Of a stretch of 64,000 nucleotides of DNA, positions 1 through 64,000 are shown piece by piece; the stretch's first letter is position 1, and each line of letters starts with the position of its first letter. The stretch covers positions 240,717 to 304,716 of the forward strand of contig NC_081830.1 in assembly GCF_030867095.1 (NCBI RefSeq). Direction: 5' to 3'. The stretch comes from Alligator mississippiensis (taxonomy: Eukaryota). The notes below the pieces were generated by a model. That model searched no databases. It was not told the DNA's origin and was given only the letters and a program-made list of their open reading frames with translations. Both the position numbers and the translations under genes were made by a program.

Positions 1-2003
1 AATCACAGCACTCACTTTTCCCAGTGCCATATAAGGCACTCTGTACAAGTTAATTGCTTAGTTCCAGGAAGGCCTAAAGTTATGCTAAGAGCCTGAGCAT
101 AACTCAGTTTGCCCGTTACAGTGACCATTGGGCCTAATTAGTGTGGGAACAGGGAAATATTCCAGGTAAGTCTGTGCTATTATGAAGCTTCCAAAATATC
201 ATATAATGAGCTGGGCTAGCATTGATGATGCTGACATCACTAAAGGGTTAAATAGCCTAAGCAAGTGAAATCACCGTTCACTGTCGGCGGTCTGATTCTC
301 CTGCGTGGATTTCTAAGGGAAGACCAAGCAATCGGACTTGGAACAACGGCAACCCGTGAAGCTCGCCCGGCGCGGCCGACTGGGAGCACCGCCTGGGTAC
401 CAGCTGTAGCCGGACTGTGATGCGGTGGAGTCACCTTAACACGCTCAGTCTTTGGTAACTGCCTGCTTATATCCTGGCAGTCTCAGTCAAGTTGACTACC
501 TGTATTCTGGCAACCCCAGTGGATGAATTGCTTTGTGTTTAATGGATCGTTTTTTTCAGTCAATTAAGCTTCTGACTGATAATTGGACGAGTGCCGGTCG
601 TTAATTGCATAGTTCTCCTCGCCCCCAGACAAGCAGGGCTCCAGTTTCAGCCCAATAAGCCCAACGCTGAGCATGGAGCACAGCAGCATCTCCAGAATAG
701 TAAGTTTGTAAGAGTGCTAGCCCTGAACACCTCAATATTTCAAACCTTCCTGTTTCTTATAGTTCATATTCCCCTTCCAGTACCTGTTCCCCCGCCCGCT
801 GCGCCCACCACCGCGGTGCTAAGCACTGCCCAGCACAGCAGCATCAGGAAAATGGTACATTTCCAACTTTCTGTTGTCTGGCATCTATCTACTCCTTGGC
901 CCTTCAATATTTCAAACCTTCCTATTTCTTACAATTCACAGAAGTGTGACGATTAGTTGAGGTGGACGCTGCGTGCCAGCCCGTCCCTGCAGACTATGAA
1001 GCATCCCGGTTGATATAGAGGTCATACATGCCCAACGGCCTCGGGGGGGGGGGGCAGGTTTCACCATTTTTTGGTTCAAACTCAAGTTCTTTTTTCTTCC
1101 CCTGCCTACACAACACTATGGACATCAGAGAGAGAACATTTTCAATACTGATACTATTGAGAAGCCACCTTTTTTTGTTAGGGTTATAAAACTTCAGGCA
1201 TTTGAAATTGTGTCAGTTGTTTTTTCTTTCATTGATCCATCCATCCACCCACACAAAGGCAGATTGAGTTTTGGGAGTGGGTGGGGTTGGTTGGTTGGGG
1301 GAAGTGCTGGCTGCACCTGCCTTTCTCGGCCTGGGGATCCTGTGCATGTATGCAAGATAGTTTCACAAAAGACAGGAGGTCACATGAGTCAGTCGCTGCT
1401 AACAAGCGTTTATAAGGTGGGGCAGTTATAGAGTCGCGGAATTACTGGAAAGATGGGAGGTCCTACAATGCTTCCTTTACCTGCAATCCCTAAGCCAGGA
1501 TCACCTTGCTGTAAGCATTAGTCAGCCCGTCGTCCCCCACCCCCTCCACCTGTCCACCCCAGAACCGGACAGACCAGAAGAAAAGCAGCAAGCGGCGATG
1601 CTTGGCCAGGCATGCATGCAGGGAGCGTGAGTGAGGCGAGTCTCAGGGGTGGGACTGAGACCGTTCCAAGTGCTGGCCCCGCCGCCTCGAAGGGCCGGGC
1701 ACATCGGTAGGGTTCAGAGTGAATGCGCCCCAAGCTGCTCTTCCAGGGCAGCTCCGCCTGGCACGGCGTGGGGGCTCTGCCCCTCCGCTCCACGCAGCGG
1801 CGCCCTAACAGCCAGGCTCCCTGCACCCGGAGCGCCCGGCTGCCCCCGGTAGGCCGCAGAGCGAACGCTGCTAGGGGTTCTCCTTCTGCAGGAGAACCCA
1901 CCTGTCTAGAGTGGTCCCCACATACCAGCAATCCTGGAGGCCATGACGCCTCCCCACAGCTGCCCTGGCTGCCCCTGGGAACAGACAAGCTGTGACCAAC
2001 CAC

Positions 2004-2009
2004 TTTATT
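2004..2009 (-). terminator. Polyadenylation signal (AATAAA on the minus strand) for the Cys-rich membrane-protein gene.
   Basis: TTTATT on the plus strand, about 120 nt downstream of the stop at 2125. Confidence 0.4.
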
Positions 2010-2124
2010 GTGTAAAAATAATCCAAGTTACATAAAAAAACAGGGAAGGCACCAGGGTAGAGAGGGGGGGCTCCCCAAGACACCGCCCCCCCTCAAGTGA
2101 GGGGCGGAGGGGCCCCGCGCCGCC

Positions 2125-2867
2125 TCACCGGAGCTTGACCTCGAAGCAGATGCAGTTGACGCTCTGGCAGTCGGGGGGCTGGCAGGCGCAGGCGCAGTCG
2201 CACAGGGGGCAGCAGCGTGGCAGGGGGGGGCAGGGGCCCAGCTCCCAGCCCTGGGGGAGGAGGACACAGGGGGAGGGAGGGAGGAAGGGAGGGGCGTCAC
2301 CCCCACGGGCCCTGCCCCGGGCAGCCCAAGCCCCGCCTCCCTGGAGGGGCGCAGAACCACACCCCACAGGCCCCACCCGCACGAGGGGCGGCCCCCAATA
2401 AGCCCTGCCCCCCACCCTGCTTCTGGCCCCAGCCCCCCCACTCACGTGCGGCCGGGGGCAGCAGGCGTCCAGGCAGGCGAAGGGCGAGGGCAGGGGCGCG
2501 GCGCAGCACGCGGGGGGCGCCCCCAGGCCCGCGCCCTCGCACCCGCAGCGCTCGGCGCAGCCGCCCCGCGCCTGGGGCAGAGCGCAGCATTAGCAGGGGG
2601 CCGCCCCGCCCGGCCCCCGCCCCGCACCCCCACCCCCGCCCCCATTACCAGCAGCCCCTGGCGCAGGGCGAGGAGCAGCAGCAGCCCCAGCAGGTAGGCG
2701 GCCACGGCCAGCAGCACCAGGGCGGGCAGCGGCAGGGGCAGCGGCGGGTCCGGGGGCCGCGTGGGCGCGGGGGGCAGCGCCTGCAGGGACACGAAGGGGT
2801 CGGGTCGGTGTGGCGGGCGGGCGGGCGGGCGGCTGGGCGCGGGGGCCGGCGGCGCACTCACCGTCAT
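2125..2867 (-). CDS. Unassigned small membrane protein gene (~156 aa). Three coding exons at 2649-2867, 2446-2571 and 2125-2250. Pro-rich N-terminus, one TM helix (LVLLAVAAYLLGLLLLLAL), then a Cys-rich cytoplasmic tail ending CPLCDCACACQPPDCQSVNCICFEVKLR.
   Basis: ATG at 2865-2867 (minus strand). Both introns are canonical GT-AG and keep the phase. The downstream ORF 2125..2445 starts exactly at the intron-1 donor GTG. TTTATT on the plus strand at 2004-2009 is a minus-strand AATAAA about 120 nt 3' of the stop. A CpG island lies upstream (3100-3500). No family recognised. Confidence 0.4.
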
Positions 2868-3992
2868 GGCGCGGGGTCCTGCGCGGCGGTGGCGGCGGCG
2901 CCCGGGGGCTCATCGGGGCCTGGCGGAGACAAGAGCTGGGGTCCCGCCGCGCCCGCGGCCGCCACTCTGGCCGCGCTGCCCACGGCCCCCACGACGCGTC
3001 CCCGCGCGCGCGCGCTGCCCGGCCCGCGCCCAGTCACGTGCGCCCCCCGGCCCCTCGAGAGCGCGTCACGAGCGGGCCGGGCCGGCATGTGTCGCCCCGC
3101 TTGTTCATCAGCGCACCCTGCGCAGTAATAAGGTCTCATGCATAACAATGAGCGGCACCGCCCCCTCATGAATATTCATTCCCCCCCGAGCGCGCTGCTC
3201 GGTAGCACGCGCCGGGCTCCCGCTCACCCTCTCCCCGCCGCGCGGCTCCAGCACCGCCTCGCCGTCACCATGGAGACCACGCGACAACGGCCGCCGGCAA
3301 GGGTCCAATGAGAGCCGCGGCGGCTTCTCGGAAATGACGTTGCCACACGCTCTCTGCGCCGGAACTGGCTCCTTAGCACGCCAGCACGTGGGACGAAAAG
3401 AGCTTGCTAATAGGCTAGCGGTCACCGCAGCAACCGCAGATGGGGCGGGGCGAGTAGAAGCCAATAGAAGGACGGTGTTGGCGGCACATGACACAGGGCA
3501 TTGACGGAGAGCCGCTTCAGCTTATCCAAGCGCGAGGGAAGCTGCTGCCCCGCCTGCATTATACCTCTGATTGGCTGAGAGTCCTTGACCATACTGGAGC
3601 ACAGGCATATAGGGATCCCGCCGCGTCAGGCTGCTTGGCCAAGCCATTGTACGCATGCGTAGCGGAAGGTATTGGCGGAGCAGACAGCGCCTGCGCACTG
3701 CAGGACGGCAACCATGACAGCGCAACATCTGCGCTTGCGCGTTGCCAGAGGAGCAGTGTGGAGTGCGCTTGCGCACTTGTCGACCCGCATTATCCACCTG
3801 TTTTCAACAATAGGCCCGGCCTACGTTCCCCTAGCTAAGCCCTGACCTCGACTCCAGAGGGGCCAACGGTGTTGTTTGCCCCCAGCTCCATGACCTTTAG
3901 CCCCACTTTTGTGAACTGCACGTGACCGGGGCGCTCCGTGACGTCACACTAGTTAGGCGTGGCCACCACTGCTCCACCCACTCCCACGTGCC

Positions 3993-4394
3993 ATGGTGGC
4001 CTGCGCGACGCGGTGCTGGCTCCTCCTCTCCGCCCTGGCCCAGCTCCTCGGCGTGCAGGGGCGGGGCCGCACGTGGCACGCCCCGCCCCTGAACGCCAGT
4101 GTCCCGCCCCAGGCACCGCCCCCGCGCCTCTGGTTCGATTACCCCGACGACGACGCGGGCCGCGTGCGCGCCGCCTACGAGCGCCTGGGCGAGCCGCCGC
4201 GCGCCCCCCTGCCCAGTGAGCCCCGCCGCACGCCGTGCCTCGCCCCGTCCCGTCCCGCGCGGCCTCGGCCCCTGACAGCCCGCCCGCCCCTCCCTCCCGC
4301 AGACCCGCTGCCCCGCCTGCTCCGCCGCGTCACGCTGGGCGCCGCCGGCCTCGTGCTGCTGCTGCTCCTGGCGCAGGTCGTGGCGCCGCTGTAG
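3993..4394 (+). CDS. Candidate small type-I membrane protein (~130 aa). Signal peptide MVACATRCWLLLSALAQLLGVQG, NAS glycosylation site, acidic DYPDDDAG patch, C-terminal TM LGAAGLVLLLLLAQVV. One in-frame GT-AG intron is possible (about 4216-4302). Possibly a FIMP/C16orf92-like gene.
   Basis: ORF with signal-peptide plus TM architecture. The (AATAAA)n run at 4751-4783 lies 360 nt 3' of the stop. It is adjacent and convergent to TLCD3B, as C16orf92 is adjacent to FAM57B in human. No direct sequence match was recalled. Confidence 0.3.
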   Translation: MVACATRCWLLLSALAQLLGVQGRGRTWHAPPLNASVPPQAPPPRLWFDYPDDDAGRVRAAYERLGEPPRAPLPSEPRRTPCLAPSRPARPRPLTARPPLPPADPLPRLLRRVTLGAAGLVLLLLLAQVVAPL

Positions 4395-4750
4395 GTGCCC
4401 CCGTCCCCCCGGCCCGGGCCGGCCCACCTCGCCGCCCCGCCCCACCCAGGGCCGGCCCCACCCCCCTGACCCCGCTGTCCCGCAGGCTGTCCCGGCGCAC
4501 ACACGAGGCGGAGCCGGCGCTGCGGTCCTCACAAGGCTCTTTAATAGGCGCGGCCGCGCCGGCCCCACCCCTGCTGGGGGGCGCGGGGGGGGGGGGAGGG
4601 GGCGCCGCCCCTCCCCCTGCTTATTGCTACGGTGGGGGGGGCCGCCCCGGAGGGGGGGCGGGGCAGCGGGGAGGCCCCGCCCCCTCCTGCCCGGCCCCCC
4701 TCTGCCCCATGACCGCTAGCGGGCCCCGCGCCGCGGCCCCGCCCCTCTCA

Positions 4751-4783
4751 GTAAATAAATAAATAAATAAATAAATAAATACG
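4751..4783. repeat. (AAAT)n microsatellite providing tandem AATAAA polyA signals on the plus strand.
   Basis: The sequence reads aaataaataaataaataaataaataaat. Confidence 0.9.
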
Positions 4784-4829
4784 TAGTGTGCCGTCAAACG
4801 GACACATCCGGCCCCGGAATCAATCGATA

Positions 4830-5110
4830 AATGAGGGAGGGGCGCGGCCTAACACTGTGGGCGGGGCGTGGCGGTGGGAGGGGCAGGACCCTCTCTCCGC
4901 TCGAAGGGAGGGTGTGGCTCAGACTGACCGGGGCGTGGCCTGTGCCCTGGGGGCGTGGCCTAACACTGAGGCGTGGCCTAGCACTGGGGGCGGGGTGGGA
5001 GCCAGGGCCATCTCCCCCTGGGGCGGGGCCTGTGCCCTGGAGCGGCCGTGGCTTAACACTGGGGGCGTGGCCTAGCAGTGGGTCAGCGCGGGAGAGCCGG
5101 GGCCCGCTCT
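4830..5110. repeat. Tandem array of about 58-bp units built on the motif GCGTGGCCTAACACTGRGG (about 5 copies).
   Basis: Repeated gcgtggcctaacactg / gcgtggcctagcactg / ggcttaacactg strings between the FIMP-like ORF and the TLCD3B 3' end. Confidence 0.7.
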
Positions 5111-5147
5111 CCCCGGGCGGGCGGCTCCGCCTGAGCCTGGGGCGGGG

Positions 5148-7599
5148 CTAGTCGGGGTGCGCGCGGGCGGGGCCGGCGCCCGGGCCGGGGGCTGGTGCGG
5201 CGGCGGGGGCGCGGAAGAGGCGCAGGGCCCCGCGGCAGATGAGGCCGAACCAGTAGAGCTGCGGCGCCAGGAGCAGCGCGGCCGCCGCGTTGTAGGCAGG
5301 CGGCAGCGCCAGCGGCACGGCCAGCAGCGGCAGCCCGGCGTGGCGCGCGTAGGCCCAGTACAGGTAGGGGAAGAGCAGCACGCGGCAGCAGAAGAAGGTG
5401 ACCAGCATGGCCGCGCCGTTCAGCTTGTGCAGCAGCGTGTGCTGCCGCTTGTACTGCGGGACACGCGGGTCAGTGCGGGGCCGCGGCGCGCCGCCCCCGC
5501 CCCGGCCTGGCCCGCCCCGCGCCCGGGGGGCACTCACCAGGATCAGCACCTTGCCCAGGCAGACGAAGGGCGTGCTCAGCTCGGCCATCAGCATGCAGCC
5601 CAGGAAGAAGTCGCCTTTGCCCTGGCGCCACAGCTGTGGGACACGGGGGTCAGCGCGGCCCGCATCTCCCGGCCCGGGGCTCCAGGCGTGCGGGCCGTGC
5701 TGCGGGGCGGGTGGGTACTCACGGCGGCCACGGGGAAGCAGACCAGCACCATGCAGAGGTGATGCAGCACCATGAGCAGCTCTTTGCGCAGGAAGGCGCG
5801 GGCGGCCGCCGCCAGCCCCCGGTCCGGCCCCGGCCCCGGCCCCGGCCCCGGGCCGCCGCGCGCCTGCAGCCGGCCCTTGTGCAGGTGGCACAGGAACATG
5901 GCGCCCAGGTCGTACACGAAGTAGGGCACCGCGAACTCGGGGTAGGCGCGGGCCAGCCAGTGTCTGCGGGCACAGCGCGGGCCGGGTCGGGGCGGCGGGG
6001 CCAGCCCGCCCGGGGGTGCTGGGAGCAGCCGGGGGTCACGGATCCCCGCTGCTGCCCCCGCGGTGCCCAGCAACCCCCCTTCCGCGACGCCCCGCCCCCG
6101 CCCCGCAGCCCCGCCCCGGGGCCAGGCCGTGCTGACTAGGCGGCTGCTCTGCGGGACGGGATTAGGCCGCGTGCCAGAGCCGCAGCCGGGACACTGCAGC
6201 AGCGGGGCTGCGGGGCCGAGCGGGGGGGTGGGGTGGGATGCGGGCGCAATTTTCCTACGACGCCCTGGCCCCCCTGTCCGCGGCGGGCGGGGAGGGGGAG
6301 CAGCACTCATTGTTTCCGGGCAGCGGGGGAGGGGCGGCCGGTGCAGGACCCCCCCCACAACGCCCCGCACACAGAGCGGAGCGAGGACCCAGGCGTCCGG
6401 GCAGCGCTGCTCGGCCGGCGCCGGCGAGAGCGGTGGGGATGGGGCTGGGGCCGCCGGGAGCACGGGCCTGCGGGCCCTGTCCGGTGCTGAAAGCAGCGCC
6501 GAGACTCGCCGCAGCACCACGGACAGCGGCAGCGCGGGCGCGGGCTCGGCCGGGCCTGGCTCCGGGGCCGAGGCGCGGGGTTGGGGGTCCCGGGGCCGGG
6601 GGCACTCACTGGTCATCGATGACGTGCTTGCAGGAGCTGGACACGATGTAGCCGGCCGTGGAGGCCATGACGGCCTGGATGGACGAGACCAGCCTGCGGG
6701 GGGGTTAGACGGCGTGTCCCGCACTCCCGACCCGCAGCCCCCGAGCCGGGCCGGGTGTCCCGCAGGCGCTGGGGGACGCCCCCCGGCAGGGCCCGCCCGT
6801 GCCCCTCCCCGGCCCCGCACCTGGCGGCCACGATGACGGCGTCGGGCTCGTCCCAGCGCAGCCCCGGCAGGCGCCGCAGCCCGGCCCGCGCCAGCAGGAA
6901 GAGCCCCGGGAAGAGCAGGCCCCCGGCCGCCAGCGCCCGCGGCATGGCCGCCAGGCCCGCTCAGCGGCGCGGCGGCCCGGGCCGGCGGGGGGCGCCGCGC
7001 ATGGCGGGCTGCGGCCGCTCGCACCCGGCGCCACCGAGCGAGCGGGCCGCGGGCATGGGCGGGGCTGCGGCGTCACGCAGGGGGCGGGGCAAGGGCGTCG
7101 CGGGGGGGCTGCGGGTCGGGAGTGCGGGGCACCGCTCGGGGTGGCGGTGGGGGGCGGGAGCGAGCAGCACCACTGGGGCAGGGGGTATCTGGGGTGTCCC
7201 ACAATGCCCCGGGGAGGTCAAGGTCAGGGGTGCCCCCCCGCCGCCCCAGGGCAGCGTGGGAATCCGCTCACGGCTAATCCCCGCCACACGGTGCCCCCCC
7301 AGCCCGAGTCACCCTGGAGTCACCTCGGGGGGCGCCGCCCCGTGGCTGCCCAGGGTCCTACCCCCGTCCCGCCGCGGACCCAGGTGCCCGGGCTGCCGAA
7401 ATGCCCGGCCGGGCTGAGGAGCCCTGGCCGCCCCCCGCCCCCCGCCCCGCGCCCCGGGCCTGGCGTGCGCTTACTTGGCGGCGAGGTAGGTGGCGTGCAG
7501 CGGGGGCAGGCGCAGCGGCGGGGCGCGCGCCAGGCCCCAGCGCAGCAGCACGAAGAGGCCCGGGAACAGCGCCCCCCCCGCCAGCAGCAGCAGCAGCAT
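5148..7599 (-). CDS. TLCD3B: TLC domain-containing protein 3B (FAM57B). Coding exons 5148-5453, 5538-5633, 5723-5963, 6610-6693, with alternative first coding exons 6821-6945 (MPRALAAGGLLFPGLFLLARAGLRRLPGLRWDEPDAVIVAA) or 7475-7599 (MLLLLLAGGALFPGLFVLLRWGLARAPPLRLPPLHATYLAA).
   Basis: Translation matches human FAM57B: LVSSIQAVMASTAGYIVSSSCKHVIDDQHWLARAY, FAVPYFVYD, QGKGDFFLGCMLMAELSTPFVCLGK, YKRQHTLLHKLNG, LLFPYLYWAY and LLAPQLYWF. All introns are GT-AG. The two first exons are each 125 nt and paralogous. Confidence 0.9.
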
Positions 7600-7899
7600 C
7601 TGCGGGGCAGCGCGTCACCCTCAGGCCGCCGCCCGGCCCGGCCCGGCCCTCACTGCTGGTCCGAGCCCGCCCCGGCGCCCAGCCCCTCCGAGACTCGCAG
7701 TGCCCTCGGCCGGGTGGAGCTCACCCTCCCCGCGCTGCCCCAGCCCAGCCCGGGATCGCCACCCAGCCCCGGGCATCCCGGCCGAGCCGCACCCCCGCAC
7801 CAGCCCCTCCAGCGCCCCACCCCCACACACACCAGCCCTGACCCCTGACCCCGCGACCCCCGGCCCCAAACTGCCCCCGCCCCCTGGCTGCGCGGACAC

Positions 7900-8480
7900 C
7901 ACATGAATATTCATGAGCGCGGACCTCAGGCTGGTGGGCCCTGCCGGGCTGCGATTGGCCGCCAGCCGCCCCCCCGCCCTCTCCGCCTCTCATTTGAATA
8001 CTGGGCTGCAGCCTGCGCCTCATTGGGCGACCCCCGGGCTGCCTGGCATACATTTGCATCTCATTACCATGCTGCAGCACCCCCGGGCCCGCGTCCCGCC
8101 GAGGTGGTGTCGGCCCGCCCGGGCGATGAATACATTTGCATCTCATTACCCGCCAGGCCCAGCCTCCGCCCCTAGCGCCGGGCCTGGGCACGGGCCGGGC
8201 CGCCGGCGGAGTCCTGCATCTCCCGGGGCAGCCGCCTCCGCACGTCTGCACCGCGGTACCTGGCTCATCGGGGGTCCGGGCGGGCCCCTCATCTGCATAC
8301 ATTTGCATGAGGCGACCGGGGCTCGCCCGGAAAGGAGTTAGTGCCTTGTGACCTCGCGGGGCCTCATTTCCATATATTCAAACGACACCCCCAGCGAGGC
8401 GCTTGACACATTCACGACCTCCCCCCCCCCCGCCCCGCGCGAGGAATACATCTGCATCTCATTATCCCGCCCTCCGTGAA
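7900..8480. promoter_or_regulatory. Cluster of 6-7 degenerate copies of a motif of about 21 bp, ATACATTTGCATCTCATTAYC, containing octamer (ATTTGCAT) and PORE/MORE-like cores (ATGAATATTCAT, TCATTTGAATA). It lies in the TLCD3B-MAZ intergenic CpG region.
   Basis: Copies at about 7903, 7988, 8047, 8127, 8289, 8364 and 8445. ATTTGCAT occurs 4 times in 580 bp. Confidence 0.45.
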
Positions 8481-8589
8481 TACTCAGTGAGGCTCCCCCT
8501 TCAGGGGACAGGCCCGAGGCGCGTCGCCATAGCAACAGGCGGGATCCCCAGGGCGCAGCGCTCATGCGCACACAGCCAGGTCCATAGGA

Positions 8590-8870
8590 GGCCCGCTTTC
8601 TACACTGCGCATGCGCCTCTCAGTGCGCCGGGAAGCTTGCGGAGGCAGGCCGGAGCGCATGCGCAGAAAGTGACCGTAGCCAAGGCTCGATAACGGGCGC
8701 GTAAGCTCACAGCGCATGCGGAATGGAAGTAAGCACACCCCCCCCCACCCCCTCCTTTGGGGGAAAGGAGGGAGGGGCGAGAATTGCGCGCTAGCACGCA
8801 GGCGCTGCATCCAGATAACGTTTCCTGCTCCCCTTTCAGACCCTGCCAACACGCATGCGCAGTCGACTCT
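8590..8870. promoter_or_regulatory. Four NRF1-type palindromes (GCGCATGCGC-like) upstream of MAZ.
   Basis: The strings are ctgcgcatgcgcc (about 8605), gagcgcatgcgcag (about 8655), cagcgcatgcgg (about 8712) and cacgcatgcgcag (about 8857). Confidence 0.5.
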
Positions 8871-9498
8871 CGGGTCCTGGCGGGGTCCCCCGCCGCGCAC
8901 GCGCCCCCTGGCCGGCGCCCCTGATTGGCCGGCGGGCGGGCCACGCGCCAAATACAAAGAGGCGCGAGGCAGCGCGGGCGGCTGGGCGAGAGCTAGGCTG
9001 CGGCCGCTGGGGTTGAGCGTAGCGCGGCCAGGGACGACGAGGAGCGACCCTGGCAGCCGGACGCCTGCGGGCGGTCGGGCGCGGGCGGTCGGGCTGAGGG
9101 GCCCGCGGGAGCCCGCAGGGAGCAGGTGGGCCCGCGCCAGGGCGAGAACGTTCCTATGCGACTCCTCTCCACAGCCGGCGTCTCGCCGCTCTTCCCACCA
9201 TGCGTTGCGGCGGCCCGACTAGTGCGCAGGCGCGGGCCCGCCCCTGGGCGCGGGAGGGGGGGGGAAGGAGGCCCGGCGCCATTTTCGTGGCTCGGCGCAT
9301 CGCAGCGCCGCCCTTGCCGCGCACAGCCACCGCCCCTGCAAGGCGGGCCCGGCCTGTACCAAGTCCCGCGGGTGGGGCCGGGCGGGTGGTAGCGCCCAGC
9401 CCTGGCGGCCGGGGCGGCAGTGGGCCGGAGCGCCTCGGCGGCCATTTTGTGAGGGAGGGTGGGGGGGCCGCGACCGTTAGGAGCGGGCGGGGCCGGCG

Positions 9499-9602
9499 GC
9501 CAATGAGTGCGCGGCCCACGTGGGGGGGAGGTGCCGGCCAATGAGGGCGCCGCACCACCCGGCGGCCTCTCTCCCCCCGGGCGCGGTGCCGTGCCAGCCA
9601 AT
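9499..9602 (+). promoter_or_regulatory. MAZ: MAZ proximal promoter with three forward CCAAT boxes (9499, 9538, 9598) and a CACGTG E-box (9516) inside a CpG island, 150-250 bp upstream of the ATG.
   Basis: The boxes read ggccaatgag, ggccaatgag and agccaatcag; the E-box reads cccacgtgg. Confidence 0.6.
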
Positions 9603-9752
9603 CAGCGCCGGCGCCGCGACCGCCCTCGCGCCGCCACCCGCCTGCTCCCGCCCGCCCGCTCCGCGCGCTCCCTCCGCCTCCCCCCGCCCGCGCCGCGCGC
9701 TCCCCGCCCCGCCCGCCGCCCGCGGGCCCGGCCGGGCCCCCCCCCCACCGAC

Positions 9753-9788
9753 ATGGACCCCGGCAACTGGAGCAGCTTCATCTTCCAG
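9753..9788 (+). CDS. MAZ: MAZ exon 1 (MDPGNWSSFIFQ).
   Basis: ATG in a CpG island; donor cag|gtaacg. Confidence 0.8.
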
Positions 9789-12700
9789 GTAACGGCGCGG
9801 CCCGGCCCCCCCCGCCCGCCGCGCCCCGGGGGGGCCGCCCCGCCCCCCCCGCCGGGAGCCCCGCGCCCCCCCCGGCCGCGCGCCGCGCCGCCCCGCCCCC
9901 CGCGTCACCGCCGCGTCACCGCCCCCCGCGCCCTCGGTAGGGACCAGGGTTAACGCCCCGCGTGTCGTGTCGTGTCGTGTCTCCCGTGCCGCCCGCAGAG
10001 CCACGCGCAGAACCCGCTGCCCGTGGGCGCCGACCTGCAGTCCCGCTTCTTCGCCGCGCCCGGCTGCGCGCAGAGCCCCTTCCAGGTACGTCCTGCGCCC
10101 GGCCCGGCCCGGCCCGGCCCCGGGGCCTCCTGCCCCCCGCCGGCTCGGGGCCGCCCTGGCCTCCCTCCCGGGCCCGCAGGGTCTGGCAGCTCTTGTGCGC
10201 GGCCGACAGGGGCCGCCCCCGCCCCCGCCTGGCGCCCTGCCGCCGCCGGGCCGCCCCTGCGGGCTGGGCCCTCGAGCCCCTGGAAGCGGGGAGCCCCTGC
10301 CGGCCAGGCCCAAGCCAGGCTGCACATTGCCCCCGCCCGCGCGGCCCCACGTGCCCCAAGGCCGCCAGCCCGCGTGGCGGGAGCAGCCGCGTGCCAAGGG
10401 GGTCCCTGAGATGAGATGCCCCCCTCTGTCATGGGGTGACCCCCCAGAACACAGGGGGCGGGGCCTCCAGCAAGGGGCGGGGCCTGACCGTGTCCCCTCC
10501 CCCACAGGCGGCGGCCGCAGCGCCACCCCCGCCCCCACCCTCGGGGCCACCTGAGGGGCTGCAGGTTGACCTGCTGCCGGTGCTGGCGGCCGCCCAGGAG
10601 TCAGCCGCCGCCGCTGCTGCCGTAGCTGCCGCCGCTGCCGCCGCCGCAGCCCAGACCCCCGCCCCGGCCCCCACCGCCGCCTCCACCGTCGACACCGCCG
10701 CCCTCAAGGCCCCGCCCCCAGCCCCACCCGCCCCGGAGCCGCCCGCCCCGCCTGCCACCGCCCCCAGCCAGGCCCCCCCCTCAGCCGCATCCGCGGCGGC
10801 CATCGCCCAGGCGCCGCCCGTGCCAGCCCCCGCCCCGGCCCCATCCGCCGAGGCGCAGAAGAAGTCGAAGAGCAAGGGCCCCTACATCTGCTCGCTCTGC
10901 GCCAAGGAGTTCAAGAACGGCTACAACCTGCGGCGACACGAGGCCATCCACACAGGCGCCAAGGCGGCCCGGCCTGCGCCCGGCGCCATGAAGATGCCCA
11001 CCATGGTGCCACTGAGCTTGCTGAGCGTGTCAGCACTGGGCGGGGAGGCGGGGCCGGCGGCGGGTGCAGGCGGCACAGGCGGGGGCCTGGTGACCACCAC
11101 AGCCTCGGGCAAGCGCATCCGCAAGAACCACGCCTGCGAGATGTGTGGCAAGGCCTTCCGTGACGTCTATCACCTCAACCGGCACAAGCTGTCGCACTCG
11201 GACGAGAAGCCCTACCAGTGCCCCGTCTGCCAGCAGCGCTTCAAGCGCAAGGACCGCATGAGCTACCACGTGCGCTCGCACGACGGGGCCGTGCACAAGC
11301 CCTACATCTGCAGCCACTGCGGCAAGAGCTTCTCCCGGTACGTGGCGCGGGCCAGGCGGGCCGGGGGGCCACGGGCGGTGCCAGGCCCTGACCCTTTTCT
11401 CTGCCCTCCGCCAGGCCAGACCACCTGAACAGCCACGTGCGCCAGGTGCACTCCACAGAGCGGCCGTTCAAGTGTGAGGTAGGCGCCACGGAGCGAGCGG
11501 GGCAGGGGCCTGGGCATGGGGCAGGGGCCTGGCGTCACCTCCCAGGCTCAGGAAGGACCCAGGTCACTGAGACTGCAGCGGGCTGTGGACCCAGACGTCT
11601 TGGGGAGCGGGAGGTCCTGGAGGCTGTTCCTAGGAGGGGAGAGGACCCAGGCATCCGGGAAGGGGCTCCCCGGGGCCTGCAGTGCAGGAGGAAGGATCCA
11701 GGTTTCGGGGCAGGCAGGTGAGGTGAAGCCCAGCACCGCTCTGACCCTGGTCCCCACGCAGACGTGCGAGGCGGCCTTCGCCACCAAGGACCGGCTGCGG
11801 GCCCACACGGTGCGGCACGAGGAGAAGGTGCCGTGTCACGTGTGTGGCAAGATGCTGAGCGCCGCCTACATCACCGACCACATGAAGGTGCACAGCCAGG
11901 GCCCCCACCACGTCTGCGAGCTCTGCAATAAAGGTGCGATGTGGCCCTGCGCCTGTCTGTGCCCTGCGCCTGCCTTGCGATCCGCGCGTCCCAGGCACCT
12001 GAGATGCAGCCGCCGCCGGGGGGGTTCTGGGGCTACCGTGCAGCCATGGCCGGGGCACAACAAGGGCCAGGATGGGCCTAGCTCTGCTCTGTGGTGCCCA
12101 CAGGCAGTGGGCACTGGGGCAGGGAGGGGGGTGCTGGCCGCCGTCCCAGCTCTGAGATGCAGTCGCACGGGGACGTGGGCCGCCGTAGCGCCAAGGCGCC
12201 ATCGGGCAGGTGCAGGGGCCGGCCAGGAGGCGCCGCCAGCCCAGGGAGCTGCCCGCGTGCTGACGGGCGCTTTTGTTCTCGCCGCAGGCTTCACCACGGC
12301 GGCCTACCTGCGGGTGCACGCGGTCAAGGACCACGGACTGGCGGCCCCGCGGCCCGAGCGCTTCCTGTGCAAGCTCTGCGGCGTGCACTGTAAGACCCCT
12401 GCGCAGCTCAACGGGCACCTGCAGACCCACGCCGAGGGCCCGGCCCCTACCCCTGCCCCCACCGAAGCCCCACCCCTGCGCTGAGGCCCCCCCACAGGCA
12501 AGGCGTCTGGGGACCCGGCCGGGTGCAGGCACAGTGCCCGGGGCTGGGGCTGGCTGCGTCTTGGGAACGGGGTGGTGCGGCTGCATCTCAGACCAGGCAC
12601 TGGACCCAGCTGTCCAAGGGATGGAGGGGTGCGCGGCTGCATCTCAGACCTGGTGGTGGACCCAGGTGTCCAAGGGGGGGTGTGGGGGTGGCTGCATCTC

Positions 12701-12895
12701 AAATGTGGCGGGCTGGTGTGGCCAGCGGCTGCTTGTAGGGCCCAGAGCAAACGGGCTCCGTGTGTCTCCACAGGTACCGGTGAGCCCTGCCCGCTGGCAG
12801 CCGCAGCGGCTGCGCCCCCAGTGTCGGCGGTGACGGTGCTGCCCATGGAGGGGGCCCCAGTGGTCAGCCAGGCCCTCCCCACCCAGCCCTGGTGA
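9753..12895 (+). CDS. MAZ: Myc-associated zinc finger protein, full CDS span from ATG to the isoform-1 stop. Seven coding exons including an alternative terminal exon.
   Basis: Near-identity to human MAZ: GPYICSLCAKEFKNGYNLRRHEAIHTGAK, ACEMCGKAFRDVYHLNRHKLSHSDEKPYQCPVCQQRFKRKDRMSYHVRSHDGAVHKPYICSHCGKSFSRPDHLNSHVRQVHSTERPFKCE, CEAAFATKDRLRAHTVRHEEKVPCHVCGKML, and the C-terminus PLPSQPW-like PTQPW. Confidence 0.96.
9999..10085 (+). CDS. MAZ: MAZ exon 2 (SHAQNPLPVGADLQSRFFAAPGCAQSPFQ).
   Basis: Matches human GHAQNPLQVGAELQSRFFASQGCAQSPFQ. Acceptor gcccgcag; donor cag|gtacgt. Confidence 0.9.
10508..11337 (+). CDS. MAZ: MAZ exon 3 (poly-Ala/Pro region plus zinc fingers 1-4).
   Basis: Acceptor cccacag; donor cg|gtacgt, phase 2. 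Confidence 0.93.
11415..11478 (+). CDS. MAZ: MAZ exon 4 (PDHLNSHVRQVHSTERPFKCE).
   Basis: Acceptor ccag|g; donor gag|gtaggc. Confidence 0.9.
11761..11933 (+). CDS. MAZ: MAZ exon 5 (TCEAAFATKDRLRAHTVRHEEKVPCHVCGKMLSAAYITDHMKVHSQGPHHVCELCNK).
   Basis: Acceptor ccccacgcag; donor aaag|gtgcga. Boundaries are ±1 nt. Confidence 0.9.
12288..12484 (+). CDS. MAZ: MAZ alternative terminal coding exon of the isoform-2 (SAF-2) type (GFTTAAYLRVHAVKDHGLAAPRPERFLCKLCGVHCKTPAQLNGHLQTHAEGPAPTPAPTEAPPLR*).
   Basis: Matches the human isoform-2 exon GFTTAAYLRIHAVKDHGLQAPRADRILCKLCSVHCKTPAQLAGHMQTH. Acceptor gccgcag. In-frame stop at 12482-12484. Confidence 0.85.
12774..12895 (+). CDS. MAZ: MAZ terminal exon of isoform 1 (GTGEPCPLAAAAAAPPVSAVTVLPMEGAPVVSQALPTQPW*).
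   Basis: Matches the human GTGEVCPMAAAAAAAA...SQPLPSQPW. Acceptor tctccacag. Stop at 12893-12895. Confidence 0.9.
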
Positions 12896-13326
12896 CCCTG
12901 CAGCACCCCTGCCCCTGGACCAACCCCCTCCCCCGCGGTCAGACACCGATGGACCGGCCTGGACCCGCCGCTGGATGACCGGACCCGTCGCAACCCAGCA
13001 CTGCCCCCCCCGCCCCCCCCATGGTGACCCGCCCGCGGCCCCCTTCATGAACTGGACTGGACACGGCCCGGCTGCAGCGCCCCTGCAGAGTGCACCCCTG
13101 CCCCCAGCCCCGGCCCTCGTGAACCAGCCCGCGCCCCCTGCCCCTCCCCCGCGGCCTGGCCTGGCCTGGCTCGGTCTGGGCTGGACGTTACCGGTTGTGG
13201 GGCTGGGCTGCCTCTGCCGGACCCGGGGTCAGCACCCCCTCGGGTTGGATCCCCCTCGTGTTTGTCCCCCGCATGCCCGTGGCGCGGCCCCTTTTGTATC
13301 GTGTCGGCGGCGCCGCAGCCGCCCTA

Positions 13327-13332
13327 ATAAAC
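13327..13332 (+). terminator. MAZ: MAZ polyadenylation signal AATAAA.
   Basis: The string ccctaataaacagg, about 430 nt 3' of the stop. Confidence 0.7.
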
Positions 13333-13539
13333 AGGATTGGTACAGCCCCGCCGCCTGCTGGGGGGGTCTGCAGGTCCAGCCTGCTGGAGGGGCAACTTGG
13401 GTGGGGCGGGGGTTTGTCCTGCTGCGGGTGGGGTAGCCTTGGGGAAGGGTGGTGGCATCCAACAGGTAATGAAGGAACCCCCCACTTGGAGCAGTGCCCC
13501 TCGCTCCCACTTCCTAAGCCCCCCCACCCGAGTGGGGCT

Positions 13540-13800
13540 CCTCGCTGCTGACCCGCAGCCCCCCCTGCCCCCAGTGGTGCTGCTCTGGGGGAGGGCTGCC
13601 CCCTGCAGCTCCCCACCGTGCCCCTCACTCCCGACCTGCAGCCCCCTTCCCCCCAGCGGTGCCCCCCCCGTGAGCGGTGCGCCCCACTCCCTCCCTGCCT
13701 GCAGCCCGCCCCCCCGTCAGCGGTGCCCCCCACTCCTGACCCGCAGCTCCGCCCCCCACGCGGTGCCCCTCAGTGCCGACCCGCAGCTTCCCCGACGGGG
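13540..13800. repeat. Tandem repeat of about 45 bp (CACTCCYGACCYGCAGCCCCC...CAGCGGTGCCCC), about 5 copies, between MAZ and PRRT2.
   Basis: Repeated strings such as ctgacccgcagcc...cagtggtgc / cccgacctgcagcc...cagcggtgcccc. Confidence 0.7.
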
Positions 13801-14149
13801 GGCGGGGGGTTGCAGCCAGCTCTGGGGAGGAGCCGGCGCTGCGCAGCGCGGGGGCGGGGCCGGGGGGGCTCGGGCTGCTGCAGGAGCCGCGCGTCTCCCC
13901 CCAGCGCCGCGGAGCCGGATAGGTACGGGGGGAGCCTGTTGCTATGGGAACGGGTGCGGGGGGGGGGACTGGGTGTGGCGGGGGGTGGGTCCCGCGTGTG
14001 CGTGTCGGCATCCCCGGACGCCCGGCTTCCCTGCTGGTACCGGCACCGGGGTCTCTCCGCCGGCGGGGCGGGGGCGGGGGCGTGCGGGTCCCTTCCAGAC
14101 ACCCGGGACCCGCGCGCCTGGGCAGTGCGGGGTGGCGGGCTCCCTCCCT

Positions 14150-14620
14150 ACCCGTGTGTGCGTGTGCATGGCTGTGTGTTCGCGGGTGGGCGCGTTCCCC
14201 CCGTGCATGTGTGAGCGCCGGTGCATGGGGCGCTGCATGGTGTGCAGGTGTCTGGGCTCCCTGCATGCGGGGGAGAGCGGGACTGCCCGCTGCTGGTACA
14301 GGTGTCCTGGTGTCTGCGCGTGTGTGCTTGTGTCTCGGCCGCTGGAGTCCAGCGGGGCTCAGGGCGTGTCTGCAGCGTGCGCGGATCGGGACTTGTACAC
14401 GCGTGTGCAACAGGGGTTGGGCCTATCCCTGTACATGGGGGCAGTGGGGCAAGCCCTGTGTGCTCGTGCACCTGGGAGGAGCCCATGTGCTTGCACACGC
14501 ATGTGCATCCCATGTACACCCAGCCGGGGCAGGCTGCAGGTGGCTGCCTCTGTCCCATGCATGCACTGGCCTGGGCGTCTGCTCTGTGCGCACACATGTG
14601 CACTGTGCAAGTGTGCATCC
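14150..14620. repeat. Alternating purine-pyrimidine (TGYGYG / GCATG)-rich low-complexity tract upstream of PRRT2.
   Basis: Many gtgtgcgtgtgc and tgcatg strings. Confidence 0.5.
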
Positions 14621-14720
14621 TTGATTTGTGCATGTCAGCAGCCCCTTGCACAAGCTTGTCACTCTCTCTCATCCCCTCCGGGGGTCACAGTCGGACAGTG
14701 ACCCCACTGTCCCCGCAGCC

Positions 14721-15155
14721 ATGTCAGCCGAGGCAGTGAGGAAGGAGGAGGACGAGGCGCCCCCAGACCCTGCGCCGCCCCCGCAGCCTCCGCCCCCCTC
14801 GCCGGGGGCCCCAGTCACCACGGAGAGCCCGGCAGAGCCGCCCGCCGCCATGCAGAACGGCGTGGGCCCCGTGAGGGCCTGCTCTGCCGAGGCACTGGCA
14901 TCCCCACCCCGGCCCCCTGGTCCCCCCCGCTCCCAGTCAGACCTGGGGGGCGGCTGCGGGGCAGGGGGCAGGGCATCTGCCCCTCCTGCGCCCTCTGAGC
15001 TGGGGCCACCAGCCCAGGAGCCAGAGCCGGAGCCAGAGCCCGAGCCGGAACCAGAGCCGGAGGAGAAGCCACGGGACTTCGTGCTGCTTGCAGCCCTGGC
15101 CTGCTTCTGCCCTGTCTGGCCGGTCAACATCATCGCTTTTGCCTACGCCATCATG
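14721..15155 (+). CDS. PRRT2: PRRT2 main coding exon ([17 protein letters not shown]...(EP)6...FAYAIM).
   Basis: ATG directly follows an acceptor-like ccccgcag, implying an upstream non-coding exon. Donor atg|gtgagc. Confidence 0.85.
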
Positions 15156-15929
15156 GTGAGCCATGAGCCTGCCCTGGCCTCATCTGCATGCAGTGTGCCC
15201 TGCACCCCAAGGCGCCTGAGCAGGAGAGTGGGGGGCATGGGCTGCCCTGGGGTGTGCAGCTTGCGGGGTCAGCTGGGGGTCAGGGGATGGACCCCGGCCC
15301 TGGTCTGAGCCGGGTGGGCACAGTCCCGCAGCTCGCTCCAGCAGGGTGACGTGGACGGGGCGCGGCGACTGGGCCGTGTGGCCAAGCTGCTGAGCCTGGT
15401 GGGGCTGGGCGCCGGGGCCCTCATTATCGCCACCGTCATCGCCATGCACCCCGGTGGTAAGTGCAGCTCCCCATCCCTGGCCCCCAAAACTCTGCCCCTC
15501 GACCTCCCAACCTTGCCCCCTGCCTGTGAGCCAAGTCCCCAGGCTCCGAACCCCCGCCCCTGGGCCTCCTAGCCCTGCCTGTGGGTCCTGAAACCCCACC
15601 CCTGGGCATCTAAATCCTGCCTCCTGCATCCTAGCCCCACCTGCGGGCCCCAAAAGCCCACCCCGTGCCTCCTAGCCCCACTTCTGCCCACAGCCCCCAA
15701 AACCTGAACCCCGCCCCCTGGGCCCTGAAACTCCACCCTTGGGTTTCCAAATCCCACCCCTTTTGCCCTATGGCTCTTAGCCCTGCCCTAAACCCCAATT
15801 CCTGCGGCCTTGGCTCCACCCCCAGACCCCACCCCTCCCTGAACCCCACCCCCCGCAGCTGAAGCGGGAGGTGGGGGGGGGGGGTCGTGCTGACCACTCA
15901 CTGCCACCTTCCCCGCAGTGTTCAAGTGA
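14721..15929 (+). CDS. PRRT2: Proline-rich transmembrane protein 2, CDS span; three coding exons.
   Basis: Pro-rich N-terminus, then a C-terminal CD225/dispanin region [67 protein letters not shown]. This matches human [53 protein letters not shown]. Confidence 0.88.
15324..15456 (+). CDS. PRRT2: PRRT2 exon ([44 protein letters not shown]).
   Basis: Acceptor cacag|tcc; donor g|gtaagt. Confidence 0.8.
15919..15929 (+). CDS. PRRT2: PRRT2 terminal micro-exon (..VFK*).
   Basis: Acceptor ccccgcag|tgttcaagtga. Human ends ..GVYK*. Confidence 0.6.
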
Positions 15930-16623
15930 GGATGACGTCACCGCCGCCCCTGCCCCCTCCCTCCATCTTCTTCCCCACTCGCCATGCCCCAGCCATCCCA
16001 CACCATGTGCCCACCCACCCCAGCCCTGCTGCATGCCCCCTCACACCTGTCCCAGCATCCACTCCTCCACACGCTCCCCCCCAACCCTGCAGGCACTGCC
16101 TTGACACCGGCCCTTGCCGCTGGTGCCAGACGGACGGACCCACAGCCTGGGGACACAGGACACGGGCTGAAGGGCCCCTTCTGCAGTTGGACGGTGGACG
16201 CGGCCCGGAACCGGGCAGGGGCAGCCAGGCCCACAGAGCCCTGCCCTTGCGGGCCTTCCCAGCCGGGGACCCGCCTTTGCACGTGTTTGGCGGCCCCGAG
16301 CCGGGGCTGCATGGCCTGCTGCATGGATCTTCCTTTTTGTAACCATGGGGGCGGGGTGGGTTTATAGCGGGGAGGGGAGGGGAGGGGAGGGGGCTGCATG
16401 GGACCTGGCCACACTTTGGGGGCTGGGTGTTCTGCCAGCTCAGAGGGGGCCATGAGGCAGGGCCAGGCTGGCTGGGGTCTTCTGCTACCCAGAAATGGGG
16501 CATTTCAATGCAAAACTAGGAGGGAGTGGGAAAGGGGGAGGCTGAGGGAGATAAACGTGTGGGGGGGGGGGGGGGCCGCACGACATGGCCGCACCTTTTG
16601 TAGCCAACGCATGAAACGAGCCA

Positions 16624-16629
16624 ATAAAC
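16624..16629 (+). terminator. PRRT2: PRRT2 polyA signal AATAAA.
   Basis: The string gccaataaactcg. Confidence 0.6.
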
Positions 16630-16745
16630 TCGTCTTGCATGAGTGCTGCGTCCGCCCGTCTGTGCGTGGGGCCGGCCCGCTCCCAGCCTGCGTCCCCCCG
16701 CTCCCGCAGGGGCACAAACCAGTCAGAGCCCCGGGGCCCAAGCAT

Positions 16746-16751
16746 GTTTAT
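16746..16751 (-). terminator. CDIPT: CDIPT polyA signal (TTTATT on the plus strand).
   Basis: The string catgtttattagg, about 300 nt 3' of the CDIPT stop. It converges with the PRRT2 3' end about 100 bp away. Confidence 0.55.
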
Positions 16752-17060
16752 TAGGAGCAGGGAGGGCAAGACCCAACCACCCCAGGGCAGTGACAGCCCC
16801 GGGCTGCAAAGGCCCCTGGGACGTGGAATGACTGCCACAAAGGATTGTGGGACGAGCAGACATGGCAGGTGCATGGGGGTGGGGGTGGCTCTAGAATAAA
16901 TATGGCTGCCCATACCCCACCCAGGACCGTGGGGAGAACGAGGACGGAACGAGGTGGCGGGACACTGGACAATGCTGCAGGGCATTGTGAGACACCGGGG
17001 GCCGGAGGCAGGAAGCGGGGGGCAAGCCCTGCCCTGCACAGCCTGGCCCCAGCCCGGGCA

Positions 17061-18185
17061 CTAGTGGGAGCGCGCGCGGCGCTCGGCGCGGTCGATGGCG
17101 GCCAGATCGCGGGAGGCCGAGACGAGGTGAACCACGTTGATGAGCGTCTTCAGCAGCGCCACGGGGGCCGAGAGCCAGAGCGCGGCGCGGAACAGACCCA
17201 GGCGTCCGGGCAGCACTGGGGGGAGAAGTCAGGTCCTGGGATGGTGCCCCCCGCCCCGCACAGCCCCGCCCCGCCCCGCCCCCCACGGCCCCGCCCCGCA
17301 CCTGTGGGCCCCTCGGTGAAGTGCAGCAGGTAGAGCAGGCAGTAGAAGAGCTCGTTGCCGGCGCACATGAGGAAGAGGAAGGGCTGCGGGGGAGGAAGGC
17401 GGTGTCAGTCCCCGGCCGAGCGGTCCCGGGCGCGGGGCGGGGCGGGGGGGGGCGGGGCTCACCCGCGAGGTGTAGTACAGCTGCAGCACCGGGTTCCCCG
17501 TCAGGGCCACGCTCTTGTGGCTGCTGCTGCCCCGCAGCACGGAGCTGGGGAGACAGGGGCCAGTGCTAAAGCGGGGCGCGCGGAGGCCCCGCCCCCGGCC
17601 CGGCCCGCCCCCGGCCCCGCCCACCTGTGCAGGTGCATCCAGTGGCTGGCCACGTCCAGGGCCATGCTGGCCTGCAGCAGCGCGGCGTGCGCCGGGTACA
17701 GCAGCGCCAGGTTCACCAGCAGGCACATGGTGGCGCAGCGGTCGGTCAGCATGTCCAGCAGCGCCCCGAAGCGCGTGCCTAGGGGACCCGGTCAGCCACG
17801 CCCACTGCGCGCGGCCCCGCCCCCGCCCCGCCCCGCGCGGCCCCGCCCCCCGCACCTTGGCCGAGCAGGCGGGCCGCGTGTCCGTCCACCGCGTCCAGGA
17901 GGCCGCTGAGCAGGTAGCAGGCGGCGGCGGGCGCGGGGGCCGTGGGCATCAGGTAGAAGGCGGCGGCGGCCAGGGCCAGGCGGGCGTATCCTACGGGAGC
18001 GCGGGTCGGCGGGCTGCCCCCGTGGTGCCCCGCGCTCCCGGCCGCAGCCCCCCGCCCCCGCCGTGCCCCGCACTCCCGCCCGTCCTCCCCGCCCCGCCCC
18101 GCCCCGCCCGCGTGGTGCCCTGCATTCCCGCCCCGCACGCACCGATGAGGTTGGGCACGAAGAGGAAGATGTTCTCGTCCTCCAT
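17061..18185 (-). CDS. CDIPT: CDP-diacylglycerol-inositol 3-phosphatidyltransferase (PI synthase). Six coding exons: 18143-18185, 17856-17990, 17625-17778, 17463-17544, 17302-17383 and 17061-17215. 216 aa.
   Basis: The protein begins MEDENIFLFVPNLIG|YARLA. It contains YLLSGLLDAVDGHAARLLGQ, GTRFGALLDMLTDRCATMCLLVNLALLYP, LDVASHWMHLH and LTGNPVLQLYYTSR, then CAGNELFYCLLYLLHFTEGP. It ends LKTLINVVHLVSASRDLAAIDRAERRARSH*. All splice sites are GT-AG and the total coding length is 651 nt. Confidence 0.93.
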
Positions 18186-18812
18186 GGCCCCCGCGGCACG
18201 GGCCCCGCCCGCTGCACGAGCTTGGCCGCACCGGACGCGGGAAGTAGGGAAATGGCCGCGGCGCCTTTAAGAGCCCGCGGATTCCGGTCCCGGCTGGGCG
18301 GGACCAAGTGCGGAGCGCGGGGGGAGAGGGAAGGAAGGAAGCTCGGGTTGTACCAAGCGGCACGGGCGCAACCATCGGCGGAGGGGCGGAGCTATTGGCC
18401 TCTTGCTGCGTCGCAGGGCTCACCCATGCTTCCCTCCGCCCTCCCCGCCCATTCCTATAGACACGCGGGGCTCCCGGACTCCCGGCATCAGGTGGCCTCG
18501 CAGCAGCCAATCAGCACGCAGGGCTAGGAGAAAGGCCACTTTCCCACAATCCTTTGTGATTGACATGGACAACCCCCCCCGACTTTTTCCCAGAAGGCCT
18601 CCGGCGGGGCCAGGCACTTTCCCACAGTGCCCTGGGGCGGTCACAGGCCCCTTTCCTAGAAGCCTATGGCAGATGTTACCCAGAATGCCTTGGTGCTGGC
18701 GCACCCCCATCCCACAATGCCTGGCGTGGCTGGCTGCAGTGTTACCCCGAATCCCACGGGCGCAGGTGGCGCACCCGGGCCAGGCCCTGGGGCTCTGAGG
18801 GAGGCGCCATGT

Positions 18813-20260
18813 TTATTGGGCCACAGGCTCGGTGACCTCGGCAGCGTTGGGGTCGCCGGGGTCGTTGTCCAACACGTCGCCGGGGTCGTCCTGGTCACCG
18901 GCCTCTGCTGAGTTGCTGGGCTCGGGGGCAGCGGGGTCGCGAGTGATGTCGCCGGGGTCGTTGCCATGGGCAGCACGGGGGCTGGGGGGCTCCCGCCGGG
19001 TCACCTGACTCAAGAACTTCCCGGTCCCGCCCTGGCGGGAGGGGTAGCGAATCAGGGGCTGGGGGAGGGGCAGATGGGGGAGGGGCGGAGTCAGCACCGC
19101 GCCCTGCCCCACCCTTCCTTTGTAGCCCGCCCAGGCCCCTGGGACTCCGCCCCCTGGTGCCTGGCCCCGCCCTGCCCCGTCCCAGTACCTGGATGGTGCT
19201 GAGGTCCTGCTCGGAGACCAGCGGGGACAGGCCCTCCAGCAGCCCCGAGGCCGAGCGCCGGGGGGAGCGGCGGCGCCGCGTCAGGTAGGGGCCCCCCAGC
19301 CGGTCCTCGCGGCGCAGCGCCTCCACCTGGGGGCGGGGCCAAGAGGTGGAGGGGCGGGGCTGGTCCGCTAGGGGGCAGGGCCTGGGAGGGGGAGGGGCAG
19401 GGTCGCTGGCCAGGGGGTGGGGCTTGGGGCCGGTACCTGGCGGTGGTGGGAAGGGTCACGACCCCGGAGCCCCTCCTCGTCCTCGTCGTCCTCGAGGTCG
19501 TCCTCGTCGTCGTCATCGTCCTGCTCCTAGCGGGGGCGGGAGGGGCGTGGCTGGGACCCCTCCTGCCCCCGGGCCCCCGCCCCCTGCTGGGACCCAGGTG
19601 ACCGGGGCAGGGGCCTCCTGGGGCGTCCAGAGCCAGAGGAGCCCAGGCGTGGGGGCGCGCACAGCGCGGGGGCACGCACCAGGCTGCGGCAGGACATCGC
19701 CAGCCAGGCGGCCCCGGACGCCGGGGTCCCGCAGCAGGGGCAGGTGAGGGTGGAGCTGGGGGCCGCCGCGTCTGGGCACAGCATCACTGCGGGCCGGATG
19801 GGGTCAGAGGTCAGAAGTGCCCCCGGGGTGCCTGGGCTCGAGGGGGGGTCCTGGCCCGTGCTCACCGCTCTCCGCCAAGCGCAGGGCCTCACTGCTGCGG
19901 GGGCCAGGCGGGCGGCGGGCGCGGGGGGCGGCAGCGGGGCCCAGCCCATCGCCCAGGCGTCGGGCCTGGTGGTAGCTGAGCCGTGCCTGCGCCAGCGCCT
20001 CCCCCGCCTGTGAGCGCGACACCTGTGGGAGCGGCGGGTCAGGCGGGCGCGGGGACCGAGGCGCCCAGCACACGGGGCACCCTGGAGTGCGGGCTGGAGG
20101 GACCCCGGCGCCCGCAGCACACCTGGGCGGCCTTGTGGGCGAGGCCGGCGGCGCGCAGGGCTTGGGCGGCGCAGGCCACGGTGCTGCTCACAGCGGCCGC
20201 CAGCTCCTCGGGCCCGAGGGCTGCGGGGACGTCGGGGCCGGGGGGTCCTGCCTGCTCCAT
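18813..20260 (-). CDS. Unassigned 6-exon gene (~292 aa), acidic, with RRRRSP motifs. Exons 20123-20260, 19866-20022, 19680-19786, 19437-19526, 19189-19326 and 18813-19058.
   Basis: Splice-consistent ORF. It begins MEQAGPPGPDVPAALGPEELAAAV, followed by VSRSQAGEALAQARLSYHQARRLG and VMLCPDAAAPSSTLTCPCCGTPASGAAWLAMSCRSL. Next come EQDDDDDEDDLEDDEDEEGLRGRD and VEALRREDRLGGPYLTRRRRSPRRSASGLLEGLSPLVSEQDLSTIQ. The last exon is PLIRYPSRQGGTGKFLSQ...DPGDVLDNDPGDPNAAEVTEPVAQ*. All five introns are GT-AG and phase-compatible. The TAA stop is embedded in the AATAAA signal. The gene lies about 500 bp upstream of the CDIPT start. No family recognised. Confidence 0.5.
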
Positions 20261-20644
20261 GGCTGCGGCACAGAGGGGAGGCGTTGCGGGGGGAGGCGGG
20301 AGCGGCACACGACCCAGGTGTCCCGGGCAGGGGCGACGGGACCTAGGGAATATGGGGACCCCGGGTGTCCGCGGCGCTGTGGGGGGCTATAGGGACCCCG
20401 GGGGCTTGGGGGCGGCTCTAGGTGTCCCGGGGGCGGGAGGGGCCCGATCCTGCCCCCACCCGACTCCCGAGGCTGCGGCTCCTCCCAGGCAGCGCGGGGA
20501 ACAGAGGCGGTTGCCAGGGCGACGCGGCGGCAACGGGGGCGGGGCGGGGCCGAGGCTCCTGAATGACTCACGAGGGGTGACGTCATGGAGGTGCGAGGTT
20601 TCCCTGGTAACGACACAGGGCCCCGTGGGAGCGGGCGGAGCAGG

Positions 20645-44013: not shown

Positions 44014-46311
44014 GTAGGGCCCGCGCTGCGCCCCTGCCCCACTCACTGCCCCCCACCGCCCCTCCCCCCGTCCTCCTGTCCCGCTCACTGCCCCCTGCCC
44101 CACCGCCCCTGCCCCGCCACCTGCTGACTGCCCCCGTCCTCCTGCCCCCACCCTCCTGCCCTGCCACCTGCTGACTGCTCCCCCATCCTGCCCCGCTGAC
44201 TGCCCCCTGCCCCCCACCCTCCTGCCCCACTGCCTGCTGACTGCCCTCCTGCCCCACTGACTGCCCCCTGCCCCGTCTTCCTGCCCCACTGACTACCCCC
44301 TGCCCCACCGCCCCTGCCCCTGCCCTCCTGCCTTGCTGACTGCCCCCCGCCCTGCTGACTGCCCCCCCTACCCCCTGCCCCTGCCCTCCTGCCCTGCTGA
44401 CTGCCCTGCCATTTGCTGACTGCCCCCCCCCCAGCTCTGGTGCTCCTGCCCCACGGCCCCCCCCAGTGCCCCCTGCTGAGAACTGCCATGTCCGGGATCC
44501 ATTGCTTCCGGTGGTCTGGCTGGAGCAGCGGGGGGCGGAGGGGCAGGTCCGGGCAGGGGAGCCCGTCGAGAGGCCCGGAGGAGGAAGCGCCAGGCACGGC
44601 CCCGCGCGGCGAGCAGAGCCCTGCTCTGCGTCAGGCCGCCCAGAGCCTGGCGCGGGCCCTGCTGGCCAGCCGCCCTCTCAGCCCCGGCCCCCGCAGGCTG
44701 GATCCTGATCGATCGGAACGGGCGCCACTTCGGCACGATCCTGAACTACCTGAGGGACGGGGCGGTGCCGCTGCCTGCGTCGCAGCGGGAGCTGGAGGAG
44801 GTGCTGTGCGAGGCGCGCTACTACCTCATCCAGGGGCTGGTGGAGGACTGCCAGCTGGCCCTGCAGGTAACCTGGGGGCGGGGGCAGGGCTCCGGCCGCA
44901 CACGGTGGGGGGGGCAGCGGTGACTGGGTGTCTCCGCGTAGAACAAGAGCGAGGCCTACGACCCCCTGTGCCTGATCCCCATGGTGACGTCCCCCAAGGA
45001 GGAGCAGCAGATCATCTCCAGCTGCTCCAAGGTGAGCGATGGGGAAGGGGCAGGACGGGGACCCTCTCCTCGCGCTGTCCTGCCCAGCTCCAACCCCCCA
45101 CCCTGTGGCTCCTCTCCCCACAGCCGGTGGTGAAATTGCTGCATAACCGGAGCAACAACAAGTATTCGTACACCAGGTAAGGATGCCCTGGCCCCCAGCC
45201 TCTGCCCTGCCCTGCCCTGCCCTGCCCTGCCCCGCTCACGGTGCCACTGCCTCCCCCCCTCCCCCAACAGCAACTCGGACGACAACCTGCTGAAGAACAT
45301 CGAGCTGTTTGACAAGCTGGCGCTGCGCTTCAACGGGCGCGTGCTCTTCGTCAAGGACGTGCTGGGCGACGAGATCTGCTGCTGGTCCTTCTACGGGCAG
45401 GGCCGCAAGATCGCCGAGGTCTGCTGTACCTCCATCGTCTATGCCACCGAAAAGAAGCAGACCAAGGTGTGGGACACCCCCCCACCCCGCAGTCGGCTTG
45501 GTACATCCTGCTAGGCAAGGCTGACAGGGAGCTGCACTGCACCCCGCCTGTGGCCACTTGCTACATTTCCCCCCCCCCCCCCAATATGGGAATTTGGTGC
45601 AACCCAGTAGGAGTGGGAAACTCCCCCCCACACCTTGGCACTTGCTATGTCCCAAATCTCTTCATCAAGCTCTACACTGGTTTGGTATGTCTCAACCCCC
45701 CATTTTATGAGCACTTGAGATGGTCCAAACCTCCCCCCCCTTATATTGGCATTTGGTATTTCCCAGAGCGCTGCCTAGCCCTAGAGCCTTGTTTAGACTT
45801 TCCCCCCTTCCCATTGATATTTGGTATGTTCCAGATCTCCCCGTTATGTTGGTATGGTACATTCCATCCCCCCTGCACTGACAGTGGTACGGTCTGAGCC
45901 CCTGTGTCCCCACCTCTTGTTGATATTTGGTACATCACACTGTGCTGAGTGAAGCCATTTTTGGTTTCTCCTATTGGTCTTTGGTACAGTCCAGAGCGAG
46001 CTGGATTGCACAGCTCCCCCATCCCAAGGGGAGTTGGTATGCCCTGGCCCCTCTGACCCCTGACCCCCGCGCAGGTGGAGTTCCCCGAGGCGCGGATCTT
46101 CGAGGAAACCCTGAACATCCTGATCTACGAGACGCCGCGGGTGCCCGACAAGGCGCTGCTGGAGGCCACGGGCGGCGCGGCCGGTGGGGGCGGGGCGGCC
46201 CGTGCCGAGGACGAGGACGGGCGCGAGCACCGGGTGCGGCGTATCCACGTGCGGCGCCACATCACTCACGACGAGCGTTCCCACGGCCACCAGGCTGTCT
46301 TCAAGGACTGA
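43761..46311 (+). CDS. KCTD13: BTB/POZ domain-containing adapter KCTD13 (BACURD1), CDS span; six coding exons.
   Basis: Near-identical to the human protein: [174 protein letters not shown] and [19 protein letters not shown]. Confidence 0.96.
44697..44866 (+). CDS. KCTD13: KCTD13 exon 2 ([57 protein letters not shown]).
   Basis: Acceptor cccgcag; donor cag|gtaacc. Confidence 0.93.
44942..45031 (+). CDS. KCTD13: KCTD13 exon 3 ([30 protein letters not shown]).
   Basis: Acceptor ccgcgtag; donor aag|gtgagc. Confidence 0.93.
45124..45176 (+). CDS. KCTD13: KCTD13 exon 4 ([18 protein letters not shown]).
   Basis: Acceptor cccacag; donor cag|gtaagg. Confidence 0.93.
45271..45466 (+). CDS. KCTD13: KCTD13 exon 5.
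   Basis: Acceptor cccaacag; donor aag|gtgtgg. Confidence 0.93.
46075..46311 (+). CDS. KCTD13: KCTD13 exon 6 (VEFPEARIF...HGHQAVFKD*).
   Basis: Acceptor cgcgcag; stop TGA at 46309-46311. Confidence 0.93.
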
Positions 46312-46992
46312 CCTCCTGGCTGCCCCCACCCTTGGTAACCTGCTCCTGACCCTTGACCTCTGCTGCCCACTGCCCCGGTGTCCGGCCGGGAGTGGGCCGG
46401 GGGGTTCTGTGTCCGCTAATGAGCTCACGGCCCAACGCCCCCCGCACTGCAGGCCAGGCTGGGACGCCCCCTCCCATTTACAGGAGGGGCGTGGGCTGTG
46501 TATGGGGGGGCTCCAAAGCACCCTGCCTCTTACAACATGGTATGTTCTACTTCCTCCCCCCAAAAAACACTATAGTACAGCCGCAGTTGCCCTTCTGTTT
46601 TCCCTGCTCCTTGAAACGGAACATGGTATGTTCCACTTACCCCCCCCAAAAAAACACTATGGTACGGCCCCAGCCACCCCTGTCCCTCACTCCTGGCTGG
46701 GTGGTATAACCCCACTGCCCCCCTTTGGAGTCATGTGGTATGCTCCAGTGTGTCTGCCCTGCCCCCAAACTGGATGGGAAACCCCAAACTCCCCCCCCCC
46801 CTTTCTAAAACAGAGCAGAGGGATCCTAAAATCTGACCCACCCCGCCCCCTGCACTGCCGCTCTCCATTCCCCTCTTTTTTGTATAATTTATTTGTAACA
46901 ATTTTGGGGGTTTTGGTTTTTGCTTTGTCTCACTTCCCTTTTTTTTTTAATTTCCCGTTGGTTTCCAGTTTCATTTTCTATTAAATTATTGG

Positions 46993-46998
46993 AATAAA
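46993..46998 (+). terminator. KCTD13: KCTD13 polyA signal AATAAA.
   Basis: The string ttggaataaagaac, about 680 nt 3' of the stop. A T-rich 3' UTR precedes it. Confidence 0.65.
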
Positions 46999-48689
46999 GA
47001 ACTGTGGGAAAGCCTGGGCTCGGCCCTCCTCCATGACCCCGGGGGGGCCAGTCCTCGTGGGCTCCGATCCTGCCCCTGGTGCTCGGGTGCCAGGCGCGAA
47101 GGGTGAGGGCCCGGCCACGCTGGGGTGCCGCAGGTTCCCACAAAAAGCACGCGGGGGCTGTCGGGTGCTCTGCGGGGTCGCGGGGGCGCAGACTGCATCA
47201 CATCCTCCACCCTGGGAGCAAACCCAGGAGCACCCAGCAGGCTGCACTGCCGAAGTGGCTGCCCTCCATGAAGGCCTGGAGACCGCAGCGGCACCCCTCG
47301 GCAGTACACGAAGACCCAGGCCTCCCCCCCAGGACCTGCGATCCAGCCACCTTGAAGCAACGGCTAGGCCCAAAGCCTGGGCCTGGTGCCCCCAAGGCCT
47401 AGCAGGGGCCAGCGCCTGGTGCTGTGGCGTGGGGCTGTGCCTCCTGCCTAGGGTCGGGCAAAGACAAGCAGCTGCTGAAGACCGGGGGCCCTGCCCCGTG
47501 CCTGCCCATGAGTAGCACTGGGCACAGGCTGGTAACCTGGCCCCAGACGGGGCAGGGGTGCTGCCCCCCCCATAGCACCCCCCAACCAGAGCAGCATGCC
47601 AGGGCTGTGGGGCACCCCCAGATGTCCCCCTGCTGCCCTGGTACCCGCGGAGCCCTGTCAGTCACCAGCCCCTCAGCTCCACCACAGCCTCATGTCTGCC
47701 CACCCTCTCGCCGGGCCCAGGCAGGGCTCAGAGACCTGCCGGCTCCGGGGAGACAGGCCATGGGGCAGCTGGCTCTGGGGGGGCACGAGCGGGGGTAGAA
47801 GCTGCTGACTCATGAATGGTTTTCACGCCTCGGATGCACGGTAATTAGTGCGTCTCCTGCATCTCGGTCGCAGCTTCGTTACCTTTGTGCAGGCTCGTCA
47901 CCCGCTGTCCCCCTCACTGCTGCACGGCATGGCCTGGTCTCTGTGCGCGCCCTGCAGGCCCCCGTGCTCTGCCAAGTCCAGAGCGCACGCTAGCACTGCC
48001 GCAGCCTTCCCAGCACTGCCCCTGGCGCCGAGGCGCAGTGCAGCTTGGCCACGTGCAGCCACGGGCCCAGGACTCGGCCTGTCACAGGTGATGCCATGGC
48101 CTGTCCGTCATGGTGCTGTTCTGTTCTGTGCTGTGCCGGTCTTGGCGTGGTGCCTGGCATGGGACACATCATGGCATGCTATAGCCTGTCCCATCGTGGG
48201 GATTAATCCCAATGGGCTCTGTCTTTGCCCACAGCAGGCAGACAGCCCTCCTCCTGCCCCCCAGCCCCTCCCCTAGCCTGGACAGCCCGGCCTCATGGGC
48301 TCGCCTCAAAGCTCAGCTCAGCATCCTCCCGTTGCCCTCCCTGCCTCCATCCCCGCCCTGGGGGCCATACCCCCAGTGTGGGGGCATAAAGGGGATTCAC
48401 GGGGCTGCATTTGGTTCACGGTTCCCTGCTCAATAACCTGAACATGCGGTCAGCCTTCCTGCTGGTGCTGCATCCGTCGTGGTGGTGCCCAGCCATTTCC
48501 CACCTGGCGCACACCCACGTTTTAACGTTCTCTGGCGGTGCCCCCGTGCCGGCAATCCCCGCGCCCGCACTTCTGAGCTCCTCGTGGCTCGTTGCCGTGG
48601 CAGTACTGCTCACCTCTGGCACACCACAGCCACACCTCGGTTGGGAAGCCCGGCGCTGGGCTGCCTCGGCCCCATTTCCCAGGTTACGA

Positions 48690-49260
48690 TGACATTACAT
48701 GATATGGTAGAGAATAATCCTCTCGCGGTCTCTTATCTTCTATTGGACTTGGATCTCTCCGCAACTGTTGTGTCCCAACGAACTGTATTAGAGCAATCAC
48801 AGCCGGTCACACTACACTTGGCATGTTAGAGTGTATCGTATGATATTATGTACTGATTGCAATAAGTACTGGTTGTGCTGTATATTGATTGTATTAGATA
48901 TCGACTGCGCTGCAACTGCTAGGTTCTAACGCGTGACATGGACCAACTGTTGCATCTTGTCCATCCTGTTCTTCTTCTACCGTGCCGTCTTCTATATCGA
49001 CTCTATTGCATCGATCGTGTTCTGCAAGTCGTACTGCTCCATCAACCACATGCATGTCATTGCCTTACATGATGTTGCATTGTATTGTACTGAACTGTGT
49101 TGTATCCATTATACTATATTGTCTTATATTACATTGATCAATATGAACTGATATTTGATCATTGTAATGGATACAATGCAATACAATGTATTGTACAGTA
49201 TAATATATCTATTATACTGTTCTACAATACATTGGATTGCGTTGTTTCTAGTCTAGCATG
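48690..49260. other. AT-rich island (about 30% GC) containing nested hairpins, in the KCTD13-SEZ6L2 intergenic region.
   Basis: For example, ccaatgtattgtacagtataata / tattatactgttctacaatacattgg forms an about 23-bp stem at 49178-49232. A second hairpin is tgatcaatatgaactgatatttgatca at 49135-49165. Confidence 0.6.
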
Positions 49261-49799
49261 TGGCTGTCCATCAGCGAGGTCACCGGTTGGGCGCGGAGCC
49301 CTGGCCGTCAAGCAGTGGCGCACGGCAAAGGCAGGGAGGAAGCGCGTGGCCAGAAAAACAAGGATCTCTCGCATCCGGTCCTCCACCCCCCTCTGCTTCG
49401 TCTCTCTTCTTTCTCCTCTCCCCCACTTTCTCTTTTCTCCGTCCCTTTATCTTTCCCTCTTCTCCCCCAACCCCCTCCTGCTGGATGTGGTCATTTTCGC
49501 TTGCGAAGGCTGAACAACAGCATGGCATGGTACACGTTACACTACACTGTAGTGTACCACTGGCTGCCATTAGAGGACAGGAGGTTACACGATGGGAGCA
49601 GGTCAGCGGTGGGTGCTGGGGCGTGGGCCTGGCGCTACCGAGTCAGGGTCAGGCACCGTCTCTGCTCCACGTGCCCCACAGCCGTCTGTGCATGTCCCCA
49701 TTGCTGACGGGGCTGCCAGGCGAGAGCCACAGGGCGGGTGCGGGGTCATGGGGTGGAGGAAGGTCCCGGCCCAGAGCAGGTAGGACAGGATACCTGAGC

Positions 49800-50285
49800 T
49801 CAGGGGGCTCAGGCAGGGGGGTGCAGGGGGGCAGGGGCGGTGCGCGGGCTTGGGGACTCAGGCAGGCAGGGCGCGGGGCAGCAGGGGCGGTGCGTGGGGC
49901 TCAGGCGGGGTGCAGGGTGGCAGGGGCGGTGCGTGGGCTTGGGGACTCAGGCGGGTGGGGCACAAGGTAGCAGGGGCAGTGTGCAGGGCTCAGGTGGGGT
50001 GTGGGGCAGCAGAGGCAGTGTGTGGGGTGCGAGGCGGCAGGGGCAGTGCGTGGGGTGCAGGGCTCAGGTGGGGTGCGGGGCGGCAGTGGCAGTGTATGGG
50101 GTGCGGGGCTCAGGTGGGGTGCAGGGAAGCAGAGGCAGTGTGCGGGCTGGCAAGGGCAGTGTGCAGGGTGTGGGGCGGCAAGGGCAGTGCGCGGGGTGCG
50201 GGGCTCAGGTGGGGTGTGGGGCGGCAGGGGCAGTGTGCGGGGTGTGGGGCGGCAGGGGCAGTGCGCGGGCCGGCGGGGGGGGAGG
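49800..50285 (+). repeat. G-rich minisatellite of about 12 × 41 bp with unit GCAGGGGCGGTGCGTGGGGCTCAGGCGGGGTGCAGGGTGGCA, ending about 100 bp 5' of the SEZ6L2 ATG.
   Basis: Highly regular tandem copies with G-runs of 3-4 on the plus strand (G-quadruplex-prone). ORFs 49840..51048 and 49901..50737 are translation artefacts of this repeat. Confidence 0.85.
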
Positions 50286-50391
50286 GAGGCCGAAGCCCGC
50301 GTGCGCGGGGCTGAGCCCGCTCCCCCCCCGCATTGCCGCCGCCGTCGCTGCTGCAGGAAAGCGCCAGAAGCCGCGCGGGTCCGGCCCCGCC

Positions 50392-55740
<5,349 letters not shown>

Positions 55741-56099
55741 AGGCGCCGGGTGGGGGTGGGGGGGGCCATGAGGCCCCTCCTGCTCCCCTCCCCCAAAACA
55801 CAGGCCGGGGCTGGGCCAGGACTGGACCCAGGATGCCATGGCCCCATTTCCACAAGGGGGGGGTCCGCCACCTGGCTCCCGAGCCATCCCAGCATGCCTT
55901 GCGGCCCCCCCAGCCCCACCCTGTAAATACCCAGGATTCCATGTGCCAAGGCTCACGCACCCCGTTCCCCCCCCAGCTTCATTACCGTCATGACCAAGGT
56001 CCTCACTCCTCCCCACCGCCCGGTTAATTTATATCAAGCGTCCTATTTATTTCTGTATTTATTAATTTATTTGTGGCAGGTTGAGGAACGGGGCCCCCC

Positions 56100-56560
56100 A
56101 GCAGTTAGTTCACTGTCCCCTTTAAGGGCCTAAAACAAGGGCAGGAGGGAAATTGTGTTAGAGCATGCCCCTTTAAGGGGGGTTAAAAAAAATGCTTCCA
56201 GGCTATAAAAATCATGCAGGAGGATGTTTATTCCGAGTCCTCGAAGAGCATAGGCTTTTGGGAAGGGAATCCCTTTAAGGAATTTTAAATAAAAATGGGA
56301 GGGGATTTACTCCCCAGAGCATCCCTTTAAGGTCCATTGCTTGGCTTGAGTGCAAGGGGGGGCTTTTAGTTTGGAACATCCCTTTAAGATTTAAAGCAAC
56401 AGATGGGGGAGGGATGGCTCTAAGTAATCTGGGGGATACTAAAGCAGGCCTTTAAGGGCTTGGTAAGGGGAACTGTGGTGAAGGGAGGAGCCCTCATCCC
56501 TTTAAGATCACAGCTATTCCTTTAAGAGTGCCATTACCTTTAAGAAATGGAGTGTAGGAG
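56100..56560. repeat. Degenerate tandem array of about 50-bp units carrying the near-palindrome (C)CCCTTTAAGR, about 9 copies, in the SEZ6L2 3' UTR.
   Basis: Copies at about 56120, 56172, 56272, 56325, 56382, 56450, 56498, 56519 and 56537. Confidence 0.7.
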
Positions 56561-56690
56561 GGCAAATATTCCTGTGCCATTCTTCGGACGGATACCCCCA
56601 GAAGGGGGAAAGGGGGGGAGAGGTGTCCCACAGGCCCCGCCTCCCCGGGGGGGTGTCCTAGCCCCACTTCCGGCCCGTTGGAGCAATAAC

Positions 56691-56696
56691 AATAAA
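56691..56696 (+). terminator. SEZ6L2: SEZ6L2 polyA signal AATAAA.
   Basis: The string gcaataacaataaacgag, about 950 nt 3' of the stop. Confidence 0.6.
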
Positions 56697-57139
56697 CGAG
56701 GGAATCGCCTTTGTACAAGCCCACGGCTCCGCCTCTGCCTGGGGGAGAGGGCGGAGCCTAAGGAGGCACCGCCCCTCCGGGTCATGAAGGGAAGCCCCGC
56801 CCAACACTCCAGCACCACTCTGGGCTCCGCCCCTTTGCCCCTTCCCCCAGTAGGCCACGCCCCTGCTAGGGCCTGCCCCTTAGACCCTCCCCACTAGGCG
56901 CCGCCTTCGACAACGTACCGTTAGGCCCCGCCCCCTTTGCCCCTCCCCCCTAGACCCCGCCTCTTAGCTCCATCCGCTTTAGACCTGCGAGGCCCCACCC
57001 TCGTTGCTCCCTGCCCAGTTGGGGTGGCCACGCCTAAGCCCCACCCCTTTATGCACGCACCAAGCTCCGCCCCCATTTACCATGCCCCTTGCCTTCGCCT
57101 TGTAGCCCCGCCCCTCCAGCACAACGAACGGGGGGGGCC

Positions 57140-57520
57140 TGCCGTCGGGCGCATGCGCAGTGAAAAGCTGCGGACATGGTTATGCGTATGCGTGCTGGTT
57201 CATGGAGCGGGAAGGGGGGAGGAAATTGACAAAGTGCGCATGCGTAGCTCCATCCCAGGAGGGAGGTGATATGCAAGGGCTGTGGCTGCGCAGTGGAAGC
57301 GAGGCGCCGGCGCGTACGTTCTTCAAAGAGCTGTTGCGGCAAAGCAGAGCGCACGCGCTCTGGAAACGGGACGAAGGCTTCTGCGCATGCGCCTCGGGGC
57401 CGCCGGTGCCAGAGGGGCTTCAGGGCTCGCCTTGTCGCGCATGCGCACTGATGAGCCACGGCCGCGCTCTAGTGGCGAGCGCATGCGCAGCCTAGTGATC
57501 CGAGCGGGAACGCATGCGCA
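57140..57520. promoter_or_regulatory. PAGR1: Cluster of six NRF1-type palindromes (GCGCATGCGC/GCGCATGCGT) in the PAGR1 upstream CpG island.
   Basis: Sites at about 57149, 57238, 57384, 57440, 57481 and 57512. All match YGCGCATGCGY. Confidence 0.6.
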
Positions 57521-57689
57521 GAGGCGCCGGGACGGCTGGAGGGGGCAAAAGGCGTCAAAATGGCGACCAGTCAGCCTGGGGCCTAGGCCTGATTGCGATT
57601 CCGATTCCTTCTGCTCTGCCTTCGCCTGCTGCAGCCTGAGCACGGACCTGGAGCTGCCCCCGGGGTCAGTCAGGCTGGGGCCCAGCTGG

Positions 57690-58060
57690 CGGCTTGTGCA
57701 CATCTCCAGGACAGCCGCCATGTTGGCGTGACCCACTGCGCTCAATGCCAGACCTGGCCTAGCCCTGCAAGATGGCTGCTGCCATGGCATGACCTGCTGC
57801 GGGCAGTGCCCAGCCTGGCCTATCTCCCCAAGACAGCCACTGCTTTGGCATGACAGCCGGGGTCACCGCTGGCCCTTGCGTGCCCGCGTGACATGGCTGC
57901 CGTGTGGCCTGGCTCATCTTTGCTGACCGCCCAGCCTGGTCTAGGTCCCCAAGGTGGCCGCCGTGTCGGCGTGACCTCTTTTGGGTCACTGCCCGGGCTG
58001 CCTCAAGGTGGCGCAACCTGCCATCGTGTTCCAAGATGGCTGCCCCGTTGACCTGAAGCC
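57690..58060 (+). promoter_or_regulatory. PAGR1: Tandem array (about 6-7 × 62 bp) of units each carrying a YY1-like core (AAGATGGCKGC / GCCGCCATGTTGG), immediately 5' of the PAGR1 ATG.
   Basis: The strings include caagatggctgctgcc, aagacagccactgc, catggctgccgtg, aaggtggccgccgtg, aaggtggcgcaacc and aagatggctgcccc. Confidence 0.5.
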
Positions 58061-58081
58061 CCCCTCCCCCTGCAGGCAGCC

Positions 58082-58455
58082 ATGGAGTCCGTGGTGACGG
58101 AGGAAGAAGGGGAAGTGACCTCGGGGATGCAGCTGCTGGCCGTGGAGGATCCTGCAGGCCCCGAGGAGGTGCCGGCCGGGGCAGAGGAGGAGCCGCAGGG
58201 GCAGGAGGAAGACACGGCGGCAGGCGGGGAGGAAGACTGGTGCGTGGGCTGCAGTGACGAGGAGGTGGAGGCCCCCGAGGCCTGGATGCCACCACCTACT
58301 GAGATCCGGCGCCTGTACGAGCTCATCGCGGCGCAGGGCAGCCTGGAGCTGCAGGCCGAGAGCCTGCCCCGCCGCGCCCCCACGCCCGAGCCCGACAGCG
58401 AGGAGGACGAGCGCTCAGATGGGCCCCCGGCCAGTGAGGAAGAGGAGGAGGAGAA
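58082..58455 (+). CDS. PAGR1: PAGR1 exon 1.
   Basis: ATG at 58082; donor aa|gtgagc (phase 2). Confidence 0.88.
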
Positions 58456-58975
58456 GTGAGCACTTGGCCTGAGTGAAGGGATGCGGGTCGGGAGCGAGGG
58501 GCACCGCTGGAGGCCAAGGGGCTTTGGGGGGCTGAAGGGCAGGGCTGAGGGGTCCCATGGGGCTCTGGGGGTTCCCCCATTCCTGCCACCCCTCCAGTGA
58601 CAACCTCTCTGCCCCCAGGCCCCACATCCCGACTGAGTTTGACTTTGACGACGAGCCTGCCTCACCCAAGAGCACCCTCATCGACCGTCGCAGAGCACCA
58701 GGTAAGCCCATGGGGGGACCCTGGCAGCCAGGCCTGGCAGGGGCAGGGGTGTGCAGGCGACCCTAGGGCTGACACATGCACTTGCCGCAGGCGCAGGGTC
58801 ACGCAGCCAGAAGCGGGAGGCGCGGCTGGATAAGGTGCTGTCAGACATGCAGCGCCACAAGCAGCTGGAGGAGCAGATCCTGCGCACCGGGCGCGACCTC
58901 TTCCAGCTGGACAGCGGTGATGAGCCCATGCCCAAGCGCCCGTCTGGACTCTTCCTGCGCCAGCGCAAGTACTGA
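58082..58975 (+). CDS. PAGR1: PAXIP1-associated glutamate-rich protein 1 (PA1), CDS span; three coding exons.
   Basis: The CDS reads [16 protein letters not shown]...[53 protein letters not shown]...[28 protein letters not shown]...[39 protein letters not shown]...LFLRQRKY*. This is highly similar to human PAGR1. Confidence 0.92.
58609..58691 (+). CDS. PAGR1: PAGR1 exon 2 ([28 protein letters not shown]).
   Basis: Acceptor ctgcccccag; donor g|gtaagc. Confidence 0.88.
58791..58975 (+). CDS. PAGR1: PAGR1 exon 3 (..[35 protein letters not shown]...RQRKY*).
   Basis: Acceptor cttgccgcag; stop TGA at 58973-58975. Confidence 0.9.
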
Positions 58976-59256
58976 CCCCTTTGCAGGGCCCTGCCGCTGC
59001 AGGAACCTCAAAGGCCGGGTGTGATAAAGTGACAGGTGAGAGGAGCAATGAACACCTGGCCCAGCCAATGGTAGCAGGGACCAACGGCTGGGGGGATGAA
59101 GTGGGACCAGCTCCTGGAGTGACGGACAGCTGGCCCAGCTCATGGGAGCCCGAGGAGAGGTTGGGGCGGGGGTTGAAGTTGCTTGATTATGGTACAGGGG
59201 CCACTCCCATCCTGGCTAAGAGCCTGGCTATGAGCCTGACCACCCAGGGAAGCCCC

Positions 59257-59262
59257 AATAAA
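59257..59262 (+). terminator. PAGR1: PAGR1 polyA signal AATAAA.
   Basis: The string agccccaataaagtg. Confidence 0.6.
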
Positions 59263-59710
59263 GTGTCTGCTGCCCCCTCCCATTGCCTGGATGCTCATCC
59301 CTACTCACAGCTTGGGGGGGGGTGTCTAATGCAGCCAGGAGGTTATTTAATCCAGGCACCTCCCCATTTTGGAAGAAGACATTACATTTCCTCTCCCCAA
59401 ACACTCGCCCTCCCCTTTACAAATTAAAACAAATATTTTTATGTTTCTGGGCCACTTAAATAAAATCTCTTTAAGAGCCAATGACTAAAAAGCAGGAGAA
59501 TGATGATTCTAATCCCCTTTCTCTTAAATTTGCCCATCCCCTTCTCCAGCTGGAGGCATGCCTGCCGCTTTAAACTCCTTACAGGGATTTTTCCCAGGTT
59601 CTTAAAGGGATGATTCTAGAATAAAAGCCTATTTGGTTAGAAGCAGCTCTTAAAGGTGCAGCTCCCTAAAAGGAAGGAGAAATTGGGGCAGCGGCAGTAA
59701 CAAAACATGC

Positions 59711-59716
59711 TTTATT
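59711..59716 (-). terminator. HIRIP3: HIRIP3 polyA signal (TTTATT on the plus strand).
   Basis: The string atgctttatttgg, about 80 nt 3' of the stop at 59796. The PAGR1 and HIRIP3 3' ends converge within about 450 bp. Confidence 0.6.
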
Positions 59717-59795
59717 TGGAAATGTACAAAAAGGGGGTGGAGAGAGGATAGAACCAACAAGGGGAAGGGGTGGGGCCTGGCCAAACCCCGCCCCA

Positions 59796-61551
59796 TCACT
59801 CGCTGTCGTCCTCGTCGCTGCTGATGATGCCGCGGAGCTGGGACCAGTCGGGGCGGGTGCGGGGGGGGCTGGGCGCTGGCGGGGTGCTGGGCGCCGCGTA
59901 CAAGCTCCATACATTGCGGCGGCGTGGGCGGCCTGCGCAGGGAGGGCAGAGGTCAGAGCACCGGGGAACCCAGGCATCCAGCCCCCACCCCCTGCTCAGT
60001 CGCTGTACGCACCGTGGGAGGGAATGATGTTGCCCAAGTCCAGCGCGGCCACCTCAGCCTCCTGCTCGCGGCGCAGGCGCACCTCCTGGCATCGCTGCAG
60101 CGATGGGCGCCCTGCAGGGTGGGGAGGAAGGGGGTTGAGTGGGGCTGCAGGGGCATCCCCAGCCCTGGCCCCCACTGCCACTCACCATCCAGGCCGAGCG
60201 CAGCCAGCTCCTGGCGCAGCACAGCCACGCGCTCCCGCCGGCTCCGGCACCCGCCCAGCAGCTTGCGATAGTTGGGCCGCACGCCACAGACGCGCAGGTA
60301 CCGCTTCAAGCGCCGCACCTCTGGGGCGTCCCCCGGCTCCTGCTTTCCCGTCCGCAGCCGGCCCTGTGTGCACGCGCTGGTCAGCCAGATAGCGGGCCTC
60401 CTGCCGCCCTGCTGTGCCCCATCCAGCCCCCAACACCCGGGTCCCCTGCTGCTTTACTGGCCCAGAGCTCTCAGCGCCCCTGGGCCCCACACTCACCTTC
60501 TGCTTCTTGCCCCCGGCGGCGCTGTGGGAGCGGGTGTTCTCCTGCGGGCGGGTGTTCTCCTCGTCGGAGGAGGACGAGGACGAGGAGGAGGAAGAGGAGG
60601 AGTCTTCGGCGCTCGCCTCCCGCTCCTTGTCCCCTGCCCCGGCCTCCCCCTCTGGCACGGACGCCTCTGGGCTCTCACTGCTGTTGGCCTTCATCTTTTT
60701 GGCCTCAGGGCTCTTGGCATCCCTGGCCCTTGGCTTCTTGGCCTCCGGGCTCCCCGTGTGCCTGGGACTCAGCTTCTTGGCCTCTGGGCTCTCGAGGTCC
60801 GCAGCCCTCAGTTTCTTGGTCTCTGGGCTCTTGGCCTCCCTGTCCGAGCCGTCGCTGTCGGAGCTGGACTCTGGGGGAGGCGAGGGGCTGGGGCTGGCGC
60901 TACTCTCATGCTCGGCGGCAGCTCTGGGCTTCTCGGCCTGCACAGACGGGTTGGGGTTGGAGCGGGCGAGACCCGCGGCGGGGGGCACGGGGGGGGGGGG
61001 GGGGGGGGTGACATGGGGGGTCCTCACCTGCGTGCGCAGCTCGGCCTCCACCAGGCGCCGCAGCAACCGCTTCTCGCCCGGCATCAGGCTCCCGTGCCCC
61101 GACTGTGCCACGAACCGGCGCCGCACGGCCCCCAGCGTCAGCGCGCTGCGGGGGTGTCAGCATGGGCGCGGGTCCCGGCCAGCTCCCACCGTCCTGCGTG
61201 CCCCGGAGCCAGGGCGGCCCAGCTCCCACAATCCTCTGCTCCCCGATGAACCCACTAGCCCAGCTCCCACAGTCCTTTGCTGCTCCCTATAACCCCACCA
61301 TAGAACCCAGGCGGGCCAGCTCCCACAATCCTTTGCTTCCCTGGGGAACCCAGGTGTCCTCGGTCCCACAATTTTCTGCTCCCCACAATGGACCCAGGGG
61401 CCCTGCCTCCCAGAATCCTTTGCGCTGCCACCCTGGTCTCCCAGGCAACCCAGGTGCCCCCGCCCCTTGCCCGGGGTCACCTGGGGTCGCGGCTGTCTTC
61501 GAAGAGCCGCCGCGTGAATTCGCGCAGTTCCTGCTCCCGCTCCGCCGCCAT
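59796..61551 (-). CDS. HIRIP3: HIRA-interacting protein 3. About six coding exons: about 61481-61551, 61028-61144, about 60496-61000 (large acidic Ser/Glu-rich exon), about 60186-60363, 60013-60111 and 59796-59932.
   Basis: The protein begins MAAEREQELREFTRRLF and includes VRRRFVAQSGHGSLMPGEKRLLRRLVEAELRTQ. The acidic/serine exon has repeated SPEAKK motifs and a poly-Ser tract. The CHZ-like region has MRRLKRYLRVCGVRPNYRKLLGGCRSRRERVAVLRQELAALGLD and ..AEVAALDLGNIIPSH. The C-terminus PDWSQLRGIISSDEDDSE* matches human PDWSHMRGIISSDGESN*. Confidence 0.9.
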
Positions 61552-61879
61552 CGCTGCGCCCCGCCGGCTGCCGTAGCCCGCCAAGCGCCGCCGCGGAGGC
61601 CGACGGGACACGTAGTCCCGGCAACCAGCAAACCGACGAGAAGCCGCGGGGGTTCACGGGACACGTAGTCCGCGGAAAGGGCAGGCCAATGGGAAGCCGG
61701 GAGCGGTCGGAGCGTCGCGCGCCGCGTTGTCTCGGAAACGAGCGGGCCAATGGGCGGGCGCGCGGGGCATGGCGGGACGAGGCGGCGCGCGGGGCACGCC
61801 GGGAGTGCTGCTCGCCCCGGCCCCGCGCGGGGCACGCCGGGAGTGCTGCTCGGCGCGCGGTGCATGCCGGGCAGGGGCC
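61552..61879. promoter_or_regulatory. HIRIP3/INO80E bidirectional CpG promoter (328 bp between divergent ATGs) with two CCAAT boxes (61685, 61746) and a duplicated 15-mer CGGGACACGTAGTCC (61606, 61655).
   Basis: The CCAAT boxes read caggccaatgggaag and cgggccaatgggcgg. The same head-to-head arrangement occurs at human 16p11.2. Confidence 0.7.
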
Positions 61880-61966
61880 ATGAACGGCGCCGCGGCCGAG
61901 GCCGAGCCGGGCGGACACAAGCGGCGCTACCGGGCCCTCAAGCGGCGCCTCAAGCTGCTGGTCTAC
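61880..61966 (+). CDS. INO80E: INO80E exon 1.
   Basis: ATG at 61880; donor tac|gtgcgc. Confidence 0.9.
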
Positions 61967-63640
61967 GTGCGCGGGGGGGCAGCGGGGGCGGGCCGCGGGG
62001 GGGGCCGGCGCTGCGGGCCCCCGTGACGCCTTCCCCCTTTCCCCCCAGGAGCAGGAGTGCTTCCAGGAGGAGCTGAGGAAGGCGCAGCGCAGACTGCTCA
62101 AGGTGTCGCGGGATAAGAGGTGAGGGGGCCGCGGGGCGGGCGGGCACGGGCAGCGCGGGCCGCCCTGACAGCACCGCTCTTTCACCCCCGCAGCTTCCTG
62201 CTGGACCGGCTGCTGCAGTACGAGCACGTGGACGAGGAGTCCTCGGGTACGGATTTCGGGGGGCCCCGGGTGCGTGCGTGCGGGAGGGCCGCGGGTCTGC
62301 GTCCCCCTGACGTCTCCTTTCCCCCTGGCCGCAGACTCGGAGGCGACGGCCTCGTCCGACAACAGTGACGGGGACGGGCCCAAGGGCGCAGCCGAGCCCC
62401 CGCCCCTGAAGAGGTGAGGTCCCGCGTGCGCTTGTGCGGAGCGTGCTCGGGGGGGCGGGCGTCGTCAAGACGAAACACCAGCTTTGAACACGACGGCCCA
62501 GGCTTTGCCGGGTGACGGTCGTCTACTCGTGCCACGGACGGTCGTGGCCCCCTGGGGGGGTCGGCGGGGAAAGTAGCGTTCAGCGCGCCTGTCTGGGCGT
62601 GCGCCAGGCTCAGGTGTGGCTGCCAAATCCTCCCTGCCTGCAGCCCCCACAACGTGTCTCTGTCGCCCAGGAAGCGGAGCCCCCAGCTGGGCGGCGCCTC
62701 GTCCCCGTCCTCCTCTGGCCTCTCCCTGCAAGCGACCACCGCCTTCCCGCTGCCGGGGTCCGGAGCCCCCTCCCCCTACCTCAGCTCGGTGAGTAGGAAC
62801 CAGCCTCTCCACCCCCTGCTTTTGCAGGGTGGGCAGGGGAACTGCCTGCAGAGATTGCTGGTGTCGTTTGCCAGCACCAAAGATGGCTGCTGTGACCAGA
62901 AAAGGGCAAATGCCAGGGTCCAAGATGGCTGACAGGCGTCCCTGTGCAGGGGTGGGGCTCTGGTGGGAGTGGCACAGGTGGGTTTCTTTGCCAGTACACA
63001 GTATGGTTGCCAGGACTTCTTTTATTATGCTTAGTGAGGGTGAAGTACGCCTACTTTGGGCCTGGCCAAGTTCCAACACAGTGGGCTTGCTTGGCCGGCA
63101 GCTGGGGTGGCCAAATCTCCCTGCTCCTAAGCACCCTCGTGCAGGGGGTGGGGTACGGCCACATGGCAGCTTATCGTCCTCCTCCTCCGCAGATGGCGTC
63201 TCCCCCCTACAGCCCCTTTCCTGCCGAGTACCTGGCGCCTGAGCCTGGAGCCACCCGGCAGGCCCCCGACCGCCGCGCCAAGGCCCCCCGCAAGCTCCAG
63301 GTACGACACAGGTGGATGGGGGGGAGCGCCCGGCGCCAAGGTGGCTACCAGGCCCTGGGGGGAGGTGGTGGTGCGTGCCAGGCCCCAAGATGGCTGCACT
63401 GACACACTCCCTCCCCTGCAGATGGCGTCGGCCGAGTGTTCGGTGGGGGGGGCGCTGGGGTTTGGGCCAGGCCGGGGGGGGGGCCCAGGCGCCCTGCCCC
63501 CGCTCTCGGCCTCGGCCAAGCTGCCGCCGCCGCCAGTGCCCTGCACGGTGCCGCAGCAGATGTTCAGCGACACAGCCGAGGGCAGTGGCGACGACCCCCT
63601 GGACGGCGACGATGAGCTCGTCATTGACATCCCCGAGTGA
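61880..63640 (+). CDS. INO80E: INO80 complex subunit E, CDS span; seven coding exons.
   Basis: The CDS reads [85 protein letters not shown]...[20 protein letters not shown]...SPYLSS...[31 protein letters not shown]. This is highly similar to human INO80E. Confidence 0.93.
62049..62119 (+). CDS. INO80E: INO80E exon 2.
   Basis: Acceptor ccccccag; donor ag|gtgagg. Confidence 0.9.
62194..62246 (+). CDS. INO80E: INO80E exon 3.
   Basis: Acceptor cccccgcag; donor g|gtacgg. Confidence 0.9.
62335..62413 (+). CDS. INO80E: INO80E exon 4.
   Basis: Acceptor ggccgcag; donor ag|gtgagg. Confidence 0.9.
62671..62788 (+). CDS. INO80E: INO80E exon 5.
   Basis: Acceptor tcgcccag; donor tcg|gtgagt. Confidence 0.9.
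63193..63300 (+). CDS. INO80E: INO80E exon 6.
   Basis: Acceptor cctccgcag; donor cag|gtacga. Confidence 0.9.
63422..63640 (+). CDS. INO80E: INO80E exon 7 (terminal).
   Basis: Acceptor cccctgcag; stop TGA at 63638-63640. Confidence 0.9.
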
Positions 63641-63651
63641 CCCCTGACCCC

Positions 63652-63657
63652 AATAAA
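63652..63657 (+). terminator. INO80E: INO80E polyA signal AATAAA.
   Basis: The string ccccaataaacactg, 12 nt after the stop. Confidence 0.7.
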
Positions 63658-64000
63658 CACTGCCTCTGCTGCTGCCCGCTCCCGCCACTGTCTGGGGGGT
63701 GCTCCTTTAAGGGCGCTGGGGTTTCTGCCTGGGGGGGAGAAAACTGCAAAGTTAAAGGGGACTTGACTCGAGGTCCAGGTGGGTGCTGGGGAAGAGAAAA
63801 TCCTGGCTTAAAGGGGTGAGTTGAGGTCCACCCAGCTGGGGGGGGTCCTGGGAGCCCAGACGCCCCGGGCTCACCCCACACCAGCCTGACAGTAGAGTGC
63901 GGGGGATGGGGGGTGCTCTGCGCTGCTTCCGGGGTCCCCCTTCCACTTGGGGCCAGCGACAGCCTCCTGATGCTGCGGTCTGGTGGGCAGGGCCTGCGGG

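What the first reader, a model, noticed from the sequence alone, without database searches (positions are those of the whole stretch)
1..64000. 16p11.2-orthologous block with non-human gene order and orientation in a sauropsid (CR1-bearing) genome
All 11 assignable genes belong to the human 16p11.2 BP4-BP5 interval. Here the order is TLCD3B(-) MAZ(+) PRRT2(+) CDIPT(-) [geneX(-)] TAOK2(-) TMEM219(-) KCTD13(+) SEZ6L2(+) PAGR1(+) HIRIP3(-) INO80E(+). Compared with human, the SEZ6L2..TAOK2 segment is inverted. PAGR1 has moved next to HIRIP3. TLCD3B, which is distal to DOC2A in human, lies upstream of MAZ. MVP and ASPHD1 are absent. The whole cluster occupies about 60 kb here against about 250 kb in human.
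Basis: partly seen in the sequence, partly recalled or inferred. Interest (0 to 1): 0.6.

Follow-up and report, generated by a model that had tools for sequence, protein, structure and literature searches.

The report
Alligator 16p11.2 block keeps ancestral order
This is a gap-free, very GC-rich stretch of the American alligator genome carrying the counterparts of the human 16p11.2 autism-region genes in a different order from human; that order is real but ordinary, because turtle, bird, gecko, frog and bowfin share its key gene neighbourhoods, so the mammalian order is the rearranged one.

Summary
The window is Alligator mississippiensis: two of its exons translate to RefSeq alligator proteins at 100% identity. 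It has no Ns and is about 70% GC. The gene order is TLCD3B(-) MAZ(+) PRRT2(+) CDIPT(-) geneX(-) TAOK2(-) TMEM219(-) KCTD13(+) SEZ6L2(+) PAGR1(+) HIRIP3(-) INO80E(+), within 58.5 kb. MVP, ASPHD1 and DOC2A are not in the window.

The order is not an assembly artefact and is not peculiar to the alligator.
- TAOK2 followed by CDIPT on the same strand also occurs in emu, a frog and bowfin.
- CDIPT and PRRT2 lie tail-to-tail in turtle, gecko and frog.
- KCTD13(+) ASPHD1(-) SEZ6L2(+) ... PAGR1(+) HIRIP3(-) occurs in a turtle.
- SEZ6L2 followed by PAGR1 occurs in a crane.
- Echidna already has the human-like CDIPT/MVP pair.

So the core of the alligator order is ancestral and mammals are derived, by at least 3-6 inversions. 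The TLCD3B-MAZ junction could not be checked in another species.

Two by-products:
- geneX is real (LOC109283116). It belongs to an unnamed gene family that reaches back to sharks, and by position it is probably the intact counterpart of the human pseudogene CDIPTOSP.
- ASPHD1 has been lost from its slot in the alligator.

This is ordinary comparative genomics and of low interest.

The parts
3993..4394 (+). Candidate small membrane-protein ORF (133 aa, with a signal peptide and one transmembrane helix), tail-to-tail with TLCD3B. In human this position and orientation is held by C16orf92/FIMP. Identity not established.
   Evidence: ORF listed. Coding-like codon-position GC of 0.86/0.63/0.90. 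No Pfam match. The positional argument rests on my own knowledge of the human map.
5148..6909 (-). TLCD3B (FAM57B), head-to-head with MAZ across a CpG-rich gap of about 3 kb
   Evidence: Pfam TLC domain E 2.1e-15. Four tblastn segments against human TLCD3B, 5214-6909.
9993..12484 (+). MAZ
   Evidence: C2H2 zinc fingers. tblastn against human MAZ, 70-96% identity, 9993-11950. A further C2H2-finger ORF (11516-12484) probably supplies an alternative 3' exon.
14721..15570 (+). PRRT2 (3' end approximate)
   Evidence: CD225 domain. tblastn 15069-15386. Reading frames.
17060..18190 (-). CDIPT: six exons in 1.1 kb, tail-to-tail with PRRT2
   Evidence: Exons read. The spliced protein is 73-74% identical to turtle CDIPT and 97% to a partial A. 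mississippiensis CDIPT.
18816..20260 (-). geneX = LOC109283116, an uncharacterised conserved gene. The RefSeq model extends 5' to 21983. The most conserved exon is 19189-19332.
   Evidence: Last exon 100% identical to XP_059586372.1. Exons are conserved in gecko L008 and green turtle L005 directly upstream of CDIPT on the same strand. Family alignment.
21676..21738 (+). CR1-like ORF2 C-terminal peptide (…PREVVLAPTPGVFKRGLDDYL), a LINE fragment
   Evidence: Matches a repeat ORF in gecko L008. It is the only FKxxLD motif in the window. Calling it CR1 rests on my own knowledge of CR1 ORF2 tails.
24947..37474 (-). TAOK2. Kinase exons lie at 34689-37474. The large exon specific to the alpha isoform is 30549-32483. 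The beta-isoform 3' exons are 24947-26205.
   Evidence: 22 tblastn segments against human TAOK2. ORFs.
40786..41583 (-). TMEM219, exon carrying the family domain. The full extent of the gene was not mapped. It is head-to-head with KCTD13.
   Evidence: Pfam PF14940 E 4.3e-5, below the family's gathering score for this single exon. tblastn against human TMEM219, 41077-41283, E 2.7e-5.
43860..46311 (+). KCTD13
   Evidence: BTB_2 domain. Five tblastn segments, 60-91% identity. Stop codon read.
46312..50400 (.). KCTD13-SEZ6L2 spacer, where a turtle carries ASPHD1(-). No ASPHD1 is detectable here. GC-rich minisatellites at 49803-50269.
   Evidence: only non-significant traces at 47067-47308 (-). Turtle locus L010. 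Tandem repeats.
50400..55740 (+). SEZ6L2 (start approximate)
   Evidence: Sushi and CUB domains. The C-terminal exon and stop codon are conserved with crane. tblastn.
58082..58975 (+). PAGR1, three exons
   Evidence: Exon 1 100% identical to A. mississippiensis PAGR1; the other two exons align at 79-98%. PAXIP1_C domain.
59796..61150 (-). HIRIP3, tail-to-tail with PAGR1 and head-to-head with INO80E
   Evidence: tblastn against human HIRIP3, four segments. Stop codon. The turtle HIRIP3 exon matches.
61900..63640 (+). INO80E (start approximate)
   Evidence: Pfam PF24237 E 1.7e-24. tblastn. The C-terminus …[12 protein letters not shown].

Best explanation
The window is a contiguous piece of an American alligator chromosome that carries the orthologue of the core of the human 16p11.2 BP4-BP5 interval. 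It is packed into about 58 kb of roughly 70% GC DNA.

Its gene order differs from human because the mammalian lineage rearranged the region, not the alligator lineage. The alligator keeps the older arrangement: MAZ> PRRT2> <CDIPT <geneX <TAOK2 <TMEM219 KCTD13> (<ASPHD1) SEZ6L2> PAGR1> <HIRIP3 INO80E>.

Changes on the mammalian stem, present before monotremes and therians split for at least the CDIPT neighbourhood:
- The TAOK2..SEZ6L2 block was inverted.
- geneX was flipped to the strand opposite CDIPT, where human now has the pseudogene CDIPTOSP.
- PAGR1 and MVP came to lie between PRRT2 and CDIPT.

Tightly coupled gene pairs survived as units, with breakpoints falling between them. These are MAZ-PRRT2, TMEM219/KCTD13 (head-to-head) and HIRIP3/INO80E (head-to-head).

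The only change specific to the alligator that I can show is the loss of ASPHD1 from the KCTD13-SEZ6L2 spacer.

Shown: gene identities, order and strands, and the shared junctions in other species. Inferred: the polarity of the PAGR1 and TLCD3B positions, the number and type of rearrangement events, and the equation of geneX with CDIPTOSP.
For: Species and contiguity:
- PAGR1 exon 1 is 100% identical to the A. mississippiensis protein.
- The last geneX exon is 100% identical to XP_059586372.1.
- There are no Ns in the window.

Shared junctions, each from an independent assembly:
- Emu: TAOK2(+) CDIPT(+), 1.2 kb apart.
- Frog (Spea): TAOK2(+) CDIPT(+) PRRT2(-).
- Bowfin: TAOK2(+) CDIPT(+) MAZ(+).
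- Green turtle: geneX(+) CDIPT(+) PRRT2(-).
- Gecko: geneX(+) CDIPT(+) PRRT2(-).
- Turtle (Pangshura), one chromosome: KCTD13(+) ASPHD1(-) SEZ6L2(+) at 719-741 kb, then PAGR1(+) HIRIP3(-) at 762-774 kb.
- Crane: the SEZ6L2 stop codon lies 1.5 kb upstream of PAGR1(+), which is followed by INO80E(+).

Other support:
- The kinase next to CDIPT in frog, bowfin and emu resembles TAOK2 more than TAOK1 over the diagnostic C-terminal exons.
- Echidna has geneX(-) CDIPT(+) MVP(-), which is the human-like state.
- Mouse shares the human order (PMC11568765).
- Zebrafish does not share the human order (PMC3484866).
Against: - The TLCD3B|MAZ junction was not seen in any other species. The look-ups were exhausted, and the crane locus ends 1.5 kb beyond MAZ.
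- No non-amniote outgroup was obtained for the position of PAGR1. A lizard has KIF22(-) PAGR1(+) ASPHD1(-), so the ancestral amniote position of PAGR1 is unresolved.
- Each comparison locus covers only about 10 kb on either side of the gene used to find it.
- In the Pangshura turtle, 11.5 kb between the SEZ6L2 5' exons and the PAGR1 flank was not seen.
- The human gene order and several of the human query proteins were recalled from memory. The MVP query was validated against PDB. The others produced strong hits, which validates them as queries.
- The alligator genome itself could not be retrieved from the contig index, so what lies beyond the ends of the window is unknown.
Confidence: 0.8

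Rival explanations
1. The non-human order is an assembly artefact, that is, a scaffold misjoin or mis-oriented contigs in a hard-to-assemble GC-rich region.
For: The region is about 70% GC. In an older alligator assembly CDIPT sat on a 7.6 kb contig and gave only a partial protein (P0091). GC-rich regions of this kind are known to drop out of sauropsid assemblies (PMC4539667).
Against: There are no Ns in the 64 kb. Every non-human junction except TLCD3B|MAZ recurs in independent assemblies of turtle, gecko, emu, crane, frog or bowfin.
Confidence: 0.03
2. The common ancestor of amniotes had the human-like order, and the sauropsid (or archosaur plus turtle) lineage inverted the SEZ6L2..TAOK2 block and moved PAGR1. 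This is what the first reader's wording implies.
For: Human and mouse share one order. A lizard places PAGR1 beside KIF22, a gene that in human lies near MAZ, PRRT2 and PAGR1.
Against: The TAOK2->CDIPT junction is present in a frog and in bowfin. CDIPT/PRRT2 tail-to-tail is present in the frog. Both lie outside amniotes. A human-like ancestor would therefore require the same junctions to arise independently several times.
Confidence: 0.07
3. Neither genome is ancestral throughout. The core (PRRT2-CDIPT-geneX-TAOK2…SEZ6L2) is ancestral in the alligator. The positions of PAGR1 and of the C16orf92/TLCD3B pair next to MAZ are changes specific to turtles and archosaurs, or to crocodilians. On this view the region is a recurrent rearrangement hotspot in all amniote lineages.
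For: Four PAGR1 neighbourhoods were seen. Alligator and turtle have SEZ6L2/HIRIP3, crane has SEZ6L2/INO80E, lizard has KIF22/ASPHD1, and human has PRRT2/MVP. Emu has a Fibrinogen_C gene instead of PRRT2 beside CDIPT, and crane has MAZ(-) after INO80E. TLCD3B|MAZ was not replicated.
Against: Nothing contradicts it. It refines the best explanation rather than excluding it. No outgroup data exist for these two junctions.
Confidence: 0.35

Closest known systems
Human 16p11.2 BP4-BP5 single-copy interval and its collinear mouse counterpart on 7qF3
   Same: The gene content is the same for 11 named genes, plus the slot where human has CDIPTOSP. The same tightly linked units are present: MAZ-PRRT2, SEZ6L2..KCTD13/TMEM219-TAOK2 and HIRIP3/INO80E, including the two head-to-head promoter pairs.
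   Different: The order and orientation of the units differ, by at least 3 inversions for five blocks, 4 with geneX and 6 with TLCD3B. MVP, ASPHD1, DOC2A and KIF22 are not in the window. The block is about four times more compact and about 70% GC. geneX is an intact coding gene on the same strand as CDIPT.
Turtle orthologous regions (Pangshura tecta CM099110.1 and Chelonia mydas CM026903.2)
   Same: The order and strands are the same for KCTD13, SEZ6L2, PAGR1 and HIRIP3, and for geneX, CDIPT and PRRT2.
   Different: The turtle keeps ASPHD1 between KCTD13 and SEZ6L2. Its intergenic distances are several times larger and its GC content is lower.
Zebrafish 16p11.2 homologues (Blaker-Lee et al. 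2012, PMC3484866)
   Same: Zebrafish also shows that the human order is not the general vertebrate order. kctd13, sez6l2 and asphd1 stay grouped there.
   Different: The zebrafish genes are scattered over chromosomes 3, 12 and 16 and some are duplicated. The alligator keeps all of them in one compact block.
GC-rich 'hidden' genes of birds (Hron et al. 2015, PMC4539667)
   Same: Extreme GC content, compact genes, and a history of being fragmented or missing in older assemblies (the alligator CDIPT contig of 7.6 kb).
   Different: Here the region is fully assembled, and it is from a crocodilian, not a bird.

Membership tests
Orthologue of the human 16p11.2 BP4-BP5 block | Contains one-to-one orthologues of the single-copy genes of the interval | tested here: met
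   Eleven named genes were identified by Pfam domains and by tblastn or phmmer against orthologues.
Orthologue of the human 16p11.2 BP4-BP5 block | Collinear gene order and orientation with human and mouse | tested here: not met
   The signed order differs. The minimum is 3-6 inversions, depending on which genes are included. The human order comes from my own knowledge and is consistent with PMC11211608 and PMC11568765.
Ancestral bony-vertebrate microsynteny TAOK2 -> CDIPT (same strand, adjacent) | The TAOK2 3' end lies immediately upstream of CDIPT on the same strand | tested here: met
   In the window, TAOK2 ends at 24947 and CDIPT starts at about 18190, with geneX between them. The same junction occurs in emu, Spea and bowfin.
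Tetrapod microsynteny CDIPT/PRRT2 tail-to-tail | The 3' ends of CDIPT and PRRT2 face each other with no gene between them | tested here: met
   In the window, PRRT2 ends at about 15570 and the CDIPT stop is at about 17060. The same holds in green turtle, gecko and Spea.
Sauropsid (crocodilian) genome | Proteins identical to those of a named species | tested here: met
   PAGR1 exon 1 and the last geneX exon are 100% identical to A. mississippiensis RefSeq proteins.
Sauropsid (crocodilian) genome | Presence of CR1 LINE fragments | tested here: inconclusive
   There is one CR1-like ORF2-tail peptide at 21676-21738, which matches a gecko repeat ORF. No RepeatMasker run or reverse-transcriptase domain evidence was obtained.
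ASPHD1 | An Asp_Arg_Hydrox-domain gene between KCTD13 and SEZ6L2 | tested here: not met
   It is present in that slot in a turtle. In the window, 14 orthologues give only non-significant hits with E of 0.12 or more.
MVP | Exons encoding the vault repeats or shoulder domain | tested here: not met
   A validated 893-aa MVP query finds the echidna MVP exons but nothing in the window.
CDIPTOS(P), the gene on the strand opposite CDIPT | Lies immediately 5' of CDIPT; in mammals it is on the opposite strand | tested here: met
   geneX is immediately 5' of CDIPT in alligator, turtle and gecko, on the same strand. Its echidna homologue is immediately 5' of CDIPT on the opposite strand. Human CDIPTOSP lies between CDIPT and SEZ6L2 (PMC11211608).
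CDIPTOS(P), the gene on the strand opposite CDIPT | Sequence homology to human CDIPTOSP or mouse Cdiptos | not testable with these tools

The most novel reading that the evidence does not exclude
geneX (LOC109283116) belongs to an unnamed protein-coding gene family with no Pfam entry. The family dates back at least to the common ancestor of sharks and tetrapods. Its signature is RGRxPSHHKQVEAVRxEEHMGGAFVTQRRRSPRRSPS…GLSPLVSE. In the five amniote species examined here it lies immediately 5' of CDIPT; linkage in sharks, fishes and amphibians was not examined. It was flipped to the opposite strand in early mammals, decayed to the pseudogene CDIPTOSP in human, and was not found beside CDIPT in the one bird locus examined (emu). 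If so, the human 16p11.2 interval contains the relic of a lost ancient gene. Alligator ASPHD1, by contrast, was lost outright after crocodilians split from turtles.
Probability: 0.45. Interest if true: 0.35.

Novelty: already known. Interest (0 to 1): 0.2.

Why it matters
For 16p11.2 research the useful point is one of polarity. The human and mouse gene order used in all CNV models is a derived mammalian arrangement. In the older arrangement TAOK2 sits beside CDIPT and PRRT2, MVP is not between PAGR1 and CDIPT, and an extra coding gene (geneX) sits where human has CDIPTOSP. This bears on arguments about shared regulatory domains among 16p11.2 genes.

Otherwise this is a routine microsynteny difference across roughly 320 million years. 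It can be seen in public annotated genomes, and it does not open a new question.

Tried and rejected
- Alligator contig look-up. Looking up the alligator PAGR1 proteins in the contig index, to fetch the flanks of the window, found nothing on record.
- ASPHD1 pseudogene relic. Lizard ASPHD1 gave weak, frame-shifted, collinear hits at 47067-47308 (-), which is exactly the expected slot and strand. With 14 orthologues the E-values were 0.12-2, no better than chance hits elsewhere such as 32601-32870, and the two turtle queries did not hit there at all. I rejected it as evidence and kept it only as a remark.
- Pfam on geneX. All three minus-strand frames, three family members, and the ORFs at 2445-2909, 3111-3521, 3957-4391 and 21346-21753 gave no family.
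- DNA references for frame translations.
- HIRIP3 in the crane locus. Not found. Two annotated crane 'genes' between SEZ6L2 and PAGR1 turned out to lie within the span of SEZ6L2, whose last exon and stop codon lie further downstream.
- geneX in emu, Spea and bowfin, between TAOK2 and CDIPT. No hit.
- Rfam and tRNA scans of the window. Nothing found.
- Literature. I found no paper on the sauropsid order of this block.

Full report
**What the window is**

The 64 kb contain no N and average about 70% GC, with a single AT-rich island at 27.8-30.0 kb. The ORF at 58082-58459 is 100% identical to PAGR1 of Alligator mississippiensis and 96% identical to that of A. sinensis. The three PAGR1 exons map at 58082-58456, 58590-58703 and 58784-58972. 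The last exon of geneX is 100% identical to the A. mississippiensis RefSeq protein XP_059586372.1, which sits on a 90 Mb scaffold. The source is therefore the American alligator.

**Checking the observation**

- TLCD3B(-) 5148-6909 (TLC domain; exon map).
- MAZ(+) 9993-12484.
- PRRT2(+) 14721 to about 15570.
- CDIPT(-) about 17060-18190, six exons.
- geneX(-) 18816-20260.
- TAOK2(-) 24947-37474.
- TMEM219(-), exon within 40786-41583.
- KCTD13(+) 43860-46311.
- SEZ6L2(+) about 50400-55740.
- PAGR1(+) 58082-58975.
- HIRIP3(-) 59796 to about 61150.
- INO80E(+) about 61900-63640.

From the TLCD3B stop to the INO80E stop is 58.5 kb.

Three genes are absent:
- MVP. I recalled the 893-aa human MVP from memory and confirmed it as MVP against PDB (1984 bits over its full length). 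It finds the echidna MVP exons but nothing in the window (best E 0.3).
- DOC2A. No hit.
- ASPHD1. No hit; see the ASPHD1 section.

**Is it an artefact?**

No. Besides the absence of gaps, I fetched orthologous loci from other species. I did this by looking up PAGR1, CDIPT and ASPHD1 orthologues and reading the roughly 10 kb on either side of each. All but one of the 'non-human' junctions recur in independent assemblies.

With CDIPT drawn on the + strand:
- Emu: TAOK2(+) CDIPT(+).
- Frog (Spea bombifrons): TAOK2(+) CDIPT(+) PRRT2(-).
- Bowfin: TAOK2(+) CDIPT(+) MAZ(+).
- Green turtle: geneX(+) CDIPT(+) PRRT2(-).
- Gecko (Sphaerodactylus): geneX(+) CDIPT(+) PRRT2(-).

The kinase beside CDIPT in frog, bowfin and emu is closer to TAOK2 than to TAOK1 over the diagnostic C-terminal exons.

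For the other end of the block:
- In the turtle Pangshura tecta, one chromosome carries KCTD13(+) ASPHD1(-) SEZ6L2(+) at 719-741 kb and PAGR1(+) HIRIP3(-) at 762-774 kb. This is the alligator order and orientation, with ASPHD1 still in place.
- In the red-crowned crane, the SEZ6L2 stop codon lies 1.5 kb upstream of PAGR1(+), which is followed by INO80E(+).

**Polarity**

Frog and bowfin lie outside amniotes and share the TAOK2-CDIPT junction. The frog also shares CDIPT/PRRT2. These junctions are therefore ancestral.

Echidna already shows the human state. CDIPT(+) is tail-to-tail with MVP(-), and the geneX homologue is on the strand opposite CDIPT. Mouse is collinear with human (PMC11568765). 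Zebrafish is not (PMC3484866).

For the core of the block, then, the mammalian order is derived and the alligator order is conserved. This is the reverse of what 'is inverted' and 'has moved' suggest.

Treating the conserved units as blocks, alligator and human differ by at least 3 inversions across five blocks. The minimum is 4 if geneX is included and 6 if TLCD3B is included.

The units that stay intact are MAZ-PRRT2, TAOK2-TMEM219/KCTD13-(ASPHD1)-SEZ6L2 and HIRIP3/INO80E. The two head-to-head promoter pairs have never been separated.

**Limits**

- The TLCD3B|MAZ junction could not be examined in any other species.
- PAGR1 has four different neighbourhoods: alligator and turtle, crane, the lizard Phrynosoma with KIF22(-) … PAGR1(+) ASPHD1(-), and human. 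I have no non-amniote outgroup for it, so its ancestral position is open.
- Birds carry changes of their own. Crane has INO80E(+) followed by MAZ(-), with no HIRIP3 between PAGR1 and INO80E. Emu has a Fibrinogen_C gene, not PRRT2, beside CDIPT. A single further inversion of the CDIPT..INO80E segment would explain both.
- The region therefore looks like a recurrent rearrangement site in amniotes.

**geneX**

Codon-position GC periodicity pointed to coding exons on the minus strand at 18.8-19.9 kb. Two exons are conserved in gecko and three in green turtle, always just upstream of CDIPT on the same strand.

A full HMMER search returned 12 relatives. Among them is the alligator RefSeq model, 'uncharacterized protein LOC109283116 isoform X2'. 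The others are unnamed proteins from geckos, a turtle, frogs, a newt, a caecilian, coelacanth, lungfish and sharks.

The family has no Pfam entry. It shares a strongly conserved C-terminal signature, RGRxPSHHKQVEAVRxEEHMGGAFVTQRRRSPRRSPS…GLSPLVSE…SPSRxGSxKF.

The RefSeq isoform X2 skips the exon carrying most of this signature (window 19189-19332), although that exon is intact in the window.

The echidna homologue lies head-to-head with CDIPT. Human CDIPTOSP ('CDIP transferase opposite strand, pseudogene') is annotated between CDIPT and SEZ6L2 (PMC11211608). On this basis geneX is probably the intact orthologue of that pseudogene. This is an inference from position. I could not align it to the human sequence.

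**ASPHD1**

A turtle has ASPHD1 exactly between KCTD13 and SEZ6L2. The corresponding 4.1 kb of the alligator window (46.3-50.4 kb) has no ASPHD1.

Lizard ASPHD1 gave faint frame-shifted matches at 47067-47308 (-). Fourteen orthologues gave E-values of 0.12 or more there, which is no better than chance matches elsewhere in the window. The turtle queries gave nothing at that site. I therefore do not count it as a relic.

Among the best 120 of 193 ASPHD-family hits, ASPHD1 appears for squamates, turtles, amphibians, lungfish and mammals. Birds appear only as ASPHD2, and no crocodilian appears at all. This is compatible with loss of ASPHD1 in archosaurs but does not prove it.

**Verdict**

What it shows is a conserved ancestral microsynteny in a compact, GC-rich crocodilian region, set against a rearranged mammalian one. 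All the genes, including geneX, are already in the public RefSeq annotation. Rearrangements of this size over about 320 million years are commonplace.

I found no paper describing the sauropsid order, but the result is not surprising to a specialist. Interest is low (0.2). The most novel reading still open concerns geneX and CDIPTOSP.

Noticed in passing
window 18816-20260 (-); RefSeq model extends to 21983: geneX is LOC109283116. It belongs to an unnamed gene family with no Pfam entry, found from sharks to reptiles and in echidna. The family shares the signature …HHKQVEAVRxEEHMGGAFVTQRRRSPRRSPS…GLSPLVSE. By position it matches the human pseudogene CDIPTOSP. It was not found between TAOK2 and CDIPT in emu, Spea or bowfin.
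   Followed up: yes
window 19189-19332 (-): The RefSeq isoform X2 of LOC109283116 skips this exon, the most conserved in the family, although it is intact and in frame in the window. The same model has a doubtful 5' extension that runs through repeat sequence (20443-20673 and 21891-21983).
   Followed up: partly
window 46312-50400; faint matches at 47067-47308 (-): ASPHD1 is missing from the slot where a turtle has it. Only non-significant, frame-shifted similarity remains. No archosaur ASPHD1 appeared among the best 120 of 193 ASPHD-family hits.
   Followed up: yes
window 3993-4394 (+): A 133-aa ORF with a signal peptide, a 'WFDYPDDD' stretch and a C-terminal transmembrane helix. Its codon-position GC (0.86/0.63/0.90) looks coding. 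It lies tail-to-tail with TLCD3B, where human has C16orf92/FIMP. No Pfam match, and its identity is unverified.
   Followed up: partly
window 20659-21083 and 23618-23900: Two degenerate arrays of a roughly 24-nt unit (GGGACCAGTAAG…/ACCAGTATAGCTGGGTAA…), 2.5 kb apart. They flank lower-GC sequence that includes a CR1-like ORF2-tail peptide at 21676-21738 (+). One possibility is a single minisatellite split by insertions.
   Followed up: partly
window 27800-30000: An AT-rich island (28-43% GC) of 2.2 kb inside a TAOK2 intron, within a window that is otherwise about 70% GC. It has inverted repeats at 28416-28522 and 28639-28953. It is probably a transposon insertion, but it was not classified.
   Followed up: no
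window 30549-32483 (-), repeats at 31747-31889: The large TAOK2 exon specific to the alpha isoform encodes a run of degenerate 11-residue repeats (…[22 protein letters not shown]…). TRF reports a period of 33 nt with 4.3 copies.
   Followed up: no
L002 (crane) 8455-20104; L004 (emu) 16018-22581: Birds differ again. In crane, PAGR1 is followed 150 bp later by INO80E with no HIRIP3 between them, and MAZ(-) follows INO80E. In emu a Fibrinogen_C-domain gene, not PRRT2, lies tail-to-tail with CDIPT. Two annotated crane 'genes' (216 aa and 369 aa) lie within the span of SEZ6L2, before its last exon, and are probably mis-annotations.
   Followed up: partly
window 49803-50269: Overlapping GC-rich minisatellites with periods of 28 to 89 nt, immediately upstream of the SEZ6L2 start codon.
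   Followed up: no
window 17060-18190 (CDIPT): Alligator CDIPT is only about 73% identical to turtle CDIPT, while turtle, amphibian and mammalian CDIPT score about equally against the alligator query. This suggests fast, probably GC-biased, evolution of this block in the alligator. In an older assembly the gene sat on a 7.6 kb contig and gave a partial 148-aa protein.
   Followed up: no

What the first reader, a model, noticed from the sequence alone, without database searches (positions are those of the whole stretch)
3993..4394. FIMP/C16orf92-like type-I membrane micro-protein ORF next to TLCD3B
The ORF has a predicted signal peptide, one N-glycosylation sequon, an acidic patch and a C-terminal TM. 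In mammals the sperm-fusion factor FIMP (C16orf92) is the immediate neighbour of FAM57B/TLCD3B. This ORF occupies the analogous convergent position and is followed by an (AATAAA)n microsatellite that would act as its polyA signal.
Basis: inference. Interest (0 to 1): 0.5.

Follow-up and report, generated by a model that had tools for sequence, protein, structure and literature searches.

The report
Alligator copy of sperm-fusion gene FIMP
The ORF is the American alligator's copy of FIMP, a small sperm membrane protein needed for sperm-egg fusion in mice; it is a real but ordinary gene, apparently unannotated and unusually GC-shifted, from a family already catalogued in mammals, turtles, lizards, snakes and amphibians.

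Summary
The 133-codon ORF at 3993-4394 (+) exists as described. Its length alone means little, because 90 ATG-ORFs of that size occur in this 64-kb GC-rich window. Homology settles the case. The window is Alligator mississippiensis, and the minus-strand neighbour at 5148-6616 is TLCD3B. The ORF carries WFDYPDDD, the counterpart of the FFDY motif by which human FIMP binds TMEM95. A FIMP profile built without the alligator sequence scores the spliced model at 50.5 bits (E=9e-15); the next best window ORF scores 9 bits and 5000 shuffles reach at most 4.7. Gene structure matches squirrel and terrapin FIMP: 223 nt of coding sequence, a phase-1 intron, an 88-nt TM exon, then a phase-2 donor. The FIMP(+)/TLCD3B(-) convergent layout is also the same. 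It reads through an in-frame 87-nt intron (4216-4302) and stops at a TAG inside the next donor site. The 3' end and expression remain unproven. RefSeq already names FIMP in turtles, squamates, a caecilian and platypus, so this is a new member of a known family. It is unusually diverged: GC3 is 97% and it falls below the Pfam threshold. A late pseudogene cannot be excluded.

The parts
3939..3946 (.). Perfect palindromic CRE (TGACGTCA), 54-47 nt upstream of the ATG. It is a candidate proximal promoter element.
   Evidence: Only 3 occurrences in the 64-kb window. It aligns with TGATGTCA in terrapin and TGACATCA in squirrel at a similar distance from the ATG. A role in CREM-type spermatid transcription is inference.
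3993..4215 (+). First coding exon, 223 nt. It corresponds to exons 1+2 of other species fused (no intron 1) and has the Kozak context GCCATGG.
   Evidence: 223 nt equals 64+159 nt in squirrel. Terrapin has 91+126 = 217 nt. Ends in phase 1 at the donor A|GTGAGC.
3993..4061 (+). Predicted signal peptide (aa 1-23, cleavage guessed after VQG).
   Evidence: Hydropathy, AF2 helix 3-18, and alignment with the signal peptides of mammalian FIMPs, W9 invariant. No SignalP was run.
4092..4100 (+). N-glycosylation sequon N34-A-S36.
   Evidence: Read from the sequence. Terrapin (NST), lizards (NAT), snake (NET) and caecilian (NVT) also have a sequon before the motif.
4131..4154 (+). WFDYPDDD (aa 47-54): aromatic motif plus acidic patch, the counterpart of human FFDYPDSD that docks into TMEM95.
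   Evidence: F48, D49, Y50, P51, D52 and D54 are invariant in alignment A1. All non-therian orthologues have WF[DN]Y. In human FIMP, F68A, F69A and Y71A abolish TMEM95 binding (PMC13192804).
4155..4199 (+). Short ectodomain helix and the GE.P motif (AGRVRAAYERLGEPP).
   Evidence: AF2 helix 54-64 matches the human helix at residues 76-86 in the preprint's numbering, which runs 22 above the numbering of the 110-aa form. A60, G66, E67 and P69 are invariant.
4216..4302 (+). Intron 2: 87 nt, GTGAG...CAG, phase 1, in frame and stop-free, which is why the ORF reads through it.
   Evidence: The spliced model scores as one 50.2-bit domain, against two domains (24.5 + 12.9 bits) for the raw ORF. The position and the split Asn codon are identical to terrapin. 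Branch-point-like CTGAC at 4272-4276.
4303..4390 (+). TM exon, 88 nt: (N)PLPRLLRRVTLGAAGLVLLLLLAQVVAP(L).
   Evidence: The exon is 88 nt in squirrel, terrapin and mouse (PMC7196805). NPLPRLL is identical to turtle FIMP. G87, L96, L97 and Q99 are shared with human.
4391..4485 (+). Putative intron 3: 95 nt, donor GTAGGT, acceptor ...CTGACCCCGCTGTCCCGCAG.
   Evidence: Phase-2 donor as in squirrel (AT|GTGAGA) and terrapin (AT|GTGAGT), where read-through also gives an immediate stop. This is the best acceptor by pyrimidine content and branch point. Not verified by RNA.
4486..4762 (+). Putative last coding exon. With the 4485 acceptor the tail is LSRRTHEAEPALRSSQ... (92 aa, rich in G, P and A), ending at TAA 4760-4762.
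   Evidence: Other species have tails of 0-10 aa, so this model is uncertain. Alternatives: intron retention (L*) or the acceptor at 4751 (LK*).
4752..4781 (+). (TAAA)7.5 microsatellite with six AATAAA hexamers. It is the likely FIMP poly(A) signal.
   Evidence: Squirrel and terrapin have AATAAA about 74 and 58 nt after the start of exon 4. Use in alligator is untested.
5148..6616 (-). TLCD3B (FAM57B) 3' coding exons, convergent with FIMP. The stop codon is at 5148-5150.

Best explanation
This is the Alligator mississippiensis orthologue of FIMP (C16orf92), a type-I single-pass sperm acrosomal membrane micro-protein.

Proposed gene model (splicing inferred, no RNA data):
- CRE-containing proximal promoter at about 3939.
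- Coding exon 3993-4215.
- 87-nt intron.
- 88-nt TM exon at 4303-4390.
- A third intron and a short last exon ending near the (TAAA)n repeat.

The product has a cleaved signal peptide, a largely disordered glycosylated ectodomain carrying WFDYPDDD followed by a short helix, and one TM helix.

By analogy with the human cryo-EM structure, the WFDY aromatic motif would dock into the basic pocket on helices alpha3/alpha4 of TMEM95. That would form the TMEM95-FIMP complex that sperm need to fuse with the egg.

Shown here: orthology, exon architecture, synteny, and retention of the binding motif.

Inferred: transcription in spermatids, splicing, TMEM95 binding, and any role in alligator fertilisation.

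The sequence has been driven strongly towards GC-rich codons, probably by GC-biased gene conversion, while the motif was kept.
For: Organism and neighbour:
- The TLCD3B exons are 134/134 identical to A. mississippiensis.

Homology:
- BLASTP to human FIMP ectodomain: 12/28 identical, E=3e-6.
- BLASTP to Lepidochelys FIMP: 44% identity, E=3e-14.
- HMM of 21 tetrapod FIMPs without the alligator: 50.5 bits, E=9e-15 against 987 window ORFs. The next best ORF scores 9.1 bits and 5000 shuffles reach at most 4.7 bits.
- Reptile-only HMM: 57.7 bits.
- Even a mammal-only HMM ranks this ORF first in the window.
- FIMP is the only Pfam family hit.

Structure of the gene:
- 223 nt + phase-1 intron + 88-nt exon + phase-2 donor, equal to squirrel 64+159 | 88 and terrapin 217 | 88.
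- The alignment to terrapin is gapless from LWF to the end of the TM exon, with the same split Asn codon.

Synteny:
- FIMP(+) is convergent with TLCD3B(-) in squirrel, terrapin and corn snake.

Motif:
- W47, F48 and Y50 correspond to human F68, F69 and Y71, whose alanine mutants abolish TMEM95 binding.
- The two helix contacts that differ in alligator (F85 and I86 equivalents) tolerate alanine in human FIMP.

AF2 predicts a signal-peptide helix, a helix at 54-64 and a TM helix. A CRE-like element is conserved upstream of the ATG in three species.
Against: - No expression or splicing data. None of nine spliced isoform models exists in the 15-billion-protein collection, where only the raw ORF from a genomic-looking Logan contig is present.
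- The protein scores 12.6 bits on Pfam PF17672, below the 25-bit threshold. Terrapin, snake, caecilian and even coelacanth pass it.
- Several family-conserved hydrophobic positions are replaced by Arg, Ala, Thr or Pro: KIL to RVR, [FY]IGE to RLGE, PVFF to PRAP.
- The short C-terminal tail and stop codon of other species are not recognisable, so the 3' end is unresolved.
- A crude dN/dS of about 0.5 is saturated and uninformative.
- An intact ORF is weak evidence in DNA that is 79% GC.
- The presence of TMEM95 in alligator was not tested.
Confidence: 0.77

Rival explanations
1. It is FIMP-derived but no longer functional: a recently inactivated or decaying relic. GC-biased gene conversion is eroding it, and the open frame persists only because stop codons are rare in DNA that is 79% GC.
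For: - It is an outlier in divergence: Pfam gives 12.6 bits, against 53.7 for terrapin and 27.2 for coelacanth.
- Terrapin-squirrel identity in the TM exon (58/88) exceeds alligator-terrapin identity (47/88).
- There are 46 AT-to-GC differences against 4 GC-to-AT relative to terrapin.
- GARP residues make up 47%.
- There are radical replacements at conserved hydrophobic positions.
- The ancestral short tail and stop codon are lost.
- FIMP was not found beside TLCD3B in two birds, so loss may have occurred in archosaurs.
- There is no transcript evidence.
Against: - There are no frameshifts, stop codons or splice-site defects.
- The exon lengths of 223 and 88 nt and the intron phases are preserved exactly.
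- All residues shown to be essential for TMEM95 binding are kept, together with PD.D, A..Y, GE.P, NPLPRLL and the G and Q of the TM helix.
- The perfect CRE and the good Kozak context are kept.
- Long-standing neutrality should have produced indels.
Confidence: 0.19
2. It is a chance ORF in GC-rich DNA with no relation to FIMP.
For: There are 90 ATG-ORFs of at least 133 aa in the window. The raw ORF gave no Pfam hit and no homologue in the word-indexed search.
Against: HMM E=9e-15 with shuffles reaching at most 4.7 bits. BLASTP to turtle FIMP gives E=3e-14. Exon lengths, phases and synteny are identical to those of known FIMP genes.
Confidence: 0.01
3. The region is transcribed only as part of another unit, for example the TLCD3B 3' UTR or an antisense RNA on the minus strand, and the FIMP reading frame is not used.
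For: A minus-strand ATTAAA lies at 4540-4545, about 600 nt beyond the TLCD3B stop codon. In corn snake the annotated FIMP and TLCD3B ranges overlap.
Against: This would not explain the conserved coding features on the + strand. Overlapping convergent 3' ends are compatible with a functional FIMP. The ATTAAA lies downstream of the FIMP TM exon.
Confidence: 0.03

Closest known systems
Mammalian FIMP (human C16orf92, mouse 4930451I11Rik; Pfam PF17672)
   Same: - Signal peptide, aromatic xFDYPD.D motif, short helix with GE.P, and a single TM helix encoded by an 88-nt exon.
- The same 223 nt of coding sequence before that exon, and the same intron phases.
- The gene lies immediately beside, and convergent with, TLCD3B.
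   Different: - W replaces the first F of the motif.
- Intron 1 is absent.
- About 28% identity overall.
- Below the Pfam gathering threshold.
- GC3 is 97% and the composition is GARP-rich.
- The upstream neighbour is not DOC2A.
- The MSFQKGA tail is not recognisable.
Turtle FIMP as annotated by RefSeq (Malaclemys XP_053881009, Chrysemys XP_042703815, Lepidochelys XP_073202444, Caretta XP_074985145)
   Same: - LWF[DN]YPDDD, A.Y, GE.P and NPLPRLL.
- The alignment is gapless from the motif to the end of the TM exon.
- Intron 2 sits in the same split Asn codon.
- RG.TW.AP follows the signal peptide.
- The Caretta model (226 aa) also appears to read through intron 2, as the alligator ORF does.
   Different: - Turtles keep intron 1 (91|126 nt).
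- They have a 6-aa tail (GCRPQS or VCRMQS) and an AATAAA 58 nt into exon 4.
- They score above 50 bits on Pfam.
- Alligator differs from terrapin at 78 of 176 aligned core and TM-exon nucleotides, 46 of them AT to GC.
Squamate, caecilian, platypus and coelacanth FIMP homologues
   Same: The WFDY.D.[DE] motif, IGE.P, a basic or His juxtamembrane pair, and Q in the TM helix. In corn snake the order is MVP(+)/FIMP(+)/TLCD3B(-).
   Different: These keep the hydrophobic helix face (KIL, [FY]IGE) that alligator has replaced.

Membership tests
FIMP (C16orf92; Pfam PF17672) | Aromatic [FW]FDY motif followed by PD.D in the ectodomain (the TMEM95-docking motif) | tested here: met
   W47-F48-D49-Y50-P51-D52-D53-D54. 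F, D, Y, P, D and D are invariant in A1. W is the state in all non-therian members.
FIMP (C16orf92; Pfam PF17672) | Significant profile similarity to family members over the motif, helix and TM region | tested here: met
   HMM built without the alligator: 50.5 bits, E=9e-15. Reptile-only HMM: 57.7 bits. Controls score 9.1 bits or less. BLASTP to turtle gives E=3e-14.
FIMP (C16orf92; Pfam PF17672) | Score above Pfam's curated gathering threshold (25 bits). This is an operational criterion of a mammal-centred model, not a biological feature. | tested here: not met
   12.6 bits, E=0.13, and the only family hit. Terrapin scores 53.7, snake 50.7, caecilian 47.2 and coelacanth 27.2, all passing. The shortfall reflects GC-driven divergence. 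Membership rests on the other rows.
FIMP (C16orf92; Pfam PF17672) | Type-I topology: N-terminal signal peptide and one C-terminal TM helix, about 100-130 aa | tested here: met
   Hydropathy and AF2 helices 3-18 and 106-130 in raw-ORF numbering. No SignalP or TMHMM was available.
FIMP (C16orf92; Pfam PF17672) | Gene structure: TM helix on a separate 88-nt exon, entered in phase 1 and left in phase 2 | tested here: met
   Alligator 4303-4390 is 88 nt. Squirrel 88 nt, terrapin 88 nt, mouse 88 bp (PMC7196805).
FIMP (C16orf92; Pfam PF17672) | Conserved position: immediately beside TLCD3B, tail to tail | tested here: met
   Window: FIMP(+) 3993-~4790 and TLCD3B(-) ending at 5148. The same layout is seen in squirrel, terrapin and corn snake.
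FIMP (C16orf92; Pfam PF17672) | Testis- or spermatid-specific expression | not testable with these tools
   No RNA data. The only indirect hint is a conserved CRE-like element upstream of the ATG.
FIMP (C16orf92; Pfam PF17672) | Binds TMEM95 and is required for sperm-egg fusion | not testable with these tools
   Known for human and mouse (PMC13192804, PMC7196805). Presence of TMEM95 in alligator was not checked. The literature places TMEM95 back to amphibians (PMC9482655).

The most novel reading that the evidence does not exclude
Archosaurs may offer a natural experiment on how far FIMP can be reduced or dispensed with. Crocodilians would keep a working FIMP in which extreme GC-biased evolution has rewritten nearly everything except the WFDYPD docking motif, GE.P and the TM scaffold. 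That would define the minimal functional core of the TMEM95 partner. Birds would have lost the gene from the TLCD3B locus altogether.
Probability: 0.3. Interest if true: 0.45.

Novelty: new member of a known kind. Interest (0 to 1): 0.25.

Why it matters
- It adds a crocodilian, and the only archosaur seen in these searches, to the FIMP family. Standard pipelines miss it: the raw ORF gives no Pfam hit, the spliced model scores below the Pfam threshold, and no named protein for it was found among 5.8 billion clusters.
- It shows that the residues proven essential for TMEM95 binding are the ones that survive very strong GC-biased sequence turnover. This is independent evolutionary support for the recent cryo-EM interface.
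- It also shows that WFDY, not FFDY, is the ancestral form of the motif.
- Otherwise it is an ordinary orthologue in conserved synteny.

Tried and rejected
- Pfam on the raw ORF found nothing.
- PDB sequence search gave only noise, chorismate synthase at E=0.14. The deposited TMEM95-FIMP entries were not detected.
- The word-indexed protein search with the ORF found only itself.
- Look-ups of the alligator TLCD3B isoforms to fetch the annotated alligator locus failed because they are not on record. I therefore could not see whether NCBI annotates a gene here.
- tblastn with remembered human ALDOA, PPP4C, YPEL3, MAPK3, TBX6, DOC2A and CORO1A found none of them in the window. Only INO80E hit.
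- tblastx of the squirrel DOC2A region against the window gave only noise. tblastx of snake MVP against window 1-3990 gave nothing. The gene upstream of FIMP in the window is unidentified.
- The exact-match exon solver failed on the corn-snake gene.
- Nei-Gojobori dN/dS against terrapin is saturated: dS 1.13, dN 0.56.
- The bacterial promoter/terminator scan is irrelevant here.
- Rfam found nothing.
- The Deneke 2026 SPARK preprint is not held.
- The tblastn output on the swan locus was dominated by proline-rich noise. It was replaced by an HMM scan with positive controls.

Full report
**Observation.** The window carries an ATG-to-TAG ORF of 133 codons at 3993-4394 on the + strand. It has a hydrophobic N-terminus (MVACATRCWLLLSALAQLLGVQG), one sequon (N34-A-S), an acidic patch (D49, D52-54) and a C-terminal hydrophobic stretch. 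A perfect (TAAA)7.5 repeat at 4752-4781 supplies six AATAAA hexamers. These are the only canonical + strand poly(A) hexamers between 3900 and 5200. The region is 76-79% GC. ORF length therefore proves nothing.

**Source organism and neighbour.** The minus-strand ORF at 5148-5888 has a TLC domain (57.7 bits). Its best named matches are TLCD3B/FAM57B ("ceramide synthase") proteins. After removing an intron read-through, the exonic parts are 134/134 identical to Alligator mississippiensis TLCD3B, including its unique C-terminal tail. Isoform X1 maps at 99.7% identity to 6616-5720. The window is therefore American alligator or a very close relative, and the neighbour claim is correct. A Logan contig (SRR18112698) covers 2614-4617 at 99.7% identity with no mismatches. 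It is collinear with the genome, introns included, so it is not evidence of transcription.

**First homology tests were weak.** The raw ORF gave no Pfam hit, no relevant PDB hit and only itself in the word-indexed search. The human FIMP ectodomain sequence is printed in the 2026 TMEM95-FIMP cryo-EM preprint (PMC13192804). BLASTP against it gave 12/28 identities across FDYPD.D..R..A.....GE.P (E=3e-6 pairwise). That preprint shows that the FFDY motif docks into TMEM95 and that F68A, F69A and Y71A abolish binding. The alligator has WFDY at this position.

**Intron 2.** The sequence shows a GTGAG donor at 4216 and a ...CCCTCCCGCAG acceptor at 4302. This defines an 87-nt, in-frame, stop-free intron. 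With it removed, Pfam reports FIMP (PF17672) as the only family hit, though at 12.6 bits against a 25-bit threshold. A mammal-only HMM ranks this ORF first among 987 window ORFs (E=0.002).

**Gene structure.**
- The squirrel FIMP locus has DOC2A(-), FIMP(+), TLCD3B(-). Its coding exons are 64, 159, 88 and 22 nt, with introns in phases 1, 1 and 2.
- The alligator has 223 nt (= 64+159) up to the phase-1 intron, then an exon of exactly 88 nt (4303-4390), then a phase-2 donor (CT|GTAGGT).
- Mouse exon 3, which encodes the TM helix, is also 88 bp (PMC7196805).
Squirrel (AT|GTGAGA) and terrapin (AT|GTGAGT) behave the same way.
- Intron 1 is absent in alligator. The N-terminal length (46 aa before the motif, against 44 in terrapin) leaves no room for a hidden intron.

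**Wider family.** An exhaustive profile search (alignment A1) found 65 proteins. The divergent ones carry WFDYPD. RefSeq names them "fertilization-influencing membrane protein" in:
- turtles (Malaclemys, Chrysemys, Lepidochelys, Caretta);
- squamates (Sceloporus, Pantherophis, Crotalus, Zootoca, Podarcis);
- platypus and marsupials.

RefSeq names the caecilian (Geotrypetes) protein only "C16orf92 homolog". Unnamed homologues occur in Varanus, a frog and coelacanth. The literature had already placed FIMP beyond mammals by PSI-BLAST (PMC9482655). No bird or crocodilian appeared.

**Decisive test.** A FIMP HMM built from 21 tetrapod sequences, excluding the alligator, scores the spliced model at 50.5 bits (E=9e-15). 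A reptile-only HMM gives 57.7 bits. The next best window ORF scores 9.1 bits, and 5000 shuffles reach at most 4.7 bits. The unspliced ORF splits into two weaker domains, which supports the intron. BLASTP to Lepidochelys FIMP gives E=3e-14. From LWF to the end of the TM exon, alligator and terrapin align without gaps, with intron 2 in the same split Asn codon and NPLPRLL identical. The terrapin and corn-snake loci show the same FIMP(+)/TLCD3B(-) arrangement. Upstream lies MVP in snake and an unidentified 844-residue gene in terrapin. Orthology is settled.

**Predicted architecture.** AF2 on alignment A1 predicts a signal-peptide helix (3-18), a low-confidence loop containing WFDY, a helix at 54-64 and a confident TM helix. 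The 54-64 helix matches the human helix that packs on TMEM95. Upstream of the ATG there is a perfect CRE (TGACGTCA, 3939-3946), one of three in the window. It aligns with TGATGTCA in terrapin and TGACATCA in squirrel. CREM-dependent CREs in proximal promoters are typical of spermatid genes (established knowledge), so this hints at testis expression. It is inference only.

**How the alligator copy differs.**
- GC is 79%, GC3 is 97%, and GARP residues make up 47%, against 29% in terrapin and 26% in squirrel.
- Relative to terrapin there are 46 AT-to-GC differences against 4 in the opposite direction.
- Terrapin is closer to squirrel than to alligator in the TM exon.
- Terrapin, snake, caecilian and even coelacanth pass the Pfam threshold that alligator fails.
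- Conserved hydrophobic positions have become Arg, Ala, Thr or Pro: KIL to RVR, [FY]IGE to RLGE, PVFF to PRAP.

In human FIMP, F85A and I86A still bind TMEM95 like wild type. The changed helix contacts therefore need not abolish function.

**Unresolved 3' end.** The best acceptor (4485) gives a 92-aa tail rich in G, P and A that ends at TAA 4760-4762 inside the repeat. Other options give L*, LK* or 10-12-aa tails. Other species have tails of 0-10 aa and an AATAAA 58-74 nt into exon 4. None of nine isoform models is present in the protein collection.

**Verdict.** The gene is a new, apparently unannotated and strongly GC-shifted member of a known family.
- Function as a TMEM95 partner in sperm is inferred, not shown.
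- A recently decaying copy remains possible (about 0.2).
- A chance ORF is excluded.
- Interest is modest.

Noticed in passing
L002 (Cygnus olor, TLCD3B at 10001-12129) and L005 (Phaenicophaeus curvirostris, TLCD3B at 10001-21037): No FIMP-like ORF lies within 10 kb either side of TLCD3B in two bird assemblies. The best HMM scores are 5.6 and 1.2 bits, against 60-70 bits in terrapin, squirrel and snake controls. In swan a kinesin gene follows TLCD3B. No bird protein appeared among the 65 family hits. Birds may have lost FIMP, or it may lie elsewhere or be unassembled.
   Followed up: partly
P0260-P0286, P0270: WFDY is the state in platypus, turtles, squamates, caecilian and coelacanth, whereas FFDY is restricted to marsupials and eutherians. 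The first aromatic residue of the TMEM95-binding motif therefore changed from W to F in the therian stem. The coelacanth protein LOC106705789 passes the Pfam FIMP threshold (27.2 bits), so the family predates tetrapods.
   Followed up: partly
P0284 (Pelobates cultripes, 310 aa): A frog protein annotated "signal-regulatory beta-1-like" has an Ig-like N-terminal part fused to a FIMP-like C-terminus (FFFDYPDSD...FIGEEP...TM). It is either a real domain fusion or a merged gene model.
   Followed up: no
window 4540-4545: TTTAAT on the + strand reads as ATTAAA on the minus strand, about 600 nt beyond the TLCD3B stop codon. It is the only canonical minus-strand poly(A) hexamer between 3900 and 5200. 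If TLCD3B uses it, the two convergent transcripts would overlap by about 250 nt.
   Followed up: no
window 4931-5121 and 4576-4602: A 94-bp unit repeated 2.1 times, rich in GGCGTGGCC(TAACACTG) motifs, lies between FIMP and TLCD3B. A 27-nt G-rich run lies inside the putative FIMP last exon or 3' UTR.
   Followed up: no
window 58052-58456 (+), 61916-63637 (+), 32963-36232 (-), 45134-45511 (+): Other genes in the window:
- PAGR1 (PAXIP1_C domain, 68.5 bits).
- INO80E exons.
- TAO-kinase exons, presumably TAOK2 (Pkinase 34.9 bits).
- A KCTD13/BACURD-like C-terminal exon, recognised from memory only.

The gene order differs from human 16p11.2. DOC2A, ALDOA and PPP4C were not detected.
   Followed up: partly
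window 28000-30000: An AT-rich island (GC 35-40%) with CA/TG-type simple repeats sits in an otherwise 65-80% GC window, within the span of the TAOK2-like exons (25.9-36.2 kb). It may be a repeat insertion in an intron.
   Followed up: no
window 5720-6616 (-): The 431-aa alligator TLCD3B isoform X1 maps as one uninterrupted 299-aa block (99.7% identity). This GC-rich N-terminal extension looks like an intron-retaining or over-extended gene model.
   Followed up: no

What the first reader, a model, noticed from the sequence alone, without database searches (positions are those of the whole stretch)
6821..7599. Tandemly duplicated, mutually exclusive first coding exons in TLCD3B
Two 125-nt exons 530 bp apart each start with an ATG. 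They encode paralogous N-termini: MPRALAAGGLLFPGLFLLARAGLRRLPGLRWDEPDAVIVAA versus MLLLLLAGGALFPGLFVLLRWGLARAPPLRLPPLHATYLAA. Both end in phase 2 with a GT donor (AAR|gtgcgg, AAK|gtaagc) that can join exon 2 (LVSSIQAV...). The upstream copy resembles the TLCD3A/FAM57A N-terminus (MLLTLAGGALFFPGLFAL). This implies alternative promoters producing different first TM helices.
Basis: seen in the sequence. Interest (0 to 1): 0.6.

Follow-up and report, generated by a model that had tools for sequence, protein, structure and literature searches.

The report
Alternative first coding exons of TLCD3B
The alligator TLCD3B (FAM57B) gene has two related 125-base start exons that are used one at a time to give two protein N-termini, but both forms are already annotated in this species and shared by mammals, turtles and lizards, so the finding is ordinary.

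Summary
The window is Alligator mississippiensis. On the minus strand, two 125-nt ATG-initiated segments (7599..7475 and 6945..6821, 529 bp apart) end in phase 2 with GT donors. Either one joins exon 2 (6693..6610) to give an open 283-aa TLCD3B protein. They are homologous far beyond chance: 22/41 aa, where composition-preserving shuffles give a mean of 6 and a maximum of 15.

It is not new. The two predicted proteins match RefSeq isoforms X3 (XP_059586366.1, upstream exon) and X2 (XP_059586365.1, downstream exon) exactly. The same upstream "type A" / downstream "type B" pair, each 125 nt and in the same order, occurs in chimpanzee, squirrel, two turtles and a monitor lizard. Rat and other mammalian proteins also carry type A. 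The literature already speaks of three Fam57b variants and of a functionally distinct TLCD3B isoform 2.

- Exon A is preceded by a 3' splice site in all four species examined for this (alligator, one turtle, chimpanzee, Varanus). It is therefore probably a second exon fed from a promoter further upstream, whereas exon B is a true first exon.
- The resemblance to TLCD3A is family-wide rather than specific. Exon B is closer to TLCD3A (18/41) than exon A is (15/41).

Verdict: real, correctly interpreted, already known, low interest.

The parts
7475..7599 (-). Exon A (type A alternative first coding exon). 125 nt, ATG at 7599-7597, donor GTAAGC at 7474. Encodes MLLLLLAGGALFPGLFVLLRWGLARAPPLRLPPLHATYLAA + AA(G).
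   Evidence: Exact N-terminus of RefSeq XP_059586366.1, isoform X3. Orthologous type A exons in other amniotes.
7600..7620 (-). 3' splice-site-like sequence (gcgctgccccgcag) abutting the exon A ATG. It implies an upstream non-coding exon 0. In-frame stops lie just upstream.
   Evidence: The same polypyrimidine-AG sits before exon A in Pangshura, chimpanzee and Varanus. Chrysemys has an annotated exon 0 about 7.9 kb upstream of exon A.
6946..7474 (-). 529-bp interval between A and B. It is intron sequence for A transcripts and is inferred to hold the promoter and 5'UTR of exon B. It contains an in-frame 13-codon uORF at 7002..6961.
   Evidence: No acceptor precedes exon B in any species examined; chimpanzee has gccaccATG. 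The promoter role is inferred, not shown.
6821..6945 (-). Exon B (type B, canonical first exon). 125 nt, ATG at 6945-6943, donor GTGCGG at 6820. Encodes MPRALAAGGLLFPGLFLLARAGLRRLPGLRWDEPDAVIVAA + AG(G).
   Evidence: Exact N-terminus of RefSeq XP_059586365.1, isoform X2. Orthologous to the single N-terminus type seen in the listed fish and amphibian proteins and to the canonical mammalian and reptile form. DNA-level match to bird, frog, turtle and Varanus exon 1.
6610..6693 (-). Exon 2, the common acceptor for both first exons (LVSSIQAVMASTAGYIVSSSCKHVIDDQ). The Pfam TLC domain starts here.
5723..5963 (-). Exon 3. Contains a (GGCCGG)n repeat at 5824-5851 that encodes [10 protein letters not shown].
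5538..5633 (-). Exon 4.
5148..5453 (-). Exon 5 coding part, with stop TAG at 5150-5148.
7890..8470 (-). Candidate upstream promoter / exon 0 region for exon A transcripts (inferred). It holds three copies of TAATGAGATGCAAATGTAT plus CCAAT boxes. Two of the copies read GGTAATGAG and are possible exon 0 donors.
   Evidence: 3 matches, 0 expected. A comparable octamer/CCAAT cluster lies upstream of exon A in turtles, where it overlaps the annotated exon 0 donor in Chrysemys. No transcript evidence.

Best explanation
These are the two alternative 5' coding exons of the alligator TLCD3B (FAM57B) gene. They are an old tandem exon duplicate, present in every amniote lineage sampled except the one bird (mammals, squamates, turtles, alligator). 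Each exon encodes the part of the protein that precedes the TLC domain: the first transmembrane helix (residues 2-25), a short loop, and the first turns of helix 2.

Exon B is a true first exon with its own promoter just upstream. Exon A is reached from a promoter further upstream, most likely through a short non-coding exon 0 spliced to the acceptor that abuts its ATG. Its strong GTAAGC donor then joins exon 2 and skips B.

B cannot be spliced in behind A because it has no acceptor. Inclusion of both would also shift the frame (250 nt). The result is two 283-aa isoforms that differ at 20 of their first 42 residues.

Shown here: the sequence anatomy, the homology, conservation across amniotes, identity to the annotated isoforms, and the predicted topology. 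Inferred: where the promoters lie, that each exon is actually used in alligator tissues, and any functional difference between the isoforms.
For: - Exact exon anatomy and open CDS for both combinations.
- Both products equal RefSeq isoforms X3 and X2 of Alligator mississippiensis. An independent older model equals exon A + exon 2.
- A vs B homology: z = 11.6, 22/41 aa; DNA 81/123 against 49.5 +/- 5.4.
- Type A N-termini occur in rat (UniRef B1WBX0), chimpanzee, squirrel, bat, mole-rat, three turtles, Pogona and Varanus. Type B occurs in all listed vertebrate groups.
- Genomic order A -> B -> exon 2, with 125-nt exons and GT donors, in Pangshura, Chrysemys, chimpanzee, squirrel and Varanus.
- Type A exons form a clade with 90% bootstrap that includes the alligator exon.
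- Purifying selection on exon A in mammals, dN/dS 0.30.
- An acceptor precedes A and none precedes B. An upstream exon 0 is modelled in Chrysemys and Varanus.
- The TLC domain starts at residue 41-42. AF2 gives helix 2-25, loop 26-32, helix 33-62 in both isoforms, with pLDDT above 90.
- Literature: 'Fam57b consists of three variants' (PMC11211608). TLCD3B isoform 2 is the isoform most expressed in chondrocytes and the 24,25(OH)2D3 effector (PMC7270532).
Against: - No RNA-seq, CAGE or cDNA data for alligator could be examined. The RefSeq X2/X3 records are computational models.
- Exon A is less constrained than B. Between two turtles dN/dS is about 0.9, on only 11 differences. There is no blastn-detectable DNA conservation between alligator and turtle exon A, whereas exons B and 2 align.
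- No exon A was found in the crane or frog loci, so it can be lost.
- The position of exon 0 and of promoter P1 in alligator is only inferred from motifs.
- The squirrel model extends exon A upstream without a splice, so use of the acceptor may not be universal.
Confidence: 0.88

Rival explanations
1. Exon A is a decaying or non-functional duplicate in alligator. Under this reading the X3 isoform is a gene-prediction artefact propagated from homology, and only exon B is really used.
For: Constraint on type A is weaker than on type B (dN/dS 0.30 vs 0 in mammals; 0.89 vs 0.32 in turtles). Exon A is absent from the crane locus. Alligator exon A has drifted to 79% G/A/R/P/L residues. RefSeq X models are computational, and the same gene also carries an implausible read-through isoform X1.
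Against: The ORF is intact, with an ATG preceded by in-frame stops, exact retention of 125 nt and phase, and a near-consensus GTAAGC donor (better than exon B's GTGCGG) together with an adjacent acceptor. The C-terminal motif LHATYLAAK is identical to that of turtle type A. The exon has been retained in four amniote lineages and is reported in the literature as a functional mammalian isoform.
Confidence: 0.08
2. The similarity of the two segments is a by-product of extreme G+C content (Leu/Ala/Gly/Pro/Arg-rich open frames) rather than homology.
For: The region is 79% G+C. Long open frames are common here; intron 2, for example, is open throughout. Alligator A and B are both about 76-79% G/A/R/P/L, and the A/B identity is about twice that seen in other species (22/42 vs 10-13/42).
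Against: Composition-preserving shuffles never approach the observed identity (maximum 15 vs 22 aa; codon-shuffle maximum 72 vs 81 nt). A vs B similarity is also significant in low-GC species (z = 4.4-8.5 in Varanus, turtle and chimpanzee). Length, phase and position are identical across species.
Confidence: 0.01
3. The pair is a recent, crocodilian-specific duplication or a recent gene conversion of A by B, rather than an ancient duplicate.
For: Alligator A and B are unusually alike, especially in the first 20 residues (13/20, against 2-6/20 in other species). They lie only 529 bp apart. Alligator A sits on a short basal branch of the type A clade rather than next to turtles.
Against: Alligator A groups with type A exons (90% bootstrap), and its 3' half carries type A signatures (LHATYLAAK, terminal Lys). 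It is nearly as similar to B exons of other species (17-20/42) as to its own (22/42). Among the 10 shared residues of codons 7-18, 4 third positions differ, close to random for G/C-only third positions (sequence). There is therefore no sign of recent conversion, and GC-driven amino-acid drift explains the excess.
Confidence: 0.03

Closest known systems
Mammalian TLCD3B/FAM57B N-terminal isoforms (three Fam57b variants; TLCD3B isoform 2 = FAM57B2)
   Same: Same gene, and the same pair of alternative 125-nt 5' coding exons in the same order. Chimpanzee has A at L002 10936-11060 and B at 15894-16018; squirrel has A at L006 6091-6215 and B at 10554. Both exons join the same exon 2. Rat B1WBX0 and chimpanzee X1 carry type A, and the canonical 274/275-aa proteins carry type B. 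The literature recognises three variants and an isoform-2-specific function.
   Different: The alligator exons are only 529 bp apart, against 4.3-4.8 kb in the two mammals. They are much more G+C-rich and resemble each other more (22/42 vs 13/42). Which numbered mammalian isoform corresponds to type A could not be verified, because the primary papers (PMID 23275342, PMC6063485) are not held. My recollection is that mouse variant 2 / isoform 2 carries the MALLF... type A N-terminus.
TLCD3A (FAM57A) exon 1
   Same: It is the paralogous gene, with the same exon 1/exon 2 boundary (..R|LVSS) and the shared MLxxLAxGxxFFPGLF motif.
   Different: It is not specifically related to the upstream copy. 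Exon A vs human TLCD3A is 15/41 and exon B is 18/41. Mean identity is 0.23 for A vs 3A and 0.42 for B vs 3A, and TLCD3A groups with type B in the tree.
Homologous alternative first exons / tandem-duplicated mutually exclusive exons (a general class in vertebrate genes)
   Same: The two exons have equal length and phase, detectable homology and a shared downstream acceptor. Double inclusion would shift the frame, and the alternative region encodes a transmembrane segment.
   Different: Exclusivity here most likely comes from promoter choice, since B has no acceptor, rather than from splice-site competition between two internal exons. No statement that these two TLCD3B exons are homologous was found in the held literature.

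Membership tests
TLCD3B (FAM57B) orthologue | TLC (TRAM-LAG1-CLN8) domain | tested here: met
   Pfam PF03798, E = 1.7e-31 and 6.7e-32, residues 41/42-256 in both isoforms.
TLCD3B (FAM57B) orthologue | Closest relatives are named TLCD3B/FAM57B rather than TLCD3A | tested here: met
   100% identity to A. mississippiensis 'ceramide synthase' X2/X3. Identity is 60-76% to vertebrate TLCD3B/FAM57B proteins and 45-52% to TLCD3A proteins.
TLCD3B (FAM57B) orthologue | Conserved five-coding-exon structure with exon boundaries as in other vertebrates | tested here: met
   Exons 2-5 map colinearly in turtle, chimpanzee, Varanus, frog and crane loci. All splice sites are GT-AG.
Amniote TLCD3B type A alternative exon | Lies upstream of type B exon and joins the same exon 2; 125 nt, phase 2 | tested here: met
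   Alligator 7599..7475, upstream of 6945..6821. The same layout occurs in five other amniote loci.
Amniote TLCD3B type A alternative exon | Sequence groups with type A exons (RW[GA]L, ..A[VT][YL][VL]A[AS]K) rather than type B or TLCD3A | tested here: met
   NJ tree has a type A clade with 90% bootstrap that includes alligator. LHATYLAAK is identical to Pangshura. Caveat: only 42 residues, and the N-terminal half of the alligator exon is B-like.
Amniote TLCD3B type A alternative exon | Preceded by a 3' splice site (fed from an upstream exon) | tested here: met
   ctgccccgcag|ATG in alligator, with equivalent acceptors in Pangshura, chimpanzee and Varanus. Actual use in alligator was not tested.
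Mutually exclusive homologous exon pair | Significant sequence homology between the two exons | tested here: met
   z = 11.6 in alligator and 4.4-8.5 in three other species.
Mutually exclusive homologous exon pair | Never included together; each is joined to the common exon in transcripts | not testable with these tools
   No transcript data are available. Indirect support: 125 + 125 nt would shift the frame, exon B lacks an acceptor, and the annotated isoforms X2 and X3 each use one exon.
Alternative-promoter (alternative first exon) gene | Two distinct transcription start regions | not testable with these tools
   Inferred only, from the acceptor before A, none before B, the octamer/CCAAT cluster at 7890-8470, and the exon 0 modelled in Chrysemys.

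The most novel reading that the evidence does not exclude
The most novel reading not excluded has three parts.

(1) The type A / type B pair is a previously undescribed case of homologous exon substitution that arose by tandem duplication in the amniote stem. It is absent from all listed fish and amphibian proteins and from one frog locus, and has been secondarily lost in birds.

(2) In sauropsids, exon A is driven by a conserved promoter built from TAATGARAT/octamer elements. The GGTAATGAG core of those elements also serves as the exon 0 splice donor.

(3) In crocodilians, GC-biased evolution has pushed exon A back towards the type B sequence, partly erasing the isoform difference.
Probability: 0.3. 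Interest if true: 0.3.

Novelty: already known. Interest (0 to 1): 0.12.

Why it matters
It matters little beyond good annotation. TLCD3B is of biomedical interest: it lies in the 16p11.2 interval, is linked to cone-rod dystrophy, and its isoform 2 is proposed as the 24,25-dihydroxyvitamin D3 effector in fracture repair. The N-terminal exon choice is what distinguishes its isoforms. Showing that the alternative N-terminus is a conserved homologous exon present across amniotes, encoding TM1 plus the loop before the TLC domain, gives an evolutionary frame for isoform-specific function. It does not open a new question. For the genome scan, this is a correct reading of a feature that RefSeq already annotates in this species.

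Tried and rejected
- **Primary papers not held.** I tried to read the papers on the Fam57b variants (PMID 23275342 / PMC3576059) and on FAM57B2 (PMC6063485), but they are not in the library. Only secondary statements could be cited.
- **No published statement of homology found.** Literature searches for a prior statement that the two exons are homologous or mutually exclusive found nothing relevant.
- **Short protein query uninformative.** A search with exon A + exon 2 alone (70 aa) returned only four short fragments, so it said nothing about taxonomic breadth.
- **Some loci not retrievable.** Look-ups of the alligator locus annotation and of the gar and Pelodiscus loci failed because those products are not on record.
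- **No DNA conservation around exon A.** blastn of the alligator upstream region against turtle, lizard, chimpanzee, frog and crane loci found no conservation of exon A or of a candidate exon 0. Only exon B and exon 2 aligned.
- **No exon A in frog or crane.** tblastn for a type A exon found nothing in frog (10 kb upstream plus the 11-kb intron 1) or in crane (10 kb upstream). The crane interval is filled by a GC-box/CCAAT tandem repeat.
- **Recent gene conversion rejected.** I considered conversion between A and B, but synonymous positions do not support it and alligator A is almost as similar to foreign B exons as to its own.
- **Specific A-to-TLCD3A relationship rejected**.
- **ALDOA not in the window.** I looked for it as the upstream neighbour, as in crane, and it is absent.
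- **Tool not applicable.** The sigma-70 promoter/terminator scanner was not used because it does not apply to a vertebrate gene.
Full report
**1. What is there**

The window is from Alligator mississippiensis: the assembled protein is 100% identical over its full length to a RefSeq alligator protein. The region around the finding is 79% G+C.

On the minus strand there are two ATG-initiated segments of exactly 125 nt, 7599..7475 ("exon A") and 6945..6821 ("exon B"), separated by 529 bp. Both end after the second base of a codon and are followed by GT (GTAAGC and GTGCGG).

Exon 2 starts at 6693, behind a good acceptor (ctaacccccccgcag). Its first G completes Lys after exon A or Arg after exon B, and the sequence continues LVSSIQAV...

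With the remaining exons (6693..6610, 5963..5723, 5633..5538, 5453..5148, all GT-AG), either first exon gives an open 852-nt CDS encoding 283 aa.

**2. Is the similarity real?**

Yes. The two exons align without gaps.
- Nucleotides: 82/125 identical.
- Amino acids: 22/41 identical.

Because the sequence is extremely G+C-rich, I used composition-preserving controls.
- 20,000 shuffles of exon B's residues gave a mean of 6.0 identities and a maximum of 15.
- The BLOSUM62 z-score is 11.6.
- Codon shuffles gave 49.5 +/- 5.4 identical nucleotides (maximum 72) against the observed 81/123.

**3. What it is**

Both predicted proteins are already in RefSeq for this species.
- Exon A form: "ceramide synthase isoform X3", XP_059586366.1.
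- Exon B form: isoform X2, XP_059586365.1.
- A 70-aa model from an older alligator assembly (P0123, "FAM57B-like") is exactly exon A + exon 2.

Among 120 TLCD3B relatives, two N-terminal types occur.
- Type B (..FPGLFLLSK..LRWEEADAVIVSAR) is present in all listed vertebrate groups.
- Type A (..FFP..F..LRWGL..AVLVASK / ..HATYLAAK) is present in rat (UniRef B1WBX0), chimpanzee, squirrel, bat, mole-rat, three turtles, Pogona, Varanus and alligator.

I fetched the genomic loci and mapped the exons. In Pangshura, Chrysemys, chimpanzee, squirrel and Varanus the order is always A, then B, then exon 2. Wherever the boundaries were read out (alligator, Pangshura, chimpanzee, Varanus), both alternative exons are 125 nt with GT donors. 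The A-to-B distance ranges from 0.53 kb (alligator) through about 1.3-1.6 kb (turtles, Varanus) to about 4.3-4.8 kb (squirrel, chimpanzee).

A neighbour-joining tree of exon 1 peptides puts all type A exons, including the alligator one, in one clade (90% bootstrap). Type B and TLCD3A exon 1 form the other side. A vs B homology is significant within each species (z = 4.4-11.6).

The pair is therefore an old tandem exon duplication, at least as old as the amniote ancestor. The listed fish and amphibian proteins are all type B. No type A exon was detectable in a frog locus or a crane locus. In the crane, a GC-box/CCAAT tandem repeat fills the corresponding interval.

**4. How it most likely works**

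*Protein.* Pfam places the start of the TLC domain at residue 41-42, exactly at the exon 1/exon 2 junction. AlphaFold2 models of both isoforms (mean pLDDT 88, N-terminal blocks above 90) give the same elements: helix 2-25, loop 26-32, helix 33-62. Hydropathy agrees. The alternative exon thus supplies the pre-TLC transmembrane helix, the first loop and the first turns of helix 2.

*Gene architecture.* Exon A is immediately preceded by a polypyrimidine-AG acceptor.
- Alligator: ctgccccgcag|ATG
- Pangshura: ttccttctcctcccag|ATG
- Chimpanzee: ..ttggctgcag just upstream
- Varanus..ctgcttttgcag, with no ATG in the exon

The Chrysemys model starts in a separate exon about 7.9 kb upstream, and the Varanus model begins N-terminal to its ATG-less exon A. 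Exon B is never preceded by an acceptor, and chimpanzee has a Kozak gccaccATG. Exon B is therefore a genuine first exon with its own promoter in the A-B interval. Exon A is fed from a promoter further upstream.

Mutual exclusivity follows from this architecture. Including both exons would also shift the frame.

These promoter statements are inferences. No transcript data could be consulted.

*Candidate upstream promoter.* One lies at about 7890-8470. It has three copies of the 19-mer TAATGAGATGCAAATGTAT (0 expected by chance) plus CCAAT boxes. A comparable octamer/CCAAT cluster lies upstream of exon A in both turtles. In Chrysemys the modelled exon 0 ends ...GAG|GTAATGAGATGCAG, so the element provides the 5' splice site there. 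The alligator copies at 8148 and 8066 also read GGTAATGAG.

**5. Constraint**

| Comparison | Exon A dN/dS | Exon B dN/dS |
|---|---|---|
| Chimpanzee vs squirrel | 0.30 | 0 |
| Two turtles | 0.89 (11 differences) | 0.32 |

Exon A evolves faster than exon B. Alligator exon A has no blastn-level DNA match to turtle, whereas exons B and 2 do. Even so, its ORF, length, phase and donor are retained in every amniote lineage sampled except the one bird.

Alligator exon A is compositionally extreme: 79% G/A/R/P/L, against 38-52% in other type A exons. It is about twice as similar to type B as other type A exons are (22/42 vs 10-13/42).

It is almost as similar to foreign B exons (17-20/42) as to its own. 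Synonymous positions of the shared residues differ about as often as chance allows. GC-driven drift is therefore a better explanation than recent gene conversion.

**6. The TLCD3A remark**

My recalled human TLCD3A sequence proved identical to the database entry.
- Exon A matches its exon 1 at 15/41 positions and exon B at 18/41.
- Group means are 0.23 for A vs 3A and 0.42 for B vs 3A.
- TLCD3A groups with type B in the tree.

It is visible in alligator exon A only because that exon has drifted towards the consensus.

**7. Comparison with what is known, and novelty**

Multiple TLCD3B/FAM57B isoforms are already in the literature.
- "Fam57b consists of three variants" (PMC11211608).
- TLCD3B isoform 2 (FAM57B2) is described as the isoform most expressed in chondrocytes and as the 24,25(OH)2D3-binding lactosylceramide-producing effector (PMC7270532).
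- Six human transcript isoforms are mentioned in PMC8693007.

The primary papers were not available. From memory only: they attribute the variants to alternative first exons and promoters, and variant 2 carries the type A N-terminus.

I found no paper stating explicitly that the two exons are homologous. This is a routine kind of observation, however, and the isoforms themselves are annotated in this very species.

Verdict: a real feature, correctly interpreted, already known. Interest is low.

Noticed in passing
window 8048-8066, 8130-8148, 8446-8464 (minus strand); L001 9383-9584; L007 5827-6152; L005 9460-9590: Three copies of the 19-mer TAATGAGATGCAAATGTAT (TAATGARAT plus the octamer ATGCAAAT) lie 450-870 bp upstream of exon A, with CCAAT boxes nearby; none is expected by chance. 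A comparable octamer/CCAAT cluster sits upstream of exon A in two turtles and upstream of the single exon 1 in crane. In Chrysemys the element's GGTAATGAG is the annotated donor of exon 0. It is a candidate conserved sauropsid promoter / exon 0 for type A transcripts.
   Followed up: partly
window 6616..5720 (minus strand): RefSeq isoform X1 (XP_019354719.2, 431 aa) starts at an out-of-frame ATG at the end of exon 2 and reads straight through the whole of intron 2 into exon 3. The 79% G+C intron happens to be open. This is probably a retained-intron or prediction artefact.
   Followed up: yes
window 5824-5851 (within exon 3): A perfect hexanucleotide repeat, (CCGGCC)4.7 on the plus strand, lies inside coding exon 3. 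It encodes the [10 protein letters not shown] insert in the loop between helices 3 and 4, which is the low-pLDDT segment of the models.
   Followed up: partly
window 7002..6961 (minus strand): A 13-codon upstream ORF (MRGAPRRPGPPRR*) lies in frame with the exon B start codon and ends 16 nt before it. A longer in-frame ATG sits further upstream at about 7056. Either would be a uORF if the exon B transcription start lies upstream of it.
   Followed up: no
window 8560-8904, 38799-39410, 43358-43546, 57149-57519: There are four clusters of the NRF-1-like palindrome GCGCATGCGC (33 matches with at most 1 mismatch, against 5.6 expected). They probably mark housekeeping-type promoters of neighbouring genes. 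The first cluster lies about 1 kb upstream of exon A.
   Followed up: no
window 4931-5121: A 94-bp tandem repeat (2.1 copies, 80% match) begins just 3' of the TLCD3B stop codon (5150-5148), within the presumed 3'UTR.
   Followed up: no
window 28001-30000: An AT-rich island (G+C 0.38) sits in a window that otherwise runs at 0.6-0.79 G+C. It may be an inserted repeat or transposon.
   Followed up: no
L005 9620-10000 (crane); L004 (frog): The crane locus has no type A exon. The interval between the octamer cluster and exon B is filled by a tandem array of GC-box + CCAAT units (CCCCGCCCC..CCATTGG). The frog locus shows only type B. This suggests loss in birds and an amniote origin for exon A.
   Followed up: partly
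window 7475-7599 compared with type A exons of other amniotes: Alligator exon A is 79% G/A/R/P/L residues, against 38-52% in turtle, chimpanzee and Varanus type A exons. It is twice as similar to type B as they are. This looks like GC-biased drift converging on the type B/family consensus rather than recent gene conversion.
   Followed up: partly

Follow-up and report, generated by a model that had tools for sequence, protein, structure and literature searches.

Gene content of the KCTD13-SEZ6L2 interval

The window analysed here is a 64-kb stretch of the Alligator mississippiensis genome that is syntenic with 16p11.2, has a GC content of 65-80% and contains zero N characters. KCTD13 is encoded in six exons (43761-44013, 44697-44866, 44942-45031, 45124-45176, 45271-45466 and 46075-46311), whose spliced product of 332 aa is identical to Alligator XP_059586374.1, a match that rejects the bird origin first suggested by the GC content, and SEZ6L2 was identified by its match to Alligator mississippiensis XP_059586360. 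The two genes are separated by 3.4 kb, counted from the polyA signal of KCTD13 to the start codon (ATG) of SEZ6L2 at 50393, and this interval is framed and occupied by the following features:

46075-46311, plus strand: last coding exon of KCTD13, with the stop codon at 46309-46311
46312-47015, plus strand: KCTD13 3'UTR, with the polyA signal AATAAA at 46993-46998
about 48690-49260, no strand: AT-rich island of nested hairpins, GC 34-43%, in which inverted repeats were found
49375-49480, plus strand: polypyrimidine (CT-rich) tract, read from the sequence
49803-50269, plus strand: minisatellite just ahead of SEZ6L2, whose sense strand carries the G-rich sequence
50393-50446, plus strand: first coding exon of SEZ6L2, encoding a signal peptide, assigned from the sequence and its open reading frames

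The initial annotation had described this spacer as free of AspH-like open reading frames, and for an intact frame both the profile and the protein searches agree with it. With stops masked, 46900-50500 matched no Pfam family at E<=10 in any of the six frames, and tblastn searches of the whole 64 kb for ASPHD1 (human, monotreme, squamate, amphibian and turtle queries) and for MVP returned nothing significant (best E 0.03-0.3).

The loci of two turtles, Pangshura tecta (L001) and Mauremys mutica (L004), have the order SEZ6L2, ASPHD1, KCTD13, and their ASPHD1 carries the Pfam domain Asp_Arg_Hydrox. Four blocks of the alligator KCTD13 3'UTR are co-linear with the turtle KCTD13 3'UTR (47011-46974, 46920-46879, 46662-46619 and 46464-46440); the first of these is 87% identical over 38 nt (E 2e-7 to 4e-7), and all were found against both turtles except 46464-46440, which was found against one turtle only.

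ASPHD1-like blocks on the minus strand

Comparison with the turtle loci located two blocks of DNA similarity to ASPHD1 exons next to the KCTD13 3'UTR, and protein comparison added a possible third:

47490-47541, minus strand: ASPHD1 relic, exon-1 block, reading 'ARLPACAQCYSWAGTGQ' against turtle 'LRAYAQRYSWAGMGR'
47234-47287, minus strand: possible ASPHD1 relic, middle block, reading 'CGLQAFMEGSHFGSAACW' against 'ALRTFVSANRFGNACFS', at the protein level only and in a third frame
47089-47162, minus strand: ASPHD1 relic, last-exon block, reading 'DSPRVLFV', then a 1-bp deletion, then 'NLRHPSVAGPSPFAPG'

In blastn, 47529-47490 aligns with turtle ASPHD1 exon 1 at 82.5% identity over 40 nt (E ~1e-5 to 2e-5), and 47162-47107 aligns with exon 3 of both turtles at 77% over 57 nt with one gap (E 3e-6 to 2e-5). 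The last-exon block is the top exon-3 match window-wide, with 41.9 bits against a mean of 26.9 (sd 1.9, maximum 31.9) for 100 dinucleotide shuffles. The exon-1 block is likewise the top exon-1 match in the window; its score was equalled by shuffled exon 1 in 3 of 100 trials, and taken alone it has a window-wide p of ~0.03, other exon-1 matches elsewhere in the window reaching 38 bits. Several of its differences from turtle are CpG-to-TpG changes. The two blocks are thus the two best turtle-exon DNA matches in 64 kb searched on both strands, and both are on the minus strand, 328 nt apart and correctly ordered. With the second turtle, the only sense-strand matches at E<0.01 were these two ASPHD1 blocks and three co-linear KCTD13 3'UTR blocks.

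The middle block lies within the open reading frame that ranked first when 1464 six-frame open reading frames were searched with a profile of ASPHD1 (E 0.31, HMM positions 216-236), and its tblastn matches recur with several ASPHD1 orthologues; its DNA-level similarity to turtle is not above chance. Each protein-level match of the relic is non-significant when taken alone (E 0.1-1), and the peptides involved correspond to the best-conserved motifs of ASPHD1. Frameshift-tolerant protein-DNA alignment, a procedure that over-fits in GC-rich DNA, gave z ~3-7 over shuffles with turtle, squamate and newt queries and z 1.4-3.6 with the human query. Outside the two DNA blocks, turtle DNA gave no alignment beyond chance, so the extent of the relic is uncertain for the middle block and for anything above 47541. 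Two further peptide matches, 'PWPVSPEPA' (N-terminal) and 'GGQPLRQC', have no DNA support and are not claimed as relic; the latter overlaps the middle block on DNA.

Disablement of ASPHD1

The blocks are spread over three reading frames, and the conserved stop is lost. The 1-bp deletion (47138/47139) lies inside a conserved last-exon motif, is visible as a gap in the turtle DNA alignment, and leaves the two halves of the last-exon block in different frames. The frame of the exon-1 block has no Met ahead of it, its only Met lying downstream of both blocks that are read in this frame. The catalytic core 'GPTN.R.RCHLGL ... HT..HNG' (Fe/2-oxoglutarate-binding) gave no match to profile positions ~237-300, and turtle exon 2 has no DNA similarity in the alligator spacer. 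Only 71 nt separate the middle from the last-exon block, and the gap from exon 1 to the last exon is ~330 nt in alligator versus ~1280 nt in turtle, the core and both introns being absent. Asp_Arg_Hydrox (PF05118) is not recognisable in the spacer, and a 226-aa relic open reading frame matches no Pfam family. The CpG observed/expected ratio of the relic is low (0.25-0.32).

Of the marks of an intact gene (the domain; a start, frame and stop; the catalytic core) none was found, and those of a unitary pseudogene, namely orthologous position and strand together with residual homology beyond chance, are present. The statement of the initial annotation that the spacer holds no ASPHD1 therefore stands for an intact gene and fails for decayed exon remnants, which occupy 47541-47089 of the minus strand. 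It had named in advance ASPHD1 exons in this interval as the finding that would count against absence; what lies there are remnants of a frameshifted, internally deleted pseudogene and not a gene.

As in turtle and human, the relic occupies the position between SEZ6L2 and KCTD13 and is convergent with KCTD13, and the turtle locus shares the co-linear KCTD13 3'UTR blocks and the two exon blocks at 77-83% DNA identity. Turtle ASPHD1, however, is an intact three-exon gene of 304-307 aa with an Asp_Arg_Hydrox domain, whereas the alligator relic has no domain, runs through three frames with a 1-bp deletion, and retains neither catalytic core nor recognisable introns; its remnants span ~450 bp compared with 1657 bp for the turtle gene. 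It resembles unitary pseudogenes such as GULO in primates in being a remnant at the orthologous position that carries disabling mutations, no functional copy having been found in the annotation, but it is far more decayed, with two or three short blocks left.

Among the database matches, proteins named ASPHD1 came from mammals, squamates, turtles, amphibians and lungfish, with no crocodilian, and birds appeared only as ASPHD2. The turtle ASPHD1 protein cluster comprises 15 turtles only. Alligator ASPHD2 is not among the 15 listed members of the turtle/bird ASPHD2 cluster.

The AT-rich island and the minisatellite

The AT-rich hairpin island and G-rich minisatellite reported by the initial annotation are real, as judged by composition, folding and TRF. 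Within the island, 49170-49248 is a near-perfect palindrome (aligned over 82 nt with its own reverse complement at 83% identity, E 9e-18), and 49040-49260 folds as single-stranded DNA at -40.2 kcal/mol (z -6.5). No second copy of the island was found in the window or in the other loci compared. An origin as foreign or mobile DNA was considered and rejected, the island being single-copy with no phage, plasmid or Pfam match. Considered as an RNA gene, the island gave only miRNA-like hairpin matches in Rfam that stayed below threshold (at most 30.6 bits, where the gathering scores are 85-200); the best match of 49170-49248 was the plant family MIR860, at 30.6 bits against a gathering score of 89. 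Like PATRRs and miRNA-like hairpins, this element is AT-rich, nearly palindromic and folds far better than shuffles. Compared with human PATRRs, it is much shorter, at ~80 nt, and has nested imperfect arms. It is filed as neither a PATRR nor a miRNA.

The array at 49803-50269 consists, as a minisatellite does, of head-to-tail copies of a 10-100-nt unit: TRF detects repeats with periods of 28, 46, 74 and 89 nt that are present in 2-5 copies, match at 66-86% and score as high as 318. It is promoter-proximal to SEZ6L2, a position common to turtle and ostrich, in which similar G-rich arrays lie directly upstream of SEZ6L2 (turtle L001 4303-4645; ostrich L002 9856-10220).

PAGR1 and MVP

Three further features bear on the positions of PAGR1 and MVP:

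5212-6927, minus strand: TLCD3B (FAM57B) exons, co-linear with python L003 32823-37540 (blastn, tblastx)
16623-16752, no strand: convergent 3' ends of PRRT2 (plus) and CDIPT (minus), with no room for MVP or PAGR1
58076-58972, plus strand: PAGR1, three coding exons, between SEZ6L2 and HIRIP3

PRRT2 has its C-terminal exons at 15069-15428, and CDIPT exons occupy 18185-17070. A plus-strand polyA signal (AATAAA) is found at 16623 and a minus-strand one (TTTATT) at 16747, so that the transcripts end ~100 bp apart. This confirms the junction of ~100 bp without a vault open reading frame that had been described for this site; neither vault nor PAXIP1_C sequence is present there.

PAGR1 had been placed only at its human position by the initial annotation and is found here downstream of SEZ6L2. 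Human-query tblastn gave E 2e-32 and 7e-31, and Pfam PAXIP1_C (PF15364) matched over its full profile 1-132 at E 3e-45 (154 bits versus a cut-off of 27), so that the defining domain is present. The order SEZ6L2-PAGR1-HIRIP3-INO80E is the same in the window, in ostrich and in the older alligator contig.

For MVP, no vault repeat or shoulder was found in the whole 64 kb, the best tblastn E values being 0.3-0.87 with human, platypus, tuatara, lizard, python and caecilian queries, and the well-conserved last exon of MVP is also absent from the window. The python MVP ends 4 kb past the 3' end of TLCD3B. Chicken MVP has been placed on chr28 (PMC2907691). Given the positions of PAGR1 in ostrich and MVP in python, the expectation drawn from human synteny is inapplicable to sauropsids, and the lack of MVP between PRRT2 and CDIPT is a difference in gene order and not evidence of loss. 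Since python MVP adjoins TLCD3B, we predict that alligator MVP is a neighbour of TLCD3B, a short distance outside the window on its left side. A chimeric SEZ6L2+MVP protein used as a query for crocodilian and bird MVP returned SEZ6L2 matches only, the best 120 matches of a human MVP protein search came from mammals, squamates and amphibians only, and a literature search on alligator MVP found nothing useful.

Discussion

We conclude with high confidence that the KCTD13-SEZ6L2 spacer is genuine and holds a unitary pseudogene of ASPHD1, and that the absence of MVP and PAGR1 from the PRRT2-CDIPT junction reflects sauropsid gene order. The initial annotation offered assembly collapse as an alternative; on such a reading an assembler dropped an intact, GC-rich ASPHD1 (and MVP) by collapse or mis-join. 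Very GC-rich regions are known to drop out of sauropsid assemblies, as in the 'missing genes' of birds, and the extreme GC content of the present region fits that pattern, as do the N gaps of the older assembly over nearby GC-rich exons, for example 50277-51416 (SEZ6L2 5' exons). Unlike those cases, however, the alligator interval is gap-free, the same in two assemblies and occupied by a dead gene. Contig AKHW03001719.1 of the older, separately deposited assembly (GCA_000281125.4) is 100% identical to 46792-50276 over a single ungapped block of 3485 bp; although such identity does not by itself prove independent reads or a different individual, this base-for-base agreement leads us to rule out collapse of the interval. 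Moreover, the relic blocks are ordered within 450 bp, which leaves no room for a missing core; collapse would not produce a 1-bp frameshift and substitutions within conserved motifs; and, at the MVP site, only ~100 bp lie between the ends of the PRRT2 and CDIPT transcripts. Loss of an intact gene during assembly is therefore extremely improbable, and the absence of ASPHD1 from a gap-free interval that is identical in two assemblies and contains a dead gene is biological.

Chance similarity would mean that ASPHD1 was cleanly deleted or moved and that the spacer is unrelated intergenic DNA. The protein-level E values taken singly are compatible with this reading, most of the putative relic fails to align, and the GC-rich background is high, with exon-1 matches up to 38 bits and shuffles that hit 41.9 bits in 3%. 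Against it, the exon-3 block stands ~8 sd over its shuffle null, the best exon-1 and exon-3 matches of the 128 kb of searched strand lie on the expected strand and at the expected order and interval, the blocks adjoin the co-linear KCTD13 3'UTR blocks in a result replicated with two turtles, and the matching peptides are the most conserved motifs of the protein. We consider coincidence improbable. Somewhat less probable again is that the blocks were kept for a non-coding role, such as a downstream or termination element of KCTD13 or an lncRNA exon, and are not neutral debris. The persistence of ~80% identity with turtles despite very long divergence and the location of the blocks 100-550 bp from the KCTD13 polyA site are in its favour; however, crocodilians and turtles evolve very slowly, the survivors are no more than the coding motifs with the strongest conservation, and the CpG depletion of the relic and its CpG-to-TpG changes fit unconstrained methylated DNA.

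The option of a genuine loss of ASPHD1, also raised by the initial annotation beside relocation, is thus supported by frameshifted, internally deleted remnants in place, and the sequence supports the view that the gene was probably lost at the KCTD13-SEZ6L2 site as an ordinary lineage-specific loss. Inactivation would have occurred in the crocodilian lineage, or possibly on the archosaur stem, and later decay may have proceeded through substitution, CpG decay included, and deletion. A more elaborate scenario, in which ASPHD1 was inactivated once in the bird-crocodilian ancestor, alligator keeps the only recognisable remnant, and the AT-rich palindromic island was a cruciform-prone breakpoint contributing to the internal deletions or to sauropsid 16p11.2 rearrangements, appears doubtful. 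The 10 kb upstream of SEZ6L2 in ostrich contain no KCTD13 and no trace of ASPHD1, only minisatellite arrays. The loss in alligator is apparently new to the literature, in which our search found no paper that connects ASPHD1 with birds or chicken, or with gene loss in an evolutionary context.

Apparent gene losses in very GC-rich regions of sauropsids are usually suspected to be assembly artefacts; a dead gene and two assemblies settle the matter for ASPHD1, which makes it a clean positive control. Where MVP and PAGR1 lie in a reptile or bird is poorly predicted by human gene order. ASPHD1 is an uncharacterised 2-oxoglutarate-oxygenase-like gene in the human 16p11.2 CNV interval associated with autism and obesity. 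Here is a long-lived vertebrate lineage that is probably without ASPHD1 and has kept its neighbours KCTD13, SEZ6L2, TAOK2, PAGR1, HIRIP3 and INO80E, and the loss provides a small piece of evidence on the dispensability of the gene.

Gene content of the window

A gene map was built from six-frame ORFs together with tblastn using human 16p11.2 proteins. Two of the human queries were verified (ASPHD1, 99% identical to Pan ASPHD1; MVP, 1984 bits against PDB MVP). The GC content is 65-80% across most of the window, which contains the following genes.

Genes of the window
5.2-6.9 kb, minus strand: TLCD3B
about 11.5-12.5 kb, plus strand: MAZ
15069-15428, plus strand: PRRT2, C-terminal exons
18185-17070, minus strand: CDIPT
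25.4-37.5 kb, minus strand: TAOK2
about 41.1-41.3 kb, minus strand: TMEM219
43761-46311, plus strand: KCTD13
ATG at 50393, end about 55.7 kb, plus strand: SEZ6L2
58076-58972, plus strand: PAGR1, three coding exons (Pfam PAXIP1_C, E 3e-45)
about 59.6-61.3 kb, minus strand: HIRIP3
about 61.9-63.6 kb, plus strand: INO80E

Splicing of the six KCTD13 exons gives a translation identical to Alligator XP_059586374.1, and SEZ6L2 matches XP_059586360 from Alligator mississippiensis, which identifies the window as crocodilian and rules out an avian origin.

Remains of ASPHD1 between KCTD13 and SEZ6L2

The initial annotation described the 3.4-kb spacer between the KCTD13 polyA signal (AATAAA, 46993-46998) and the SEZ6L2 ATG (50393) as lacking ASPHD1. 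This holds for intact ORFs: a Pfam scan of its six frames with stops masked found no family at E<=10, and tblastn with ASPHD1 and MVP queries across the full 64 kb gave zero significant matches. It does not hold for remnants, as decayed ASPHD1 blocks are present. Weak tblastn matches (E 0.1-1) to several ASPHD1 orthologues recur at 47067-47310 on the minus strand, in three frames.

In the turtles Pangshura tecta and Mauremys mutica, ASPHD1 is intact (three exons, 304-307 aa, Pfam Asp_Arg_Hydrox) and lies between SEZ6L2 and KCTD13, convergent with the latter. Comparison of the alligator spacer with the turtle interval by blastn gave co-linear matches in the same orientation. Positions 47529-47490 resemble turtle exon 1 (82.5% over 40 nt; turtle peptide A-Y-A-Q-R-Y-S-W-A-G-M-G-R) and 47162-47107 resemble exon 3 (77% over 57 nt with one gap; an 18-residue stretch in turtle), and these are the best matches of the two exons to the full window on both strands. 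Turtle similarity is also seen in four blocks of the KCTD13 3'UTR, one of which covers the polyA region (47011-46974, 87% over 38 nt). When the second turtle was used, sense-strand matches at E<0.01 were confined to the two exon blocks plus three blocks of the 3'UTR, in order.

The exon-3 block scored 41.9 bits, against a mean of 26.9 (sd 1.9, maximum 31.9) in 100 dinucleotide-shuffle trials; of 100 exon-1 shuffles, 3 scored as high as 41.9 bits. Since the two best matches are 328 nt apart, with strand, order and 3.4-kb interval all as synteny predicts, their co-linear pairing would be very unlikely to arise by chance. With an ASPHD1 profile HMM, a relic ORF (47201-47398, minus strand) ranked first among the 1464 six-frame ORFs of the window, and three blocks were placed in profile order. 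Frameshift-tolerant protein-DNA alignment on the minus strand scored 3-7 sd over shuffles with turtle, squamate and newt queries and 1.4-3.6 sd with the human query; this aligner over-fits, and its fine detail was not relied on.

ASPHD1 relic blocks
47541-47491, minus strand: block A, from exon 1
47287-47234, minus strand: block M, probable middle block, supported at the protein level only
47162-47139, minus strand: block B1, last exon
47136-47089, minus strand: block B2, last exon

The blocks are spread over three reading frames. Between B1 and B2 the frame changes through a 1-bp deletion, seen in the DNA alignment, within a 12-residue motif whose Trp is replaced by Arg in the alligator. In the frame shared by A and B2, no Met precedes A and the conserved stop is read through. 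The exon-1 and last-exon blocks are about 330 nt apart, compared with about 1280 nt in turtle, and M is only 71 nt from B1, so that the metal/2-oxoglutarate-binding core segment and both introns are gone; the DNA between the blocks shows no alignment to turtle beyond chance. The CpG observed/expected ratio of the relic is 0.25-0.32 (47200-47800) despite 68-72% GC, and CpG-to-TpG changes account for several of the differences from turtle, as would be expected of unconstrained DNA. In Pangshura (locus L001), 46-47-nt G-rich minisatellites lie just 5' of the ASPHD1 ATG and fill both introns (9713-9991, 10705-11073, 11228-11524); such repeat-rich surroundings could favour deletions.

Assembly collapse of the spacer had been proposed alongside genuine loss. 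The alligator SEZ6L2 protein cluster includes entries from an older assembly, GCA_000281125.4, whose contig AKHW03001719.1 carries KCTD13, SEZ6L2, PAGR1, HIRIP3 and INO80E in the order of the window. This contig is 100% identical to window positions 46792-50276 in one ungapped 3485-bp block, which argues against collapse. The older assembly has a 1108-N gap over 50277-51416, corresponding to the SEZ6L2 5' exons (80%+ GC), lesser gaps at 45574-45583, 53343-53368 and 60994-61003, and a 20-N run at a junction near 46792-46809, all of which are resolved in the present window. Judged from its sequence, the spacer is a site of dead ASPHD1 remains, most probably a unitary pseudogene; the loss at this site is thus genuine and the assembly sound, as one of the readings first offered had it.

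Repeats in and around the spacer

TRF confirmed the G-rich minisatellite noted in the spacer, at 49803-50269. Its G-rich strand is the sense strand of SEZ6L2, whose ATG is 120-590 bp downstream. Turtle (L001, 4303-4645) and ostrich (locus L002, 9856-10220) have similar arrays immediately 5' of SEZ6L2, which makes this one most plausibly an old promoter-proximal feature of that gene rather than filler replacing ASPHD1. Across the three species its position is conserved, the units are loosely alike, and it has putative G-quadruplex potential.

The AT-rich hairpin island was likewise recovered, at about 48690-49260 (34-43% GC). At 49170-49248 it is self-complementary over an 82-nt alignment (83%, E 9e-18), and 49040-49260 folds far better than shuffles as single-stranded DNA (z -6.5). 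The island is single-copy within the window, and showed no relationship to the other loci compared, no match to phage or plasmid sequences and no Pfam domain signal. Rfam searches of 49163-49259 on both strands gave nothing above threshold; the weaker matches are to unrelated miRNA precursor families (MIR860 highest, 30.6 bits where the gathering score is 89) and indicate a generic hairpin shape only. Its CpG observed/expected ratio is unusually high, 0.95 at 48.8-49.0 kb (GC 43%), versus 0.25-0.32 in the GC-rich relic; the island lacks the CpG depletion expected of old methylated vertebrate DNA.

A second, larger AT-rich stretch (28000-30000, 35-40% GC, TG/CA-type simple sequence) within the TAOK2 span has no similarity to the 48.7-49.3-kb island. 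KCTD13 intron 1 holds a C-rich minisatellite (44046-44429; motif CTGCCCC..., units about 12-93 nt). On the minus strand, the DNA separating CDIPT from the 3' end of TAOK2 carries long acidic ORFs at 18816-19526 (DDDDDEDDLEDDEDEE; NDPGD repeats), of which the one at 18816-19280 matched no Pfam family. In the TAOK2 region, an open frame of 660 codons (30552-32531, minus strand) includes about 15 tandem copies of a ~13-aa 'LEPDG....LG.' unit, and may be a lineage-specific expansion in the long TAOK2 C-terminal exon.

Gene order and the location of MVP

The human order is PRRT2-PAGR1-MVP-CDIPT-SEZ6L2-ASPHD1-KCTD13-TMEM219-TAOK2-HIRIP3-INO80E-DOC2A-C16orf92-TLCD3B. In the alligator, by contrast, PRRT2 abuts CDIPT, CDIPT adjoins the TAOK2 3' side, the block from TAOK2 to SEZ6L2 is inverted with respect to its flanks, PAGR1 sits between SEZ6L2 and HIRIP3, and TLCD3B adjoins MAZ. 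The human and sauropsid blocks are separated by at least two rearrangements. The order SEZ6L2-PAGR1-HIRIP3-INO80E is common to the window, the ostrich locus and the older alligator contig. Judged by the polyA signals at 16623 (plus) and 16747 (minus), about 100 bp separate the ends of the PRRT2 and CDIPT transcripts, in agreement with the junction length first reported; the expectation of MVP and PAGR1 at this junction took the human order as its premise, which is not valid in sauropsids.

In python, TLCD3B lies 4 kb downstream of MVP on the opposite strand. In the alligator, the exons of TLCD3B follow the python locus co-linearly, and their orientation would put MVP past the left edge of the window; no vault exon was found in the 5.2 kb left of TLCD3B. 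If MVP does lie there, its spacing would exceed that in python. Chicken MVP is on chr28 (PMC2907691), so the gene has been kept in birds at least. The best 120 matches of a human MVP protein search comprise mammals, squamates and amphibians, and a chimeric SEZ6L2-MVP query matched SEZ6L2 alone.

Phylogenetic distribution of ASPHD1

Among protein database matches, the name ASPHD1 is carried by sequences of mammals (monotremes among them), squamates, turtles, amphibians and lungfish; birds are represented by ASPHD2 alone, and crocodilians do not appear. The turtle ASPHD1 protein cluster comprises 15 turtles and no other taxa. At the level of annotation, this is consistent with absence of ASPHD1 from both archosaur branches. 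In ostrich, the 10 kb 5' of SEZ6L2 contains no trace of KCTD13 or ASPHD1; positions 1-10220 of this locus are nearly all GC-rich minisatellite arrays (units 16-254 nt, some with 50-65 copies), with no gene called. None of the papers found in a literature search discusses ASPHD1 loss. The alligator ASPHD1 is most probably a fresh instance of a well-known type of event, the unitary pseudogene, together with lineage-specific rearrangement.

What the first reader, a model, noticed from the sequence alone, without database searches (positions are those of the whole stretch)
49800..50285. Twelve-copy G-rich 41-bp minisatellite abutting the SEZ6L2 translation start
A very regular array with GGGG/GGG runs every 6-10 nt on the coding strand, ending about 100 bp before the SEZ6L2 ATG. 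It is likely to form G-quadruplexes and to be length-polymorphic. It could act as a promoter or 5' UTR regulatory element, and it is an obvious source of assembly error.
Basis: seen in the sequence. Interest (0 to 1): 0.55.

Follow-up and report, generated by a model that had tools for sequence, protein, structure and literature searches.

The report
G-rich minisatellite upstream of alligator SEZ6L2
A real but irregular 0.47-kb guanine-rich tandem repeat lies just upstream of the alligator SEZ6L2 gene; it could fold into G-quadruplexes and it breaks short-read assemblies, but it evolves like neutral DNA and belongs to a well-known class.

Summary
The array is real. There are twelve copies of a conserved core at 49800-50285, 59% G on the + strand, with 46 G-runs and no C-runs, ending 106 nt before an ATG. 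It has no 41-bp period. Units are 21-50 bp long, periodicity peaks at 28, 46, 74 and 89 bp, and units are about 79% alike.

The downstream gene is a SEZ6L2 orthologue, with KCTD13 upstream. The window is American alligator.

In-silico G-quadruplex potential is very high and confined to the sense strand. No test showed selection:
- The 5' half is conserved unit for unit in Chinese alligator at the neutral flank rate.
- Substitutions are mostly transitions, and about half touch a CpG.
- G-runs are not spared.
- The array is CpG-depleted and lies just outside the CpG island that covers exon 1.
- Rhea has unrelated arrays of opposite polarity at the same place.

The Chinese alligator short-read assembly breaks inside the array, although all of its gaps fall in GC-rich DNA.

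Best reading: a locally generated, neutrally decaying promoter-shore minisatellite in an archosaur GC-rich region that is orthologous to an avian dot chromosome. The transcription start site, length polymorphism and actual folding remain untested. It is a new member of a known kind, of low to moderate interest.

The parts
49800..49983 (+). 5' block of the array: units 1-4 (45, 50, 39, 50 bp), an 89-bp higher-order repeat (50+39), with GGCGGTGCG-type cores that retain CpGs
   Evidence: TRF period 89, 2.2-2.4 copies, 82-84% matches. Unit table. Orthologous unit for unit in A. sinensis.
49984..50265 (+). 3' block of the array: units 5-12 (39, 28, 46, 46, 21, 28, 46, 28 bp). It is built from a 28-bp core (consensus TGGGGTGCGGGGCGGCAGGGGCAGTGCG) with or without an 18-bp GGGGCTCAGGTGGGGTG module, giving 46- and 74-bp periods.
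   Evidence: TRF periods 74, 46 and 28. Unit table and consensus. Module matches occur only inside the array. A. sinensis sequence stops at window 50086.
50266..50285 (+). Degenerate tail of the array with a G8 tract (CGGGCCGGCGGGGGGGGAGG)
50286..50391 (+). 106-nt non-repetitive, CpG-rich leader between the array and the ATG. It has no TATA box and contains a C8 tract. It is probably the core promoter and/or 5' UTR.
   Evidence: Sequence. CpG o/e 0.75-0.98 from about 50200 onward. No TATA-like hexamer.
50392..50443 (+). SEZ6L2 exon 1 coding part ([17 protein letters not shown], a signal-peptide-like segment), followed by a GT donor at 50444
   Evidence: Exon 2 (about 50549-50689, ALPLKEDE...[11 protein letters not shown]) aligns to SEZ6L2 N-termini. 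Gene identity.
50200..51000 (.). CpG island covering the last array units, the leader and SEZ6L2 exons 1-3 (GC 79-89%, CpG o/e 0.75-1.06). The bulk of the array (49800-50199) lies outside it, with o/e 0.40-0.58.
   Evidence: 1-kb profile
43761..46311 (+). KCTD13 coding region, the upstream neighbour. Exons are 43761-44013, 44697-44866, 44942-45031, 45124-45176, 45271-45466 and 46075-46311. A poly(A) signal AATAAA lies at 46993.
   Evidence: The spliced product equals XP_059586374.1 [Alligator ...] exactly. Poly(A) signal.
44046..44429 (-). Second strand-skewed minisatellite, in KCTD13 intron 1. It is G-rich on the minus (template) strand, has a different motif, and is the only other large tandem repeat near the finding.
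   Evidence: It lies within window 43592-44672, the stretch matching an A. sinensis N gap.

Best explanation
This is a compound G-rich minisatellite in the American alligator, on the 5' shore of the SEZ6L2 CpG-island promoter. It lies about 2.8 kb past the KCTD13 poly(A) signal and ends 106 nt before the SEZ6L2 ATG. Inferred origin: local slippage or unequal exchange of a 28-bp G-rich motif, with or without an 18-bp module, later organised into 89-bp and 74-bp higher-order repeats. It predates the split of the two Alligator species and has since decayed at the neutral rate, mainly through transitions, about half of them at CpG sites. Its sense strand can in principle fold into about 5-10 G-quadruplexes whenever it becomes single-stranded. 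No selected function is detectable. Its demonstrable effect is technical: together with the adjoining 80-89% GC island it defeats short-read sequencing and assembly. Shown here: anatomy, gene context, orthology, neutral substitution pattern, CpG depletion and the assembly gap. Inferred: origin by slippage, germline methylation, and a position upstream of the transcription start site.
For: Anatomy. The core motif is confined to the array. Gene context. In A. sinensis the first 287 bp are orthologous unit for unit at about 94% identity, against 92.8-93.5% in the adjacent non-coding flank and 96-97% in exon-bearing segments. Of 19 interspecies substitutions, 17 are transitions and 9 touch a CpG. 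Five of the 19 fall in G-runs, which occupy 37% of the sequence (binomial P = 0.24), so G-tracts are not protected. CpG o/e is 0.40-0.58 in the array against 0.75-1.06 from about 50200 onward. In Rhea pennata the SEZ6L2 upstream region carries unrelated arrays that are C-rich on the sense strand, and intron 1 carries an unrelated G-rich 81-bp array of about 22 copies. There is no Pfam, Rfam or CTCF-like signal. G4 potential. Assembly gaps occur at this spot in A. sinensis and at the SEZ6L2 5' end in two turtle assemblies. Published context: G4-rich tandem repeats around GC-rich archosaur genes block sequencing (PMC9021737; bioRxiv 10.1101/2025.10.17.683159).
Against: Only one comparator species was available, and only for the 5' 60% of the array. 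Neutral-rate divergence over 287 bp cannot exclude selection on bulk properties such as G-richness, copy number or nucleosome exclusion, as opposed to selection on individual bases. The array is the strongest G4Hunter block on the + strand of the 64-kb window and sits exactly at a promoter, where G4s are generally enriched and often functional. It also carries 7 GGGCGG hexamers, 14 per kb against 5 per kb in the window. The TSS is unknown, so a 5' UTR location is not excluded.
Confidence: 0.6

Rival explanations
1. The array is a functional promoter-proximal element. Sense-strand (non-template) G-quadruplexes and/or tandem GC-box-like sites keep the SEZ6L2 promoter open or recruit Sp/KLF or G4-binding factors, with copy number tuning transcription, as proposed for the human insulin-linked polymorphic region.
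For: It lies 106-590 nt upstream of the ATG and abuts the CpG island. Mean G4Hunter is 1.55, with 5-10 PQS, all on one strand. It has 7 GGGCGG hexamers and 4 CAGGTG E-boxes, both above window density. It has persisted since the split of the two Alligator species. G4s are enriched and hypomethylated at bird promoters.
Against: Divergence is neutral and G-runs are not spared. CpG depletion suggests germline methylation, unlike a typical active promoter G4. No full Sp1 decamer (KGGGCGGRRY) occurs in the array. Rhea has unrelated arrays of the opposite polarity. G4-prone sequence is commonplace here, covering 28.6% of the window at G4Hunter >= 1.5.
Confidence: 0.2
2. The array is transcribed as part of the SEZ6L2 5' UTR. 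There its RNA G-quadruplexes, a 72-codon uORF (uATG at 50096) and R-loop formation on the G-rich non-template strand would dampen translation or transcription.
For: The array is on the sense strand and ends only 106 nt from the ATG. G4-aware RNA folding of array plus leader places about 6 quadruplexes in the MFE structure (-335.5 against -286.6 kcal/mol without G4s). The uATG and its stop at 50312 are present. There is no TATA box to fix a downstream TSS.
Against: The CpG island, where TSSs of such promoters usually lie, starts only at the last array units. In birds, 5' UTR G4s are preferentially on the template strand rather than the coding strand. A 0.6-kb, 76% GC, G4-laden leader with a uORF would be strongly inhibitory for a broadly expressed neuronal gene. 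No transcript evidence was available.
Confidence: 0.1
3. The array, or its copy number, is an assembly artefact (collapse or expansion) of the source genome.
For: G4-rich tandem repeats are known trouble spots for long reads as well as short reads. Only one assembly of this species could be examined.
Against: An independent assembly of a different species reproduces the first 287 bp unit for unit. Units are diverged enough (79% identity, variable lengths) to be placed unambiguously by long reads. The N gap in A. sinensis (1473 N) is similar in size to the matching 1339 bp of the window.
Confidence: 0.05
4. The array is coding. It would be an N-terminal Gly/Arg/Ala-rich extension of SEZ6L2, because the SEZ6L2 reading frame is open from 49840 through the array.
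For: ORF 49840-51048 is in frame with the ATG at 50392.
Against: There is no in-frame ATG upstream of 50392. No Pfam family matches. The A. sinensis orthologue carries an 8-bp, frame-breaking indel. An open frame is expected in A/T-poor sequence. SEZ6L2 orthologues begin with the signal peptide.
Confidence: 0.02

Closest known systems
Human insulin-linked polymorphic region (INS VNTR/ILPR), a G-rich minisatellite upstream of INS. This comparison rests on established knowledge and was not tested here.
   Same: Both are G-rich tandem repeats a few hundred bp upstream of a gene start, with all G-tracts on one strand, multiple potential G-quadruplexes, and a position compatible with promoter modulation.
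   Different: The ILPR has a short (14-15 bp), fairly homogeneous unit, is highly length-polymorphic, and shows allele-dependent expression. The alligator array has heterogeneous 21-50 bp units at about 79% identity. It shows no evidence of polymorphism, expression effect or constraint, and its sequence is unrelated.
G4-forming human minisatellites CEB1, CEB25 and MS1 (established knowledge)
   Same: All are GC-rich, strand-asymmetric minisatellites with units of tens of bp, whose G-strand matches G4 consensus motifs.
   Different: Those arrays are hypervariable, with many near-identical units, and their instability has been shown experimentally to depend on G4s. This array has 12 diverged units, and its 5' half has been stable since the split of the two Alligator species.
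'Sequence stuttering' minisatellites and G4-rich tandem repeats of avian dot chromosomes (PMC12954441, PMC9021737, bioRxiv 10.1101/2025.10.17.683159)
   Same: The chromosomal neighbourhood is orthologous: KCTD13 and SEZ6L2 are listed under paralogon 2B, chicken chr38. GC content is extreme, and locally generated imperfect tandem repeats sit beside conserved exons. G4 motifs are abundant, short-read assemblies have gaps, and Rhea SEZ6L2 shows the full avian pattern.
   Different: Tandem repeats cover only 5.4% of the alligator window, against most non-coding sequence on avian dot chromosomes. No exon-derived copies were found. The 5' half is stable between species rather than hypervariable. The authors report that they did not find stuttering outside birds, apart from gerbils.
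Immunoglobulin class-switch regions (established knowledge)
   Same: Both are tandem G-rich repeats with units of tens of bp and G on the non-template strand near a promoter, a geometry that favours R-loops and G4s when transcribed.
   Different: Switch regions are 1-12 kb long, lie downstream of a defined promoter, and are transcribed. This array is under 0.5 kb and is probably upstream of the TSS.

Membership tests
Minisatellite (tandem repeat with 10-100 bp units) | Head-to-tail repeated units of about 10-100 bp spanning at least 100 bp, beyond chance | tested here: met
   TRF scores 265-318 at periods 89, 74 and 46. Twelve cores are present. Ten motif matches against 0.02 expected.
Minisatellite (VNTR sense) | Allelic variation in copy number within the species | not testable with these tools
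   Only one assembly of the species was available. Between species there is one 8-bp indel in 287 bp. The 3' half is unassembled in A. sinensis.
   Self-similarity at lag 41 is 0.387, below the shuffle background, with peaks at 74, 46, 89 and 28. There is no TRF row with period 41.
G-quadruplex-forming sequence | At least four G3+ tracts with short loops on one strand, and a high G4Hunter score | tested here: met
   46 G3+ runs. Five PQS with loops of 1-7 nt, or 10 with loops of 1-12 nt. Mean G4Hunter is 1.55, and 98% of the array scores at least 1.5. The G4-aware MFE structure has about 6 quadruplexes.
G-quadruplex-forming sequence | Demonstrated folding (CD, melting, polymerase stop in K+ versus Li+; BG4 binding in chromatin) | not testable with these tools
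   Requires wet-lab assays.
Promoter G4 or regulatory minisatellite (ILPR-like) | Located upstream of, and close to, a mapped TSS | tested here: inconclusive
   It ends 106 nt before the ATG and abuts the CpG island, but no TSS data were available.
Promoter G4 or regulatory minisatellite (ILPR-like) | Evolutionary constraint on G-tracts, or an expression effect of the repeat | tested here: not met
   Constraint was tested. Divergence is about 6-7%, the same as the flanks. Five of 19 substitutions fall in G-runs against 37% occupancy, P = 0.24. There is no counterpart in Rhea. An expression effect could not be tested.
CpG island | GC above 50-55% and CpG observed/expected above 0.6 over at least 200 bp | tested here: not met
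   In the array at 49800-50199 the CpG o/e is 0.40-0.58 despite 72-80% GC. The criterion is met only from about 50200 onward, with o/e 0.75-1.06.
5' UTR RNA G-quadruplex element | The G-rich strand is present in the mature mRNA leader | not testable with these tools
   No transcript data. The sense-strand orientation is compatible.
Avian-type 'sequence stuttering' | Dense local imperfect repeats filling the non-coding DNA between conserved exons | tested here: not met
   TRF coverage of the window is 5.4%, with only three arrays of at least 150 bp.
Avian-type 'sequence stuttering' | Copies of exon-border sequence within the repeats | tested here: not met
   Unit motifs occur only inside the array.
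Avian-type 'sequence stuttering' | Extreme intraspecific length variation | not testable with these tools
   Population long-read data would be needed.
CTCF-site cluster or insulator | Matches to the CTCF core CCASYAGRKGGCRSY | tested here: not met
   There are no matches in the array at up to 1 mismatch, and 6 in the whole window against 4.8 expected.

The most novel reading that the evidence does not exclude
The SEZ6L2-upstream array and the KCTD13 intron-1 array would be a mild crocodilian form of the 'sequence stuttering' instability. That instability has so far been reported only for avian dot chromosomes, and gerbil GC-rich genes. If so, the tendency of this GC-rich, G4-prone paralogon (2B, chicken chr38) to spawn strand-skewed minisatellites next to first exons would have arisen in the archosaur ancestor, before bird dot chromosomes became extreme.
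Probability: 0.15. Interest if true: 0.5.

Novelty: new member of a known kind. Interest (0 to 1): 0.2.

Why it matters
On its own the array matters little, because G-rich, G4-prone minisatellites beside GC-rich promoters are common in amniotes. Its practical importance is for annotation. The array and the adjoining 80-89% GC island explain why the SEZ6L2 5' end and KCTD13 exon 1 are missing from short-read crocodilian and turtle assemblies, and why those assemblies produce chimeric or truncated gene models. If the array proved polymorphic or bound by G4 or Sp factors, it would give a tractable non-mammalian example of repeat-length control of a neuronal gene from the region that is 16p11.2 in human. 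If the two arrays are early 'stuttering', crocodilians would become the outgroup for studying how avian dot chromosomes acquired their repeat load.

Tried and rejected
(1) More crocodilian comparators. Only A. sinensis yielded a locus.

(2) Turtle promoters. Chelonia mydas (L003) and Chelonoidis abingdonii (L004) both have N gaps over the SEZ6L2 5' end.

(3) Human locus look-up. The protein is not on record.

(4) Gull and kagu contigs (L005, L006). L005 carries only the 3' part of the gene, and L006 could not be read separately because the script stopped; the output was swamped by low-complexity hits.

(5) Alignment of the alligator and Rhea leaders. No meaningful conservation beyond a C-run.

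(6) Metagenome scan for the unique 5' flank, in the hope of host reads from other individuals. No hits.

(7) A hidden gene between KCTD13 and the array, such as ASPHD1, or a protein encoded by the array. No Pfam hits.

(8) A structured RNA. No Rfam hits.

(9) A CTCF-site cluster. No matches in the array.

(10) A dispersed repeat family. The motif is confined to the array.

(11) Literature on the SEZ6L2 promoter or G4s. Nothing specific was found.

Full report
**What is in the sequence**

The stretch 49800-50285 is a genuine tandem array. TRF places it at 49803-50269, with best rows at periods 89 (2.2-2.4 copies, 82-84% matches), 74 (4.0 copies, 74%), 46 (4.9 copies, 79%) and 28. No row has period 41.

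Anchoring on the conserved core GCRGTGYR gives exactly twelve units. Core-to-core spacings are 50, 39, 50, 39, 28, 46, 46, 21, 28, 46, 28, and unit lengths are 21-50 bp.

The 5' third is an 89-bp higher-order repeat (50+39). The rest is built from a 28-bp core, consensus TGGGGTGCGGGGCGGCAGGGGCAGTGCG, with or without an 18-bp GGGGCTCAGGTGGGGTG module, which gives the 46- and 74-bp periods. Mean pairwise unit identity is 0.79.

Self-similarity peaks at lags 74, 46, 89 and 28 (0.49-0.52). At lag 41 it is 0.387, below the shuffle background. '41 bp' is only the arithmetic mean, and 'very regular' is wrong.

The motif is far beyond chance: 10 matches against 0.02 expected. It is confined to this array within the window.

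**Composition and G4 potential**

The + strand of the array is 59% G. It has 46 runs of at least 3 G and no runs of at least 3 C, and the gaps between runs are 1-17 nt.

- Mean G4Hunter score is 1.55 over 486 bp, the highest + strand block in the window.
- 98% of the array passes the 1.5 threshold.
- There are 5 non-overlapping canonical PQS with loops of 1-7 nt, or 10 with loops of 1-12 nt.
- G4-aware RNAfold places about 6 quadruplexes in the sense-strand MFE structure (-246.1 against -185.6 kcal/mol without G4s) and none on the complement.

The background is also unusual. The window is 67.7% GC, and 28.6% of it passes G4Hunter >= 1.5 on one strand or the other. G4-prone DNA is thus the local norm, and the array is its densest patch.

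**Gene context and species**

The first in-frame ATG after the array is at 50392. It opens a signal-peptide-like exon ([17 protein letters not shown]) with a GT donor at 50444.

The downstream exons aligned along the whole length of a human SEZ6L2 sequence that I recalled from memory, through to the terminal DTREYEVSI. A database search with the spliced middle part then returned proteins named SEZ6L2. The best were tuatara at 61% and turtles at 62%, with CUB and Sushi domains.

Upstream on the same strand lies KCTD13. My hand-spliced product is identical to XP_059586374.1 from Alligator, on a 90-Mb contig. The Chinese alligator locus differs by 4-7% at the DNA level, so the window is American alligator. 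This is consistent with the long-read assembly cited in PMC12954441.

The KCTD13 stop codon ends at 46311 and its AATAAA is at 46993, so the array is not part of that transcript. Intergenic ORFs, and the open frame that runs through the array, have no Pfam match. There is no Rfam match.

**Comparative evidence**

The A. sinensis scaffold (L001) aligns through the 5' flank and the first 287 bp of the array. The match is unit for unit at about 94% identity with one 8-bp indel. The scaffold then enters a 1473-N gap that removes the rest of the array and SEZ6L2 exons 1-3.

Divergence inside the array equals that of the adjacent non-coding flank (92.8-93.5% identity) and exceeds that of exon-bearing segments (96-97%). 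Of 19 substitutions, 17 are transitions and 9 touch a CpG. Five fall in G-runs, which occupy 37% of the sequence (binomial P = 0.24). G-tracts are therefore not protected.

CpG observed/expected is 0.40-0.58 across 49800-50199. It rises to 0.75-1.06 from about 50200 through exons 1-3. Most of the array thus lies just outside the CpG island and looks like germline-methylated DNA. This last point is an inference.

In Rhea pennata the region upstream of the SEZ6L2 ATG carries unrelated 20-30 bp repeats that are C-rich on the sense strand. Intron 1 carries an unrelated G-rich 81-bp array of about 22 copies. Neither the sequence nor the polarity is conserved across archosaurs.

The 8-bp indel also rules out a coding role for the open frame.

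**Assembly-error claim**

This claim is supported, with a qualification. The A. sinensis gap begins inside the array. The stretch that contains the KCTD13 intron-1 array also matches an A. sinensis gap, and two turtle assemblies have gaps over the SEZ6L2 5' end. However, every gap in L001 corresponds to a 70-81% GC segment of the window. Extreme GC content and the repeat therefore act together. One consequence is the chimeric A. sinensis KCTD13-SEZ6L2 gene model P0117.

**Interpretation**

The best-supported reading is a locally generated, neutrally decaying minisatellite on the shore of the SEZ6L2 CpG-island promoter. It has high latent G4 potential on the sense strand and no detectable selected function (confidence 0.6).

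Two rivals remain open:
- A real promoter-proximal G4 or GC-box element (0.2). The array contains 7 GGGCGG hexamers and 4 CAGGTG E-boxes but no full Sp1 decamer.
- A 5' UTR element with RNA G4s and a 72-codon uORF starting at the uATG at 50096 (0.1).

The TSS is unknown, and it decides between these readings. The CpG-island boundary favours a TSS at or beyond the array's 3' end. So does the observation that bird 5' UTR G4s are mostly on the template strand.

Length polymorphism could not be tested. The low unit identity and the interspecies stability of the 5' half argue against hypervariability there, while the more homogeneous 3' units (10-12) remain open. A CTCF-cluster reading is rejected.

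**Relation to what is known**

G4-rich tandem repeats around GC-rich archosaur genes are already described:
- Chicken 'hidden' genes, whose novel sequences are 79% tandem repeat and 37% G4 motif (PMC9021737).
- 'Sequence stuttering' on dot chromosomes (PMC12954441).

The supplement of PMC12954441 lists KCTD13 and SEZ6L2 under paralogon 2B, chicken chr38, a dot chromosome. It lists SEZ6L2 as missing in Galliformes and Anseriformes. The alligator locus is therefore the orthologue of a dot-chromosome region. It is much less repeat-laden, with TRF coverage of 5.4% and only three arrays of at least 150 bp, and it shows no exon-derived copies.

By analogy the array resembles the human INS VNTR and the G4-forming minisatellites CEB1 and CEB25. 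This comparison rests on established knowledge and was not tested here. The array lacks their homogeneity and their demonstrated polymorphism.

**Verdict**

The array is a new member of a known kind, with interest 0.2. The most novel reading not excluded is that it and the KCTD13 intron-1 array represent a crocodilian precursor of avian sequence stuttering (probability about 0.15).

Noticed in passing
window 44046-44429 (G4Hunter block 44020-44505): A second strand-skewed minisatellite lies in KCTD13 intron 1 and starts about 30 bp after the exon-1 donor. It is C-rich on the + (sense) strand, with mean G4Hunter -1.60 and motifs such as GGGGCAGTCAGCAGG and GGCAGGAGGGCAGGGG on the minus strand. 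It lies within the window stretch that matches an A. sinensis assembly gap. Its polarity relative to transcription is opposite to that of the SEZ6L2 array.
   Followed up: partly
L001 10001-19238 (A. sinensis KE697395.1); protein P0117: The annotated A. sinensis protein is a chimera of KCTD13 (lacking exon 1) and a SEZ6L2 Sushi exon that appears twice. Window 52089-52287 aligns to two places in L001, on either side of a 10-N gap. This looks like an annotation and assembly artefact caused by the GC-rich gaps.
   Followed up: partly
window 46312-49799: No recognisable gene lies between KCTD13 and SEZ6L2 (no Pfam hits for the ORFs). From memory, ASPHD1 sits between these two genes in human. In the A. 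sinensis annotation SEZ6L2 is followed by a PAXIP1_C (PAGR1-like) gene and INO80E, so the local gene order differs from the human 16p11.2 order as I recall it.
   Followed up: partly
whole window: The window is 67.7% GC, and 28.6% of it passes G4Hunter >= 1.5 on one strand or the other (about 100 canonical PQS per strand in 64 kb). This is an exceptionally G4-dense neighbourhood for a non-avian reptile.
   Followed up: partly
L002 7286-9830 and 10209-11995 (Rhea pennata JAQOLV010000134.1): SEZ6L2 in Rhea is flanked by kilobase-scale arrays. Repeats of 20-30 bp, C-rich on the sense strand (CCCAGTATGGCCCC...), lie upstream of the ATG. An 81-bp G-rich array of 22 copies at 94% matches fills intron 1. 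This is the avian dot-chromosome pattern at the orthologous gene.
   Followed up: partly
L003 8495-31987; L004 6020-9827: Both turtle assemblies examined (Chelonia mydas GCA_000344595.1 and Chelonoidis abingdonii GCA_003597395.2) have N gaps exactly where SEZ6L2 exon 1 and its promoter should be. This suggests a systematic dropout of this gene's 5' end across sauropsid assemblies.
   Followed up: partly
window 48880-49300: An AT-rich island with TATTGTA- and ATTG-rich low-complexity sequence lies about 0.5 kb upstream of the array, in otherwise 60-80% GC DNA. It may be a transposon remnant. Another AT-rich kilobase pair lies at 28-30 kb (GC 35-40%).
   Followed up: no
window 50450-50521: SEZ6L2 intron 1 begins with its own short tandem repeats (CGGGGC about 10.7 copies; GGGCCGGGGGTGC about 5.2 copies). 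They share the decamer GGGGTGCGGG with the upstream array. The match is too short to show common origin.
   Followed up: no
window 50096-50312: The only ATG inside the array (50096) opens a 72-codon out-of-frame ORF that ends 80 nt before the SEZ6L2 ATG. It would act as a uORF only if the array is transcribed.
   Followed up: partly
literature: PMC12954441, supplementary tables: KCTD13 appears in a table whose columns ask whether genes are also missing in Crocodylia or in all sauropsids. It is marked as not missing in Crocodylia, and the table appears to list genes missing from birds, though I did not see its title. SEZ6L2 is listed as missing in Galliformes and Anseriformes. Both are assigned to paralogon 2B, chicken chr38. 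The intact alligator copies and the partial Rhea SEZ6L2 seen here are consistent with those tables.
   Followed up: partly

What the first reader, a model, noticed from the sequence alone, without database searches (positions are those of the whole stretch)
57140..58060. PAGR1 upstream region combines six NRF1 palindromes with a tandem array of YY1-like cores
Six YGCGCATGCGY sites fall within 380 bp (57140-57520). Immediately downstream (57690-58060) are about 6-7 tandem 62-bp units, each carrying an AAGATGGCKGC / GCCGCCATGTT core. The array ends at the PAGR1 ATG. Similar aagatggctg cores recur in INO80E introns (62877, 62920, 63340, 63385). This is a dense, unusual promoter architecture and may be a lineage-specific expansion.
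Basis: seen in the sequence. Interest (0 to 1): 0.5.

Follow-up and report, generated by a model that had tools for sequence, protein, structure and literature searches.

The report
Alligator PAGR1 promoter and YY1-motif repeat
This is the American alligator PAGR1 promoter: a cluster of NRF1 sites, then a worn-down 61-bp repeat with YY1-type motifs inside the first intron, a repeat that turtles share, so it is old rather than alligator-specific.

Summary
The window is Alligator mississippiensis; the gene is PAGR1 (100% protein match). The observation largely holds. There are six YGCGCATGCGY sites at 57149-57520, against 0.14 expected in the whole window. A 61-bp tandem periodicity is present at 57703-58062 (z about 5).

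Only 2 of 7 units keep AAGATGGCTGC. One more has a GCCGCCATGTT that arose by an alligator-specific CpG-to-TpG change. The other four cores are degraded.

Splice junctions recovered from annotated isoforms place the array inside a 5' intron (57665-58075), not in upstream promoter DNA.

It is not a lineage-specific expansion:
- A. sinensis has the same units.
- Two turtles carry a better-preserved array of the same 29-nt module at the same place. The first two units are positionally orthologous.
- A lizard keeps one unit.
- The NRF1 cluster plus one CAAAATGGCG site recurs in turtles and ostrich.

NRF1 density is the highest in the window, but only 1.5 times that of another CpG island.

Best reading: a housekeeping CpG-island promoter built from same-motif (homotypic) site clusters, plus an ancient, decaying intronic array of YY1 sites of the kind already described in mammals. 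Factor binding and function are untested.

The parts
56781..57139 (+). Zone of GC boxes and C/T-rich sequence upstream of the NRF1 cluster. It is a degenerate direct repeat of GGCCCCGCCCC(C)TTTGCCCCTCCCCC-type units carrying putative Sp/KLF boxes.
   Evidence: Direct-repeat families D3-D5 and D7. A 14-bp Tandem Repeats Finder hit at 56925-56961. CCCGCCC at 56796, 56927 and 57107, and 8 CC[GA]CCC in all. CpG o/e 0.57. 95.8% identical to A. sinensis, which has a 27-28 nt extra unit.
57149..57159 (.). NRF1 palindrome 1 (GGCGCATGCGCAGTGA). Its ATG is used as the start codon in one annotated model.
   Evidence: Conserved in A. sinensis. The same extended site, GGCGCATGCGCAGTGA, is present in three turtles.
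57235..57245 (.). NRF1 palindrome 2 (TGCGCATGCGT).
   Evidence: Lost in A. sinensis, which reads GCGCATGAGC.
57349..57358 (.). Near-site GCGCACGCGC.
   Evidence: In A. sinensis it is a perfect GCGCATGCGC, which shows site turnover.
57382..57392 (.). NRF1 palindrome 3.
   Evidence: Half-site mutated in A. sinensis to GCGCATGTGC.
57436..57447 (.). NRF1 palindrome 4 (CGCGCATGCGCACTGA).
   Evidence: Conserved in A. sinensis. Matches Malaclemys GCGCATGCGCACTGA.
57479..57489 (.). NRF1 palindrome 5.
   Evidence: Conserved in A. sinensis.
57510..57520 (.). NRF1 palindrome 6 (ACGCATGCGCA).
   Evidence: Mutated to CGCATGTGC in A. sinensis.
57556..57567 (+). Single conserved YY1-type site, CAAAATGGCGAC, just downstream of the NRF1 cluster.
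   Evidence: Matrix score 0.86-0.91 of maximum. Invariant CAAAATGGCG in A. sinensis, Malaclemys and Caretta. Also present in ostrich at -388, Carettochelys at -903 and cuckoo.
57153..57185 (+). 5' exon segment of GenBank model KYO41049 (P0121), with donor GTATGC at 57186. The A. sinensis isoform X1 uses the equivalent of the ATG at 57176-57178 followed by a GT donor.
   Evidence: The junctions reproduce the annotated proteins with GT-AG borders.
57635..57664 (+). Short 5' exon of model P0121 (acceptor CTGCAG|, donor |GTCAGT).
   Evidence: The GGGTCAGT donor is invariant in both alligators and both turtles.
57665..58075 (+). 5' intron that contains the whole array. Its acceptor is CCCCTCCCCCTGCAG|GCAGCCATG.
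   Evidence: CpG o/e 0.45 with an excess of TpG+CpA. No RNA structure signal, z -0.27. No Rfam match.
57703..57764 (+). Unit U1. The plus-strand core has decayed to CAGGACAGCCGC. The minus-strand CAACATGGCGGC (57714-57725) was created by CACG to CATG.
   Evidence: A. sinensis reads CCGCCACGTT and turtles CCGCCACCT. Orthologous to turtle unit 1.
57765..57825 (+). Unit U2: intact CAAGATGGCTGC followed by the hallmark GCTGCCATGGCATGAC.
   Evidence: Score 0.97. The 16-mer GCTGCCATGGCATGAC is identical in the second unit of Malaclemys and of Caretta.
57826..57885 (+). Unit U3: core decayed to CAAGACAGCCAC.
   Evidence: Score 0.0. Repeat families D1 and D2.
57886..57946 (+). Unit U4: core TGACATGGCTGC.
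   Evidence: Score 0.47. Alignment A1.
57947..58001 (+). Unit U5: CCCCAAGGTGGCCGCCGTGTCGGCGTGAC. This is the best match to the turtle module, but ATGG has become GTGG.
   Evidence: Score 0.51. 26/28 identical to Caretta units, E 3e-7.
58002..58029 (+). Unit U6 (truncated): CAAGGTGGCGCA.
   Evidence: Score 0.33..
58030..58062 (+). Unit U7 (truncated): intact CAAGATGGCTGC, 50 nt before the ATG.
   Evidence: Score 0.97. CCAAGATGGCTGCCCCGTTG matches Caretta at 19/20. Resembles the single Podarcis unit CCCAAGATGGCCGCCGTCTTG at -104.
58076..58455 (+). First coding exon of PAGR1 (ATG at 58082). The other coding exons are 58619-58701 and 58791-58975.
   Evidence: The spliced translation is 100% identical to XP_014457028.1.
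62879..62932 (+). Two sense-strand YY1-type cores, 42 nt apart, in an INO80E intron (AAAGATGGCTGC and CAAGATGGCTGA).
   Evidence: Identical in A. sinensis. They share only 13-17 nt with the PAGR1 and turtle units.
63341..63397 (+). A degraded core (AAGGTGGCTAC) and an intact one (CAAGATGGCTGC at 63386) in the next INO80E intron. The intact core lies 36 nt before the acceptor.
   Evidence: In A. sinensis the intact one reads AAGATAGCTAC.

Best explanation
This is the CpG-island promoter and first intron of alligator PAGR1, built from three successive clusters of same-motif sites.

1. A GC-box repeat zone (56781-57139).
2. The unmethylated core (57140-57530, CpG o/e 1.1), holding six NRF1 palindromes. 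Annotated 5' exons begin here.
3. One deeply conserved YY1-type site (57556) and a short non-coding exon, then a 411-nt intron almost filled by a 61-bp minisatellite.

The minisatellite's ancestral unit carried the module CCCCAAGATGGCYGCCGYGTTGGCGTGAC, that is, a sense-strand YY1 consensus plus a conserved 3' half.

The array arose by tandem duplication before turtles and archosaurs split. It is still being homogenised in sea turtles. In Alligator it is decaying under CpG loss, and only two ancestral cores plus one accidental one still look like YY1 sites.

Most likely mechanism (inferred): NRF1 dimers and Sp/KLF factors keep the island open and drive dispersed initiation. YY1 bound at 57556 and at the surviving intronic cores acts as a promoter-proximal downstream activator or anchor. 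This would resemble the YY1 site clusters in the first introns of mammalian genes and the YY1-bearing monomers of mouse LINE-1.

Shown here: the anatomy, the enrichment, the intronic position and the age. Inferred: factor occupancy, transcription start sites and any present-day function of the array.
For: Identity: the spliced PAGR1 is 100% identical to the A. mississippiensis protein.

NRF1 sites: 17 matches against 0.14 expected. Density is 6 per 400 bp, the highest in the window.

CpG o/e: 1.11 in the NRF1 zone against 0.45 in the array.

Periodicity: lag 61 z 5.05, lag 121 z 5.28. Repeat families.

YY1-grade hits: 4 against 0.014 expected. Per-unit scores.

Intron position: GT-AG junctions reproduce P0121, the A. 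sinensis X1 isoform and the Malaclemys X1 isoform.

Age:
- The A. sinensis units are orthologous.
- Malaclemys has 8 sense-strand cores at -571 to -188, with Tandem Repeats Finder periods of 29 and 72 at 90-92% matches.
- Caretta has 11 copies of the 29-nt module within 6 mismatches and 12 ECMFinder YY1 motifs per 500 bp, mostly near-identical 43-bp units.
- Alligator U5 matches turtle units at 26/28, E 3e-7, and U2's 16-mer is identical in both turtles.
- The four-way alignment keeps the order: YY1 site, donor, unit 1, unit 2.
- Podarcis keeps one unit.
- The 29-nt module occurs nowhere else in about 218 kb of sequence held, and is always on the sense strand.

Conserved promoter: NRF1 cluster plus CAAAATGGCG in ostrich (7 perfect decamers), Carettochelys, Malaclemys and Caretta.

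Literature:
- Conserved YY1 clusters near transcription start sites and in first introns, with no conservation of site number or spacing (PMC2665242).
- YY1 motifs in tandem L1 monomers give synergistic promoter activity (PMC11602158).
- YY1 motifs are over-represented just downstream of human transcription start sites (PMC8384218).
Against: There are no expression, start-site, ChIP or methylation data for any reptile here.

Within Alligator the YY1 core is not better conserved than the rest of the unit. The only invariant columns are a GC dinucleotide, and 4-5 of 7 ancestral cores are destroyed.

The array is no more conserved between the two alligators (95.3%) than neighbouring non-coding DNA at 95-97%. 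This test has little power.

The array has bulk-genome CpG depletion, which suggests it lies outside the protected island.

Carettochelys and cuckoo have different repeats in the same intron without good YY1 cores. Ostrich has no array. So the YY1 cores are dispensable in some lineages.

The consensus test and the published ECMFinder criterion agree with it.
Confidence: 0.55

Rival explanations
1. The array is a selectively neutral by-product. Tandem duplication is favoured at factor-bound sites in germline-open chromatin. It generated, and keeps regenerating, same-motif arrays (GC boxes, NRF1, YY1-type). The intronic minisatellite persists through mutational bias and concerted evolution, and contributes nothing to PAGR1 expression in alligator.
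For: - Short insertions at germline-bound NRF1, SP/KLF and CTCF sites duplicate the motif and build same-motif clusters (PMC8559717).
- All three zones here are degenerate direct repeats.
- Alligator cores are decaying, with CpG o/e 0.45.
- There is no extra conservation between the two alligators.
- The same intron holds unrelated repeat units in Carettochelys and cuckoo.
- Cuckoo has other YY1-motif arrays nearby, so such arrays may be common in these GC-rich regions.
Against: - The 29-nt module and the order of units 1 and 2 are retained between turtles and alligators, while the rest of the intron cannot be aligned.
- Every core is on the sense strand.
- Turtle arrays keep near-consensus YY1 cores in almost every unit.
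- This rival still needs YY1, or another factor, to be bound in the germline. It therefore overlaps with the main explanation.
Confidence: 0.3
2. The units act at the RNA level as a train of upstream mini-ORFs (ATG GCY GCC NNN TTG GCG TGA, 6 codons). These would throttle translation when the intron is retained or when transcription starts inside the array.
For: Most turtle units, and alligator U2 and U7, read as ATG followed by 5-6 codons and an in-frame TGA, in good Kozak context (sequence). Alligator U2 differs from the turtle unit by an in-frame 3-nt insertion.
Against: - Annotated isoforms splice the whole array out.
- The fourth codon varies freely at all positions, and the ATG or stop is lost in U1, U3, U4, U5 and U6.
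- Frame conservation in turtles is explained by recent homogenisation of the units.
- There is no RNA structure signal.
Confidence: 0.05
3. The cores belong to a dispersed repeat or transposable-element family of crocodilian genomes. That would explain why similar cores turn up in INO80E introns.
For: - AAGATGGCTGC is exact at 57769, 58033, 62880, 63387 and 28751.
- The INO80E copies share up to GGCCCCAAGATGGCTGC (17 nt) with turtle units.
- The echidna upstream array with CTCCATTTT is a SINE array.
Against: - The 29-nt module, allowing up to 6 mismatches, is found only in the PAGR1 intron arrays across about 218 kb held.
- Similarity to the INO80E copies ends after 13-17 nt.
- No terminal repeats or TE-like ORFs are evident in 56500-58200.
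- There is positional orthology across 250 My.
- No repeat library (Dfam or Repbase) could be searched.
Confidence: 0.05
4. One reading: a lineage-specific (alligator) expansion of YY1 sites that creates an unusual promoter.
For: The array is absent from ostrich, gecko, Xenopus and echidna.
Against: It is present with the same units in A. sinensis and with orthologous units in two turtle families. The expansions are in the turtles, and the alligator copy is the degraded one.
Confidence: 0.02

Closest known systems
Evolutionarily conserved clusters of YY1-binding sites near transcription start sites and in first introns (Peg3 first intron and 30 other mammalian loci; Kang, Chung and Kim 2009, PMC2665242; Kim et al. 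2006)
   Same: - Several same-orientation YY1 motifs within 500 bp in a first intron next to a CpG-island promoter.
- The cluster is conserved at the homologous place, while site number, spacing and flanking sequence are not.
- The sites are organised as a tandem array.
- The published numerical criterion is met.
   Different: - Found in reptiles, not mammals.
- PAGR1 is not among the loci named in the text read (no supplement was held).
- Most alligator cores lack the CpG of CGCCAT, reading AGCCATCTT.
- The unit has an additional conserved 3' half (GTTGGCGTGAC).
- YY1 binding is untested.
- The alligator copy is decaying.
YY1 arrays of imprinting and X-inactivation control regions (Peg3-DMR, Nespas, Xist, DXPas34)
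   Same: Tandem arrays of a single factor's motif with rapid sequence turnover. YY1 binding to such motifs is sensitive to CpG methylation (cited).
   Different: There is no evidence of allele-specific methylation. Genomic imprinting is not known in reptiles (general knowledge). PAGR1 is a housekeeping-type gene. Membership is therefore not claimed.
Tandem 5'UTR monomers of mouse LINE-1 Tf, each with a YY1 motif (PMC11602158)
   Same: Head-to-tail promoter-proximal units, each carrying a YY1 core. In the mouse element the motifs give each monomer activity and synergy between monomers, which is the model for how such an array could work.
   Different: - The L1 monomers are about 200 bp, are transcribed as 5'UTR and belong to a transposon.
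- Here the units are 29-61 bp and intronic at a single-copy gene, and only 2-3 of 7 are intact.
Same-motif NRF1 site clusters in CpG-island promoters, and their growth by motif-duplicating insertions in the germline (PMC8559717; Gotea et al. 2010 as cited there)
   Same: - Multiple perfect GCGCATGCGC palindromes in a CpG-rich, non-depleted core.
- Extended sites share flanks (GGCGCATGCGCAGTGA), suggesting duplication.
- Sites turn over between the two alligators.
   Different: Six perfect 11-mers in 372 bp is at the dense end. Ostrich has seven decamers in 314 bp. No occupancy data exist.

Membership tests
NRF1-type CpG-island promoter with a same-motif NRF1 cluster | Repeated palindromic consensus YGCGCAYGCGCR | tested here: met
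   Six exact YGCGCATGCGY sites at 57149-57520, plus GCGCACGCGC at 57349.
NRF1-type CpG-island promoter with a same-motif NRF1 cluster | Lies in a CpG island without CpG depletion | tested here: met
   57140-57530 has GC 0.65 and CpG o/e 1.11. The flanks are at 0.45-0.57.
NRF1-type CpG-island promoter with a same-motif NRF1 cluster | Coincides with transcription start sites | tested here: inconclusive
   Annotated 5' exons start within or next to the cluster (P0121; X1 isoforms of A. sinensis and Malaclemys). No CAGE or RNA data were available.
NRF1-type CpG-island promoter with a same-motif NRF1 cluster | NRF1 protein occupancy | not testable with these tools
   Needs ChIP or CUT&RUN.
Conserved clustered YY1-binding sites (ECMFinder definition) | At least 3 cgCCATntt motifs (at most 1 mismatch in the lower-case positions) within 500 bp | tested here: met
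   4 in A. mississippiensis (-525, -366, -313, -49 relative to the ATG), 9 in Malaclemys, 12 in Caretta. A. sinensis has 3 within 504 bp, so 2 per 500.
Conserved clustered YY1-binding sites (ECMFinder definition) | Within 5 kb of the transcription start site | tested here: met
   The array lies 0.1-0.9 kb downstream of the annotated 5' exons.
Conserved clustered YY1-binding sites (ECMFinder definition) | Cluster present at the homologous position in three species | tested here: met
   Alligator, Malaclemys and Caretta, with unit order conserved. Not met in ostrich, Carettochelys or Podarcis, which have one site each.
Conserved clustered YY1-binding sites (ECMFinder definition) | In vivo YY1 binding | not testable with these tools
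   Needs YY1 ChIP in reptile cells.
Imprinting-control-type YY1 arrays (Peg3-DMR, Xist) | CpG inside each motif (CGCCAT), allowing methylation-sensitive binding | tested here: not met
   The intact array cores are AGCCATCTT. Only 57557 and the accidental 57716 are CGCCAT.
Imprinting-control-type YY1 arrays (Peg3-DMR, Xist) | Allele-specific methylation or monoallelic expression | not testable with these tools
   No methylation data. Not filed under this family.
Minisatellite (tandem repeat) | Head-to-tail copies with a constant period | tested here: met
   Lag 61 and lag 121 autocorrelation, z about 5. Families D1 and D2.
Minisatellite (tandem repeat) | Detected by Tandem Repeats Finder | tested here: not met
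   No row over 57690-58060 at minimum score 30; the copies are too diverged, at 59% column identity. The Malaclemys array is detected with periods 29 and 72 at 90-92% matches.

The most novel reading that the evidence does not exclude
A promoter-proximal minisatellite of YY1 sites has been kept in the first intron of PAGR1 for more than 250 million years, from the common ancestor of turtles and crocodilians, with one unit already present in the ancestor shared with lizards. It is maintained by concerted evolution because multiple YY1 sites act as a built-in enhancer or anchor for this housekeeping promoter. This would be a non-mammalian, non-imprinted counterpart of the Peg3- and Xist-type YY1 arrays. 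The sense-strand YY1 cores in INO80E introns would add feedback between YY1 and the INO80 complex, of which YY1 is a subunit.
Probability: 0.2. Interest if true: 0.55.

Novelty: new member of a known kind. Interest (0 to 1): 0.35.

Why it matters
If the array is functional, it extends clustered YY1-site arrays beyond mammals. So far they have been discussed mainly for mammalian imprinting and X-inactivation centres and for a few dozen mammalian promoters. It would show that such arrays can persist at one locus for about 250 million years while their copy number, period and sequence keep changing.

That would give a clean natural experiment on how tandem arrays of one factor's sites are born, homogenised and lost:
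- Caretta: a young, homogenised array
- Malaclemys: intermediate
- Alligator: decaying
- Ostrich: lost

If it is neutral, it is still a well-dated example of mutational bias building same-motif site clusters at a germline-active promoter.

For annotation, it explains spurious N-terminal extensions that start at the ATG inside an NRF1 palindrome.

Tried and rejected
- **Tandem Repeats Finder on the alligator array:** nothing at score 30. Periodicity had to be shown by autocorrelation instead.
- **RNA gene or structure in the intron:** no Rfam match in 56000-58500 even at E of 1 or below. Folding energy was no better than shuffles, z -0.27.
- **Bacterial promoter/terminator scan:** irrelevant, and empty.
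- **Exact look-ups of P0001 and P0002:** failed because only the longest isoform is indexed. P0124 worked.
- **Constraint test between the two alligators:** divergence is only 3-8% everywhere, so it has no discriminating power.
- **Homology between the INO80E intron copies and the PAGR1 units:** only 13-17 nt are shared, so they are treated as separate small clusters.
- **Echidna periodic CTCCATTTT hits:** these turned out to be a tandem array of MIR/Mon-1-like SINE units, unrelated.
- **Ostrich 'relics' of units:** seen by eye but not supported by alignment, so not claimed.
- **Naming the genes at the other NRF1-rich CpG islands from long ORFs:** gave nothing usable.
- **Supplement of the ECMFinder paper:** not held, so whether mammalian PAGR1 is on its list is unknown.
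- **Crocodylus and Gavialis PAGR1:** not among the protein hits, and contig look-ups were exhausted (12 of 12). No second crocodilian family was compared.
Full report
**Source and gene map.** The spliced ORF starting at 58082 (exons 58082-58455, 58619-58701, 58791-58975) is 100% identical to PAGR1 of Alligator mississippiensis, XP_014457028.1. Reading the sequence gives this local order:
- SEZ6L2 (+), ending near 55740
- PAGR1 (+)
- HIRIP3 (-), about 59790-61552
- INO80E (+), ATG at 61880

The window is 68% G+C.

**The NRF1 part of the observation.** Six distinct YGCGCATGCGY sites lie at 57149, 57235, 57382, 57436, 57479 and 57510. The window has 17 strand-matches against 0.14 expected. This is the densest cluster in the window, at 6 per 400 bp. 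Another island at 38842-39046 has 4 per 400 bp, or 5 per 600 bp, and there are 3 at 8606-8861. So the density is high but only about 1.5 times the next island. The NRF1 zone is the only segment here without CpG depletion, at o/e 1.11 against 0.45-0.57 on both sides.

**The array.** Tandem Repeats Finder does not report it. Gap-free repeat families show copies 61 and 121-122 nt apart at 71-77% identity. Autocorrelation peaks at lag 61 (z 5.05) and lag 121 (z 5.28), against a shuffle 95th percentile of 3.5.

I delimit five full and two truncated units, U1 to U7, over 57703-58062, with a mean column identity of 59%. U4, U5 and U6 score 0.33-0.51, and U1 and U3 score about 0.

The GCCGCCATGTT in U1 is a minus-strand match (0.92). 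It exists only because CACG became CATG in A. mississippiensis. A. sinensis has CCGCCACGTT and the turtles have CCGCCACCT.

A further site, CAAAATGGCGAC, lies at 57556, upstream of the array. Four YY1-grade hits in 57531-58081 compare with 0.014 in Markov simulations. The consensus AAGATGGCTGC with up to 1 mismatch occurs 8 times in the window against 1.67 expected. The published ECMFinder criterion gives 4 motifs per 500 bp.

**Position relative to the transcript.** GenBank model KYO41049 (P0121, 243 aa) is reproduced only by joining 57153-57185, 57635-57664 and 58076 onward, with GT-AG at every junction. NCBI isoform X1 of A. sinensis (MAAMESVV...) joins an ATG equivalent to 57176-57178 directly to the same acceptor. 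Malaclemys X1 does the equivalent.

So the array sits inside a 5' intron (57665-58075, or 57179-58075 in the longer version). It ends at the polypyrimidine tract and CAG acceptor, 6 nt before the ATG. These are annotation models, not direct RNA evidence. However, the GGGTCAGT donor is invariant in both alligators and both turtles.

**Comparison with other species.** A. sinensis (L001) aligns at 93.9% over 56000-59300 and has the same units. NRF1 sites turn over between the two species: three are lost or half-mutated and one is gained.

Malaclemys terrapin (L002), in order:
- NRF1 sites
- CACAAAATGGCGGCGG
- the same donor
- eight sense-strand CAAGATGGC[CT]GC cores in an array with periods 29 and 72 at 90-92% matches

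Caretta caretta (L009) has 11 copies of the 29-nt module within 6 mismatches and 12 ECMFinder YY1 motifs per 500 bp. Most lie in near-identical 43-bp units, GAGCCCCAAGATGGCCGCCGCGTTGGCGTGACTGGCAGGTGGC.

Alligator U5 matches these units at 26/28 (E 3e-7). U2's GCTGCCATGGCATGAC is identical to the second unit of both turtles. A four-way alignment keeps the order YY1 site, donor, unit 1, unit 2. The array therefore predates the turtle-archosaur split, roughly 250 million years ago by general knowledge.

Other species:
- Podarcis (L004) keeps a single CCCAAGATGGCCGCCGTCTTG, 104 nt before the ATG.
- Ostrich (L003) has seven perfect GCGCATGCGC sites, one CACAAAATGGCGGCGG and no array.
- Carettochelys (L005) keeps the NRF1 cluster and the single site, but its intron is filled by a different repeat with CCCCCATGGCCCCGCC cores.
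- Cuckoo (L008) has NRF1 followed by CAAGATGGCGGC, and yet another intronic repeat.
- Gecko and Xenopus show nothing within the sequence held.
- Echidna has NRF1 and a YY1 site 10 nt apart.

The 29-nt module, allowing up to 6 mismatches, occurs only in these arrays in about 218 kb held, and always on the sense strand.

**What argues for and against function.** For:
- The module and unit order persist while the rest of the intron cannot be aligned.
- Orientation is strictly sense.
- Turtle arrays have near-consensus cores.

Against:
- In alligator the core is not better kept than the spacer.
- Most cores are destroyed.
- The array is CpG-depleted.
- It is not more conserved than its neighbours between the two alligators, though this is a weak test.
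- Some lineages have replaced or lost it.
- Crocodilians and turtles evolve slowly (general knowledge), so a best-of-many 26/28 match is not in itself proof of selection.

**Known parallels.** Kang, Chung and Kim described 31 mammalian loci with at least 3 YY1 motifs per 500 bp near the transcription start site. The clusters are conserved but not their sequence. The Peg3 first intron is the model case, and most tested loci bound YY1 in vivo (PMC2665242). Mouse L1 Tf monomers show that tandem units with YY1 motifs act synergistically (PMC11602158). YY1 motifs are enriched just downstream of human transcription start sites (PMC8384218). Kaiser et al. showed that germline-bound NRF1, SP/KLF and CTCF sites gain motif-duplicating insertions that build same-motif clusters (PMC8559717). 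That offers a neutral route to all three zones seen here.

**INO80E introns.** Sense-strand cores at 62879, 62921 and 63386, plus a degraded one at 63341, are confirmed and mostly conserved in A. sinensis. They share only 13-17 nt with the PAGR1 units. YY1 is an integral subunit of the human INO80 complex (PMC9733932). That makes YY1 sites in an INO80 subunit gene suggestive, but nothing more can be said here.

**Verdict.** This is a new, reptilian example of known kinds of element: a same-motif NRF1 promoter cluster and a clustered YY1-site array in a first intron. Its main point of interest is its age and its different states of preservation across lineages.

Noticed in passing
L008 (Cuculus canorus) 15143-16063, minus strand: About 40 copies of (C)CGGCGCCAT[CT]TT every 21-25 nt (Tandem Repeats Finder periods 21, 46, 67, 113 and 269). 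This is a perfect long YY1 consensus array of about 0.9 kb, intergenic and about 1 kb upstream of a trypsin-like gene. It may be related to avian 21/41-bp satellites; this was not resolved.
   Followed up: partly
L008 5390-5769 and 4627-5000: The cuckoo PAGR1 intron after coding exon 1 is a GGCCAAAAAT 10/31-bp array with AAAATGGCC cores. Its 5' intron carries a 24/72-bp array, GGACCTAAATTGGTGGCCCCA. Tandem repeats in PAGR1 introns seem to be general in turtles, crocodilians and birds, with drifting unit sequence.
   Followed up: partly
L005 (Carettochelys insculpta) 4126-4744: The intron homologous to the array intron is filled by 43/97/100-bp repeats with CCCCCATGGCCCCGCC cores. ATGGCC is kept, but the AA needed for YY1 is lost.
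   Followed up: partly
window 58032-58075, 63386-63421 and 63160-63192: In three introns the last YY1-like core lies 33-45 nt upstream of the 3' splice site, just 5' of a branch-point-like TGAC and a C-rich tract. Both INO80E exons that follow begin with ATGGCGTC. This could be chance or a small internal duplication.
   Followed up: no
window 61590-61871: The HIRIP3/INO80E bidirectional promoter has two copies of GGGACACGTAGTCC (near 61608 and 61658), two GGCCAATGGG boxes (near 61686 and 61746), and a 38-bp tandem repeat at 61783-61871 (2.7 copies).
   Followed up: no
window 38748-39503 and 8606-9449: Other CpG islands show the same grammar. There are five NRF1 sites at 38842-39410 with CAAGATGGCGCC (38748) and CAAGATGGCGGC (39492, where the ATG looks like a start codon). 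There are three NRF1 sites at 8606-8861 with CAAAATGGCCGC on the minus strand at 9438. The genes were not identified.
   Followed up: partly
window 57153 and L002 6001: Annotated N-terminal extensions (P0121 MRSEKLRTWLC..., Malaclemys X1 MRTERVV...) start at the ATG inside an NRF1 palindrome (GCGCATGCG). These are probably annotation artefacts of a 5'UTR rather than real coding sequence.
   Followed up: partly
L007 (echidna) 3342-4387: A tandem array of 135/153-bp MIR/Mon-1-like SINE units (..CTCATCTGCAAAATGGAGATGAAGACTG..) lies directly upstream of the PAGR1 promoter. It mimics a periodic YY1-motif array.
   Followed up: yes
window 60989-61008 and 28001-30000: A run of 20 G inside the HIRIP3 region, and a 2-kb AT-rich island (GC 0.34-0.42) in an otherwise 68% GC window, which may be a transposon insertion.
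   Followed up: no
all PAGR1 array units (window 57947-57975; L002 6485-6612; L009 5526-5870): The 3' half of the unit, GTTGGCGTGAC, is as conserved as the YY1 core. It fits the TNGCGTG core of AhR/ARNT-type sites (from memory) and also closes a 6-codon mini-ORF. What constrains it is unexplained.
   Followed up: partly
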